Position numbers and translations under genes: made by a program. DNA of 63,839 nt, the filler included, from Aduncisulcus paluster (lineage: Eukaryota): the NCBI GenBank assembly GCA_024181965.1. It is 9 parts of 9 records of this genome, joined end to end, with 100 filler letters (N's around TTAATTAATTAA, not from the genome) between each part and the next. Parts side by side here need not be neighbours in the genome. Positions count along the whole stretch, not along the records: positions 1 to 11,106 come from BQXS01010048.1; positions 11,207 to 14,721 come from BQXS01010050.1; positions 14,822 to 19,303 come from BQXS01010051.1; positions 19,404 to 22,453 come from BQXS01010052.1; positions 22,554 to 30,772 come from BQXS01010053.1; positions 30,873 to 41,304 come from BQXS01010054.1; positions 41,405 to 53,078 come from BQXS01010055.1; positions 53,179 to 60,442 come from BQXS01010056.1; 1 more part is not named here. One strand, 5' to 3'. The notes beneath the pieces are model-generated. The model ran no database searches and was not told the origin of the DNA. It saw only the letters and a list, made by a program, of their open reading frames with translations. Positions 1-63,839 of the stretch are shown one piece after another. Numbering within the stretch: the stretch's first letter is position 1; every line of letters starts with the position of its first letter.

Positions 1-2
1 AA

Positions 3-443
3 TCTGCCCGAGGATGGACGGAGAGACAACAAAGTATACATCCAGGGTCTCAACCTGTTCGTGTTGACCAGCCTACTTCCAAGTCTCCCTCTTCCTCCTC
101 TGGCACTTCTGGCGGTCCCTCTTCTTTCCACGGAGGTCTTCAGCATCCCTCATTCACACAATCTTCTATGCACCACCCTTCCATTTCACCCCAAGGAACT
201 CAGCAACAAGCGTCTTTTGGTAGCGATACGTCTTCCCATCAACCAATGCAGTACAGCGGCAGTGCGATAGACCAGCTTCCCAAATGGGATACGACATCGT
301 CCCAGGGTCTGACATCCTCAGCTGGACACGAGACCACTGGCTCTGCCCACTCTTCCTCCCCTGACACGTCCGTGCGAGGAAGCGAGTGTATCTCTGAGTC
401 TGTTGCCATTTCCACTCAGCTTCCACAGGAACAATATGAATGA
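3..443 (+). CDS. C-terminal fragment of an uncharacterised Ser/Gln/His-rich protein (5' end outside the window)
   Basis: Frame 3 is open from base 3 (SARGWTERQQSIHPGSQ...) through the track ORF 168..443 to TGA; GC content is coding-like, then falls into AT-rich intergenic sequence. Confidence 0.6.
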   Translation, partial: SARGWTERQQSIHPGSQPVRVDQPTSKSPSSSSGTSGGPSSFHGGLQHPSFTQSSMHHPSISPQGTQQQASFGSDTSSHQPMQYSGSAIDQLPKWDTTSSQGLTSSAGHETTGSAHSSSPDTSVRGSECISESVAISTQLPQEQYE

Positions 444-1120
444 ACTCGACTGTGCTCTCATCATTATCGTCACTCTCCCCCTTTCTCTCTTTGTTGTTGT
501 CTTACATCTCTTGTGACAATTGCACCTGATTGTCCCTTCATGGGCATTTTGATCCCTCATATATTCTAGATTGATACACAGATGCTCCTTGTTGTGTGCA
601 CACATGTATCAATCTTGAATATATTTCATACTACTCATTTCTCGTGCCAACAATGTTCCTGAACTGGATTCTCTAACTTTACTGTACTTCTGTATACCCT
701 CATTTTATTTTTGCTTTATTGCTCAAATTCATATTTCTTTTTTATATTTTCATTATTCTTTGGAAAATTATTTTCATATATTCCTTGCATTATGTTGTAA
801 TTTTATTTCAAGTTAAAAAGGAATTTTCTTCCGTATTATTTTTATATCTATTTTTCTAAATTTTTTCCTCACTCTCCCCCCCAAAATAATAATCTTTTTG
901 TCTATTATTTTTATTTTGAACTCTTTGAAAGCATCATCTTTCTATAAAACTATATATCGGTTTCATTATAATTATTCTATTTTTGTATACACTGATTGAA
1001 ATATATATCTTCTCTTTTTAATGGCGTTTCCATCTATGATTCTACAGTCCGTCGACAGTATCTTTCATAGTAAGTGGAGATACCTTTTGAAGTGAGTAGT
1101 AGTCTATACAATCCTCTCTT

Positions 1121-1163
1121 CCTTCTTCCTTCTTCCTTCTTCCTTCTTCCTTCTTCCTTCTTC
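1121..1163. repeat. (CCTTCTT)n heptamer microsatellite
   Basis: About six tandem copies read directly from the sequence. Confidence 0.85.
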
Positions 1164-2180
1164 TTCTTGTTATCTTTGTCCTTCGATGAATACTATTGGT
1201 GTCCTTTTGTCTTCTTACATGGTATATACCGTAGTTACCTCTATGTCATTCTATATTATCCTATGGATATTATCCTATGGATATTTGAGTGAATGGGAGT
1301 CTTCTGTATTGTACCTTTGCCATTATGTATCTAGATCTTATTATCATGTTATTAATATTAGATTATACTTTTATTTATTTAATCATAATCTCTTGTTTTT
1401 TTATTTATGAAATATATATAAAAACACGTGTACTATTCCTTCTTTACTATCCTTATTCAAGTTAAAGGATGAATTCCCAAGTGCTATAGCCCATTATTTT
1501 GTTTTATTTTATCAAGTTCGATGTCCTTTCTGAAGAATTTGTTTTGCTTATTCTTCATAATTCTTATTAAAATATATTTATTTATTTATCTACTCCGTAA
1601 CAATGCATTTCATATTGTTGCCACGTTCCTCTTCTCTCTCTCTCTCTCTCCTTTTTTTTTTTTTTTTTTAATTCTCTTTTCAAAACAATTATATTATAGT
1701 CACTTGGTGTTTCTTTACCTCTCTCTTTGCTCTTGGAGGTCGGTGGGTGATTTTTTTGTTCATTTTGCTTATTTATTTTGATTTGTGTTTCTCACAATGT
1801 TATTTTTAGAATAGTACAGTATAGAATCAAATAGAAGCAACATATGGATTTTTCTATGACCCTGTTCGACCATGATTAGAATTAGATCGTTGGATCAGCA
1901 TACTTTTTATTTTATTTTTTTACATTTTGTTATTTTGATTATTATTGCATGATATAAATTATATAATATTAAATATTTATCTGAATTATATCCTCCATTT
2001 TGTTCAACAGCATCTTTATTAGTAATAATATCGAAATAAATGTGTTCTTCATAAAGTGGTGCCAGTCAGCCAATAAAGGGCATATGTGAGACATTTTCTC
2101 ATATTTTCCCTTATCTATTCTTCAAAAAAATGAATCGATTAAACAAAATGATGATAAAACCAAGACTTGGTTACCAAGTT

Positions 2181-2663
2181 TCATGAGCCAATCTCAATGC
2201 GCTCTAAATATTTCAATCTGCATGCAGGACACACAATCATATCTTTTTGTGGTGATATTTCCATCTCAAATCCAATAATTTGTTCACAGAGACCCTTTGC
2301 ACAGGCACATCCACAAGGGGAATAGACAAAGAAAGGATTAGATTTAGATAAAACTGATTTGCTAAGTTCACATAGTATACCATGCTGAAAAACTTTAGAA
2401 TTAATTCGGATAACATTTTTTCTCGTTGAGATATGCGAAAATCTTAGAGGCATGGATTTATCAATCAAATTCTTTAATATAACATCATAACAAAATAAAT
2501 TTCCAAGTTTATCAACACAAATATTCCCTTCTTCAAGAGGTTTCCCACTAATAGAGCAGGTATATAACGATTGACCTTTAAAAACAGACTCGCCGAGTCT
2601 TTCTCTTATTTGTTGGACAACAACATCTCTTTTTGTTGCTATAGTTCCTCCATCTCCTCCCAT
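2181..2663 (-). CDS. RTF2: Replication termination factor 2 (Rtf2) RING-like protein, short form
   Basis: N-terminus MGGDGGTIATKRD matches the Rtf2 MG(C/N)DGG(T/S)IPKR signature; CSIS..PL, 'DKLGNLF', PCGC and CPAC motifs. Confidence 0.85.
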   Translation of the reverse strand: MGGDGGTIATKRDVVVQQIRERLGESVFKGQSLYTCSISGKPLEEGNICVDKLGNLFCYDVILKNLIDKSMPLRFSHISTRKNVIRINSKVFQHGILCELSKSVLSKSNPFFVYSPCGCACAKGLCEQIIGFEMEISPQKDMIVCPACRLKYLERIEIGS

Positions 2664-2779
2664 TTTAGTATTTTTATAGTAGAACGCGAGGAAAACATCA
2701 TCTTTCCGAAAAACATCTACTGTTTTTTTCTCTCCGTTATAACTCTTTTAATGTGCAAAATATTAGCGTATTTTATTGT

Positions 2780-4003
2780 TTATTTCAATATATGAGCTTC
2801 TCGTGCAATTCTGTAATAAATTTCACTTTTTCTTCTTTCTAATGAGCATAACTGTTCCAAATTTTCTACTAATTTATCTTTATGACAAATTTCATACTTA
2901 ATTAGAAGTTCAGATAAGAGCAATATGGACAATTTCGGCCATTTTGCAGAATCTTCCAATTTAATCAATTCTTCAACCATAGTCCAGAAAGAAGCAAGGA
3001 TCTCTGAACGAAAAGTATCCAAATTATCATTCCACCATTCTGCATCGCGCAATAACCACACAATAAATCTCCAAGAACTCTCATCATCCGGAAGCACATA
3101 AAAAGCTGCCTGAGAAAATTCATATTCAAGTTTAATTCGATCAGATATTACCTCAGTAAGCTTTATAATCATAGAATGATCGGATACAAGCTCAATAAAC
3201 TTAGATAATGGAGCAGAATAAGTTGGAATGAATAGATAATCATCATATCCACAAATCTCCAATAGCGAAGCCTTGAACAATAATTTAAGGGCACCAGACC
3301 GTCTATGCCAAGCAGAATGATTGCTAAAATTACTTTTAATCATGGATTGAGTGAATTCAAGATCAGAAAGAGCAACATCTTTTAACTCTGAACAATATGA
3401 TTCCCATGTGGTTGTTATTTGATCCTTATAGTGCAAATATATCTCATTTTCATACATTTTCCTTATTTCAGTTCGATAATTCCAGCAATGGAAGTTCCTA
3501 CCATCAACAGAGAGACACTTCGAGCACAAACTTATCTCATTTTCTAATATGTCACGAAATACAGTTCTTAGTGATTCTTTTACCGAGTGTGTTGCATATC
3601 TATTCCATAATGTTATGATTAAAAACATTCGATGATCCCACACAGGATATACTTTAGCATTTTTGGCAATAAAGGCTTCGGTAAATTTTAACTCTGAAGA
3701 TATTAACTCAGGAAGTAAAGAATATGTTTCGGACTCTTTTGATGATTCTTCCTCTTTATCTTTCTCATCTTTTTCAAAGTCTACTTCATCACGAAGCCTA
3801 GAAGAAATAGCATCCTTGCGATAATTCCAGAGTGAATAAAACTCCTTATTAAGTCCCAATACTGTTTTAGTGAGCATCAAAGTTTGATCATCATACTTTT
3901 TTGCGGCCTTTCTAGCGAAAACAAGCTTTACAAGCTTTCTGTATTTTGTGATGGTTTCTTGACTAACTTCAAAAGTTTTATCTCCTTTTTTAATTCCATG
4001 CAT
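2780..4003 (-). CDS. RABGGTA: Rab geranylgeranyltransferase (GGTase II) alpha subunit
   Basis: MHG start; prenyltransferase alpha repeats (FYSLWNYR, KVYPVWDHR, RNFHCWNYR, NFSNHSAWHRR, PDDESSW); 'AKWPKL' near the C-terminus. Confidence 0.9.
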   Translation of the reverse strand: MHGIKKGDKTFEVSQETITKYRKLVKLVFARKAAKKYDDQTLMLTKTVLGLNKEFYSLWNYRKDAISSRLRDEVDFEKDEKDKEEESSKESETYSLLPELISSELKFTEAFIAKNAKVYPVWDHRMFLIITLWNRYATHSVKESLRTVFRDILENEISLCSKCLSVDGRNFHCWNYRTEIRKMYENEIYLHYKDQITTTWESYCSELKDVALSDLEFTQSMIKSNFSNHSAWHRRSGALKLLFKASLLEICGYDDYLFIPTYSAPLSKFIELVSDHSMIIKLTEVISDRIKLEYEFSQAAFYVLPDDESSWRFIVWLLRDAEWWNDNLDTFRSEILASFWTMVEELIKLEDSAKWPKLSILLLSELLIKYEICHKDKLVENLEQLCSLERRKSEIYYRIAREAHILK

Positions 4004-4136
4004 GATAGAAATAGTGAGTAAAAGTTATTCAAACAACCAAAAAAAAGACAGATAATAATGAAGTGTTGTGAGACCATATTTGCAATACTAACACATAAAA
4101 AACGAATAAAGCAATACATAGATTAATATAATTTTT

Positions 4137-5051
4137 TTATTCTTCAATATCTTCCAGGATGTAATCAGGATTAGCACCCCATATCATATCCATCCATTCC
4201 TTCTTTTCTTCCTTCGATTCTGCCAAAAATCTATATAAACGAACCTTCCCTTGTTTCCTTAATCTTTCTTTAAAAGGGATTGCCCTCCGTCTTCTTTCTT
4301 TATCTGTCAAAACTTCTTTTTGATCATAATCAATGTATTCTGGAACTTCAACTCCAAACTGAAGACCCTTCAGGTCCTTAACGATAGTTCCATCAAGCTC
4401 AAATAAACCTGCTGGTGTCAATGTTTCCCCAATTCTATAATAACTCAACGTCGATCTCTCAATACGAACGAATCTTGGATAAAATCGGCTATGATATTTT
4501 CCACATTTTTTCAACCATCCTTCTTTGTTAACTCGGAATGGATCATGCTCTTTTCCAAACATTTTAATTCGTTTTCTCTTCTCTTTCTCCTTGGGAGACA
4601 CATCTGTATCGATTTCTTCTTCCTCTTCCTCTCCTCCACTTTTTTCCACAATTGATTGTTTGAATAAACGTTTGGACTCATCTAAATTACACCTTCGATG
4701 GAATGAAACCATTGAAAGATACTCAGGAACGAGAGAAATAAAAGAAACAGGAATATGAGCTTTCACTCCAGTATTAAGTTCTCTAACAAACCAAGTAACC
4801 TCAGGTTCGAGAATTGGCATCTCATTTTCAGAGGAATATGTCATAGCAAAGTCAGAAGATGGAATAAGAGATGGTTTAGCTTGACTAATAGTTGGGTTTG
4901 AAACAGTTGACAATAATTGTAATCTGGATCCTCTGCGAATGGTAACAATATCGTCATCATCTTCTACATCATAATTTTTAAGTGTTAATAATTGAATTGG
5001 GAATAAAGTTGGGGTCGGACGCCCAAGAACACGCAGAGGTTGTTTCTCCAT
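4137..5051 (-). CDS. PH-domain protein, possibly with a divergent split SH3-like N-terminal region
   Basis: KEGWLKKCG...RFVRIERSTLSYY...YRFLAESKEEKKEWM is a PH fold signature; 'KNYDVEDDDDIVTIRRG...WFV...AHIPVSFI' resembles SH3. Confidence 0.75.
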   Translation of the reverse strand: MEKQPLRVLGRPTPTLFPIQLLTLKNYDVEDDDDIVTIRRGSRLQLLSTVSNPTISQAKPSLIPSSDFAMTYSSENEMPILEPEVTWFVRELNTGVKAHIPVSFISLVPEYLSMVSFHRRCNLDESKRLFKQSIVEKSGGEEEEEEIDTDVSPKEKEKRKRIKMFGKEHDPFRVNKEGWLKKCGKYHSRFYPRFVRIERSTLSYYRIGETLTPAGLFELDGTIVKDLKGLQFGVEVPEYIDYDQKEVLTDKERRRRAIPFKERLRKQGKVRLYRFLAESKEEKKEWMDMIWGANPDYILEDIEE

Positions 5052-5366
5052 ATTATATCAATTAAAGAATTAATTTAGAGGTTTAAACTATAAGCTAAAT
5101 CGAAATTACACAAAGAAAATAAATCAGAAAAGTTAAAATATATCTGTATTATCAAGAAAAAAGGATTATTGAAATCTGCCTTCCATCTTATAAGATCAAG
5201 GATACATTTACAACCGATTTATTTTAATCTTCCAAATTAATTTTATTTCAGTGATTATATTGACTGAAGAGTACCGATATCAGATTTTACGAAAAAAAAA
5301 AAAAAAAAAAAAACGATTTTCTCCTGACCCTCAAAGATTGAGAATATATTTCCTCAATATTTTAAT

Positions 5367-5723
5367 ATGGGAAAGCATCGTAAAACCAAAGAAAAAACCT
5401 CAACCGTTTCTAAATTGCCAGACAAGCCTTTAGATTTCTCGATCGTTTCAGTCCACGTGAAACCCAACGCTAAGTTTGATAAACTCATTTCAGTTGGAGT
5501 TGCCGACCAAGCATATGATATTGAATGTTCAATAAGTATATCGTCACCAGCTCTTGATGGAAAAGCAAATAGCGCCTTAGTTGATTTCTTTGCGACATTA
5601 GTTGGCTTAAAGGCACGTGATATAACAATTATTAAAGGTCATACGAGTAGAAATAAGATTATAAGAGTGGAAAAACGTTGCATCGATGTTATCTCTTTGT
5701 TAAAGGCTAACTGTGAGTCTTAA
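5367..5723 (+). CDS. UPF0235/DUF167 (YggU/C15orf40-like) protein
   Basis: VHVKPNAK, PALDGKANSALVDFFA and IIKGHTSRNK motifs. Confidence 0.88.
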   Translation: MGKHRKTKEKTSTVSKLPDKPLDFSIVSVHVKPNAKFDKLISVGVADQAYDIECSISISSPALDGKANSALVDFFATLVGLKARDITIIKGHTSRNKIIRVEKRCIDVISLLKANCES

Positions 5724-6080
5724 TTCACAGACATGATTAAATTGTTCAATGTGTATATATCCAATATTTATTTATTGACAAGAAATAATATTATATTCCC
5801 ATTATATCTATACCTTTCAACTTTAGCATGAAAATCATCAAACAAAAAGATAATGGAGACGTAAAGAGAATTTGTTATATAAAAGTCATTTATATATAAT
5901 GTTCTATTATTGTATCATAATATCTCACGATATTTGTTTGTTTCTATCCAATATAACATCTCTCCGAATACGGAAGAATCATACTAAAGGTATACTTCTC
6001 ATTAATAATTTAGAAAGAACTAATAAAGGAAATTGGTGTGTATATATATAGAGTATTAGATAAATCCAATATCATCAAAT

Positions 6081-6887
6081 CTATAAATTGAATCCTCTTC
6101 CGCGTCCTCTCCCTCTTCCTCTCCCTCTTCCTCTTCCGCGTCCTCTCCCTCTTCCTCTCCCACGTCCTCTTCCTCTCCCACGTCCACGAACAGAAGAACC
6201 TCTCCATCCACCTCCTTGGTGATTATATGAATGACTATGATGATGGGAGGATGAGTAAGAAGGAGTGTATGAGGATGTACCTGAAGGTTTGAACGTCTTC
6301 TTGATGGCTACATCGACGGATTCCCCATCAATGAGAGTTCCACTAAGAGATACGGCATCAAGAGCAGCTTCCGGAGTGGCAAACTCAATGAATGCAAATC
6401 CTTTTTCAAGGTGTCTCTGATTCCGAGTAACACGGATAATATCTCCACAGGCCTTAAAAATGGCACGGATGCTGGCTTCATTGGTTGAAGAACTGAGGTT
6501 AGACAAGAATACAGAACGTTTATCAGACTCTTCCACAGAAACAGTTTTTTCTTCAAGACTCTTCAACATCGCCATTTGTTTCTCAATATCAGTTGTCAAC
6601 GATGGGGTGTTTGGTGTTGATGTTTCAACAATGGGCTGGAGGATAGTAGATTTAGTATTAACAAGAGTAGAAGAAGTTGATGGAGAAGTCATCATTTCAA
6701 ACATTTTCTTTTGCTCTTCTAAACCAAAAAGATGCCCACTTTCTTCTTTGGATTGGAGAATAGGTTCCGAAATTACAACATGTTCATTCTTTTCTTCACC
6801 TGTATCTTGAGATTCATTTCCAGTGACATCAACGTCAACAACATCACCATCTTCATATTCTAAACCAATCAAATCGAGATCAGACAT
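6081..6887 (-). CDS. Single-RRM protein with C-terminal RG repeat, PABPN1/PAB2-like
   Basis: Acidic N-terminus, then ESDKRSVFLSNL...CGDIIRVT...KGFAFIEF (RNP2/RNP1) and about 17 RG dipeptides; this is the nuclear poly(A)-binding protein architecture. Confidence 0.75.
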   Translation of the reverse strand: MSDLDLIGLEYEDGDVVDVDVTGNESQDTGEEKNEHVVISEPILQSKEESGHLFGLEEQKKMFEMMTSPSTSSTLVNTKSTILQPIVETSTPNTPSLTTDIEKQMAMLKSLEEKTVSVEESDKRSVFLSNLSSSTNEASIRAIFKACGDIIRVTRNQRHLEKGFAFIEFATPEAALDAVSLSGTLIDGESVDVAIKKTFKPSGTSSYTPSYSSSHHHSHSYNHQGGGWRGSSVRGRGRGRGRGRGRGRGRGRGRGRGRGRGRGRGFNL

Positions 6888-7537
6888 TATTGGCAGAGCA
6901 AAAGTTAAACNNNNNNNNNNNNNNNNNNNNCTTCTAAACCAAAAAGATGCCCACTTTCTTCTTTGGATTGGAGAATAGGTTCCGAAATTACAACATGTTC
7001 ATTCTTTTCTTCACCTGTATCTTGAGATTCATTTCCAGTGACATCAACGTCAACAACATCACCATCTTCATATTCTAAACCAATCAAATCGAGATCAGAC
7101 ATTATTGGCAGAGCAAAAGTTAAACTTTGATTTTGTGTGCAAAAAGAATATAATAACCGCTTTTCAGCGAGAAAAACTGATGTCAATGTTTATGTTATTA
7201 TGATTCCTTGATTTATATATTTTATTTACCCTCACCCCGCATTAATTTTGAACAATTTGTCTCTGGGAAGAAATAGATGCGTTCCAAAATCAATTTCAAA
7301 GATATGTTTTGGATTCTTTTGCATGCGATAGCGGAATATATTCTATTTATCATTTTTTCTGTCAATGTGCTCGGTATTTCTCTTTTCTCATACTGCGGGT
7401 GATATGATAATATTTGAGCGTTTTATATAAATATTACATCTCACATCGTTTTATTTGTTTTTTATTTGACCTCAATCTTTCTTATTTCTGTGGAACGGCA
7501 TTTGTTCATTTCAAAAATCATCTGAAAATAATGATTC

Positions 7538-9377
7538 ATGACAAAAGATTTCGATTTGTGGATTCACTCTATGGCAAACAAATTCAAAAGAAGACAAAAG
7601 AAAGTATCAAAAGGACAAAAAACTCATCGAAGTTCACCTAAAGCGCCACAATCAAACAAACCTGCTCCAATTGACCAAAAAGCACAAGACACCGTATCAA
7701 GACCATTATCTTCACCTTATAAAGGGAAAATAAGAAAGAAATCTGGGTATACACCAAGAATATCAAAGCCACCATACACTGAAGAAGATATTTACAAATG
7801 CTGCGAAGAACTTCACTTGTCCAAACATCTTGTAGAGTTGGAAATAGCTACATACCGTACGAAAGTTCAAATGTCAGAATATGTAAGAGATGGCCTTGTT
7901 TCGTCCCATCGTCATCATTCTCTCTTGTATGATGATGCTCTTCAGTTCCACCTTCAAAAGGTCCATTCTGACCGCATCGAACAAGCTTTTTCTGACCATG
8001 ACGCTTGGAATTATCAGGAACTCCTATCTATGTCCGAAGAAGAAGACTATTGTGTCCTGGCCTCACCTGAAAAACCAGATATCGCTGAACTATTGGTTGA
8101 AAAAAAATCTGAAGCCAAAGATAGAATAAGAAAATTTCAGAATTATTATTCCACCATTCGGCAGGCCCGAGAGAAAACGTTACAAGCTAGAGCACAGTCA
8201 TCGAAACAAAAGAGTTCGTCATCACGTCTCATTGAGAAAAAAATTCGCTCACATGACCATCCAAGCCCTAAAGAAACTCCAGCCATTCCCACAGAAGGTG
8301 TGTTAACTGTGAAGTCGACACCATCCCCGATTCGTTCAAGAAAAGATCAGAAACATCCAAACCCTTTGAAGACTTCCACCATTGTCCCCACTCATAGTGT
8401 GGACAATCCTACTGATAAACGATATAGTACTGTAGATACGACGAAAGGAGATGTGTCGAGAGGTGGAGAGTCAAGGGCAGAAGATGACGAAGAAGCGAGT
8501 CATGCTCATTCAGAACAAAGTATGGGATCATCAGTGGGTCCAGCATCACATGCTCACTCTTCTTCTGATTCTATGGTATTCAAGGACGAAGTTGTTCGAA
8601 TCGATGAGTTTGCCGGAAAAGGCCAAGGAGGAATATCAGGCGATAAAACAGACACTGACCATATTATAACAACAATGATGTCACATNNNNNNNNNNNNNN
8701 NNNNNNCAAGGGCAGAAGATGACGAAGAAGCGAGTCATGCTCATTCAGAACAAAGTATGGGATCATCAGTGGGTCCAGCATCACATGCTCACTCTTCTTC
8801 TGATTCTATGGTATTCAAGGACGAAGTTGTTCGAATCGATGAGTTTGCCGGAAAAGGCCAAGGAGGAATATCAGGCGATAAAACAGACACTGACCATATT
8901 ATAACAACAATGATGTCACATTTGATTGATCCTATGGATTCTATCATTAAAACAAATCCGGATTTCGAAGCTGTTCAAGAAAGCATTGTTAGCGGGTTGA
9001 AGGCCAAATCTTTGTTTCAAAAATACTCTTATTTTCCATACAATGATGTAATTATTGAAATTCATGACCCTTTTGAAGCCACTGAAGTGTTTACGGACTT
9101 TATTCCTCCTCCGCCTCCAAGAATAATGAAACCCATGGATATTGCGATAAAATATTGTCAAAAGCACCATGGGTGTGTTCGAATCCGGGCAGGAAGATTC
9201 TCTATCTGGTTACCAAACACTGTTAAAAAAGCAATCATGAAACGTGAAGAACAAGAACTTGATGATACAGTGACTCGTTCTTCTCCTTCTGGGGAAACAA
9301 AAACCTTATCTATCTCCAGTCTTGTGGTCTTATTCATCATTATTTGTTCTTTATTGGTAAATATGTACGTAAAATAA
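7538..9377 (+). CDS. Uncharacterised protein with a C-terminal hydrophobic (tail-anchor-like) segment; split by an assembly overlap at 8687-8706
   Basis: ORFs 7538..8686 and 8757..9377 share the duplicated overlap and join into one frame once it is collapsed; the C-terminus SLVVLFIIICSLLVNMY is hydrophobic. Confidence 0.65.
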
Positions 9378-9851
9378 TGTCCTTTGAGATCATATTTTCA
9401 ATCCAGGATTTGTCTTGAAATTCGGGCGTTTAACTTGGTGAAAGAACAATTAGTGGTTAATTATAGCCTATGAATCACAATATTTCCTGATATTCAGGAG
9501 GTATATTTGATTAATATGTGTCAATCGGATTCCGATTGTTTCAATGGGTTCGACAGGGCAAAATTTATATTAAGATTATATTTTAAAATTTACAATGTAT
9601 TTCAATCAGATATAATTGTATAAACAATCATTTAAAAAATAGAATCATGCCTGAGATCATAGTCATGTGTTGTAACTAATCGTTGATATTTTTCGTTGGT
9701 TAAAGTCCGAAAATGGCTGTTAAATTGCATCTAAATAAATTCCGAAGTTAAATTTGCTTATTTATTTCAATTTCCATTACCTGCAAAAAATATCAACTCT
9801 TTCTCGCGAATTAAGAAAAATATCGAAGCTTCATAGTTTGTTTCCGCAATT

Positions 9852-11106
9852 ATGAGGTATGGAGAATATCATAACTCCACAGATGAACCTCGATCAGAAG
9901 TATCGGGTTCTAGAGCTTCCTCTTCCAATTCAATTCGCTCTGCACAGGAAACTATATTTACAAGCCAACTTGGAATATATAGTAAGTTTTCTTTGACATA
10001 TAGAATTGTTGTAACAGCATTTCACCTTGCTGAAAATTCAAAAATAGGCCCATTTTTTAGGCACATCTCCAATATCATAATGTTTATACAAATGACATCA
10101 ATACCGTTACATAATCTATTAAATTCTCATAGTATCCTTCAAAAAATTTATAATATTCTAAAATATACCTTGATAGAACCAGAAGTTCTCTCAATCAAGT
10201 CTTTTTACTCATTGCTGATAGCCATATATTGTTTTCTTCTATTTGTGCTATTATTTTGCATATATCTTTCCCTTCGAGACACTGGTGTTTCTTCTTCTAG
10301 CGTTCCAAGACTCACCCGTTCCGAAAGGTTTTTTGTATGGTTCATAAATTATTTTATTTACATTTTAGTGTATCCCCTTTTCATTCCAATATGTTATCTT
10401 CTTTCAACTTCCATAGCAGCTCCCATATACAATTTTTTCCCTGAGAAATCCCATAGAATATTATATAGTGTCTTTAGCGGGCTATCTTTGAGCATTTTAA
10501 TACTAATTTCAATGGTTTATTGCCTTTTTGTTCACGATAACCGCATGTTTAAATTCTCTTTAGGAAGTGGTGACAATCTCACCTGGTTTAACGAGCGTGA
10601 AAAAACGGCCAAAGAGAAAGCCACCGAAGTATTTATGCAAATTCATCGTTCTGAGAATGTTAATAGGAATAATAATAATAATATAAATAACAGTTTTGCG
10701 ATGTCATCTGCTTTTACGAGCGTTGATGATAATAACAGCCGGCGATTGAGTGTATCTTCGGTAATTTCGTCGGCTAGGTCGGATGTTGAGATCCTTTCCA
10801 AGAAAAAAAAGAAGAAACGAAAGAAGCGACGGTCCGATAATCTTTTATGTTGTTCAACGAAAAATTCCAAAGTTGACCAGGCCAAGGCTTTCCACCCTCC
10901 TTCTTCTTCATTCACAGGGTCTTGGTCAAAAGTATTATCGCCTCTCGAAGCCTATATGCAGATAGTTCGAGTCCAGTGGGGTTCCGAACGTATTACTGGC
11001 CGGTACCATGCTTGGCGAATCATATTCTGCGTTCTTGTTGTTATTTCTAAAGCCTTTCTTTCGCCTTCATTCCCCATTATATCTACGTTTATATCTGCCA
11101 TCGCAT
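9852..11106 (+). CDS. Multi-pass membrane protein, 3'-truncated at scaffold end
   Basis: ORF of about 418 aa with at least five hydrophobic helices; runs into the linker without a stop. Confidence 0.7.
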
Positions 11107-11206
11107 NNNNNNNNNNNNNNNNNNNNNNNNNNNNNNNNNNNNNNNNNNNNTTAATTAATTAANNNNNNNNNNNNNNNNNNNNNNNNNNNNNNNNNNNNNN
11201 NNNNNN
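11107..11206. other. Artificial scaffold linker (N44-TTAATTAATTAA-N44); identical linkers at 14722-14821, 19304-19403, 22454-22553, 30773-30872, 41305-41404, 53079-53178, 60443-60542
   Basis: Eight identical 100-nt spacers, each with a central 12-mer that gives stop codons in all six frames. Confidence 0.97.
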
Positions 11207-11878
11207 ATGATAAAATCGGCAACTAATCGCGTTTATACAAATCATAATAAATGGATATATGGACATCATGTTGACAACTTAGGGAGTAATGGAAGTTGTA
11301 GCGACTATCGGAAGTTCTGGAAGGTTATATACTAATATCGAGAAATCTCTTCTTGGAAAACACAACCAAGGCAATCATTTTACATAGTTATGGTTAGTAG
11401 CATAAAACATTCGGACATGGGAGGTCGGGAATGGGTCCAAAATGAAATGAAATGGATCGACCATTTTTGTTTTTCGATTTTGTCTCCTTTCGTTCTTTCC
11501 TGGACACACAAAGACCGTTTATTTTATTGTATGTCAATTATATCCCGGCCATTTGACCAATCCTCTGTCGTATTCACCCTTGAGAACATCAAAACGACCG
11601 AGTCATTGGCAATATGGGTCGCCGCGACGTTTCTTGTATTATCATATCTTTGAACATTATCTTACCATATATTTTCCACCATTTCTTTACCCATTTTTGT
11701 CCCCATCAACCTTATTTATTTTGGTTATTTTGGTTGTTTTGGTCGATTCATCGATTCATCAATTCCGTCTGTTTCTTTATTGTTTGTCGTGTTTTCCATG
11801 TTTTCTGTGTGATCTTTTTTTTAAAAAATAATTTGTAGATTAGCTATTAATATTCCCCATCCCTTTTGTCACGCTACA

Positions 11879-13151
11879 ATGAGTTCACCTTCAGAAAGTC
11901 CAGACGTATGTGTCCATATTTCCTTCTTATAGCTTATTATTATTATTATTATTATTTTGTACTAACCTCATTTCTGCTTTTGATAATTTCCACTGTATTA
12001 GATTGAAATCATTGTCCCAGAGTTCATTAATGAGGGAGAACTTGCATCTATCCCAATTCCTCGAGATGACCCCACTATTGTCAGTCCAGACATCAGAACC
12101 ACCAAGGGAATCAATACAACAGGAGGTAGGCGAGGTGATGGATTCGATGTCAGTCCTCGAATTCGAGCTATGATGATAGCAGAATTCGAAGGTGGAGAAA
12201 TTACCAGTGCTTCCATGCCCTTTACTTGTCCATCTCCTATTAATGGAGCCTATATCTGTGTAGGTAAGACGTATCACTCTGACATGCCTCCTTCTCATCT
12301 GTTGTTCACTTTTACTTCCTCTTCGGGCATCAAGACATGCAAGAAATGTGCATTTCCCGAACATAAAGGCTATAAATGGTATTTTTTGCCCTTTGGTGTC
12401 TCTGATGTTGTTTTATGTGAGATTACTGGCAAAGGTGAGGATACTGAGGATTTTCAGATCGATTCACTCGTATTCGTCCGCAAAGAAACCCTTGAGGAAT
12501 CATCTACTCGTTTGGCAAGAGATAAACTTTGGTTAGAAACGGTATGTATTGAGATATCTATCAAATTTGGTTACTCTTTTTTTGTTTTCTTGATCTTAAT
12601 TTATTTTCACGTCTTTTTTTGTTGTTCGTTCTTTTTAATTTAATTTAAATTTCTATATTTCGCAGCCTAAGATATCTCCAAAGTTCGAGAAGAAAGGTGG
12701 CAGAGAAGATCCACCAATCGCTCGTGATCATTCAAAAGTTCTCATGCCTTCTTTTCCAGGTGTTGATGCGAAGGACACAGCTTATGCCAAGGAATCAAGG
12801 TATCATGATCAATCTTCTCGTTCGTGTTATATGCTTGTTGGCATGGTTGAAGTACATTTATCCCATCTTTCCGTTCCTTTCCCATCCCCAAGTCCTCTCA
12901 AAGGTGCCTATATCTGTGTAAGTAGCTTTGATAGTGCCCCTTCTTTCCTCTTCACTTTCACACACTCCGATGGCAAAGTTTCAGCAAAGAAGTATGACTT
13001 TGTCCAATCCGAAGAGGGCGGAGAGGAATGGTTCTTCCTTCCTATTGATTTGACTGATGTTGTATCTTGTCAACTCCAAGGAAAAGGTCAATGGGGAGAG
13101 AAGAATAGCCAATGTGCTAAATTATATTCCCTCATCTTCTTGAAAGAATAA
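11879..13151 (+). CDS. Three-exon gene encoding two tandem copies of a lineage-specific ~170-aa domain (exons 11879-11905, 12002-12541, 12666-13151)
   Basis: Introns 11906-12001 (GTATGT...TACTAAC...TAG) and 12542-12665 (GTATGT...CAG) join in frame. The two repeats share PF..PSP..GAYICV...LFTFT.S.G....KK..F.....W.FLP....DVV.C...GKG. Confidence 0.8.
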
Positions 13152-13817
13152 TTCATTTCAAGTTTTTCTGCCTTTTTGTTTTTTTTTTTTTTATTTTTGT
13201 TGATTTTGTTGTTATTGTTTGCTTTTCCGTATTATATATATAGTGTACTATGTATCCATTATTTATGTATTTTTTCTTCTGTTGTTTTGTCTCTCTTTGC
13301 CTTTTCTTTGTTCTAATAATTGTTTGAGAAATTGGTTGGTCAACATTTATAATATTGTTCAATTCTTCTATCTTTCTACTTTAAGAAAGTCTTTCTTCTT
13401 GTTCCTCGTGATTTTATTATTATTAATTATTATTAATTATTATTTTATTATTATTAATTATTATTAATTATTATTTTATTATTGTTATTTCTATTGCAAA
13501 TAATTTCATTTTATATTGGTGAAATTTTGTCTTGACTTGTGCTTTTGTACTAAAGTTTAGTACTAACAATGTTTGTTCGACCTCAACCAAATTAATCTCT
13601 CCATCGTAATTTTCGACTATATATATATAATCCTATAATCTATTGAATAGATTCTATTCTAATTGAATTAATAAAAACTATAAACTAGAAAATTTCTGGG
13701 CTAGAAATCTTTGATTCTTCTCTTTAATCCGGTCTGCAACCCATTTTTTCTTCCTCAAAAGCACTAAAAATAGGCACTATATTTATATTTTGAATCTATA
13801 TTTAGGATTCTGAGTGA

Positions 13818-14721
13818 TTAAAGCTTGTAATTAGTATTAAACAATGCATCAATGAGTTGTCTTGCCGTTAATCCGATTTCTCCCTTCGAGAGTCCTGTAG
13901 TTTTCGATATTTCTTCGAGAATTTCCTTGTCTCGGGTTATTTTCACCGCAGAAGAGGCATCATTAGAGGAAATGATATCATATTCATATAAACTAGGCGA
14001 CTGGGGGAAAGGATTCATCACTTTAGCAGTGTCAATGATTTTCATCATTACACCAATCCACCGTTTCATCTCTTCATCACTCTCCTCGCTCTCCTCCTCC
14101 TCGCTCTCCTCCCCTTCTTCGGCAAGGTGTTGATATCTACTTGCTTTATATTGCTGACGTTTGTTCAGTTTCGACCACAGTTCCCTCTCCCATTTCTGGA
14201 CTAAAACCCCACTGACATGCCGTTTCCAGTCAGGAATACAAGAAGGACCGCCGTAACTATCGCTTTCATTGTCATATTCACCCGTGGAATCTTGTATAAC
14301 ATCAGGAACAACATCTTTTGGAGGCATTTCAATGGGATCATTATCCCCATCAGATGATATCATCGTACTTTCTCCCAAATCAACACCAGACGATTGATCG
14401 TGACGATCATCATCAATATCCTTTGTCTGGCCTGGACGTAGGCCTGGACTTGAAGCTAATAATCCTTCCCCCGCAGGTCTTCCACTCGACGTTCCTCCCA
14501 TTTCAACGCCATTTACAGTAGCATCCGCGTCAGAATCGAGAGTAACATTATTGATACCTGGATCAACGATTCCAAGTTCAACTCCAGAGTCACCAGTGAA
14601 CATTGCATGGGGTGGATATGATTGGTACAGAGCTAATGTGTACCGAAGGAGCACAGGAATAAGTGCCAACGTGAAGAAAGGGTGAGTGCTAAGTAAATGA
14701 GCGAAGGCAGGGAGCTGAGAT
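13818..14721 (-). CDS. C-terminal fragment of an uncharacterised acidic protein (5' end lost at linker)
   Basis: Frame is open from the linker to TAA at 13818; coding-like composition. Confidence 0.6.
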
Positions 14722-14821
14722 NNNNNNNNNNNNNNNNNNNNNNNNNNNNNNNNNNNNNNNNNNNNTTAATTAATTAANNNNNNNNNNNNNNNNNNNNNNN
14801 NNNNNNNNNNNNNNNNNNNNN

Positions 14822-17800
14822 CTCAAACCATGATCATCTCGATTCATCCCGGTTATCAAGTGTCGTCTCTTGCTACTTGGATTCCTGCTGCGACAAGGCT
14901 GTATTGAAACACCAGTGGAACCTATTGTTTTAATCCTTGATGATGTCGATGAGAGATCTCTATACGGAGCTATAACTTCATTAGCACTCACGATGGCAGT
15001 GAAATCACTGAAACAATGACCGCGTCTCATTGATTTGACATCTCCGCGAGAATCAAAATCACTGTCAACAAGTTGTTCTACTAATATTCCTCCTGAATCT
15101 CCTCCCCTTTCCCCATCTTCTTCCATTATCGACCCATCAGAATAAACAGTTCCATCAGTTCCTTCCGTCACACTGGATTTAGTTCCCATGCTTCTCCTCC
15201 TACTTCTAGTGTGAGTGGTTTCTTCTTCAGGAATTGGAGTAATAATCACAGTTTTTGAAGCTGAATCCCCATAAGGCAGGGAAAGAGATGAAGATCCAAC
15301 AATATTATAATTGTCTCTTTGTTCTCGTAAATACTCATCTTTTCCCTCATCTTTCATTCCTGCCACACCGATATGCAATAACTCACCTTCTTCTTCCTCT
15401 TCTCGGCCACCGATTTCACCGATTTCTCTCTCAATCATGCGATCGATGAACATGTCTCCGCTGTGAATAATATGAGACACAGAGCGAAGGGGAGGAGTAG
15501 AGAAGAATGCCGGAATAATGGCAGATGCTATTCGTTTGTTTCGATATTGATATTGAAGTTGCCGATGCAAGGAAGAAGATAACGACTGGAGAGAAGGATG
15601 TGAATGGATTGGATGAGGAAACAATCCTCGAAGTAAACTATAATTATTCTTATTATAATTACTATTTTTTATATCTCCAATATCGTTTTGTTGAACCATT
15701 CCATCGTGATTTTCGTGATCAAAACACATATCCAACTCATTGGCAAGCTTTTCTTCCTCAAGAATACTCTCATACAGGTATCTGAAACGCCGTTTACCCC
15801 CTCTTTTCCTCAAAAAATCAGTAACTTTCTCAGGAAAACCTAAAATAGAATGTTCTTCACGGTCGAAGTGATGATAGTATTTTTTCTCCTTCTCATTTCT
15901 TATATATAGAGGTTTCTCACCTTTTTCCTTCCTCATCTTCCTCTTCCTCTTCTCGCTTCTTGCATCAATTCTTAAATGTTCATTCCCATCGCTTGAAACA
16001 TACTTGGAATTTGTTGAAATTTTAAATTTAAAACGATCCACGGATTGAGGAATTTTATAAGACATTCGTACAGGTTCAATTCTATCCGGTCGAAAGAAAA
16101 GAAACGGATGATTACATACTTTCTGCAATTGAACCAAAACATTCTTCAAATTAGAAGCCAAAACCGAAGAGGAAGAAGAGGAAGAAGAGGATGCAGCGAG
16201 CAATGTTTCATCATCGAGAGCATCATCAAATTTTGGGATTGTCTCAAGAACACTTAAAATAGATCCGGAAGGAATAGTTTTCTGGAGGTCAAAGTACATT
16301 TGACGCTGGAGTGGAGTAAAGGGACACTCAATAGAAACTATTTTCTTGCTTCCTATCTCTTTTTCCACATCATCCTTCACTCGACGAAGCATAAACGGTT
16401 TCAAAACATTCTTAAGATGACTCAATTGAGTCGGAGAGAGTCTAAATTTATCAACATTGGATGATGAAAATGAAGTAGTACCACCGGTCGTAGCCGAATG
16501 GGCACCGCCGCCAGCCGTAACTTCGGAGGATGACCCATGCTGCTTACTCCTTGCTGATGATTCCCCACAGAACCATCCAATAAACTGATCAAGGTTATCA
16601 AACAAATCAGGCATAATGAAATGAAGCAAAGCCCACAGCTCTGTCAAATCATTCTGAATAGGTGTCCCGGACAACAATAATCTATTTCGACATTTAAACC
16701 TGGTTAAAACAGTCCATCGTTGACTCGAAGTGCCCTTCAATGCTTGAGCCTCATCACATACGATCATACACCATTTTATCTTCGAAAACAAAGCCTCATC
16801 TTTCACAACAATCGGATAACTTGTGACTATAATATGAATAAGACTGCTCTTCTTGCCAAAACCATAGTTCCAGAGTTTTCGAAGACCCTTGCGTTGAACT
16901 GGACTGCCCCAATAAGGACACACTTTAAAAGTCGGACAGAAACGTTGAATTTCATAAACCCAATTTGGACAAGTGCTTGTTGGTGTTACGATCAAAAAAG
17001 GTCCATAAACACCTCTATAAAAGTATAAAAACGATAGAAATGCAATTGTTTGCACCGTTTTACCAGTTCCCATATCATCTGCGAGAATACCGTTCATCCC
17101 ATTGTCGAATAATGAAACCAACCAAGTAAATCCTTCGAGCTGATAGTGTTTCAGGACCCCCGAAAAGATAGGAGGCGGTGTCAATAATGCTATATTAGAG
17201 CCAGAGAGTGAAAAGGCAGAAGAAGAAGAAGAAGAAGAAGAAGAAGATGAAGTCCTCGTAGCTGTGTTGGTTGTGCCTTGAGGAAGTCCAACTCGCTTTG
17301 TTGAGGGTTCGTCCGAGTCTGAAGACAAGGAAGAAGTTGCACACGATGAAGAAGAAGGCAATATCATAGAAGAAGAAGAGTTTTTTGCGGTAGTGCCTCT
17401 CATAGTAGAATGACCAGAGAGCATTTCAGAGAATGAAGAAGACAACTCGTTCTCTTCCCCATTCTCTTTCTCAACACCATCATCATCACGGGAGTATGAA
17501 TCATCTGTTCCCATATCATCTGTTATATCAGAAGAAGAAGTAGAGGTAGAGGATGAATCAACAGTTATGGTGTATGAAGAATCTGTACTTAACTTCCCTT
17601 TCTTCTTTCCTCTCTTATTAGTATTATTATTATTAGAGTGTAATTCCCATTGAATTAACCTGTCTTGAGTTCGTTGATGAGCTTTCTGAGCTCTCAAACG
17701 TGCTATTTGTCGAACATTCATGGAATTGTTGAAATCAATGGTTTCATCATTACCTATATCAAGGGAGCCAAAAACTACCGAATCTGATATTAATTCACTG

Positions 17801-19227
17801 TCTTTCTCCTCTTCTCCTTCTTCTTTCTCAGCATCCAGTTCCTCCTTTTCCTCTTCTTTGCTCTGATCATCATATTTGTTATGGTCGTCTTTTGNNNNNN
17901 NNNNNNNNNNNNNNGAAGAAGAAGTAGAGGTAGAGGATGAATCAACAGTTATGGTGTATGAAGAATCTGTAATTAACTTCCCTTTCTTCTTTCCTCTCTT
18001 ATTAGTATTATTATTATTAGAGTGTAATTCCCATTGAATTAACCTGTCTTGAGTTCGTTGATGAGCTTTCTGAGCTCTCAAACGTGCTATTTGTCGAACA
18101 TTCATGGAATTGTTGAAATCAATGGTTTCATCATTACCTATATCAAGGGAGCCAAAAACTACCGAATCTGATATTAATTCACTGTCTTTCTCCTCTTCTC
18201 CTTCTTCTTTCTCAGCATCCAGTTCCTCCTTTTCCTCTTCTTTGCTCTGATCATCATATTTGTTATGGTCGTCTTTTGAAAGGGGAGTATTAACCACATA
18301 CAAATCTTCTTTCATCTGCTTTCCAAACCATTTCGCCTGTTCAATAACAAACATAAGTCTATTTTTATCCCTTTTCTTCTCACGCTCTTCTTCCATTTTC
18401 TTGAGACGAAGTTCATCAAGCTCGTTCTTCCTTTTCTCTTTCTCTTTTTCTTCCCTCAAAATTTTCTTCCATATTGCTGCCGATTCTTTGAACATTCTTT
18501 TGGCTTTATGGGTGGCATAATTAGCTTTGAATGCATTTGTTTTGACTTTTTTTCTCCACATTGCCGGAATTCCACTCACAATTCCATGGGAGATTATATG
18601 AAGTCTATCCGAATAAGTCTTGCTATGATGCAATGATACTTGGATAGAATCGGATATTAAACTAGATTTATGTCTAAAAATAGCATCAAGTTCTTTCTCA
18701 TCTGAAGAACTTGACGAATCTACATGAGAAGAAACAGAATCAGCGTGAATGTAAGGAGGTCGTTCCTGCTCTTTGAGTACGTGATAATCACATCTAAAAT
18801 AAGATACTAATTGAGAATCATGCGTTTGAAGGTAAGAAATCAGTGGATAAATAACATTGCGAGAAAGAGGAAAAGTTTGGGTTGTTGAATGAGGAATGGT
18901 TTGTTTTTCGATATTAATATTTGATGTATTTTTTATGCTATGTAATTGATTAATTTTGCCTTCAGCTTTCTTGTTTATGTTTATGTTTCTATCATCTGAA
19001 TGTCCATATGATTCTTCCTCATCTTTCTCAGAAGTCTCCCTTTTCTCTCTTTTCCTTTCTCTTCCTTTCTCTTTCTCCTTTTCTCTCTTCTTCTCCTTTC
19101 TCTTCTCTTTCTTCTTTTCTCTCTTCTTCTCCTTTTTCTCAATGAAGGAAGTTTGTTTCAAAAAACTCCAGGGTCCCTTTCCTTCCTCAAATTCTGTTCT
19201 ATATTTAGCGAACAAAGGAGATGTCAC
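14822..19227 (-). CDS. INO80: INO80-type SNF2-family chromatin-remodelling ATPase, partial (3' truncated; 5' end probably spliced)
   Basis: LKHYQLEGFTWL...NGILADDMGTGKTVQT, DEAQALK..SSQRW..L..FKCRNRLLLSGTPIQN, LKPFMLRRVK and QLQKVCNHP, followed by a long insertion typical of INO80/SWR1. A DBINO-like segment (KRMFKESAAIWKK...NRLMFVIEQ) lies upstream. The track start is GTG next to a TTTTTAATAG acceptor-like sequence. Confidence 0.82.
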
Positions 19228-19403
19228 TATTAAAAATCCATAAAATACCTCAATTAATCTATTTTTGGATATTAACTTTGATCCTCTATTTTCTTCAAAG
19301 ATGNNNNNNNNNNNNNNNNNNNNNNNNNNNNNNNNNNNNNNNNNNNNTTAATTAATTAANNNNNNNNNNNNNNNNNNNNNNNNNNNNNNNNNNNNNNNNN
19401 NNN

Positions 19404-22335
19404 TACGATCAGTGGCTTCATCATCTTCTTCTGTATCCCCCAACAAAGGTTGTTTTGTCTTGGAAACATCAGAAGCACCATCAATCTCTTCGACGAAAGG
19501 TTTAGAGCCATCTTTGGAGGTTATACTGATCAGAGCATCTGAATCTGATATACGTACAGTGGAACCATCTGCTTTCAAACCACCAGATGTCGACTTGCTA
19601 TTATTATTGGCATTCTTCCTTGCAGATTCTTTTGCAACTCTTGCATCTTCCTTATCTTGCATTTTCTTCTGTCTTTTCATGGTATTTATCCACACTTTCT
19701 CTTCCTTTTCAGCCTTTCTCTTCTCTCTTTCTTCCTCTTTCTCCTTTTCTTTCACATATTTCACAGCAGCGCCTCTTTCGAGTCCCACGGAACCAACCAC
19801 ACGAATGCAACGTCTTGAATCATACATGTCTTGGACAGAGAACAGTTGATTGCACTGCAACGAAGAAGACACACCCCGTTTCTTCTTGGATGACGATGTC
19901 TCCCCCTTGATCTTAGAATCTGATGATCTGTCCTTTGAAGACGAAGAGATGGAAACCTTAGAAGAGCTCACAGAAGGTGAAGAAGCAAGAAGTTTCATCA
20001 TATTTGCTCTTTCAATCTCTTCTTTTCTCTTCCACTCGGCCATACTGTTCTCCAGGCCTCGACCTAGGATCTTTTCAAGCACTACATTCCTTCTCTCATA
20101 GTGTTGTTTATGAGCTGGTAAGTGGACTCCGCAGAAACACAATCTCCTTTCCTTCTTAAACACACACTGAATATACACAGCACCTTTGTTTGTAGTGAGT
20201 CCAGAGCCACCACAGGGGAGATGAGTCGACGAGAAAGATGAGAAATGTTGGAGAGCGGAAGATAACACAAATATGGACAATGACAATGCTTGGAGAGTAT
20301 GTGAACGCAATAAAACATAACGCGGAGGTATCAAATCAAGGATTGTACTTGTGGACTCCCCAGTAGAACATTGAGAGATGGACGGTACACGATTACGTCT
20401 GAAAGAACCAGTCGACAAACATGAACCATGTGTTTGTGAATCATGCTCGAGTGAGGAAGAGGAAGAGCTAGCTGATGTGGATAAGGATGAAATACCAGAG
20501 GAAATTGAAGAGGAAGACGCACTGTTTTGGGATATCGAGTGGAGCATATGTCCTCTGCTTCTTGCAGCTAGTTCAAGCTGTTTCTGCTTCTCTTTCCCTT
20601 CAGTGCCCTCGGTAGTCATTGTATAGGAAGAAAGAGAGAGTGGAGAGAGAGGACGAGCACCAATTGCAGCAGCAGCAGAAGAAGAGGAGGCTAATTCTTT
20701 GTCAGATCCCATGTCAAAGGGAGATAAAGAGTTCTTTGAAGAAGTCATGTCTGCCCCAGTGGACATTGTTCCATCACTGGATAGGGTTGCAGGCTCGGAT
20801 GTCTCCTGGTAGCTTGCATCATCCTTACTCACAGAACTGACATCCTCATCTTCTTCTGCAATAACATCAAGGAAGGCCATCTTGCTTCTTGCTGGCAGTG
20901 TGGATGCACTTGAACCAGAGCTAACATCCGATTCTCCGTCACCTTTGATGCCTTTCTCCCCCGACCCTGTGGATTCAATTGGACTTGATAAAACATCAGA
21001 AGAAGATGCAGAGGAAGAGGAAGAGGAAGAGGAAGAAGATGGGTCAGAGTCCTGTTTGTCCATATCTTGAAGAGAGATCGAAATGACATCGCCGGAACCA
21101 TCAATTGCCTGGACTGAGGACAAGAGTTGTCCTTTGCTGCCTTCCTCACTGATTGACAAGGGAGTTGCTGGAGATGAGGATTCCGTCTCAAGGTCGAGCA
21201 TCCTATCATGGAATCTTTGACTCAACACGTGACCAATCTCTTTTTCTTTCGCGCGTTGTTTCTTCTGACGCTCTTCTTGTCTCGATTTCTTCATCTCTTG
21301 CAGTTCCATCTTCTGTTTTTGAGATCTCAATGAACAATTCTTCTTCATGATCTTATTAACAAGGGAAATACCATGCTGAAGATCGTCAATAAACCCCCTA
21401 TCTTTCTTCTTTTTGTCTTTCTTTTTGCTGTTTGCTTTGGAACTCTGTTTCTTGCCATCAATCTTTCTTTTCCCCTTAAGAGGTGTTTCTTGAGTGCAAA
21501 TACATAGCATCGTTGGAAGGGCTGAAGAGGCAAGAAGGAGGGGGAGAAGGGCACGCTGAGAGTGTTTGGCAGAAGGAATCGTTGTTGGAACAGTCGGACG
21601 CCTGTGTTGAGGAACATGAGTGGGATCAAAAGAAGAAGAATCAGAACCTCCAAGGGCAGACTCAACTCCAGGGATCCGGAGATAATCTGAGGAAGATCTA
21701 GCTGCCTGGTGTGATCCAGCAATTGCCGAAGAAGATGAAGAATGTCCATGTTCACTCTCAGAATCCAGATCTTGGGAAGCAAGACCGGCAGCAATGGAAG
21801 ATACGTCATCTTTAGAGTCTCGGATAGATACACTACCTGGAACATCTACACGGAGAATGCTGCTCTTGTGACTATGCAATGGCTGTGAGAGAGAAGAGCC
21901 AGACGTTGATCTGGACTTAACTCTTCCTCGAGTAGCTGAGATACTACGCGCAATCTTACGTTCGAGAGCTAAATCGCGCATAAGTTCTTTTTCAGCAAAT
22001 ACATCACTTTTTCCAATGCCTTTTAGACTTCCTTGAAGATATTGCCTTGAAGCTCGGCGATGGGAAATCGAAGGTGAGAGAGAAGAAAGAGACCTAGGGT
22101 TTTTAATTGAATTTTTTTGAGGTGGTTCAAAGTTTGGTAAAAGATCAGATGACATCGTTGAATTGGCTTTCATATGAGGGATAATAACCTCATCAAGGAT
22201 CAAATGGACGAATTGCTGTCCTGAAGGGGTTTCAGAATTAAGATTCCAAGTAACGCATTCAATTGACAACTCATCAGTTTTAATCGGTTTAGGAAGATAC
22301 GATTTGGTTGTTTCTTTGGGTTTAAATTCAGGCAT
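19404..22335 (-). CDS. Inositol polyphosphate 5-phosphatase-family protein with large low-complexity insertions, 3'-truncated
   Basis: VTWNL, ICTQE, NKGAV and FCGVHLPAH....ERRN are EEP/5-phosphatase motifs; the later GDxNxR motifs are not reached before the linker. Confidence 0.75.
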
Positions 22336-23065
22336 GGGGAATATTGAAGAAAATAATGGTGTTATTAATTAACTTGTAAATAAATTATATGGAATATGTA
22401 GTAAGAAATAAAAAATGGTCGAAAAAAACACAAAAACAATTCAAATTGTAACANNNNNNNNNNNNNNNNNNNNNNNNNNNNNNNNNNNNNNNNNNNNTTA
22501 ATTAATTAANNNNNNNNNNNNNNNNNNNNNNNNNNNNNNNNNNNNNNNNNNNNCCAAGTTGCCATTTTTATCTTCTTTATTTGTCAACATCGTGTCCTTA
22601 AAAGCGGTCTCCCTTGGGTTTGGCCAACCCAGGGGAGGCGTAAGTCTTATTTATTTTTTATATTATGCTGCTCCTCGTTCCCCCGATATGCCCCCCCCCC
22701 TTAATCTGTCTTACAATGTAAAAAAAGGGGGGGACTCCAACGATTTTTCATTTTTTTTGTTTTTATTTTTCATTTTTCATTATTTAAGAAATTTTTATAG
22801 TAAAATAAAGGCAAATCTGTTTCAGTCATTTTATTTTTCTTTTTCCTGCTCGTAGAATGCATTAAATAGCATTTCAACATTAAATTTAAGAAAATAAGAC
22901 AATAAAATTTATTAGATACCCATTAAAACGTATTTTTAATTTTAAGTTGTAAAATATAGTTTTTAACAACTTAAAATACTATTTTTTACAACTGAAATAA
23001 ACTTGTAACCACTCCTTTATTTTCCTGTAATTCAAGATATTTTACAACTTAATTTATATTGAATT

Positions 23066-23500
23066 TCAACTGAATTCCCTATAAATCGATTCGTTGTGAA
23101 TGAGGTTCCCTGACACTTTAGCAGGATAATAGGGGTATCTAAGTATTGATTTAAGCATAGATAATAATAATTTCCTATTAAAATACGAAAGTGCGTTGTT
23201 GTTGATGATCAAACGTGCATCCACGTCAATGATGTCATTGGCAATCCCTTCGTCATGAAAAGAGGCTATAGCCTTCAACATTTCCATTTTCTTCGGAATA
23301 GGGTGCTTTAAGGTTGAACCATCAGAGAGAGTTTGGGTATATGGGCCATTAATTGGAAAATCAGTTTCAACCGGAAGATCCAGAATTGCAACTAAATTTT
23401 CTAATGATCCGCTGTATCCTGCAACACAAATTTTAGTGTGTAGGGATTCCAGAGTAGCTGTACCAGGAGGGGAAGAAACATCAACGGTCTCTTGCGCCAT
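23066..23500 (-). CDS. Hypothetical 144-aa protein
   Basis: ATG-initiated ORF with normal composition inside AT-rich flanks; no recognised family. Confidence 0.55.
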   Translation of the reverse strand: MAQETVDVSSPPGTATLESLHTKICVAGYSGSLENLVAILDLPVETDFPINGPYTQTLSDGSTLKHPIPKKMEMLKAIASFHDEGIANDIIDVDARLIINNNALSYFNRKLLLSMLKSILRYPYYPAKVSGNLIHNESIYREFS

Positions 23501-23780
23501 TTTTAGAAAGAATTTAATAAAAACTTCCTAATAATTTCCTTATGTATATATAGCGTTCACCAGTATTTTTCGAGCGGGGCTGAAAATTATTGGTAAAGAA
23601 CCTCAAGTTAAGCAGGCTGCTTCGTCATATTGAATTTTGTATTAATATTTATAGTGGAATAAATAATACGGCGAAACTTTCCTTGAAGGAAAACACCAAT
23701 CATATGTGAAATGATTTCAACTTGAAGTTGAAATTGCCTTGCCAATACTTCAGTGAAAGCTCATTTAAATCGATTTATTC

Positions 23781-25805
23781 TTACACGTCAACAGTGTTAT
23801 TCCAAAGTCTGTCTCCCCATTGTGTACAAGATAATTTGGATTCACATTGAAGATCGTTCCAATGCTCAAGACCCCACCTATCATAGTTATCAAAAGCACC
23901 TGGTCTTTCTCCAAAGAAGAATATGGGTTGATCCTCATGGGTGGGACTGAATTCACCGTGCATTTGAATTGTATTATATTTATAATCAGCGTCAGTGGCT
24001 GGGTTGGAGAAGTCGGTAACACTAGCGTACTTGGCATCCATGGCACCAAATCCAATAGCATCTGTGCTTCCAGAGAGAAGAGTATCATAATCAGTAGGCA
24101 TCCTGAGATCATAACGGGAGGCAATGGCACTTCCAGAGGTTGGAACGAGATCGTGGCCATTTCCATCGGGGTTAATGTTGAGGGGATCAGTGGCTGTTAA
24201 ATAGAGATCGTCAGTATTGGTGGAATCCCATTTGTTGAGCCTCATGAGCTGGAAGAAATCATCTCCAGTAATGGCAGTGGGGTCAACATCAGTCTGGTTG
24301 GACTGCACTTCAGAGATCCAGTTTCTTAAAATACGATGGCGAGGGTTATTGTACCAGTCGTCTATAATATCGTAGTTAGAAGGGTTGGTGGGGTCAGTCC
24401 TCTGAGCAATGCCCAAGAGCTCACGGATGCTCTGGTCATATGGAGTGTTAAAACTGGGCCAATAACCATGGGTAACGAGCCACTCCCACATATCGTTGGT
24501 CTTGATGCCATCAGGACCAGGGGCTTGTTCAACAATGGTGAAAACACCCTTGTTAGCATCGAGGGTGAAGTCTGTCTTCTGTGCTGTGGTGAGTTGAGTC
24601 CAAGCATTGAACTTTTCAATGTCGATGATGGCATATTGGTTGTTGTATGAACCAGAATTGTGTAAAGAGAAGGCAGTGGCCCATTCTGTTCCACTAGAGG
24701 CAACTCTGTTGGCAAGAGCACAACGAACCCAAGTAAGAAGAGTGTCTGGGACAATTAGACGAAGAAGGGAGTTGTCATAGATATCATGGGTGGTCTCAAT
24801 GATACCAAGACCGCTGGAAAGCCCGTACCAATCATCAAAACTAAACACGAAACCAGGATAGGAAGAAAGACGTTGGATACGACCAGGAGTATTGGTAGAG
24901 AAGTCATATTCGAAGTATCTAGCAACACGAGTCATACAAACAAGACCGAACCAAGCGGCTTGGCCGAAGTAAATGTTTGTAGCGCTGGTGAAATCATTAA
25001 GGTTATCCAAAAGGAAAATACCAGAGCAATGATCACGCTCAAGGTTGTATTCTCTGTTCTCAATAACATTGTGGTCATTGGGGTTCCAAAGACTGGTGAG
25101 ATCAGGGTTAACAGCGTTGAGAAGATCAAGAAGATCTCCCATGGCTTCGTAAGCCCACATATCTTGTTCGTTCAAAGGTTGAGGAGGATAATCGCCTGAA
25201 TACTTACCAGCGTTTTCACGGACACCAGCATTGTAACCATCAACAATACCATCAAATTGGAAAAGAAGGATCTGCAAATGACGGTAGAATTTGTATTCGA
25301 CGGAAGTCTCATCAGCGGGAAGAGTACGGGCTATTTTGCGTGTATAGTAGAGATTTTGATTTAACCACTCGTAAGCAGCATTGCTCCATCCATCACCACC
25401 ATTGTAATGACGCTGCATAAAATTATTGGCATTATGGTTGTGGTTCCAGATATCAGAATGGAACAAGTAGGCATCAAGATATCCAGCAGCATAAGCCTGA
25501 CGATTATCACAATCTTCAACGCTATCGGAAGCCAGACAACCTTCTTTGAAGGTACGGATAGACATATCATAGGCACCAGATTCAACGAAGGAAGATCCAG
25601 TGTCTGAAGAACCCAAAAATTGGGCAACAACGATTCCACTGCAATAATCTTGGTCACATTGTTCAACAAGGATGTCACCATTGGCGTTGAAAGAGGCCTG
25701 GTAATATCCATCAGAAAAAGGGTTAACGTTTGTTCTGGTGGAGGAATCCCCGGCAAAAACTAATGCTACTAAGCAAAATAAGGCAAAAAAGTAGGCAAGT
25801 TTCAT
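23781..25805 (-). CDS. Phospholipase B-like (PLBD/lamina ancestor) Ntn-hydrolase, secreted or lysosomal
   Basis: Signal peptide; AYAAGYLD, DHCSG (catalytic Cys), SSYPG..SFDDWY, NSGSYNNQY, YWPSFNTPY, AIASRYDL and GAMDAK motifs; strong C/T-ending codon bias. Confidence 0.9.
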   Translation of the reverse strand: MKLAYFFALFCLVALVFAGDSSTRTNVNPFSDGYYQASFNANGDILVEQCDQDYCSGIVVAQFLGSSDTGSSFVESGAYDMSIRTFKEGCLASDSVEDCDNRQAYAAGYLDAYLFHSDIWNHNHNANNFMQRHYNGGDGWSNAAYEWLNQNLYYTRKIARTLPADETSVEYKFYRHLQILLFQFDGIVDGYNAGVRENAGKYSGDYPPQPLNEQDMWAYEAMGDLLDLLNAVNPDLTSLWNPNDHNVIENREYNLERDHCSGIFLLDNLNDFTSATNIYFGQAAWFGLVCMTRVARYFEYDFSTNTPGRIQRLSSYPGFVFSFDDWYGLSSGLGIIETTHDIYDNSLLRLIVPDTLLTWVRCALANRVASSGTEWATAFSLHNSGSYNNQYAIIDIEKFNAWTQLTTAQKTDFTLDANKGVFTIVEQAPGPDGIKTNDMWEWLVTHGYWPSFNTPYDQSIRELLGIAQRTDPTNPSNYDIIDDWYNNPRHRILRNWISEVQSNQTDVDPTAITGDDFFQLMRLNKWDSTNTDDLYLTATDPLNINPDGNGHDLVPTSGSAIASRYDLRMPTDYDTLLSGSTDAIGFGAMDAKYASVTDFSNPATDADYKYNTIQMHGEFSPTHEDQPIFFFGERPGAFDNYDRWGLEHWNDLQCESKLSCTQWGDRLWNNTVDV

Positions 25806-26388
25806 CTGAAGGTGTCAAAAAGACCACGGCAGAAAGCGAGAAAGAAATAGAATTTCGAACTATTTTTATGAGGCTTTCTCCAGAGCATATCCAGGTAAAA
25901 TATTATAATTTTCATAATTAGCTTTATATTTATTCTTTGTGATTTCCTTCTTCACAGTTGTTTTCATCCATTCCAAGAGAACTTTCTCATCATGGGAAAA
26001 ATGTTTTTTGAATTGTTCTAAAATGCGAAAAATGGAACAAAAAGCAGAAAGAAATAGAAAATTTAAAAGAAGAGGAATTTTTTGAAAATAGGGGATTTTC
26101 CGAATAAGGCCCCTATTTCGAAATAAATTATATAATTTCAAATTGTCAGATTCGGCGAATCTGTAAGGTCAATTTGCTGATATTGAAGATTTTATTAATT
26201 AAAAAAGAATAAAATTGGATTGTAGTGCATTTGAATTGTCATACTATCTATAATAAACCGAGGAGATCATCTCAGATGCAGGCTGCATGATGCATATTCC
26301 TAAATCTCTGCAAATTGACAAATACCACATGAATAAACGTTTAAAAATGAATTCTTAAATTTTTTTCTAACTTGAATAAGAGTCAAAC

Positions 26389-28833
26389 TCAGTCAAGCCA
26401 TTCGGACGAATCCGGCAGAGTTGACCTTCTTTTGCTTAACTCTGTCAAACCATCCATTAAATTTCCTGTTCTTGGCATCTTAAGTTGTTCTCTACCTCTC
26501 CTTCTCTTTCTTGATTTCATTAACATATCTTCTATTCCAATATCGACATCTCCAACCATCCTTCCATCTCTCTCTTGTTCTTCAGTCACTTTTGTACTCA
26601 AACGATGTCTCCTCTCTCTTCTCCTCTCTTCTTTCTCTTTCTTCTTCACCCTCGTCCTCTGCTTACCTGTCATCCTGTCCATCTCTCTCTTTTTCCTTTG
26701 ACGCTCGGCATTGGCTATTATGGAACCATCCAATTTCCCAAACAAGGCGTCTAACTCATCGATATCATCATAACCTTTCAGATACCCACTTCCAGAAGAG
26801 GAAGAGGAAGAAGAGGAAGAAGAGGAAGAAGAGGAAGAAGAGGATTGTTTAATTGATCTTGAAGCCCTGGAAGATTTGAGTTGCCTTCTCCTCTCCTCTT
26901 CCTCTTCAACAAGTAAATTAACATTGACTCCCTCAAAATACTCACCACCACACTGTGCAACACTGACCCTTTCTTTTACAAGCGTTGTAGGAGGTTCTTT
27001 TAATCCACAACTCTTAGCCAGATGTCCAGTATGGATCGTCTTCATGTTAAATATATGTTTTAAACACCTTTCATGAACATTGTAAGCTCTTTGGGTCGTC
27101 TGGAAAGAACGAATGGCAAGATTACGCAGCGTAGGAGACGATTGAATCGAGGCTTCAATGGAATCTTGAATATTGTGAACTTTGTCAATCATATCTTTTC
27201 CCTTTAAAACGGGGTAAAGCGAAGGATTGGACTCAATAGGTGCTAACCAATCCTTGAAATGCTCAAAATTTATGTCAACTTTATGTTGACGTAAGATGGA
27301 AGCGAATTCTTCCTCCTTTCTTGTGTGTAAAAAAATAACAGCGTTTCCATCTTTTCCAGCTCTTGCACTACGACCGACTCGATGAACGTACACACATCTT
27401 TCTGAAGGTGTGTCAAACTGAATGACATGAGAAACTCGGGGGAAATCAACTCCTCGAGCAGCTACATCAGTAACAAAACAGACAAAACCTGAGGAAAACT
27501 TCGACAGACGAGGTTTGACACGTGATGAGGCGGAAGAAGAGGAAGAAGATTGTTTAATTTGAGACTCTTCATCCTTCTCATCTCCTTTCTTCCTCTGACG
27601 CTCTTTCTCTTTCTCTTTCTCTTTTTCTTTCTCTTTCTCTTCATCTTCTTCTTTCTCTTCACGTTCTTCTATCTTCCGGCGTTCTTCACTGCCCTTAAGG
27701 TATTCATAGACAGCTCTTCTCCGATTCTGAGTCATTTCTCCATGTAACGACAACAAAGGGATCGGAATAAGGGGTCTAGAAATAGAAGAGGAAGTAGGAA
27801 GCAGGAGAGAGGAGAGAAGAACACGAAGGAATACAACAGTGTCTTTACAATTACAAAATACGAGAACACGAGCACGGATCCTTGTAAGATGTGCCAACAT
27901 GATGGCCAAATAAGCTATCCTATGTTTCAAAGGAACATTGGAATATTTCTGAGTTAAAGTAGAGGGTAATTCAAAGTCATTCGTCTCAGTGTATGAATCT
28001 GTATGAGTGTATTTCACTTCAGCAACATCGGTTGGTGATGAAGATGAAGATGAAGAAGATGAAGATGAAGAGGAACGATGTTTTTGATCTATCATGATAT
28101 ATTTGATAGGTGTTTTGATGAGATTCTTTGCAAATGCAGCCACCCGATTGGATACTGTGGCAGAAGCAAGAATCATTTGGACCATTCTTGAACGTTTTGT
28201 TGCTGCGGCCGAAATGGATTTCTGCTGCTTAGATTCAACTTCTTCATCCGATTCAGAGAAAGAATCATCGGATTTTTGGGTCTTGGATTTCTCATTGCTT
28301 TCTTTCTTAGCTTTAAATATATTCTGGGCGATATCAAGGACATTCTTATGAAAACCCATATCAAGCATCCTGTCTGCTTCATCAATAATGAGAAATTGAA
28401 TGGATTTCAATGAGAAAGCAGCGGTAGATCGAATGTGATCCTCGAGACGACCAGGTGTGGCAACCAAAATAGAAATACCTTTACGAAGACGGGCCTTTTC
28501 CTTCTTTCTGTTTGTTCCACCAACAAGGGACCCACATACAAGGAATGGAAAACGTCTAAGAGCTCTGTTACACTCTTCTTCGATCTGTAAAACTAACTCT
28601 TTCGTTGGGGCAAGGATTAAAACCAAAGTACCATCTGTACGAGAAGGTTTAGGTTTCATATTAACTATACACTGGATAGTTGGCAAAACATACGCAAGAG
28701 TCTTGCCAGAACCAGTTTCACTCTGACAAATACAATTATGACCATCAATTATGGGGAGAAAGAGCTCTTTTTGAATTTCAGTTGGGGATTTGAACCCCAA
28801 CCTTCCAATCATTTCTTCTAGATTGTGGTCCAT
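26389..28833 (-). CDS. DBP7: DEAD-box RNA helicase DDX31/DBP7 family
   Basis: PTEIQ, SETGSGKT, PTKEL, GG...KKEKARLRKG..ILVATPGRL.DH (DBP7-typical), DEAD, SAT, ARGVD and HRVGRSAR motifs; C-terminal 'HTGHLAKS'. First ATG at 28833. Confidence 0.88.
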   Translation of the reverse strand: MDHNLEEMIGRLGFKSPTEIQKELFLPIIDGHNCICQSETGSGKTLAYVLPTIQCIVNMKPKPSRTDGTLVLILAPTKELVLQIEEECNRALRRFPFLVCGSLVGGTNRKKEKARLRKGISILVATPGRLEDHIRSTAAFSLKSIQFLIIDEADRMLDMGFHKNVLDIAQNIFKAKKESNEKSKTQKSDDSFSESDEEVESKQQKSISAAATKRSRMVQMILASATVSNRVAAFAKNLIKTPIKYIMIDQKHRSSSSSSSSSSSSSPTDVAEVKYTHTDSYTETNDFELPSTLTQKYSNVPLKHRIAYLAIMLAHLTRIRARVLVFCNCKDTVVFLRVLLSSLLLPTSSSISRPLIPIPLLSLHGEMTQNRRRAVYEYLKGSEERRKIEEREEKEEDEEKEKEKEKEKEKERQRKKGDEKDEESQIKQSSSSSSASSRVKPRLSKFSSGFVCFVTDVAARGVDFPRVSHVIQFDTPSERCVYVHRVGRSARAGKDGNAVIFLHTRKEEEFASILRQHKVDINFEHFKDWLAPIESNPSLYPVLKGKDMIDKVHNIQDSIEASIQSSPTLRNLAIRSFQTTQRAYNVHERCLKHIFNMKTIHTGHLAKSCGLKEPPTTLVKERVSVAQCGGEYFEGVNVNLLVEEEEERRRQLKSSRASRSIKQSSSSSSSSSSSSSSSSSGSGYLKGYDDIDELDALFGKLDGSIIANAERQRKKREMDRMTGKQRTRVKKKEKEERRRERRHRLSTKVTEEQERDGRMVGDVDIGIEDMLMKSRKRRRGREQLKMPRTGNLMDGLTELSKRRSTLPDSSEWLD

Positions 28834-29287
28834 TGCTCTCCAATATTGATTGAAATTTAGTTGGACAATAAAATTTGAATTAGAATTCAAATCGTAATAA
28901 TAGAATTATTTCCTGAATTATATGCCATTTTATTAAAAATATTCCCAAATATCATTATGAAAACTTTTGTATTTCTCTGGATAATTCTTCAAAATCATTT
29001 TTTCCTGCTTTAGAAGATATAATAGACTTGCTGATCATCATATCTTTTATTAAACGCACATTAAGACATCTATAATTGTTATCATCCTCCAGTACTTACA
29101 ATATTGTGCTCTGCATATTGCAATCCCGGTGACTCACCGGGAATCGGATTTCCGGATTAGATCTAACCTGGGCCAGGTTGCTCGATATTCAAAGAGAATA
29201 GCTAGAATTTGAATGTAACTGCAAGCAGAAGATAGGGAGAAGTTATTGTTTATTGTTCTTCACACGTATTAATAAATTAGATGATAC

Positions 29288-29710
29288 TTACTCCTTCTTT
29301 CCTTTGCCGAATTTCTTTCTGGCATGTTTCTCAGCCTTCTTGGCAACCTTGGCTCCCTCCTGAACGGCCTTGTCAATGTGATGCTCGTTCTTAACGAGGA
29401 AGGGTTCAATGGCCTTGGTGTAGATCTTTTCAGCCAAGTTGAGCTTGGGAATCTGAAGCATAATCAAGAAAACGAGACGGGAGACTTGGTAAACGAAGGA
29501 GTTGGTGGAGATGACGAAGTTGATCAAGAACTCAGCGATCCTGATGAAACCGTAGACAATCCAGAACATCAAGCACTGGATATCATCGTCACCACCGGGG
29601 GTACGGATAGCCTTGAAAGACATGTAGGTGGGCAAGATAAGAGCGATGACGTTTGTGAAAGTGTCCATCCACTCAATCATGAAAGCTTTAATAGCAGAAA
29701 CTTCAACCAT
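29288..29710 (-). CDS. REEP/DP1/Yop1 (HVA22 family) ER-shaping protein
   Basis: PTYMSFKAIRTP..DDDIQCLMFWIVYG...AEKIY..AIEPFLVKNEHHID matches the TB2/DP1/HVA22 consensus. Confidence 0.9.
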   Translation of the reverse strand: MVEVSAIKAFMIEWMDTFTNVIALILPTYMSFKAIRTPGGDDDIQCLMFWIVYGFIRIAEFLINFVISTNSFVYQVSRLVFLIMLQIPKLNLAEKIYTKAIEPFLVKNEHHIDKAVQEGAKVAKKAEKHARKKFGKGKKE

Positions 29711-30215
29711 TTCTAAAGGGCCAAAGGAGGGAAATAAGCAAGAAATATTGATAAAGGCACGAGATTTAAAACAAATAAAGAAACATACAAAATATATTCA
29801 ACTTGTGACGAGAAAAAAAGAAATGTCATTTCAGTTTTGAGGTTCGTCATAAAATAATTCCAGATAATTGCGTATTAAGGATATTTTTGCATGAAAATGC
29901 TAAATTTTGTTTTTTATTTTCAATATCCTGATGTTAATTGTAATTCTGGATTCGGAGTGGAATAACCTCATGATATATCAAAAATAAGGGAATGATTTGC
30001 ATTAAATTTCACGGAAATATTTTTCTTTTGAATTAGAATACCCGATTTATTTCAAAATTTTGCCCGGGCTGAGACTGACTCAGTCAGACGGGAGGCTCTC
30101 GCTGGCAGCGATAAATGAGGAAGAAAATTTCTCCAATACAATCCTATTTATTATTAATATACATGATATATACCTTATTGAATTTATTTGAGTCAGATCC
30201 CTTCTGATCTCTTCA

Positions 30216-30772
30216 TTATTCCTTGTCAGGATAATCAACATCTGCCTCAAGATCGACCACATTATCTGATCTATATCTAGGCTCACCGGGATACATAGAA
30301 GCACTCTCATGCACAAATCGTGTGATACCAGTTGGTGGCCTCTGAGCTCTCTTGGCGTTTCCAACAAGATTCAAATGAGGAATAAACCATTGCTGAGAAT
30401 CATCATCCCATTGAGCCCTGGATTTGATCAGACCAGTAATCTCAGGTGGAATAAATGAGTCAATGATGAGTGCACGAAGTTTCAATTGTTGAGATAGGAT
30501 AGTGTATTCTTCAAGCAATATATCTTTCTCGCTTTGGAACTCCTCTTGAAGATCCTTCATCTGGGCTTGGGAGGCCTCATATTTAGTCCACAACTTTCTC
30601 AGTTTTCTATTCTTGCTTTCTAACTCTTCTTGTAAGGTTGCAAACTCTTCTTTCACAAGGAAAGCTTCTTCTTCTTTCTCTTTTATCTTTCCTTTCAACT
30701 TCCTAGCTGCCAATTCCTTGTCACGGAGCTCGTTCTCCAATTTTCTTGCTTCGGCTTCTTTCTTCCTTGCTT
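30216..30772 (-). CDS. Kinesin-2 (KIF3-type) stalk/tail fragment, 5' end lost at linker
   Basis: LQEELESKNRKLRKLW...DLQEEFQ.EK..L....LSQQLKLRALIIDSFIPPE...AQWDD...W matches the KIF3A/B C-terminal stalk. Confidence 0.8.
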
Positions 30773-30872
30773 NNNNNNNNNNNNNNNNNNNNNNNNNNNN
30801 NNNNNNNNNNNNNNNNTTAATTAATTAANNNNNNNNNNNNNNNNNNNNNNNNNNNNNNNNNNNNNNNNNNNN

Positions 30873-32003
30873 AGGTAGATATTTCTTATGCAACTTCTTC
30901 CTTTGTCCCTTTTTGGAGATATGATTTGTTTTTGAGAAGAGAGAGGAAGAAGAGGTGTTGGGGACAATTCTAATAATAGATTGGGGCTTCACGGGAGATT
31001 CTTGAGAAGATCCAAGGGAATGTAACCCAAGAGAAGCTCTCTCAAGTTGTTTCTCACATAAATGATCAACGGACTCACGCAGACGCCTTCGATATGATTC
31101 TGTAAGAATTGGAGTCGGCGTCGGAGCCGATGCACCCAAAACTGGGATTTTATCGGGATATCTTGCTTTCGAACTTCGGGACAATCGATATTCTTTCCGT
31201 TTAGCCGGATTTCTATCATTATGAATCTGAAGTTTGGTGGAATAAGACATATGATGTCTCATTGGTGGAGTTGCAGGGAGGAATCCAATGGGAACTTGCA
31301 TATAACATAATAATCGACATAAAGGTATCCTAGTAGCCTTCGGTTGCACAATAGCTTGCGATTTATGCGGTAAAAGTGTCTGATTCTCAGGAATTGGGAG
31401 GGTATAATGTGAGGATATTGAACCACAAAGGCAAGAAGACGAAGAAGGGGATACAGGAGAAAGAACTTCTCCTTCTTCTTCTTTTTTTCCTTCTTTTAGT
31501 TTCCTGTTTGTGATAGGAAACGAAGTACGGTATTGCTTAGGCTTTTCATCGGTCAATTCATCATCGATTTCCTCATCTTTGAGGCCAGATGATGCAAGAT
31601 CATGGTTAATGTGAGTAAAAGAGCTGGAAGAAGATGAAGATAATAACATGTGAATGTCTTGATCATCAGGATCATCAAATTCACCTTTGTTTGAAGAATC
31701 GAAAAGTTTTTTTGGAGAAATCAAAGTTTTCTCCTTTTGACAATCTTCGCCAAAACTCCAAAGCTGATCGTTCTTATCATAATCCTTTTCTTTAATGATA
31801 TCTCCCAAAAACGGGGATTTTATGTGGTAAGAAGAGTCAGATATCGGGGAAATATTGATAGCAGCAGGAGCTTCAGGAGGAGGTGTATGAAGTAATATCT
31901 TTTTGTTATTTGAGTCTTGAGTGCTTGAAGAATCGGAAATGAGAGGAGACATATGTTGTAAACTCGTATGATGATCAATTTTAATTGGGAATTCACAGAA
32001 CAT
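30873..32003 (-). CDS. Uncharacterised Ser/Pro-rich protein, 3'-truncated
   Basis: Open frame of about 375 codons running into the linker; no recognised domain. Confidence 0.55.
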
Positions 32004-32705
32004 GAGATTGTAGGATTTATAGCTCAATTGACAAAGTTAAGTGTGGAAATAATATAATACAATATGAATATACAATATATTCGATAAATAAAAACAAAAT
32101 GGAGCACGTATCACAAAAATCAGCATTGAGAACCTTGTCATATTTTAAAGATAAAATCATCACATTCAAATATGACATGATCTAGTCGATAATGTCACAA
32201 ACTCAACGGATAAATTTGTAAAAAAACAATAAAATACGCATTTAAAACAATCAAAGATTAAAATCTGGATAAATGATTGCACATTTCCACAATGAGATAG
32301 AATCGGCATCTAAATTTGATAAAAACACTAGCTAGAGATTAAATCCCATTGTTATATGAAAGTATATGTCCTAATTCTAATGTAATTGATACATTAATAA
32401 TCATTATTTAACCAAAAATGAACAAAAAAAATGAAATCTTTCTACTGTGTCAGAATAAAGGTAATATCTCCACCAACCATCTGGATTTCAATTCATTTAA
32501 TCTTTTCATGGGATTTAGGGTTGAAAGACAAATTTATTCAGAAAGAATAATCATAAAAAATAATGAAAATTTTCTGCACGCAATAAATAAAAAACTTGTT
32601 GAATAATCGGTCAACTATTCAATATTTATGCTTTTAATATGTTCGAAAATGGATAATTTTAATAAGATTGGCGAAAATCATATTCCAATGGTATCCAAGA
32701 ATGTC

Positions 32706-35700
32706 TCACTTTGACCACCTTTCTGCGAAATGTTTCCTTTTGTTCCGTAATTTATCGACAACATCTTCTCTCATTGTCACCTTTTGACAGAGATTCTCAC
32801 AGCTGAAATCTGAGGAACTTCCCATGATTTTTGAGTATAAATCAACATGTTCTAGTGTGGTTGATGCTAATTTCTCGACGGCTTCTTGAAGCATGTCAAG
32901 CCACGGGTTCCCCCTCTCTGATTTCAGTGCATCATGAATGGAGAATCTTATGGATGCTAACCGTTGATCAGTAAAAGATTGAATTGTCACATATATACGC
33001 TGGATTAGATTCTGGTAGAATAAACTTAAGGGGATTAAAGAATCTAAATCATCAATAACGTTAGCATACATGTGAGAGCAGACTCTATTGATAATACTGA
33101 AAACATCACAAACACAAAGACATGAGAACACAAACCCATGTATTGAGTGGATGAATGAAATAACTCCGTTAATGACCTCAATCACTTCCTTGATACATTG
33201 AGTAACATCAAGACGATCAATGCCAACTCGCACACTGCCCCATACACACACGGAGACTATCAACGTATGAAGACTGCGGAGAGAGGATACAAGGGAAAGA
33301 TCGGCAAGATCAGACATGCATTTGCATACGGCTTTGAGATCATCAACGAAAGGAAGAGGTAGAGGAGAAGTTGATAGAGGAATCGAGGAAGAAGACACAG
33401 AGCTTATAGAGGAGAGTGTTGATGAAGACAAGGAATGTTTGTGTGATTTAGAGTGGCTTCGAGAGGAAGTACGGGAAGTTCCATCCCCCATGGGATTTGA
33501 ATGGAGCGAGGAACTAAGACCGAATCCATACAGTGTATTCTTGAATATCCCTCCAATTAAACTCATTGAGGCTATTCTTAGTCTGTATTCCTGCTCGGTT
33601 TCACCCACTTTCTTGATCCACACCGATGGTTTCTTCACTCCATCCTGTGCAGATGGTGGAGAGAGATGAGATGCAGGGTCCGCAGAAGTTGCACCATAAT
33701 CGAATCCATCTGCCACATCGTGGGACTTATCTGAATGCCACTCTTCTTCCCAAGCAGATGCACTATCACTGAATCCAATGTCACTGGCAGAAGTCACAGG
33801 CATTCCACCTTGGCCGACAACTCCTTGGCACAAAGATAAAGAGGAACATACATGGGAGCATACACTTCGGAGAGTGGCAAATGAGCAGGCTGATGTAACA
33901 ATCGAGTGTGAGAGAGACAAGAACGAGAGGGTGGAAGATTTCGAAGTGGAAGAGAAGGAAGAGGAGGAGGATGGCATGGATAGGGTTGTGAAAGAGGACA
34001 CCCGACCCAAAGCCATGGAAGATTGGGACTTATGAAGACCTTGAGGNNNNNNNNNNNNNNNNNNNNTAATCGAATCCATCTGCCACATCGTGGGACTTAT
34101 CTGAATGCCACTCTTCTTCCCAAGCAGATGCACTATCACTGAATCCAATGTCACTGGCAGAAGTCACAGGCATTCCACCTTGGCCGACAACTCCTTGGCA
34201 CAAAGATAAAGAGGAACATACATGGGAGCATACACTTCGGAGAGTGGCAAATGAGCAGGCTGATGTAACAATCGAGTGTGAGAGAGACAAGAACGAGAGG
34301 GTGGAAGATTTCGAAGTGGAAGAGAAGGAAGAGGAGGAGGATGGCATGGATAGGGTTGTGAAAGAGGACACCTGACCCAAAGCCATGGAAGATTGGGACT
34401 TATGAAGACCTTGAGGTGATGAAGGGAAAGTGTGTCCACCTAGTTTTGGGGTCAATCCAAGAGATGGAGTCATCTCCGAGGATCTTGTCATACCAATAGT
34501 TCTCTCAAAACACTCTTTGATCTCAGAAGCAACTTCCTCTTCGACTTCCTCCCTTCCCCAACGCTTGACTATTTCTGGCAATGCCCTGAGAATCTTTTTC
34601 CTGATGCTAATCTCTTCACCGATACATATACAAAGTAAAGAGAAGAGAGGGTGAGTCCTGATGGTGAAGACAGCGTCGCTTTCGGAGGCTGAGAGCTTAA
34701 TACAACCGAGAGAATCTATTGGAGAACCCTCACGTCCGGAATCTATTATAACCTTCTTTCCAATGTTCTTAATGACGGCTCTGGAGATATGGCCAACAAC
34801 ATTAGTCAGGAAGATAGAACTCCTTGGTGCTGCTCGTAGCATGTACGTAATCTCATCTAGACACTCATTTATGTCCTCGACGAATGCGTGCAAGCCAAGG
34901 AAGAAAGGAGAGTCTGGGGAAGCCCTTGTGCATCTTCTGAGGATGTGAGTGTCATGTTTGAGTGCATGTTCCACTCTTTCTGAACATACAGAAGAGATGT
35001 TTGTCCAGAGACGACATATAAGCTGGCTGCATGTTTGAATGAAAGGTTCGAACATAACATGAGTGGGACAGAGCAAAAAGAACATGGAGCAAGTGGCACG
35101 CACGAAAGCGGCAATATCATCAAGACAGAGAAGTATATTGATTGGTGTGTGGGCTACGATACCGATCTGAGACAACGTGAGGAGAGAGGAAGAAAGAGAG
35201 TGGGTTAGAGGGTTTGTAAATGCGGTGATTGATGAGGATTTGTCTGCGGAAGAGGCAAGAATGGATGATGAAAGAATAGACTGAGTCAAGTCAGCGGTTG
35301 ATAGAGATAGGATGGAAGAGGATTCATCACATTTGGCACTGCTCTGAGTCCCAATTCCAGAACCAGCAATACTGGGTGTTTGAGACACTTTTGCTCTTTT
35401 CCCTTCTTCGCTGTTCAGCTGTCCACAACAAAACTTAAGCACCTGGAGGAGAGGCTGAGTCACATTCGACCAGAGGGAAGCGAGGTATGATTCGTCGTCA
35501 TAGTCGGTCGAGTTCTTGATATACTGATAAGAAGGTATTATATTCTTTGCACCTTTTGCCAGACTTTCTTCATAGGCCTGTTTCATGCGTAAGTCCTCAT
35601 AATATCCGAATGTGCATACATGTAGAGTATGGAGAGAGTGATATAACAATACTCTGAACATTGAACAGAACAAAGGAGCAGATAGATGCAAGGCAGAGGA

Positions 35701-38378
35701 AGAGATAATCTTATCAGAAGAAGAGGTTGAGGAAAGAATAGAGAGATCACTGGATTTGGCATAAAAAAGGGGAGGGACATCACTCATACCACCTGTATCT
35801 TCCTCTGCATTCTGTGAACACTTGATTCGACCCCCAATACGTTCCCCAAGACCAGCAATATGAGCAATAGGAAGCATGGGGGCAAACAATCGACACACTG
35901 ATAAGGAAGCGGCCGAGGAGAGGAAAGGAGTGAAGGAGAGGAACATACAATCGAGAGCACTGCTTGTGACACTTTGGGGACCACCAGGGGTATCAAGCAC
36001 AGAGATAGGCAGAGCTGGAGTCAGGGACAGTGTTGGTANNNNNNNNNNNNNNNNNNNNGAAAGAATAGAGAGATCACTGGATTTGGCATAAAAAAGGGGA
36101 GGGACATCACTCATACCACCTGTATCTTCCTCTGCATTCTGTGAACACTTGATTCGACCCCCAATACGTTCCCCAAGACCAGCAATATGAGCAATAGGAA
36201 GCATGGGGGCAAACAATCGACACACTGATAAGGAAGCGGCCGAGGAGAGGAAAGGAGTGAAGGAGAGGAACATACAATCGAGAGCACTTCTTGTGACACT
36301 TTGGGGACCACCAGGGGTATCAAGCACAGAGATAGGCAGAGCTGGAGTCAGGGACAGTGTTGGTAACAATGTCATGGCAGATGCAAGAGACGGAATTGAC
36401 ACATTGCCCATTCCATCGGTTGTCAGAGAAGAAAGGAAGGAGGCTGAATCGGCACCTTCCATCGAAATTGTGTATGCCTCTTCGAACCCAGTGATATGGG
36501 TGGATGCTGAGAGATCTGCAAGAGTGTGGACAAGCTCCTCAGGTGATGACAAACACCTCAAAAGACTCATGACACGACTCATGGCGAGAGATCTTGAATC
36601 TGAGGAATTCAATGTAGCCGTGGCGGTCTTGGATTTGCTATCAGAGTCCAACGAAGATAATGCCACTTTTTTACCCATGTTGCCCATCACAGGAGTATCA
36701 TGTCCTTTTGTACGGCTTGTATCTTTCTCTGTATAGCACAGTATATGATCATCCACATCCCACCATTCCTCTGTGCCACGAATACCGGTGAAGATGAGCC
36801 TTGTCCAGGCCAAACTCTCGGCACAAAACGGTAGTTGGGTGGCCATTGGATTGCGTGCATGAGATAGAGTCAATAAATGTGAATCGCCAGTAACGATTGA
36901 GGTTGGATGCCCGCTATGGATTCTTAGAGGATGCAGAAGGGAGGTTGATATACGAGACATTGAGGAAGTCGAAGAAGATTGTGAATAACTATTTGAAGAG
37001 AAAGAGGTGGAGGACATCACAAACATTTCTCGTTGAGTCTTCACGTATTCATCGATGGTCTTAACAATATGGTCGGCAAATCGTTCTGGAATAAATCTTT
37101 CTTGGAAATACGAATCATCGAGAGTGTGATTCCCATAATTTGCTTCAAGAAGAGTGTGTAAAAGACGCATATGAGGAAGTAACAAATGGAAAGGACGGTG
37201 GCGTTTACGAAGCTCTTCTCGAATGTTTAATGGCTTCTTCTCTTTTGATTCTCGCATAAAATGCATGTTTACATTCATTAAACCCATGAATAAACGAAGG
37301 AGATAGAGTTGTGAAACTTGAGACTCAATATAACCATGAGATAAAATTTGAATATATTCTTCCTTCATTCGAGCCCGAAGACTATCTGATACTGTATTAA
37401 TAAGAGCAGATTCGCGTGAAAATTGACCTTTAAACTTGCTCCGTATCTTTTTTTTGAGAGATTGCATTTCATCTTTTTCTATAATAGAATTGGCTTCATC
37501 AATCATCTTGACAGCTTCTCCATATTTTTTATCCTGGATACAAACAATTATTGAAAGCCGTAAACTCTTTAATCTCATTAAACAGTCAAGNNNNNNNNNN
37601 NNNNNNNNNNAACGAAGGAGATAGAGTTGTGAAACTTGAGACTCAATATAACCATGAGATAAAATTTGAATATATTCTTCCTTCATTCGAGCCCGAAGAC
37701 TATCTGATACTGTATTAATAAGAGCAGATTCGCGTGAAAATTGACCTTTAAACTTGCTCCGTATCTTTTTTTTGAGAGATTGCATTTCATCTTTTTCTAT
37801 AATAGAATTGGCTTCATCAATCATCTTGACAGCTTCTCCATATTTTTTATCCTGGATACAAACAATTATTGAAAGCCGTAAACTCTTTAATCTCATTAAA
37901 CAGTCAAGAATTAATTTCTCCCTCTCTTTTCGCAATCTCTGCATCGTTTGTGCGAATTTATCTTGTTCTTCTTCCTGAGGGGCAAATACTTTAATTGCTT
38001 GTTGGAGTTTTTCTTTAACTATTTCAGACTTTTTCTGGAATAACGCAAGGGCATCACTGGCTATTTTAAAATGATCAGCTACTTCATTGAGTTGCTGAAA
38101 ATGTTCTACAAATAAAAGTATTTTAAATACGTGCGGAATTTGGGTAAGAAATATAATAATAATGGTATTGATTTTATCGTATGAGGATAAACGAAAACGA
38201 ATAATAATATGGAATGATAAAACGATACATATGTAAGATTTTTCCGATAAATATGGATAAAATACCAATGGGAAATAAAAAAGATCATACCTTTTGAATG
38301 TTGAGCTGTTGTTTCACGCCACTTATCTCTCCGAAGGAGTTCGGTATCCTTCTGGGCCTGAGGATCACTAGTATACAT
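32706..38378 (-). CDS. Large helical tethering-complex subunit, probably exocyst Sec8; exon 1 38378-38291, intron 38106-38290
   Basis: GTATGA...TAG intron gives the in-frame join QHSK-EHFQQLN. The N-terminus (EHFQQLN...coiled coil...IQDKKYGEAV) resembles the Sec8 N-terminal domain. One continuous frame to 32706 after collapsing three overlap gaps. Confidence 0.55.
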
Positions 38379-38659
38379 TAAGAATATTTAGAGATAACAG
38401 CAATTAATTCACTTTTGAGGAAAAAGTAGAGCGTAGTAACCTGTGGTATCGAGAAAACGGCTACGAAAATATTATCTCGAGAAAAAAGTTATTAAATGGA
38501 AGTATTTATATCAATTATTGCTTTGCTAGCAATGTATTACCGTTTCTATAATAATTTAGTAACTATTAATGAACTGAAGCACCCATAAAAAAAACTCTGA
38601 TGCGAATTCAAAAAAAAGATCAGTATAGATGCTATCAAGGATAGGAAATACTTTTATTC

Positions 38660-39256
38660 TTAGAGGATACATTGGGAAAGGGAAGAAATCTTACCATATC
38701 CGTCAGCAGCCTCCTTGGCAACGGGACCAGTGATGGCAGAAGCCTTAACTTCTCCCTTCTTGGTCAAGATGACACCGGCGTTGTCCTCAAAGTAGATGAA
38801 AGAACCATTCTTACGTCTCCAGATCTTACGTTGACGAACAACAACTGCAGGGATAACCTCCTTCTTCAAAGTGGCATCACCCTTACGCACAGTAACGATA
38901 ACGGTGTCACTGGGAGCGGCAGCAGGAAGTCTGTTAAGACGACCCTTGTAACCGGTCACGGAGATGATGTGAAGGGCACGGGCACCGGAGTTGTCACAAC
39001 AGTTGATGAGGGCACCAACGGGCAAACCGCAGGTCATCCTGTATTTAGTTCCCTTACGTGAAATACGACCAGTTGCTAAAAAATAATAGGAAAAATTCAA
39101 TATTTTTATAATAGAATGTGGAAAATCAATTGAAAAAGGGTGATAAAGAAAAGATTATAAAAAATCACGAAAAATAAATGATTATATCAGAAATAAATGA
39201 TATTATGAGGGTTAATATGATGTTATTATGAAATAAAACATACTACGCTTGCTCAT
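38660..39256 (-). CDS. RPL23: 60S ribosomal protein L23 (uL14); exon 1 39256-39244, intron 39076-39243
   Basis: [32 protein letters not shown]...GRLNRLPAA...YFEDNAGVI...[14 protein letters not shown]...TAG intron restores the frame. Confidence 0.96.
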
Positions 39257-39621
39257 CTGTTCCTATCTGGGGCCAAAGGGAATAACCAAATCAGAAGGGT
39301 TATTCTCAAACAACTATTTTTAGGGATAATACAAAGGACATATTTAAAGATAATATTATGAAATAAAATAATAAAGTTGGTGCATTTTAATTGAAAAGAC
39401 TTGGGTTAAAATATGTTTTATTGGATGATTACAGGAAATAGAGAAAAATCATGTCAAACGGCATAGTTTCAAAATATAATAAATTAAATTTGGAGGGATA
39501 ATCTTTAAAAGTAGTGTTTAAAATCATATCATTTTATAATATGTAAATTTATTGAGATAATAAGAGAGAAAATACAAAAATGATCTTTTCCTTGTAAATG
39601 AAGCTACAATAATTTAATATA

Positions 39622-41304
39622 ATGATTAAATGGAATATAAATATATGTTATGATATTTTATCATGCATTCAATATGGAACAGCAGCACAAATTGTTTCAA
39701 CATTGTCAAAAATCTTTAACCACTCAAAAAATACAAATCAACAAACATCTTTGATTATTTTGGAGGTAATATCATCGTATCTACTTGAAGATAGAAAGCA
39801 ATTTGATCCAGTATTTGTTGGAAGATCAGAAGTATTTTCTTCAAGTGCTGGGATAAAAACCCTCTCTACCTATTCAAAAGAAGATATAATTAATGGATTT
39901 AAACGAATATTGGGTGTTGGATGTCAATATAGTGGCTGGCCTGCATTTTTTCGTCGATATGTTGTCTTTCTTAGACAGAATCCTGATATTCTTGATTCGT
40001 CATACAGTCCAAAATATTCAAACATTAAAAATTTGTTATTCTTTTCTCTTAATTTACCGATTCACGCCCTTGAGTGCTCTGTTTGTACATTTGAACCTAT
40101 TTTCCCCTCAGGCGAGTCTTATTCGGAGTATACGCATTCTTGTGCGTGGTGTCGAATGTGTGGAAGTGGTGAAACTAAGGTAATTTCCGAAGATCTATCA
40201 GAGACAGATGCCGAAATTGTTACATCCTATCGAGTTCCCTCAATTATAGATCACCATGCTGATAGTTGTGTTATTCGTGAGTATTTATGTGATGCAAGAG
40301 CCATATTATGGGAATTGGAAACCATTCCTGAAGCTGCAACCTCTTTTCAAGGTGTCAACCGCGATGGTACATTCCCATCCCTCCGTAGTATTCAATCTCC
40401 TCTTAATTATCCATATCGTTCCTCACATATCCCTCCAATACAATCCTCTGAGCTTGAACAGGCTGATGATATGGATGATATTGAAATTATTGACATTGGG
40501 GATGATGATCTCAATCCTCTTGGAAGTGTTGAAGAGGACGAGACAGAAATGATACCTTCCAGTATCAGGACAAAGAATAATAAGAACAATCCTCTGAAAC
40601 AGACAAGAACTCTTCCAATTGATTCTAATCCTAAACTTAGTATTACTTCACATACATCCTCAGCAACATCGACTCGACTTGAGCATCGAGTGTTGACTTC
40701 AAATGAGATTCTTAGTATCATTGGTCTTCTATCCACGTGTTGTGTTGACTCTTTTCAACCTTTATCTGGAATTGAGAAGATTGTGAAGACAACAATGGCC
40801 GTTAAAGTGTCTGGTCGATCGAAATATAGAAATGAAGAACTTAAGCATGAGGAAGAACAAGAAGAAAAAGAAGATAACGAAAAAGGTGATGGGTTGATGA
40901 AAGGCGAGGCTGGATGTGTATTTGATTCTACTTTTTCTCTGACTTCACATCAGCATCTATTGAGGAAGAGATCACTTCCTTATGTTCTTGAGAATCTGGA
41001 CTCTTTTGTTTATTCCAACTCAGATTCTTTGTTCACGCCGAAATCAATTCGTCTTCTTCTCACTCATCTCCTTCGAACTGTTCTATTTTTAGTTACTGAG
41101 CAACAAAGAATCGAGGAAAGTGGTGAGTACATAGACATTGGAATAGGTGATCATGAAGAGGAAGAGGAGGATGATGATGAAGAGGAAGAAGAAAGACGTG
41201 GTGATAGAAAAGAAAAAGGAAAAGGAAGAGGAAGCAAGAAGAATAAGCCCCTGAATGGCATTAAAGAATTCGATATTAAGGAAAGTCGAATCAAACTTTC
41301 ATTG
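39622..41304 (+). CDS. Uncharacterised protein, 3'-truncated
   Basis: ORF of about 560 aa running into the linker; contains CxxC-like motifs (CSVC, CRMC). Confidence 0.6.
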
Positions 41305-41959
41305 NNNNNNNNNNNNNNNNNNNNNNNNNNNNNNNNNNNNNNNNNNNNTTAATTAATTAANNNNNNNNNNNNNNNNNNNNNNNNNNNNNNNNNNNNNNNN
41401 NNNNTGTGAGATGTCCCTTGTCCGATCCGTTTCGAACTGTTGAAAGAAGAATCAAAATAAGCATTTTGATCAGGATAGCAGATTTATGAGTGATAATTGT
41501 TCGAAGATTGTCGCGATAAAGTTAGAACTTGTGTGTGAGCTGTTGGAAGTGTGTCTGAGGTGTGTTTTGCGTGTGAGTGCTTGTGAACAACCCCTCAGAA
41601 AGTAAGGGGTGAGTGTGGTGATGTTCTAATTTTTCTCAATCTTTGATATATTATTGTTTATTTATTTGTTTTATAATTATATTTTATTTATTTTATTTAA
41701 TTTATATTTATTTTATTTATATTTCATTGTTGATTCGATTATTGATTAATTGATTTCTTCAACGAGATTCTGATTCATCTTAAACAGTAAATTGTCTTCA
41801 AGCATAGTCTTGCTAAGATTGGTTTTATTCTTATAACTAAGGTAACACCACACCATTATTTTTTAATGGTAATACCATGGTAATACATTAAGAAATACCA
41901 TTATTTTTAGTGGTATTACCATAAAAAATTTCTGTAATGGTATTACCATGGTAATACTC

Positions 41960-42720
41960 TTACACGGAACGCTAGTGGTTGCTACAACAGGACGGCTGAA
42001 GGTGAGTGATCTTGTTCTAATACTCACAAGTTGAGGGAAGGCGTGAAGGAGGCGTTTAAGGATAGGCCTATTGAAGTAATATGGTGCCGCTGATCCAAGT
42101 GTGCTCGCTCTCCATGACCCTAGAATCATTTTCTGCTTTAGTGACGTTAAACGTGAAGATATATTTTTCGATCCCGCTTTCCAGTTGAAGCCTGTAATGT
42201 AAAAGATGTCGTCCTTCCTCGCCAGGGAGAGGTTTGTTCTTCTCAGGGCTTGAATACATGGAACCCAGTTGATGTTTATCAGGCGTTGGCGTCCTGTTCC
42301 TGTTCTCCGTCGGGATACGTCACCATTCGTTGTGAATATTGTTCGAAGTGTTTGGTGCTCCTCACCATCTTCAAATTCCATGTGACAATTCTCCATAAAC
42401 TTAAGGAATGCAGCTTTGAGTGCCGGATAGGTAAGACTGTGTATTAACAAGGAGACTCGGTACATGTCGACCTCCATTGTGGATTGAGCAATACCTAACC
42501 CCCCACTTCTCTGCTGTACATGATAGAATGCGGTGGGGATGCCTCTGCTTGGAAGATGAAGTTGTTTAGAGACAGCAGCTCTAACCAAGGTATCGATATA
42601 AGACAACTTCTTCTGGGGGATGAGTCCAAGTCTTGCATAGTAGACTAGCTTCGGTAAGAGGTGTTCGTTGAAGGCTATGACCTTTTGGAGCGGCTTAAGA
42701 GGCAGTTTAAGCACTCTCTC
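41960..42720 (-). mobile_element. Non-LTR retrotransposon fragment (RT thumb/linker region, RLE type)
   Basis: LKPLQKV...LLPKLVY...FYH.QQRSGGLGI is the post-RT region of R2/NeSL-like elements; homologous to the copy at 47.7-48.6 kb. Confidence 0.8.
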
Positions 42721-43470
42721 GATTTCTTATCATTACTAATGATACTAAATTCTTAGTACTAATTTGAGGACTAAAAATCTAGCCCCTAAAACGAGTACTA
42801 AAAAATTTTCTGTTTAGTACTTTTGGACTAACTCAGTACTAAAACCCACAACTATATAACATAATTATCCACGCTAATAACATCATTGAATTAAGCACAT
42901 GATTATGGCAAGCGAGTGATATCAATATGTTTCGATTCCATGACTCATCCATCTGGTTCGTTCCCACTATCTTCTACACCATCTTTCAAAGCTTCCCATT
43001 CATCTCCAAACTGAATGTGGTTCTGTATGTGGTCAAGTCTAGGAGATTGTTCTGCAAAATGGAAGGGTTGGAGATCTGTTAGAACAAAAAATGATAGAAC
43101 TAAACTGTAGTTTACCACCCCAAAAGGTATGGTGTGTTGGTATTCAACTTTACATGGACGGTGTGAGTTGTGGGGTGTGTATTTGTTGGTCCGTCACTTG
43201 AGAACTGCGCTAAAAAAGTCGAATTGCCCCATAACATCCACACATGCACCAGTTCTGTTGACAAAGAACTTCATACAACTTCCCTTCCACCTTCAAGATC
43301 CACACCCCACCACACTCATCTTTCTTCACTTGTCTCACCTGTCTCACAACCCAGATCATACGGATCTGGTGATCCAATTTATGTTCGTGACTTTCCCTCA
43401 ATACCTATGCCTCGACTATCNNNNNNNNNNNNNNNNNNNNGTATTCAACTTTACATGGACGGTGTGAGTT

Positions 43471-44856
43471 GTGGGGTGTGTATTTGTTGGTCCGTCACTT
43501 GAGAACTGCGCTAAAAAAGTCGAATTGCCCCATAACATCCACACATGCACCAGTTCTGTTGACAAAGAACTTCATACAACTTCCCTTCCACCTTCAAGAT
43601 CCACACCCCACCACACTCATCTTTCTTCACTTGTCTCACCTGTCTCACAACCCAGATCATACGGATCTGGTGATCCAATTTATGTTCGTGACTTTCCCTC
43701 AATACCTATGCCTCGACTATCCCTGCACAAATTGATCCTAAAAGACACATTAGCACGGATTATTTCCCTCGAGAGCTACCATCGATATCGAATGGCTAGT
43801 TTAGAGGATGAACAATGTCTTGATATCCCACCTCTCCCTTCTCTCTATCAGGTTCGGCGATATCTTGATACTGTTGATAATTATGGATGCAAGCATAAAG
43901 GAATTTCATATGTGGGTTTTGGTTCCATTATCAAGTCACTTCGTGATGAAAGCAGTGTTTTTAAACACTTGTCTCATTTCAGTCCCTATATCTCTCCTCC
44001 TTCACGTCCCTCGTACGAGCCGGTTGCTTACTCTTCTTATGGCGAGGCATTAAAAACCTTTTCCAAGGACATGGGGATAGAAGTTGGATCCCAAAGACCT
44101 TTCTCAGCATCCTCTCTCACTGAGTATGTCCGGGAGTGCCGAATAAGGGATATCGCTCCAATGGTTTTTGTCAGAGTTATTCTTTTTGTGGATGGGGTTG
44201 CCACAGCACTGGGTGGAAACACTGCTTTATCGATGAAATTGTCATTGGTGAACATTATGACAACCTGTAGATCCATGAATGGGGCTTGGAGAGAGAGTTG
44301 TGTGATGAAGGAGGATAAGAATGCCAGCACCCTTCCCGCCGAAATCATCCTTATTGAATCGCGGAAGCTTCAAAGCGGATTCAAGATCCCCACTATGGAA
44401 GGACCAGCCTTCATCTTTGGAAGTCTGCAAGCGGTAGTCGCCGATCATCCTCAAAGGTGCGACTTCACATGTTGCAAACGCAATCGCTGTCTTTGGTGCC
44501 ACGCTGAGAAACTTGAAATGCTCTTTGGAATCAAAAGAACACCAAGAAGTCACCTCCAGACTGGTCTTTTCCCCACCACAGCATCTGACGACTTTGTTCC
44601 TAGGCACTTGTTCCTGAGTGATCCCCTTCATATGTTTCAGTTGGGTATCATCTCTTCAATCACAACTCTTGTGAAAACAATCACCTCACCTGAAGGACAG
44701 AGGGAGGTAGACAGTCGCCTTAGAGCACTCGATGTGCGGATCCAAATAGGGAATCATTTTCGAAACGGGAATTATTTTTGTGACTTTTTGACCATGGTAG
44801 TACTCCCAAATATCCAGTTGTGGAAAAACACACCGCTTCGTGTGCTATCACAGTAG
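43471..44856 (+). mobile_element. Plavaka-like (CMC superfamily) DDE transposase, probably degenerate at the 3' end
   Basis: ILFVDG (first Asp), SLVNI, LQAVVADHPQRC..CC...CLWC (second Asp, cf. Plavaka ADYPEQ..C..C) and SDPLHMFQLGI (cf. PDxLHQLxxG). Confidence 0.7.
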
Positions 44857-45099
44857 ACTTTCGTCGTGTTGTGATGTTTTCCTTGGCTGGGTCCTCAGGG
44901 TTGACTAAAGTTGGTGAAAACATTGCCACACTCCTCAATGAGATCATTAAAGAGAAAAAAGAAGGTTCTCTCCCCTTGGAAAAGTTCCGTGCTCGTGTGA
45001 AGATGAGTGTTACTATCGCTATTCTGTCTGCCGAACGGTAAATCCAGCTTTTCCCGTGAATACTGCGAGAAAGGAACGCCGTTCCTTCTCAAACATACA

Positions 45100-45690
45100 T
45101 TATTTCGGCAGGTTGAAGGAAGATCGATATCCTAGAGTGCTTCCAACTCAATTTCTTCTGTCTTCTTTCCTCAAAGATATCATCTTATTGCAAAAAGGGA
45201 TCGAATTTGAGGATGAAATTGTTGTCGGATATTTACATAGCCTCCTTGCAGATACTCCAGAACGTGTAAAATTGTTGCAGTGTGATGGAAGTCTGATAAG
45301 GAGATGTCATAGAGATGAATCTCGGGGAATTCATTCTCTTTTAGGTGGCAAAAATCCTCACTCGTAAACTTGTGCTGGTCCTTTGATCACTGAATGGTAT
45401 GCGGGTTTGTATTTCCATTCCAAACAAATTCATGCAGATTTCATGCATATGGAACTACTTGGAATGGGACGCATTCTTGTTGGCATTCTCCACAAGGTAT
45501 CAAAAAGTCTAGTCGTTACAAATTAGATGAAGCGCTTGACTCAATTGATCCGAACTTGCGAGTGATTGTGAGAGCAAACACGATGTCAGCAACAGATTAT
45601 GGAACATTCATCACTTGCTTATCATATCTGTTATCGTTTGTTGACAGCTCATGGCTTTGCTTCACACCCTGCCTCAGAAGAGAATAGGAA
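45100..45690 (+). pseudogene. Second, frameshifted Plavaka-like transposase fragment
   Basis: GYLHSLLADTPERVKLLQC...RCH and, in another frame, IHADFMHMELLG repeat the same motifs; interrupted by stops and frameshifts. Confidence 0.55.
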
Positions 45691-47526
45691 GAAGAAGGCA
45701 TTGCTGATGAGGAGTTGATAGCAAGAAGAAGGGTGAGATCCACGATGCCTCTTGAAGTTTCAGAAGAGTGGTTCTATCAACAATTGGTAAAAACTATTAC
45801 CACTCATGCAAACTATCTCTTCAAGGTTTTGTTTGCAAGAGCTCACAACCCTGAACTTGAAACTCTTATGTTCAAGCATAGAGAATTTCTTCTTCCGTTG
45901 GCTTGGGTGACGAAGGTGATTAAAATTTAACATAGTCATCATTTTCTTTGCACTCATTACTTCCCTGCCCATCACAAGGAGATTCTTGAACTCTATGGGT
46001 GTGCAGCTAATATTGATTCTGATCCATATGAAGCCACAACTCTCAGCAGCCATGAAACGAGTTCAAAGGTGTGCTGAAGCTGCAAAAAACCAGGTGCGAA
46101 TGATGAAGGTTCTGAAGAATCATTCAGCGAGTTAAAGAAGGTTATTGAGGGCAAACTCGATGGAAAGAAGATGAAAATAATTTTACATATCGATGAGGCT
46201 CTGTCGTTAGATAGCAATTGTGCTGGTCCTGGTGATAAATTTGGGATTAGATTTGTGTTGATGCGCCAAGTGTTAATTGAAACTGCATGTCATTTANNNN
46301 NNNNNNNNNNNNNNNNCATATGAAGCCACAACTCTCAGCAGCCATGAAACGAGTTCAAAGGTGTGCTGAAGCTGCAAAAAACCAGGTGCGAATGATGAAG
46401 GTTCTGAAGAATCATTCAGCGAGTTAAAGAAGGTTATTGAGGGCAAACTCGATGGAAAGAAGATGAAAATAATTTTACATATCGATGAGGCTCTGTCGTT
46501 AGATAGCAATTGTGCTGGTCCTGGTGATAAATTTGGGATTAGATTTGTGTTGATGCGCCAAGTGTTAATTGAAACTGCATGTCATTTATGCCCAGATCCA
46601 GCTCAAATTAACCAATTCTTGTCGAAGGGATTACATACAAGATGATGAGCTTCTTTGTTTCTTTCCAGAGATTGCCATTTATAGCTCTTGTGATGTTCAC
46701 AAATCAAAGAGCAGGAGCTATTAGCAGTGTTATGCCTGGTAACATCACAAAAAACCAGGAAAACTCAACATTGAAAGAGGAAGAAAAATGAGTTCTAGTG
46801 GAAAAAGCAAATATGAGTTTGGAGATGACTGGATTTCCCTTTGAGACAGCTTGATTCTGTGGATCACCTCTCTAAGAAAGAGATATTACAAGCTTATTGG
46901 AGGTAAACATCCTGAAGTTCCACTGCACCCTATTCCTTTCTTTATTAAGTGAAGCTTCTCCCATCAAATGATGTTGTGGAATCACACCAACCACAATTAT
47001 AATCGAAAGGACCGTAGACCTCTCTGTTAGGTATAATAAGGAATGGAAATTCGTTGGTTTGATATTTTTCGTGCACACTGATCCAAGGATGGAAACGAAC
47101 ATCTAAAATTACAAGACAGATACACAGTGACCTTTTCAACAGTATTATCGATGACAATATTTTGTTCGACGAAGAGAGAAAAAGAAGATGCCCGACAACC
47201 AGATCTGTTTATGAGAGAGAGAGAGAATTGAAAAGGGCCTGTATACCAGTTTCTTTTTCTTCTGTCAGGGTTGGGACCAGACTGCGAAACACCCCCTATC
47301 CAATTTCCTATACCCCATTTCATATCTCTTTTGAGGCGCATCAGGTCGACCAAATTCTTCTTCGATTTGGTAATTCTTTTTTCACTTACACTGCCCCAGC
47401 AACAAACTACTCTCATAATTATGGTTTCATTTAAGATGTTTCTATATTATCCTATCTGGAAGTTTTGGAGCAATAGTAATAGTATTCTGTACAACACTAT
47501 ACCTTCCAATTCCACGATTCCTCTAA

Positions 47527-47574
47527 CCACCCCACCACCCCGCCACCCCACCACCCTACCACCCTACCACCCCA
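47527..47574. repeat. Six copies of the 8-mer CCACCC(C/T)(A/G); G-rich on the minus strand
   Basis: Read directly from the sequence. Confidence 0.9.
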
Positions 47575-47668
47575 CTGTTCCTGAAAGTTTATGTTTGAGC
47601 ATTTCTTATCTTGTTGACATAGGACAACACAATCATTCCTGTTTTGAACTCCAGATCCACTATTTTCT

Positions 47669-48960
47669 TCATGGGAATCCCCATGTCCCTAAGTGCTCCT
47701 CTAGAAGGGATACTCCAGAGCCTGAGTAACCAATGATAATACCTGAGCCGTTTGGGCCATACTTCTCCGATTTTTCATGGTGACGTTTCTCGAAGGAGAA
47801 CAGGGTTGTCATCCCCATGCATGACTGACACGTCCAACCAGAACGAGGAGTCTCCATCTTCAATTAAGATATCAACTCTCTGATCTTCACGATATGTGAC
47901 TTCTTCCCTTATGGAATGCTCTGGGAGGTAGGTTCTGAGTTCTGTCGTTAGGAGTGTTCGAATGTCGTGGTGTCTCTGCCTATATTGTGGCATTAGTTCA
48001 GGACATCCCCCTAATAAGTGGATCTGAGTGTTCTGGGCCTGGAAGAGAGAAGATGATGCGGGGAAAGGTCGGCAATATGTAAGGCTTCTGCATCTGATAC
48101 TGGACAGTTGGGGGAATGCATGGAGCAATCTTTTCAGGATTGGTCTGTTGAAGTAGTAAGGAGAGGCAGATTCAAGGGAGCTCGCTTTCCATGAACCAAT
48201 GACCATCTTTTGCTTCAGTGATGATAGTCTCGAATGAAATGTTCTCCAACCCAACCTTCTGATTGAAACTTTCGATATAAAAGTCAGTGTCTTCTCGTAA
48301 TTGTGAGTCCTGTTCTCCTTAGAGCTTGAATGCATGGGGTCCAGTTAATGTTTTTCAAGCGTTGTCTCGGTGCGTTGTCTTTCTTGCTATATCACCATTA
48401 TCAGTGAACAATACTTGGAGTTTTTCTCGTTCTTCATCCTCGTTAAATTCCATTTCACATCATTCCATGAAGTTTAGGAATGCTGCCTTGAGTGAGGGGT
48501 ATGACAGACTGTGTATTAATAGAAATATTCTATACATGTCCACCTCGATTGTTGCTTGTGCCAGTCCCAGTCCTCCATGTCGTTGTCATGCTATTGTGAA
48601 ACATTTCTCTGCATTCAGTGTGAAGCCACCAGCTTCCAGAGCAGCACACAATTCATTTGTAAGTGAGGTGAGGTTGGTTCTCGAGGTTCCAATCACTATG
48701 AGCTCTACTGGAGGAACAATGTCAAGGCAGACATTAAAGAGAACTGGGGAGATAGCATTTCCTTGTGCCATCCCTTTCAGTACAGATGGAGTTATCATGG
48801 ACCTAGATGATGGATGAGATAGACTGGGTTATGACCTCTTTTGAAGCTATGTGTATTATCTTCTCAATGATTTCTCTGAGGAGTGCATGACTAAATGATC
48901 CGTACGCATCAGTGAGGTCGAGGCATGCTGCTGGGTTTGATCCCAACCATTCCTGGAATG
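47669..48960 (-). mobile_element. Degenerate RLE-type non-LTR retrotransposon (RT plus restriction-like endonuclease)
   Basis: CLDLTDAYGSFSH (about 48890-48930), GMAQGNAISPVLFN and GFTLNAEKC (RT motifs); GGLGLAQ; then HLLGGC....RQRHH...RVDIL.....WLDVSV and a frameshifted EKSEKY (RLE). The YADD motif is missing and there are several frameshifts. Confidence 0.85.
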
Positions 48961-49248
48961 AAGCCTCTCTGATATCCTCCGATTAGACCGTGTGATGTGG
49001 AATAAGTCGTCAGTCTCCTTGCAATTACAGAGTAGAAGGCTCTCTGTGATGTGTTACTTAACTTGCATATTGGTCTCCATCTTACCTACGTGCTCTTGTA
49101 ATTATGGATCCCCAACGGATTAGCAATTTACATGTGAGCATCAGCAACCTTAATATAATAATATCTACCAAGAATACCCTGAGTAGCTGACTTTTATTCA
49201 TCGATTGCAATAGATGGGGAGTATAGTTATATATAGTAGGTAGGTATC

Positions 49249-51151
49249 CTATTTCTTTCGTGGAATTTTTTTTGTTTTCTTATCTTTTAATTCATATTCT
49301 TTTCTATATTTGTTGATTTCTTTCCTGCTGAGAGAAACTTTGAATATTTTATCAATAAAAATATCGGGTGAGATTGCACATTGCCTTGGGAAGTTCTGGA
49401 GGCATCGAATGGTGCCCTCAAAGCCAAGAGCAAGTATGCTTATCCCATCTTTTCCCCAAACTTCATCATTGGTCCCATAGTCATCGCAATCATGCAATGT
49501 ACAGTCGTGTTCTCCCTTGTCAATAACATGTACTCCATCCGGATCCTCCGACGAGTGACTCTCTTCCATTGTCCCAGAACTATGTCTCTCCTCACATTGG
49601 ACAGTTGAGTACATGGTCATCGGGGTGGGTGGAGCACTGCTTTGGGAGGCAGCAGAAAGCATATCAATATCACTAACATGTGGAGTAAGCGAACTGGAAT
49701 CGGGAACCATGGGAACAGTGCCATCAGCAATAGTACTAGACGTAGAGGTCGATATGGATGCATCAGGAGTGGTTTTGGAAACAATAATTGTCTTGATTGG
49801 GCTGGATGACTTCGATTTGGCCTTAATAGCTTGTTGCTCTTTCAAACGAAGTTTCCGCTTTTTTATCTCTTCTTCTTTCCTTTTCTTCTTCCATTTTGCA
49901 ATGGTCTTTTTATCTTTTAGTCCTTTTTGCATCTCTTTAAGAAGCATTAGAGCGACACGATATAATATCTTCTCACCTTCCACCATGAAACAATCAAGCA
50001 CACGAACGACAAGGGAGAAGGGAAGGGTGGACGTAAACAAGGTCATGAACCACGGGGCTGCAAAAAACGATGACTCAATATCAAGCTCTTTAAGGTGGGC
50101 GGACAGATCAGGGAAATGGTGGGCAACGAGTTGGTCAAGGATGTATTGCCGCTCCAAAACACCCCGAAGAGATGAACGGTAGATATCTTTCATCGATTCG
50201 AGGACTCTAACAAACAACCAAAAGGCCTCTTCTTCACTCATATACATAAGGAACACAGAAGCTATAAATCCCATTCCTTGGCAATATCCGGTCTCCCGAT
50301 CATGAATACTATATGCCTNNNNNNNNNNNNNNNNNNNNTGACTCAATATCAAGCTCTTTAAGGTGGGCGGACAGATCAGGGAAATGGTGGGCAACGAGTT
50401 GGTCAAGGATGTATTGCCGCTCCAAAACACCCCGAAGAGATGAACGGTAGATATCTTTCATCGATTCGAGGACTCTAACAAACAACCAAAAGGCCTCTTC
50501 TTCACTCATATACATAAGGAACACAGAAGCTATAAATCCCATTCCTTGGCAATATCCGGTCTCCCGATCATGAATACTATATGCCTTAAGAAGTCGGAAC
50601 AATTTCTCCATGCCCATGTGTCGACGACCAACAAGAAATACGTTCTGTGGGAAAGTTCGACCAATATCTTTGATAATAGTTATTTCCGCTGACGGATTTG
50701 ATCCAACAAGATATTTTGACCAGTATATATTATCTTTTATATCTCTGGATTCACAATATTTTTTAAAATCACAATCAGAAGAGCGAATTCTTTGCCAAAA
50801 GACTCCACGGAACTTACTGGGAACTCCTTGACGAACAATTGTCTTTAATTTGTTTCTTTGCTTTTCATGAAACCAAAATTTGTCATTTTTAAAGATAATA
50901 TCGGCCCACTGTTGGATTTTTTGATTGGCTTGAGATTTCTTCGAACTCCCACAATGAGACTGTTTAGTATCCTTATCAAGGCTTTTTCCACTCCCAGCTG
51001 GCGTACTTGGAGAAAAACATCTCTTAGATTCTTCTTCTTCTGTTGAAATAAACCCATACCGATCAGGATGCGATTGGGCAGGAAGGGGCGGGACACAAGA
51101 CAAAACATACTTCAATTCTTTCTTTAAAGTTGGAGTTGAAGCATGATGCAT
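49249..51151 (-). CDS. TBC-domain Rab GTPase-activating protein
   Basis: GVPSKFRGVFW, IIKDIGRTFP (R finger), GYCQGMGF (Q finger) and WFMTLF...VRVLDCFMVEG; one frame after collapsing the overlap at 50319-50338. Confidence 0.92.
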
Positions 51152-52664
51152 TTTATAAAAGTTGAGTTGTTATCAAAGTATCACTTAATTGGAAAAGTGG
51201 AAAATCCGACTCCCTTCGGTATAAATTCGTTCGAATGATGACTTGAGAGAATTAATCACGATTTATTTCAAAGGGAAAAATAAACAAAACGTGATATTTA
51301 ATGGGTCTGCTAACCTTTTTGTAGTTCTTCGATCCTGAGTTATACACCGACAAGAAGATACAATAATTGGATACAATAAACTGATTATCATATTATTATT
51401 CGTAAAATGTATCTTATTCTTGCAACTTTATCAGATGGCCCCGAGCACAGAAAAACAAGCTAAATAGGGCAGCAATATCATATAAAATAACCATATTTGT
51501 AAGAAAGAATAGAAAGTGTAGAAATGTCTGATATTTTTTGATATTGAACCCTCCCTTTTCTCAGCCACCGCCGGTGGAAATTTTTTTTTGTTGTTTTTGT
51601 TTTTTATATAAAAATGAAAGAAATGTACAGTGCAACCACCGTACAGGGGGGACCCCCACGGATGGGGGTAAAAGGGGGGAATTTTACTCATAGATAGATA
51701 GGAGATTGGTGAAGTGAAGAATAAAAAGAATAGACTTCATAGGACCAGACCCAGTTCTAGTTCTCTTCTTATGTTTCAAGGAGAAGAGAAAAGCTTGGAT
51801 TCGGCAAAACAAAGAAAAGATCACGAATCGAGAATCACCATCCAAGAATAAGAAGATGTGACACACAGATTGGGGGAACAGCATTGATATAATTGATGTT
51901 ATTGATGTGTTATTCGAGATTCAAATGAGTAAAGCGAGGGGCAGTTGTGGCATTTTCTCAATTATTTTCAGAGACAATGGGTGGAAACCAGGAGCAACGA
52001 ACAGAACCAGAGTGTTTTTAGTTTGAAGCAGTATTTTATGGAGTAGTATGGCAAATATCAAACGTTTGAGTTCAATTTTATGACAATAAAAAGAACAATA
52101 ACGTGTCAAAAGGTTCGAGAGCCAAACAGATATCATTGACACAATAACAAGCAGTAGAGAGAATAATACCATGGACTTCGAGTTGCAATGACTTTAAGCT
52201 ACATTTCTATCATGATACTCGAGGAATATCGGGGAAAATATTCTTAAGACGTTGTACAATGAAGATGTTATGAATGACACAGTATAAAGAGGAATCAAAT
52301 CAATAAATCCATGCCATTTGCTCCACAAAATGTTTTCGGGATGAAATTATACCTTTTATCATGTTTTATCCTCTAATTCTCATTGATAAAAATTTCATCC
52401 CTAGAAAGAACATAAAACATCATAATTCGAAGTTTAGAATTGAATATTTCAGTTAACAGTAATCAGCAACAATACATTTTGGTGGGAATCACTTTCAATA
52501 GAATTGTATATTGTCAGAAAGATCTAAGATCTCAGATCGAAAGGCTTACGTTGACAGATCGTCGGAGCGTCTTTATTTATGTTCAAATAAATTTGTGTAT
52601 TTATTTTATAGTGGTGCATCCTGAATATTTTTTTTATGGGTCATCAGAGACCTATGAATTCAAT

Positions 52665-53078
52665 TCACTTTGCTTTACTTTTCGATACCTTTAAGGCTCT
52701 TTTCTTAACATTCTTTTTCATTTTCCCTTTTCTTTTTTCACGATTTGCTTCCTTTTGTAATTTTTTAAACTCTTTCCACTCTTCTTTGCTCATATCTTTC
52801 CTACTGATTGTTATAGCACCTTCCTCTTCCTCCTCTTCCTCCTCTTCCTCTTCCTCTTCTTCCACCTTCTCACTTTCCTCTTTCTCTTCCTCTTCTTTCT
52901 CCTTTCGATCTTCAACTAAATGCACCAAATTCATATAAATGTCCGAAGGGAGTTGGAATATTTTTTCTCCATACTCTGTTAGAGATCGTGGAATATGTGA
53001 GTGCAAGAAAAAGTCGACATCTTCCTCTTCAGCTCTTTCGGTGGAATATCTATATACTTTCGATATCAAAACATCATC
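52665..53078 (-). CDS. RIO1: RIO1 kinase C-terminal tail (5' part lost at linker)
   Basis: FLHSHIPRSLTE and KEEWKEFKKLQKEANREKRKGKMKKNVKKR match the RIO1 C-terminal motifs. Confidence 0.75.
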   Translation of the reverse strand, partial: DDVLISKVYRYSTERAEEEDVDFFLHSHIPRSLTEYGEKIFQLPSDIYMNLVHLVEDRKEKEEEEKEESEKVEEEEEEEEEEEEEEGAITISRKDMSKEEWKEFKKLQKEANREKRKGKMKKNVKKRALKVSKSKAK

Positions 53079-53180
53079 NNNNNNNNNNNNNNNNNNNNNN
53101 NNNNNNNNNNNNNNNNNNNNNNTTAATTAATTAANNNNNNNNNNNNNNNNNNNNNNNNNNNNNNNNNNNNNNNNNNNNGC

Positions 53181-53963
53181 CGGATTGGTGTCTGTGAGGA
53201 TGACGATGCTCACTCTGTTGCCACTAGTTTTGCAAGGACGTATGGACTAAGCGACGGCGTGAGGGAGAGCGTTGAGAAACTGATTCGGAAGAAGAGAGAA
53301 GAATGGATTGCCATGAAAATGGAAGAGAAAGTGGAGGAAGAGATGGAGAAAGAGCGCCAGGAGAAGATGCGTCTTCAGCAAGAAAAGCTTCATCTCCATA
53401 GAAAGCTACATGGAGGTGAGCATGGAGGTGAGTATGGACAGGAAGGAGATGAGCATGAAGAAGGGGAGATGGGAGATGATGATGATATGGAGGATGGTTA
53501 CAATGGTAATGGTCATTTCCACCATTCGTCGCTCTCTGGAGATGGTGATTCTTACGATCATCGAGAAGAGTATGGAACTGTCGATGATTTGGAAGGAGGT
53601 GAAGAAGAGGAGGAAGAAGAAGAAGAGGAGGAGGAAGAAGGACGTGGTGCTGATCGTGATGCTCTGAATCCTTCTCCTCCCTTTGAGCAAGATGATGAAG
53701 ATATGTTGGAGGAAGAAAGGTGGGTTGATGGGTTACCTAGTGTTCTTCCTGCACTCGACAATGGGGTTAATGAGCTTGATGGCGACCAGGGAATTGAATA
53801 TGAACTCCAATCTCACCTTGAAGACGGATATGCCGGAGAAATTAGAGCCCATGGACAAATCAGTGGATACAGCGAGAAAAGTGCTTTAGAATTAGAGTTA
53901 GAAAAAGATACTGGAATATTAAAGAAAGAGGACCTTGGTGATGAAGAAATTCATCTCTACTGA
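53181..53963 (+). CDS. Acidic C-terminal fragment of an uncharacterised protein
   Basis: Frame open from the linker (RIGVCEDDDAHSVATSFARTYGLS...) to TGA at 53963. Confidence 0.65.
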   Translation, partial: RIGVCEDDDAHSVATSFARTYGLSDGVRESVEKLIRKKREEWIAMKMEEKVEEEMEKERQEKMRLQQEKLHLHRKLHGGEHGGEYGQEGDEHEEGEMGDDDDMEDGYNGNGHFHHSSLSGDGDSYDHREEYGTVDDLEGGEEEEEEEEEEEEEGRGADRDALNPSPPFEQDDEDMLEEERWVDGLPSVLPALDNGVNELDGDQGIEYELQSHLEDGYAGEIRAHGQISGYSEKSALELELEKDTGILKKEDLGDEEIHLY

Positions 53964-54327
53964 GACTCAATGTTTTTTTTATTGTGATTAGAGGAAAATA
54001 AACGACAAATTTATTCAAGGTTCTTGAAAATTAATGTTTTTTATGGTAGAATTTTTGGAAGAAAGGTCTTTGTGATTACTATTTTTTGATTTTGATAAAA
54101 TTTTCATTTTGGCTTCTCTGCAATTATAAAATACATGAAATATTAAAGTAATAATATTAAATTTACTTTTATAAATAATGAGTACCTTAATTTGTTATAA
54201 TTGACTGGTTGCTCGGAGTAACTATTCACGTTGATCAATGAGGGAGAATTTTTTTATTCTATATTTCATGTTTTGTTTGGCTTTATTCTGGTTTTTGTAT
54301 TTTTGTAATTATTTATCTATCTTTTAA

Positions 54328-54474
54328 ATGACTCAAACCACTTCTAAGCTTCCTCTTTACCTCCGTCTCCAAAACATGCGTTCTCAGCGTGTTGCTTACA
54401 CCTGCGCCCAGAGAACATACTATTACGTTGATCCTGCTGTGCGTAATTGTGTTGCAGTTTCTTCCCAGAGATAA
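54328..54474 (+). CDS. Candidate 48-aa microprotein MTQTTSKLPLYLRLQNMRSQRVAYTCAQRTYYYVDPAVRNCVAVSSQR
   Basis: ATG-to-TAA ORF coinciding with a GC-elevated island in AT-rich DNA; below the ORF-track size cut-off. Confidence 0.4.
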   Translation: MTQTTSKLPLYLRLQNMRSQRVAYTCAQRTYYYVDPAVRNCVAVSSQR

Positions 54475-54979
54475 TTCCTCTTCTTTTTACTCCTGGAATA
54501 ATATTACCAATCAGTCTAAAATGTCTCTATTTCTTCGAAAACTGAAAAATTCCATGTTTATTTACGGATAAACTTCTTAATTTTGCGGAAAATGGTCTAT
54601 ATTGGGTTTAAACGGGACTCAATTCCTCTGTAAACAAAAATGGTTCTTTGAACCTGGAAAATTCAAAATCTTAGAAATTTAAATGGTTTATTTTAATCTT
54701 TCATTCTTAGAGATGAATGTTTGTACGATAAGTTGAACAAAAAAACACTTGGATCGAATATGTAATATTATTGAGTGAAATTCACTCTTGTCATCACTAA
54801 TAAAATTATTTCAATCAAAACTATTGCCTTTGCTTCTTCTTTTCCTAATGAAACAGCCAAGAATATTTGCAAAGAATCAATATAAAGTCCTATGGTGAGA
54901 TCCAAGAGCAATTCGTACATAATTCTTTTTCCGGCATTCAATTGGTATCGCGCGAATTGAATATAATCAAATTAATTAA

Positions 54980-56281
54980 TTAGAGATCTTCCTTACTCAG
55001 ATCTTCGACATTTTGATAATCGTATTCTTCTTCTTCTTCAAAATGTTCCCCGTGTTCGTGATCATGTTCGTGATCATGTTCGTGATCATGTTCCTCGTGA
55101 TGATGTTCGTGATCTTCACCTACAAAAGGTATCTCGATGGGAAGAACAGACCCATCAAATATCCCCTCTAAGGCAATACTAATCTTCTCAACCATTCTAT
55201 TTTGGGCATCTTCAGAGCTCACGTCTTCATCTGAAAGAAGACCAGGGAATGACCAGAAGATGTTCTTTGAAGGATATACGCACACGATACCGGGTATTTC
55301 TTCAGGTGTAAGATCAAATAAGGCAAGATCGCCGGAATAAACATCAAAATCCATAAATGAGAATGTAAAGATGGAATCTTCCATAATTGCAAGCTCGTGG
55401 AGTATTCTAACATAATTCAGCCATTTAGCATTGGAATCTTTGTGAAGGGCAAGGATAACAATGGGGATTTCGGGGAGAATAGCAAACTCATGGAAATTCA
55501 TCGCGGTAAGTTCCACTATAGAAGGTCGATAGTTATCAAAAATAAACTTCTCAAGCTCATTTTCACCTCCCCTTGCAGTGAATTCGATCACTTTCCCCTC
55601 TTTAATGCAATAAAATCCATGAGTAAGCGTTGCAAGTGGGGTTTCAAGTTCAAATAATAATTCTGGAGCTATCACACCAAATTTAGTCAAACCTTTCCTA
55701 AATGTCGCCGCAATTTCGATTGCAGCTTGCTCTTCTTTGGAAGGATCAACAACAACGAAGGAAGGAAGTATAGGATGGAGGAAATTATGTTGGTTTTCAA
55801 GAGAAACTGGAACAAGCGTATTGCCTTCCATTTGATCAATCCAATCGATCAAAACATCTTCAGAATTAGGATTTTCCTCGAAATTGTAAACATGCCCATC
55901 AAGCGTATAAAGAGAAATGGTTGGGAGAGTTGTGATTCCATAATGACGGCATAATACAGATGAATCGCAGTTAATAGCAAGGAATGTTATGTTTGTATAA
56001 TAATTTGAGGCAGATTCAAAGATAGGCAAAAATGAGCGGCAATGAGGACACCAATCAGCATAGAACTATGGAGAATAAGAAAAATAAACTAATTGATCCT
56101 AAAAGGAAGAAATATGATCTTTAATAATTGATAAAAACCAACATACCTTAATAATAGTGTCAGACTCGTTCATAATTGAGAAAAGAGTGTCTTCATCTGT
56201 AATTTCAATTACTTCTCCAAATGAAGAATAAACCAGAGAACACAAGAGAATGATAATGGCAAACAAAGAATGATTGAGCAT
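54980..56281 (-). CDS. Protein disulfide isomerase/thioredoxin-domain ER protein; exon 1 56281-56147, intron 56066-56146
   Basis: Signal peptide; splicing GTATGT...TAG gives IIK-FYADWCPHC; His/acidic tail ending KEDL. Confidence 0.88.
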
Positions 56282-56814
56282 GTTATAATGTCCAAATCAG
56301 GAGAAAGGGGGCTGAAAATTTTATATTAGCATAGATTTATCTTCACGATCATCAATAATAACTTTCTAGAGTTATATATGGGGTTGTTTCATAAATTTTT
56401 AAAAAACATGATGAACTATGTTGTATTCGCTCTCTGGGAACAATTTTATCGTTTTCTCGTCAGATATTAATGTCATTGAATTTCACATCATATGACAACA
56501 TTTTATTTGTATTGAACAATCTGAGATGACTTTTATTTGTGAACTGTATATTGAATAATCATGAGATAGTGAATCGAAAGCTCCATTTTTGTATTGATGA
56601 AGAACAATGGAATATCTTTTGGGAAAAATAAAAAGCCATTATATTTATTTACACGAAATATATGTCATATTAGGATAGAATAAAAGTATTCTGAGGGATA
56701 CCTCAAATTTGAACTTAGACACGTTTTGTAATCCATTATTACTTAAAACTCATTTGATTTTGCATCTAGTGTGGTTTTAATTCTCGAATATTTCTGTAGT
56801 TTTGTTTTAATTTG

Positions 56815-59577
56815 ATGGGTCGTACGAAACCAAAAATACTTTCTTCAGAAACTAACGTTTTACTATCAGAAATCTCTTGTTATTGTATTCTTGATCGAAT
56901 GGGGGACGTAGAATCGCAGCTTGTTACACTTAAAGGAAGTGAAGACTTTTGTGTTGTATTTGAAAACTTTTTCAACAATTGGTATAGGTATCGCCAATCA
57001 TTCCGATCTCACGTGAAGCTACATTCCAAGATCACCCCTGAACGATTTCCTCGTCCTATTTGTAAGGTTTATTTTGATGATTCCTACCTTGATGATCATA
57101 AATTAGAGAGAAGAGAATGTGGTTATGTCAGAGAATACTGTGTTGGAGGAAATATTGTAGAATTTGCAAAGTCTTGGTGTAGTGATGGAAAGTATTGTGT
57201 GGATTTTGAAGATGATAAGGAAGAAGAAAGCTCAAGTTCTTCTATTGATTCATGGGCTGACTATCATTCAAGTTCTGACTCTGATTCAAGTTCTGACTCT
57301 GATTCAAGTTCTGACTCTGAGAGTTCATCCCACAAGCACTTTTCATTCTACGATCTGAAAAAAATGAACCCTGTTAAATTGAGTTCTGTCTGTGTTGAGA
57401 TGATTGAGTGTCTTGATGATATATTATTGGCAAAGGAGGAATTTGTTTATCGAAATATTGAACCTGAAAGCTTTCTTGTTAGAGTTTGTCCTGATTCTAA
57501 CAAATGTTCTGCTGTTCTCATAAGTCATAATTTTGAGCCTATAGAAGAAGATGAATGTCTACCTTCTCTTGAATGTGATTTTGCAAAGATAGAGGCGATC
57601 GTGGTTGCGAACTTGCACCAGCCTCCTGAAGTTTTTTTGGAAGGTTTATTCGATAGACCTTCAGATGCATACGCAGTTGGTATATCTATCTTATCACTAT
57701 TTTATGGTGAAAATCCTTTGATAAATGATCCAATATTGCAAAATTTTCTCATTCATCAGAAGTATAGACAATCCAAGGATGAAGGAATTCAAGATTTGAG
57801 TAAGAGACGGGAAAGATGGAGAAGATTTCAGAGTGAAATATTTGATGGTTTACGTATTATAAAACATATCATCGAAGAAGGTCGTACACCTAAGCTCTCT
57901 TCATCTCCTCTCTTCAGATCCCTCAATACCATTGATGGTGGAAAATATGAGCCTGTTTTCAATTGTTTGAATGAAATATTTGAGGGTTTGACGAAATTTG
58001 ATCCTTATGACCGGATGAGTATTCATAATGCTCGTAAGAAGGTTCAGTCAATCAAACATCTCCTTCCAAGCTTTGGCAAAGGATGGGAAGCTCCCAAAAT
58101 TGAGGATGTCATTGTTGAGAAACTTGAGAAATACCGTCCAATTGATTCATCTGAGGACGAAGATTCATGGCCATTTGATAGTATTAATTCATTGGATAAT
58201 TCCCAACCTGAATCCACCAAATTAATTCTCAAACCTGCCGAAACCTCATCAAAACCTCCTCCAACGCTCTTCCCCGAGAAAGAACAGGATCTTTCATCCA
58301 AAACTGTAGTTCCCAAATCTCCACCACAACCTTCACCACAACCATCACCCAAACCTTTTCATGACCCTCCCATGCCCCTCCCCAAAACCTTGACCTCCTC
58401 TTCTTGTCTCACTCCTCTTTGTATCATTGGGAGAGGAGGCTTTGGTGTTGTCATCCTCACTCGTGTTGAATATCCAGGTACATCGTTCCCTTCATCCTTG
58501 TGTGCTCTGAAGTGCATGAAGAATCTTGAAACAAGTGCAAACAATGCCAAATGTGTGAAGAACATGAAGAAAGAATTCGCTCGTCAAGATCGTCTATATT
58601 CTATTCCAGCCATCCAAAGCTGTGTTCCCCGTCCTCTGCACATTCTTGATCTGCTTGACTCTGATCAGAAAGGGACGTTAGGGATCATGATGGAGTTCTG
58701 TCGAGGTGGCAATGTCATGGAGTTTGCGATGAGTTGGGCTGTTGATCTCTCTAAATGTGACCCTTCTTTTGATGATGAAGAGGACCTTGTGTATGATCCT
58801 GTGAAGATTGCATCCTTGTGTGTTGCCATCATCGAGTGTGTCTCTGATGTGTTTACTGCAAAGGAGCAACTTGTTCATCGCGACATTAAACCTGATAACT
58901 TCCTTGTTCGGTATGATGCTTCGAAAGGAGAGTGTAAGGTTGTTCTCGGAGATTTGGGTCTTGTGAAGATTCGTGATACAATGTCTCAGCTATCGTCCTT
59001 CAACACATCAGAGCATTCCACAAAAGACACTGAATCAGGTTCTGCACATGTTTCATTTTCATACAAACCATCGATTGTGGGCACTCTGTGTTACAATGCT
59101 CCTGAGAGTTTGAAGAATGCGTTATATACCCAACGCAGTGATGCATGGGGAGTTATTCTGACGATCTGGTCCCTCTTCAATAGGATGCAGCATCCATTCA
59201 TGTCTCATCCTGCAATCGCTGGAATTCCTGCTAGTGACGATTCTGACTTGAAATTGTGCTCCAGACTAAGTTATCTTGTGTCCAAGCCAGAATGTCTCCC
59301 ACAACTCCTCGATAGTGATATATTCCGTGACCTTGAAACTCTCGATGGTGGGAAGTACAAGGAAGTGTATAAAGTGTTTCTTGAGGTATTTGCTGGACTC
59401 TTGAACCCAGACCGTTTCAAACGAATGATGATCCAAGAAGCCCGTGCATTGACCGATAAGATCAAACATTTGCTCCCTGATGTTGGAGAAGGGTGGGAAT
59501 GTCCACCTCTCGAGGAGTACATTGAATGTCAGCTTGAAGAGTATGAAGGAGAAACGGGTGAACGCTACATCAAATAA
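56815..59577 (+). CDS. Tandem pseudokinase plus Ser/Thr protein kinase (lineage-expanded family)
   Basis: The C-terminal domain has IGRGGFG, ALK, HRDIKPDN, DLG, GTLCYNAPE and SDAW. The N-terminal paralogous domain has EYCVGG, YRNIEPES and SDAY but no G-loop, HRD or DFG. Confidence 0.9.
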   Translation: MGRTKPKILSSETNVLLSEISCYCILDRMGDVESQLVTLKGSEDFCVVFENFFNNWYRYRQSFRSHVKLHSKITPERFPRPICKVYFDDSYLDDHKLERRECGYVREYCVGGNIVEFAKSWCSDGKYCVDFEDDKEEESSSSSIDSWADYHSSSDSDSSSDSDSSSDSESSSHKHFSFYDLKKMNPVKLSSVCVEMIECLDDILLAKEEFVYRNIEPESFLVRVCPDSNKCSAVLISHNFEPIEEDECLPSLECDFAKIEAIVVANLHQPPEVFLEGLFDRPSDAYAVGISILSLFYGENPLINDPILQNFLIHQKYRQSKDEGIQDLSKRRERWRRFQSEIFDGLRIIKHIIEEGRTPKLSSSPLFRSLNTIDGGKYEPVFNCLNEIFEGLTKFDPYDRMSIHNARKKVQSIKHLLPSFGKGWEAPKIEDVIVEKLEKYRPIDSSEDEDSWPFDSINSLDNSQPESTKLILKPAETSSKPPPTLFPEKEQDLSSKTVVPKSPPQPSPQPSPKPFHDPPMPLPKTLTSSSCLTPLCIIGRGGFGVVILTRVEYPGTSFPSSLCALKCMKNLETSANNAKCVKNMKKEFARQDRLYSIPAIQSCVPRPLHILDLLDSDQKGTLGIMMEFCRGGNVMEFAMSWAVDLSKCDPSFDDEEDLVYDPVKIASLCVAIIECVSDVFTAKEQLVHRDIKPDNFLVRYDASKGECKVVLGDLGLVKIRDTMSQLSSFNTSEHSTKDTESGSAHVSFSYKPSIVGTLCYNAPESLKNALYTQRSDAWGVILTIWSLFNRMQHPFMSHPAIAGIPASDDSDLKLCSRLSYLVSKPECLPQLLDSDIFRDLETLDGGKYKEVYKVFLEVFAGLLNPDRFKRMMIQEARALTDKIKHLLPDVGEGWECPPLEEYIECQLEEYEGETGERYIK
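57267..57320 (+). repeat. Three copies of an 18-nt coding repeat (TCAAGTTCTGACTCTGAT; SSSDSD)
   Basis: Read directly within the kinase gene. Confidence 0.85.
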
Positions 59578-60199
59578 GTGCAGAGTTGAGGTTGTGTGTT
59601 TGTTGTTCAAGTTGATAATGGAGGGGATCGTGATTTGGATTCCTTGATATTGTATCTGTATTCAAAATGTACTTGCAAGTAAATTACTTGGTATTGGTGA
59701 CCATATTCCGAATAAAATGAAATGAAATTCCAAGACTTCCTGTCATCATAAAACAGACTACCTCAAGCAGTGGCTTGGTATTTGTGTTCATATGGAACAA
59801 TTGATCAAGTGTGATCAAGAATTGAGGCAACTTATCCCATGTCATGAGTTTTACCGGTAACGAGTGAACTTTCTTTTGGAAAAGTTTCTCGGATCACAGA
59901 AATAATAGAAATTCAAGAAAGATTTTTATTGGAGAAATTGAATCTCAAAGAACCCAATAGACATCGTGTTAGTATGATGGTATTACAATGTTGTTTATTT
60001 ATTATTGACAGAAACTATTATTATTATTTATTATTTTGAAGTTATCATCTTATTATATTAAAGGATTAAAAATGTTTTATTTTTTGGTTCCGGTTTGGTT
60101 TCAAATCCAAAAACTGGGAATTTATATTTTATTTCAAAATAGTAAATTTGCTCCAAGCATAAATTCTGTAGAACAGCTAACAATAATATTATTGAACAA

Positions 60200-60442
60200 A
60201 TGCCAGCTACAGTTCAAACTACAAGTGGTGCAACGGTAGACGTACCGTGTTTGCGCAAATACACTTTGGAAGATCTCAATGAATTTTTCTTGAGATATGA
60301 TGCATATAAATCGAATCCGAGAGTTTCGAGTCCTTCTTCTTGGATAAGGTTGATCGATCCGGCCCTGCTTTCATCGTTGAAAGATATTTTGGGTTTTGGA
60401 GTCATTGATAGTACTGAAGAATTAAAAAAGTTCAAAAAGGCT
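60200..60442 (+). CDS. N-terminal fragment of a hypothetical protein, possibly retroelement Gag-like
   Basis: ATG ORF running into the linker; the resemblance of P.L....L..F...YDAY to a Gag N-terminus is only an impression. Confidence 0.3.
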
Positions 60443-61302
60443 NNNNNNNNNNNNNNNNNNNNNNNNNNNNNNNNNNNNNNNNNNNNTTAATTAATTAANN
60501 NNNNNNNNNNNNNNNNNNNNNNNNNNNNNNNNNNNNNNNNNNTATGGAGAAAAATACATGACATTTACGCTTTGATGATCTTGACAATTTCTGGAATTCC
60601 AGAGGAAGTTCAATTTCATTGGTAGGAATAGCGTTTATTTACTTTATTAACAAGAATCTATTTAACAGAAATTTTAAAATAAACTGTCTATGTAGTGCAG
60701 GGGTAAAACGGGAATTAATGGAAATAATTCAATTTGGTATTCCAAAATATCAATATATTTTTATTAGGATAATTATTTTTATATTTTATTCGAATTCAAA
60801 ATTTTGGGACACTCTGGAAAAAAGAAAAACCAGCCTCCTTTTCATTGAGATTGAAATCGTTGTGTTAAACCCTCGGCTATGTTGTAATTGTTTACTTTTA
60901 TTATTGAGTGACTCATAAATGAATCCCTGAAAAAATTCAGTGAAAAATTAAAGCATAGGGTTCCAAAATAACAAAAAAAATTATTGTCAAGCATGAAACA
61001 AGTATTATCATTTCTAAAAATAAAAAGCCATTTTGAAATGCGAAGCAGAACATCTATATTTTCATTCCTTGTCAACAAGTCGCCAATGATTGTTTTAAAA
61101 TTCGGATATGATCAATGTGATAACAAACTCTGCCACCAATTAATTAATCATCCCCAAAAAACCAGTCAAACCAGTCAGTGACAAATTTCTCCAATTCTTC
61201 AATTTCAAGCACGTTTGATGCTAAATCTTCCATTTCTTTCCTCCATTCATCTTGATCGTACCCTTCAAATGAACAAGTTTGTTCATCAAATAGAAGCTCC
61301 AC

Positions 61303-63774
61303 TCATGCACTCGTTTGTTCAACAAAATCATACAAAGAATGTCTCAAGGATCTTTCTTCATCTGATTTCATGAATGTAAGTATGTGATGAGCTGGTTTGT
61401 ACCGAATAAGAGAAGAATGCGTGATATACTCTGGGAGATCTTTAATATCTTCATTCTTTCGTCCAAATTGATAGACATATTTCACAGTTTTGAGGGATTT
61501 TAGATCTGCAGAGGCTCCGGCAAAAGAATAATAAAATTCTGCTCGATGATCTTCATCTCGTTGATATAGAAAAATTACTTTAATCCCAAGAGGTATGTGG
61601 CAAGCAAATTGTTTTTTTGAACTGAAAAATCCACAAAACAACTGAGATGAGATGGTTTCTATCGTTGGGATTAAACACACAAATGGAATTGAATGGAAAT
61701 ATTTCTGAGCATGAGAAGTTGAAAGGTAAGAACTCACATTTAACGGATATTGATGAAGTTTTTGGGATAAGAAATCCTTACTTCGGTGTGGATTATTCCA
61801 TGTACTCCATATTACCGTCTCATCATATTTTGGTGATAAATACGGAATGAGAGATGAATTTGTCGATAACAACGCAAATAATATCGACCAACGTATCGGA
61901 TCAGTTTTGTGACGAAGCTTGTATCCATCTACAATCCTTTCGAACCAAAGATCAAGATAGTCTTTGATACTTTCAAACACTTCAATTGCATGAGAAGAAT
62001 CATAACATAAATTGGCAAAATATTCAAGAATATTTGAGCAAAAAGTTGAGAAACGTTTAAATTCCCCAGCAAATCGAGTAATAAAAGGGTGGAAGAGAGA
62101 CCAAGCTTCTGAACACAGGGCTTTTGGATAACATATCCACGACCTTGGAGCCCAACCAGGAGAATTTGATATATGATGTGAGCATAGATGATAATGCTGT
62201 GGTTTTGTTATTTTAACCAGAATGAAAGACCAAGAAAGATCACTACTGAATAATCCTGAATAATCTGGGCTTTTCAACCTATTTATAATAAATGGTTTGA
62301 TAAGGGTAAGTAAAGGAAGTCTGATAAAATAGGAGTTTTCCTTTGCAAGTTCTTCAATGATCTCTTTATGTTCAGGGTATAGTTTTAAAGGTTCTTCTGA
62401 ATCCATTGATTTCTTGGTAATTGTTTCGATATCGTCTGATAACTCCTTTAGACGAGAATCGTGCTCGATGAAATATCTTGATGCACATACTTCTGTCAAA
62501 TATTTTTCATACATCTCATTCACACTTCCATCATCACTGTGATACCACTCCACAATTTCATCGTATTTACCAGCAATATATGGAATAAGCTCTGGAACAG
62601 CAGGAAACATGGAAATAAGTTTAAACAGGCATTCAATAACATTATTATTCCTCTCATATTCTTTGATACTCCTTGCTATCTTCAACCATCCATCAAGAAG
62701 TCCATCTTTGATATTATTACAGACTTCGATGGCTTGGGAAGGGATTGAAGACAAATGAGAAAAGAATGAAATGCATGATATTAGAATATCAACATCAAGT
62801 GGACAGAGATCTGTTTCATAATCTTCATCAAGTGGAATGTCAATATCCTTCACAACATCCAAGACAGGATGGAATACAAACCAAAGTTGTGAACAACGGT
62901 CTTTATGAGGGTTGATGTTATCCTTATCAGAAGTGATGTTCTTCAAGATGTTTACCCATAATAAGAAGAACTTCTTGTCTGGATACTTCTCCATCCATGG
63001 CAAGATATGAGGGAGAAGAAGCGACAAAAGGGAGCTCTTGGTGGAATCATTTTGTGAAAGTGCCAACGATGTGATTGTTCCAAGGAGAGTTTCGATGAAC
63101 AACTCACTGAATACCTGAGATTGTCCACTTGTCAATATCTGTGAGAGAAGAGGGGATATTCGAGGATATATAGTGATGCAAAGAGAATTGTAGTTGAGAA
63201 TAGAAACGTTTAGAATCATGAATAATGTCATTGTGATTGAACTCACTCTTGGTTCTCCCGCTTCTTCTTCTTCTTCAGAATCACCCTCTCTTAAAACGGC
63301 TTCAACTCTCAGAATTGGATCGAGATAATCCTCAAAGAATTCCTTCAGCTGATAAAATCCAATGGCTTTATGTTTTATAAATAGCAACAAACACTCGAAC
63401 CACAGTGTGAAAAGATCTCGATTTGACCGGAGGGAAGAGATGGAAGTTGAAGACTGAAGGCTTGTAAAATCTTTGAAAATTGTCTTTAGATGGGGAATAT
63501 TTTCTTCATAGATGCATTTTAAGTCGGATGAATTTGGTGATTGTTTGATAGATTCTATCAAAGCTTTAAGCTGAGCGTGAGCTTTCTGAGGAATTGGGGA
63601 AACTTGAGGTTGATGGAGTTGAGACATTGATTTAACTATATTGAATTGTTTTTGGTTTGAATCGATTATTATTATTATTATTACTAGTTCCTTTGGGGTC
63701 GAATCGGAGTTTGATTCCGAAGAAATAAAAGAAGAGACAGGGATATAAGAAAAGATAATTGAAATGATATTCAT
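61303..63774 (-). CDS. Lineage-specific helical (ARM-like) repeat protein of about 800 aa (alternative start 63627)
   Basis: Internal duplication: CSQLWFVFHPVL...AIEVCNNIKD.LLD.W...LIPYIAGKYDE versus CSEAWSLFHPFI...AIEVFESIKD.YLD.W...LIPYLSPKYDE. Confidence 0.7.
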   Translation of the reverse strand: MNIISIIFSYIPVSSFISSESNSDSTPKELVIIIIIIDSNQKQFNIVKSMSQLHQPQVSPIPQKAHAQLKALIESIKQSPNSSDLKCIYEENIPHLKTIFKDFTSLQSSTSISSLRSNRDLFTLWFECLLLFIKHKAIGFYQLKEFFEDYLDPILRVEAVLREGDSEEEEEAGEPRVSSITMTLFMILNVSILNYNSLCITIYPRISPLLSQILTSGQSQVFSELFIETLLGTITSLALSQNDSTKSSLLSLLLPHILPWMEKYPDKKFFLLWVNILKNITSDKDNINPHKDRCSQLWFVFHPVLDVVKDIDIPLDEDYETDLCPLDVDILISCISFFSHLSSIPSQAIEVCNNIKDGLLDGWLKIARSIKEYERNNNVIECLFKLISMFPAVPELIPYIAGKYDEIVEWYHSDDGSVNEMYEKYLTEVCASRYFIEHDSRLKELSDDIETITKKSMDSEEPLKLYPEHKEIIEELAKENSYFIRLPLLTLIKPFIINRLKSPDYSGLFSSDLSWSFILVKITKPQHYHLCSHHISNSPGWAPRSWICYPKALCSEAWSLFHPFITRFAGEFKRFSTFCSNILEYFANLCYDSSHAIEVFESIKDYLDLWFERIVDGYKLRHKTDPIRWSILFALLSTNSSLIPYLSPKYDETVIWSTWNNPHRSKDFLSQKLHQYPLNVSSYLSTSHAQKYFHSIPFVCLIPTIETISSQLFCGFFSSKKQFACHIPLGIKVIFLYQRDEDHRAEFYYSFAGASADLKSLKTVKYVYQFGRKNEDIKDLPEYITHSSLIRYKPAHHILTFMKSDEERSLRHSLYDFVEQTSA

Positions 63775-63839
63775 TATAATAGAGATGTTTTATAAAAGTG
63801 CAATATAAATGTTGATAAATATTGTTTTGAATTCATCAT

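Follow-up and report, generated by a model that had tools for sequence, protein, structure and literature searches.

What process gave a compact eukaryotic genome, that of Aduncisulcus paluster, its many perfect palindromes with a single central base? An initial annotation of a 63,839-nt stretch of DNA (the window) listed 16 of them downstream of stop codons and proposed a role for them, as triloop RNA hairpins or DNA cruciforms, in termination or 3' processing, with hairpin-opening transposon footprints as an alternative. The observation is confirmed: all 16 proved perfect, odd in length and correctly placed. The list had missed 2158-2172, 13383-13397, 13637-13653, 23707-23719, 29820-29832, 30075-30087, 42728-42744, 48948-48960 and 51565-51577, and its interpretation is partly supported by the analysis below.

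Palindromes with a one-base centre are over-abundant outside ORFs

The window consists of 18 ACGT segments separated by 20-N gaps and artificial 44N-TTAATTAATTAA-44N linkers. Linkers were excluded and duplicated overlaps later taken out, leaving 61,350 unique bases. We scanned for maximal perfect inverted repeats with spacers of 0-10 nt and compared the counts with 200 local dinucleotide shuffles. At spacer 1, we observed 52 repeats with arms of at least 6 nt (26.0 expected), 20 with arms of at least 7 nt (7.5 expected) and 9 with arms of at least 8 nt (2.1 expected), counts reached in none of the 200 shuffles. The remaining spacers were close to expectation, except for spacer 9 at arms of at least 6 nt only (30 versus 18.9, 1/200 shuffles), as were arms of 3-5 nt at spacer 1.

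The spacer-1 excess is restricted to non-ORF DNA (35 versus 12.2 expected; inside ORFs 17 versus 14.2, no excess) and to arms containing G/C. The non-ORF total for such arms is 22 versus about 3.1-3.3 expected, with 14 versus 1.3 for at least three G/C pairs and 8 versus 1.8 for two, while non-ORF palindromes with AT-only arms (12 versus 8.4) show no significant excess. No departure from expectation is seen at spacers 0 and 2-7 in the non-ORF G/C-containing class. In a mirror-repeat control, only a broad, roughly 2-fold excess appeared, at spacers 0, 1 and 3, and direct repeats in the window are enriched only 1.3-1.9-fold.

Observed arms span 6-10 nt, 6 nt being the minimum in the excess class, and many are G/C-rich in AT-rich DNA, as had been described. 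The edges are sharp, and a search for decayed copies detected none. Neither G.T pairs nor longer imperfect stems prolong the arms: beyond the first mismatch, 39/176 pairs match against a background of 0.25-0.28. Arm sequences are mutually unrelated and their neighbourhoods have no sequence in common, so that what recurs is indeed geometry, a spacer of exactly 1, and it does so on 5 of the 9 linker-separated scaffolds. Palindromes also overlap far beyond chance, with six pairs of centres at most 15 nt apart versus 0.13 in shuffles (shuffle maximum 2). The individual features are collected in Table 1.

Table 1. Odd palindromes and related features (positions in the window)
Position	Feature	Context
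2158-2179	22-nt zig-zag of two overlapping odd palindromes (2158-2172, 2165-2179), 7-nt arms	centres 7 nt apart; starts 2 nt past stop of Rtf2-like ORF (2181-2663, minus strand)
9522-9538	17 nt, 8-nt arms, 4 G/C pairs	153 nt past stop of ORF 8757-9377 (+)
13383-13397	15 nt, 7-nt arms	convergent gap 13152-13817
13547-13563	17 nt, 8-nt arms	convergent gap 13152-13817
13637-13659	zig-zag of 13637-13653 (8-nt arms) and 13645-13659 (7-nt arms)	centres 7 nt apart; 22-nt core 13638-13659
23610-23622	13 nt, 6-nt arms	flanked by probable PLB cleavage site and conserved upstream region of multicopy gene 23066-23500
23678-23692	15 nt, 7-nt arms	96 nt past PLB stop
23707-23734	overlapping pair, 23707-23719 (6-nt arms) and 23714-23734 (10-nt arms)	centres 11 nt apart; ~27 nt beyond X3 contig end (23761)
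26147-26163	17 nt, 8-nt arms	234 nt past stop of DBP7-like helicase gene; unchanged in X1 and X2 contigs
26263-26294	chain of four overlapping odd palindromes, arms 5, 5, 6, 5	centres 26268, 26273, 26282, 26289; contains 26276-26288
29124-29142	19 nt, 9-nt arms, 6 G/C pairs	first block of G/C-rich island (~29110-29190) of back-to-back palindromes downstream of REEP gene
29165-29179	15 nt, 7-nt arms	same island
29820-29832	13 nt, 6-nt arms	closer to REEP 5' side, 116 nt from start codon
30073-30087	two overlapping 13-nt palindromes (30073-30085, 30075-30087)	second G/C-rich island (~30050-30115); within X2 contig also bearing splice joint
30099-30111	13 nt, 6-nt arms	second G/C-rich island
41860-41960	11-nt odd palindrome present five times in a local cluster, both orientations, partly tandem, period 11	3' end of ORF 41863-42477
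42728-42744	17 nt, 8-nt arms, AT-rich (1 G/C pair)	outside ORFs
48948-48960	13 nt, 6-nt arms	convergent gap 48818-49248
51565-51577	13 nt, 5 G/C pairs, then A3T9 run	gap divergent on ORF map
52520-52540	7-nt unit, based on a self-complementary hexamer, repeated three times in tandem	odd palindromes arise secondarily from the tandem repetition
54773-54787	15 nt, 7-nt arms	200 nt past stop of ORF 54980-55831 (-)
59676-59690	15 nt, 7-nt arms	another inverted arm copy just before; kinase ORF stop 106 nt away, palindrome downstream of it

The palindromes lie mostly on the 3' side of genes

The reported proximity to stop codons holds, with 19 of the 22 G/C-containing non-ORF palindromes lying within 263 nt 3' of a stop, compared with 33% of non-ORF positions (P ~4e-7). 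Of the 11 gaps that hold them, all but one include a gene 3' end (10 gaps). Gaps with a 3' end (12,965 nt) hold 20 of them and gaps with 5' ends only (7,654 nt) hold 2, a contrast specific to spacer 1 (Fisher P = 0.009), since the other spacers pooled split 23 versus 16. The palindromes thus follow gene 3' sides and largely avoid 5' sides. An AT-only palindrome with 6-nt arms (7116-7128) nevertheless occupies a region that had been called empty, and the G/C-containing features at 51565 and 52520 fall in a gap classed as divergent on the ORF map.

Such a distribution is what would be expected if the palindromes were selected, sequence-independent signals of the termination zone, lying beyond the cleavage site at some 50-250 nt from the stop, that assist RNA polymerase II in stopping or, in a compact genome, keep neighbouring genes insulated, either as hairpins in nascent RNA or as symmetric DNA sites. 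The model for this explanation is the "hairpin rule" of giant viruses, whose transcripts are polyadenylated at palindromes without sequence conservation (PMC4402537), and a yeast study (PMC2908449) describes short-spacer inverted repeats enriched in 3' flanks. Purifying selection would leave perfect, sharp-edged and undecayed copies, G/C-rich arms of at least 6 nt in AT-rich DNA would be stable, and all four well-defined tandem genes on the scaffold at 22554-30772 have two to four palindromes in their 3' flanks.

We nevertheless consider such a function rather unlikely. A folded hairpin cannot use the pair adjacent to the centre, so selection for folding should equally enrich spacers 3-5; instead, spacer 1 alone is enriched in the G/C class and spacers 0 and 2-5 are not, and the stems left after a triloop would be only 5-9 bp, with neither G.U extension nor a longer imperfect stem. 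Moreover, G/C-containing palindromes are present in only 10 of the 25 gaps that include a gene 3' end (0 to 4 per gap): the 15 empty ones include nine of at least 338 nt and all the short tandem gaps (45-133 nt), in which the need for insulation should be greatest. Other features that do not fit a signal are the wide range of distances from the stop (9 to 263 nt), the presence of several palindromes and overlapping chains in one flank, and the two 22-nt zig-zags, which have no functional rationale. For PLB and REEP, AATAAA motifs together with contig breaks, which are weak evidence, place the apparent cleavage site upstream of the palindromes. The triloop or cruciform signal originally proposed is thus not favoured.

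Geometry points to scars of a copying or hairpin process

The pair beside a 1-nt centre cannot stabilise a hairpin, and perfection right up to the centre therefore points to copying. We think it probable that the palindromes are scars of some DNA copying or hairpin process and not selected structure, and tentatively favour excision of hAT-type transposons as that process. To our knowledge, hAT-type excision is the only documented process with an inherent single-base centre, the nick on the flank of hAT elements being offset by one nucleotide. Published footprints of Ac/Ds, a hAT system, show the same geometry as the palindromes of the window, palindromic with a single central base, in papers that, in the parts used here, give the geometry of the resulting footprint only.

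No transposon was found in the window, and the involvement of one therefore stays an inference, as do a hairpin intermediate and microhomology joining. Each palindrome would be an inverted copy of the adjoining 6-10 nt that arose at a broken DNA end. hAT transposase forms hairpins on flanking DNA and host enzymes open hairpins; the broken end would thus be sealed as a hairpin with one unpaired base at the tip. A nick several nucleotides away from the tip would then allow unfolding and rejoining, and the palindromic additions left behind would have at their centre the complement of the base formerly next to the element. Where neither copy of the 8-bp target duplication is lost, the two overhangs left by the hairpins would be complementary, and their joining by microhomology would produce a 22-nt arrangement of duplication, reverse complement and duplication. 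The window holds two cases of this layout, defined as two odd palindromes with arms of at least 7 nt and centres 7 nt apart (2158-2179 and 13638-13659), versus 0/300 shuffles. Layouts for duplication lengths of 7 and 9-12 have no match in the window, and that for length 6 has one (0.25 expected).

The overlapping chains (four centres at 26268-26289; five 11-nt copies at 41860-41960) look like repeated events at hot spots, and sharp edges without detectable decayed copies fit recent, discrete events, although the lack of decayed copies would fit purifying selection equally. The lack of an excess in ORFs, the unevenness among the gaps and the unrelated arms and neighbourhoods also count for hAT-type excision. 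Scars would survive in the dispensable DNA that separates a gene's poly(A) site from the transcription unit that follows, and be lost from coding and promoter DNA; the 3' location may reflect insertion preference or selection.

Similar scars could form without any transposon, by break repair or replication template switching in termination zones, where breaks are frequent: a 3' end would copy back on its own or the sister strand by fold-back, snap-back synthesis or quasi-palindrome correction. Short templated inverted duplications, most under 14 bp, occur at yeast breaks (PMC11724301), Pol theta extension of stem-loops yields inverted insertions in Drosophila (PMC11292364), and error-correcting switching was suggested as the cause of over-perfect repeats in yeast (PMC2908449); the overlapping chains resemble repeated switching. 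Yet these routes start from existing microhomology with loops of several nucleotides, 41 nt in the yeast fold-back and a favoured 6 nt for Pol theta in the same sources, and do not predict a strict 1-nt spacer. Neither would they lead one to expect G/C-class counts at expectation for spacers 4-7, the scant enrichment of accompanying direct templated repeats, or two exact layouts at a 7-nt step with none at other sizes. Break repair or template switching without a transposon appears improbable to us.

Hairpin-opening transposon footprints, the alternative given in the initial annotation, fit the geometry best, but several observations weigh against hAT-type excision itself. In the 61 kb, neither a hAT or other transposase nor an element combining TIRs with an 8-bp duplication was found. 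The one candidate, ORF 43708-44856, has only a sub-threshold Plavaka match and weak feature-based leads; it lacks a homologue at E <= 0.001, and nothing among solved structures matches it. Besides the two zig-zags, a remnant of at least 5 nt of the second duplication copy accompanies only 5 of 21 palindromes (~2.6 in controls); for most, the loss of one flank would have to be assumed. Ordinary footprints, in which short palindromic additions (1-5 nt) separate two duplication copies, show no excess: arms of 3-5 nt and direct repeats with gaps of 0-2 nt both match expectation. The arms are G/C-richer than the surrounding DNA, a bias that would not be predicted if the copied local sequence were random, and clustering within 263 nt of stops, expected for function, needs an extra assumption. 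If hAT-type excision is the source, recent excision must have been very intense to leave about 20 young scars in ~13 kb.

Binding sites and artefacts account poorly for the palindromes

Within tandem gaps the palindromes also precede the next start codon by 110-480 nt, and they could be sites for dimeric DNA-binding proteins that regulate the gene downstream. TGACTCA, which we take to be a bZIP site, is found inside 29124-29142 and 30073-30085, and a 9-nt core is common to 23610 and 26276. We regard this explanation as highly improbable, given at least 15 unrelated cores among the 22 sites, with shared cores estimated to be near chance for 231 pairs, and given that palindromes are common in promoter-free convergent gaps but rare in divergent ones; such sites are also seldom perfectly symmetric over 13-21 bp.

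An artefact of amplification, library preparation or assembly would likewise look perfect, sharp-edged and undecayed, and contigs X1 and X2 share one sample, no palindrome being covered by an independent one. We give this very little credence: no known artefact predicts an excess that is absent from ORFs and linked to gene 3' sides, long ORFs are intact (up to 1,304 aa), and segment ends carry no G/C-containing palindrome. Furthermore, contigs from a DNA-like and an RNA-like run, built independently of the window's assembler, match all palindromes checked (26147-26288, 29124-29179 and 30073-30111) without any difference, and one RNA-like contig contains a splice joint together with 30073-30111.

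A single central base marks an excess of palindromes outside coding DNA

The window is not one molecule: its 18 ACGT segments are separated by 20-N gaps or by artificial linkers (44N-TTAATTAATTAA-44N), whose sequence TTAATTAATTAA is itself palindromic; the linkers were left out of all repeat counts. At the 20-N gaps both sides overlap identically over 195-370 nt, so that the gaps separate overlapping contigs that had not been merged, as a consequence of which a few features are doubled (e.g. 37477-37489 and 37795-37807). The duplicated overlaps were removed where a simple suffix-prefix match found them, leaving 61,350 unique bases, and all statistics rest on these 61 kb. Pfam scans of 30 ORFs revealed densely packed eukaryotic genes (products: Rtf2, prenyltransferase alpha, PH, RRM, phospholipase B (PLB), DBP7-like DEAD-box helicase, REEP/TB2-DP1, RabGAP-TBC and protein kinase). 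Their closest protein relatives are about 35% identical, with no match above ~37% identity for the DBP7-like protein; metagenome contigs gave no match in a protein scan or with an exact 50-nt word, and the number of tRNA genes found was zero.

Counts of maximal perfect inverted repeats with spacers of 0-10 nt were set against those in 200 shuffled sequences, in which dinucleotides were preserved within 100-nt blocks. Repeats with exactly one central base (spacer 1, henceforth odd palindromes) numbered 52 versus 26.0 expected at arms of at least 6 nt, 20 versus 7.5 at arms of at least 7 nt and 9 versus 2.1 at arms of at least 8 nt, values that none of the 200 shuffles reached. The initial annotation had proposed such palindromes from 16 sites noted by eye: all 16 are perfect odd palindromes exactly where it had placed them, and the excess over shuffled DNA is stronger than the by-eye view suggested. 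Among spacers 0-10, a consistent excess was seen at spacer 1 only, spacer 9 being raised solely at arms of at least 6 nt (30 versus 18.9). Relative to ORFs of at least 100 aa, the spacer-1 excess lies wholly outside (35 versus 12.2 expected, compared with 17 versus 14.2 inside).

Spacer-1 arms with at least three G/C pairs occurred 14 times (1.3 expected), those with two G/C pairs 8 times (1.8 expected) and AT-only arms 12 times (8.4 expected). For the G/C class, that is, non-ORF palindromes with G/C-containing arms, 22 inverted repeats were found against about 3.1-3.3 expected, and this at spacer 1 alone, since all other spacers from 0 to 7 were at expectation. Spacers 4 and 5 showed an approximately twofold excess with AT-only arms, and mirror repeats, which have the same symmetry without complementarity, a broad excess of about twofold at spacers 0, 1 and 3, of the sort typical of low-complexity DNA.

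Odd palindromes accumulate on the 3' sides of genes

The 3'-side bias claimed in the initial annotation was borne out by the counts. Nineteen of the 22 G/C-class palindromes lie at most 263 nt downstream of a stop codon, compared with 33% of non-ORF positions (P about 4e-7), and the class is spread over 11 gaps, 10 of them including the 3' end of a gene. Of the 22, 20 lie in the 12,965 nt of gaps that include such an end and 2 in the 7,654 nt of gaps with 5' ends only, whereas all other spacers pooled are split 23 to 16 between the same two kinds of gap (Fisher P = 0.009). Thus, the 3' bias is specific to spacer 1. Of the 25 gaps that include a 3' end, 10 carry a G/C-containing palindrome and 15 do not, the latter including all tandem gaps of 45-133 nt as well as nine gaps of at least 338 nt. 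A palindromic insertion that truncated the Rtf2 ORF, and so created the pattern of a palindrome just after the stop, was ruled out, as no frame continues past that stop.

Independently built contigs carry the palindromes of three stretches

Contigs from public sequencing runs (coded X1 to X4), built independently of the window's assembler, were aligned to 22554-30772. X1 has a flat, DNA-like depth and X2, from the same sample, an RNA-like depth ranging from 58 to 742,000; X2, X3 and X4 are presumed to be RNA, and their contigs do not show transcript ends, strand or level. The X1 and X2 contigs are identical to the window over 26147-26288, 29124-29179 and 30073-30111; X3 and X4, which carry another label, cover no palindrome. 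Since independently built contigs carry the palindromes without differences, an assembler artefact is excluded. An amplification artefact is unlikely, although X1 and X2 both come from one sample, and we give an artefact of whatever kind very little credence.

One X2 contig runs through 30073-30111 and contains the joint 29712>29789; the stretch skipped at this joint is bounded by GT..AG on the minus strand and is a spliced intron. This 76-nt intron (29713-29788) lies directly upstream of the REEP start codon, and the exon upstream of it reaches back through ORF 30216-30560, so that the transcript may represent read-through or a long leader. Seven of 24 genes have an AATAAA no more than 50 nt past the stop, among them 2780-4003 and PLB, where it follows the stop directly; this points to a canonical poly(A) signal, with very short 3' UTRs, for at least part of the genes. 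On PLB, the end of an X3 contig at 23761 falls 14 nt past AATAAA and 27 nt short of the closest palindrome. On REEP, a contig break suggests cleavage near 29235, after an AATAAA located 33 nt beyond the stop; the palindromes lie at least 56 nt downstream of this site. Contig ends and breaks are weak markers, and they hint that the PLB and REEP palindromes lie some 25-150 nt downstream of cleavage, outside the mature mRNA.

In the same aligned region, the contig of the DNA-like run is 2 nt shorter than the window at 23812, in the C-terminal coding part of PLB, where the RNA-like run agrees with the window. Over 22554-23649 the DNA-like run reaches 12-37 times the depth of single-copy DNA, and divergence between contigs sets in at 23476 and 23593, a picture that resembles a multicopy gene family with the 5' part of ORF 23066-23500 and ~95 nt upstream in common.

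The arms are perfect, sharp-edged and unrelated

The excess starts abruptly at 6-nt arms. Where G/C made up a third or more of the pairs, arms of 3, 4 and 5 nt were found 132, 11 and 9 times (137, 14 and 6.1 expected), and arms of 6, 7, 8 and 9 nt were found 9, 4, 2 and 1 times (2.3, 0.3, 0.1 and 0.0 expected). The edges are sharp: of 176 pairs past the first mismatch, complementarity was found in 39 (0.22 versus a background of 0.25-0.28), and the boundary shows no preference for G.T pairs (3 of 22). One-mismatch, i.e. decayed, versions show no excess (2 versus 1.5) in a test of limited power, in which about 2-4 extra matches are expected. The edge test is the stronger of the two on the question of decay; a fixed-window match count over 10 pairs was too insensitive to inform, and a count requiring at least nine matched pairs proved overly stringent.

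The arms are richer in G/C than the surrounding DNA, the central base is G or C in 12 of 22 cases and the centre-adjoining pair is purine-N-pyrimidine in 16. Arm sequences are unrelated, and the neighbourhoods of the 22 loci have no sequence in common, which rules out a dispersed element family; that the palindromes are protein-binding sites we find scarcely credible. Odd palindromes also form overlapping chains, six pairs of centres lying at most 15 nt apart versus 0.13 in shuffles (maximum 2). An Rfam scan returned three weak matches (E 0.42-0.84), none of them on any palindrome or G/C-rich island.

Positions of chains, islands, other repeats and joints in the window
Feature	Position	Remarks
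Chain of four centres	26268-26289	
Five copies of an 11-nt odd palindrome	41860-41960	Both orientations
G/C-rich islands of back-to-back palindromes	~29110-29190; ~30050-30115	
19-nt odd palindrome with 9-nt arms	63544-63562	Inside an 823-aa ORF, frame unbroken; by our own estimate ~0.1 with 9-nt arms expected by chance within ORFs
AT-only tandem repeat	13400-13490	In a convergent gap that also holds four odd palindromes
16-nt AT-rich word, four copies, orientation alternating	22939-23052	In the 3' flank of ORF 23066-23500; the words pair into longer hairpins, whose loops measure 7-9 nt and 79 nt
G/C-rich 13-nt odd palindrome, then A3T9	51565-51600	Resembles a bacterial intrinsic terminator; in a 1.5-kb gap without an ORF of at least 100 aa
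20-N gaps	6911-6930, 8687-8706, 17895-17914, 34047-34066, 36039-36058, 37591-37610, 43421-43440, 46297-46316, 50319-50338	Identical flanks
Artificial 12-nt linker joints between scaffolds	11107-11206	And seven other 44N-12-44N joints

Spacing argues against a folding signal

The initial annotation interpreted the palindromes as a candidate 3'-end signal made of triloop hairpins or cruciforms. Their geometry and 3' bias stand, but the reading as a folding signal is not favoured. A 1-nt loop cannot form, and the pair adjoining the centre stays open in a hairpin or cruciform, so that selection for folding should enrich spacer 3 equally, together with loops of 3-5 nt. In the G/C class, spacers 3-5 are not enriched, and the stems neither continue as imperfect helices nor contain G.U pairs. 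As for intrinsic terminators (a hairpin plus a U-tract), a T run follows only 51565-51577, the flanks of the other palindromes having none. Perfection right up to one central base is the outcome expected of copying.

The closest functional analogue is the 'hairpin rule' of giant viruses (Mimiviridae, Pithovirus and others), whose transcripts are described as polyadenylated at palindromes unconserved in sequence, with processing by an RNase III-like enzyme (PMC4402537). There as here, palindromes are set by geometry and not by sequence; the genomes are compact and AT-rich, and the palindromes follow genes, with few where genes diverge. Unlike in giant viruses, the genes of the window are those of a cell and include a spliced intron, the stems here are far shorter and the spacer is strictly 1 nt, a restriction that the portions of the giant-virus literature drawn on here do not report for hairpin-rule palindromes. 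Giant viruses cleave and polyadenylate within the hairpin, whereas cleavage here appears, from the weak evidence of contig ends, to fall upstream, after AATAAA. To our knowledge, the viral signal is present at nearly every gene 3' end, a near-universality not seen in the window, with its 10 of 25 gaps.

A function of the palindromes in the termination zone is, in our assessment, unlikely. The absence of decayed copies fits purifying selection and a recent burst equally well. More doubtful still is a cellular version of the rule found in giant viruses: a cellular eukaryote would use sequence-independent, perfect odd palindromes of 13-21 bp just past the poly(A) site as termination or insulation elements, either read at the DNA level or made and maintained by a dedicated, perhaps domesticated hairpin-forming enzyme, with the single-base centre as that enzyme's signature. 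If functional, the palindromes would be the first cellular gene-end signal set by geometry and not by sequence, and would be relevant to the way polymerase II is halted between genes a few hundred bases apart.

Two loci match the layout predicted for hAT-type excision

Footprints of hairpin-opening transposons, which the initial annotation had named as an alternative, are the best current explanation, although no transposase or transposable element was seen in the 61 kb. The palindromes are probably scars of DNA copying in a wide sense; that they are specifically hAT-type excision scars is a tentative proposal, for which we would claim somewhat less than an even chance. The hAT footprint is the closest mechanistic match. 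The transposases of hAT, MULE and Transib elements form hairpins on the flanking DNA that are opened by host enzymes (PMC5499845). In the hAT (Ac/Ds) footprint as described, the inserted palindrome has a single base at its centre, complementary to the base adjoining the element; arms reach up to 20 nt in budding yeast, and the target duplication is canonically 8 bp (PMC5873905). The single-base centre is matched here, only spacer 1 being in excess. As with hAT elements (Ac/Ds, Hermes), the arms are copied from adjoining DNA and the sequences are unrelated from site to site, and the arm lengths fall within the hAT range reported for yeast, up to 20 nt.

The flank nick of hAT elements is offset by one nucleotide. 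Hairpin overhangs from an 8-bp duplication would be complementary to each other and could be joined by microhomology. The predicted joint product would consist of seven duplication bases, the 8-nt reverse complement and the last seven bases, 22 nt in all, and would appear as a pair of odd palindromes, each with 7-nt arms, whose centres are separated by 7 nt. This very layout was found at 2158-2179 and 13638-13659 and in none of 300 shuffles, and these two loci fit a hAT-type 8-bp target duplication. The layouts for duplication lengths of 7 or 9-12 had no match, and that for length 6 had one (0.25 expected).

We hold the hAT-type reading at this tentative level because of several points against it. 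Pfam scans of 30 ORFs found no hAT or other transposase in the 61 kb, and TIR searches revealed no element with TIRs and an 8-bp duplication, including in the multicopy stretches beside palindromes. Unlike hAT footprints, most sites here have no second copy of the duplication: outside the two loci with the 22-nt layout, 5 of 21 palindromes keep a second-copy remnant of at least 5 nt, versus ~2.6 in controls. Additions of 1-5 nt dominate published hAT footprints but are not in excess here, and the very high density of sites and their tie to gene 3' sides are also unlike hAT footprints. The G/C-richer arms count against a transposon reading, the tight placement behind stops needs an added assumption (insertion preference or selection), and the lack of decay is compatible with selection.

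Candidate elements in the window were rejected. The TIR-like pair 26168-26189 / 26298-26319 has no target duplication, and 29757-29845, an 89-nt difference from a paralogous contig whose ends show 5 nt of microhomology and which lacks a duplication, has the appearance of a deletion and not of an element. For ORF 43708-44856 (382 aa), a role as transposase is unsupported beyond weak leads, namely a sub-threshold Plavaka match and a weak similarity in features to Plavaka and RAG1 RNase-H-like clusters; neither a homologue at E <= 0.001 nor a matching solved structure was found. The scaffold around it (41405-53078) holds many short, broken-looking ORFs. In a few flanks inspected by eye for Helitron-like 3' hairpins, no terminal motif was seen at the expected distance.

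If the palindromes are scars, hairpin-type DNA breakage has left in this genome a record of unusual density and legibility, from which it could be learned how hairpins are opened and ends joined in a deep-branching protist, and where a compact genome tolerates mobile elements. Long palindromic additions and joining at microhomology would then point to repair that bypasses the classical route of hairpin opening.

Repair copying and the yeast precedent

Copying could also occur without a transposon, by template switching, which we judge improbable here. [quoted passage not shown] Both processes, however, start from microhomology with loops of several nt, whereas the spacer here is strictly 1: a yeast fold-back system had a loop of 41 nt (PMC11724301), and Drosophila Pol theta favours 1-3 bp across a 6-nt loop (PMC11292364). 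In alternative end joining, loop size is set by pre-existing microhomology, with 6 nt favoured, and is not limited to one central base. Moreover, direct repeats, which are expected alongside such repair, are only 1.3-1.9-fold enriched in the window, with no favoured gap.

The closest genomic precedent is the survey of Saccharomyces cerevisiae by Strawbridge et al. (2010), which describes inverted repeats as enriched intergenically and random in coding DNA, rising in the order divergent, 5' tandem, 3' tandem and convergent, with spacers 0-10 enriched in 3' flanks only and repeats more perfect than random (PMC2908449). Its authors leave mutation versus function undecided (PMC2908449), and for inverted repeats of 3' flanks the matter has stayed so in the yeast literature since 2010. 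Whichever applies, the spacer-1 test is simple and decisive enough for any genome.

As in yeast, the palindromes of the window are enriched between genes, random in coding DNA and more frequent on 3' than on 5' sides, with convergent and 3' tandem regions ranking above divergent ones, and they form overlapping clusters of greater than random perfection. Our literature searches turned up no spacer-1-specific palindrome excess in a cellular eukaryote. In yeast the enrichment is 12.7% overall and spread over spacers 0-10; new here are an effect of about sevenfold, a strict single-base spacer, its restriction to G/C-containing arms and two layouts that fit an 8-bp duplication.
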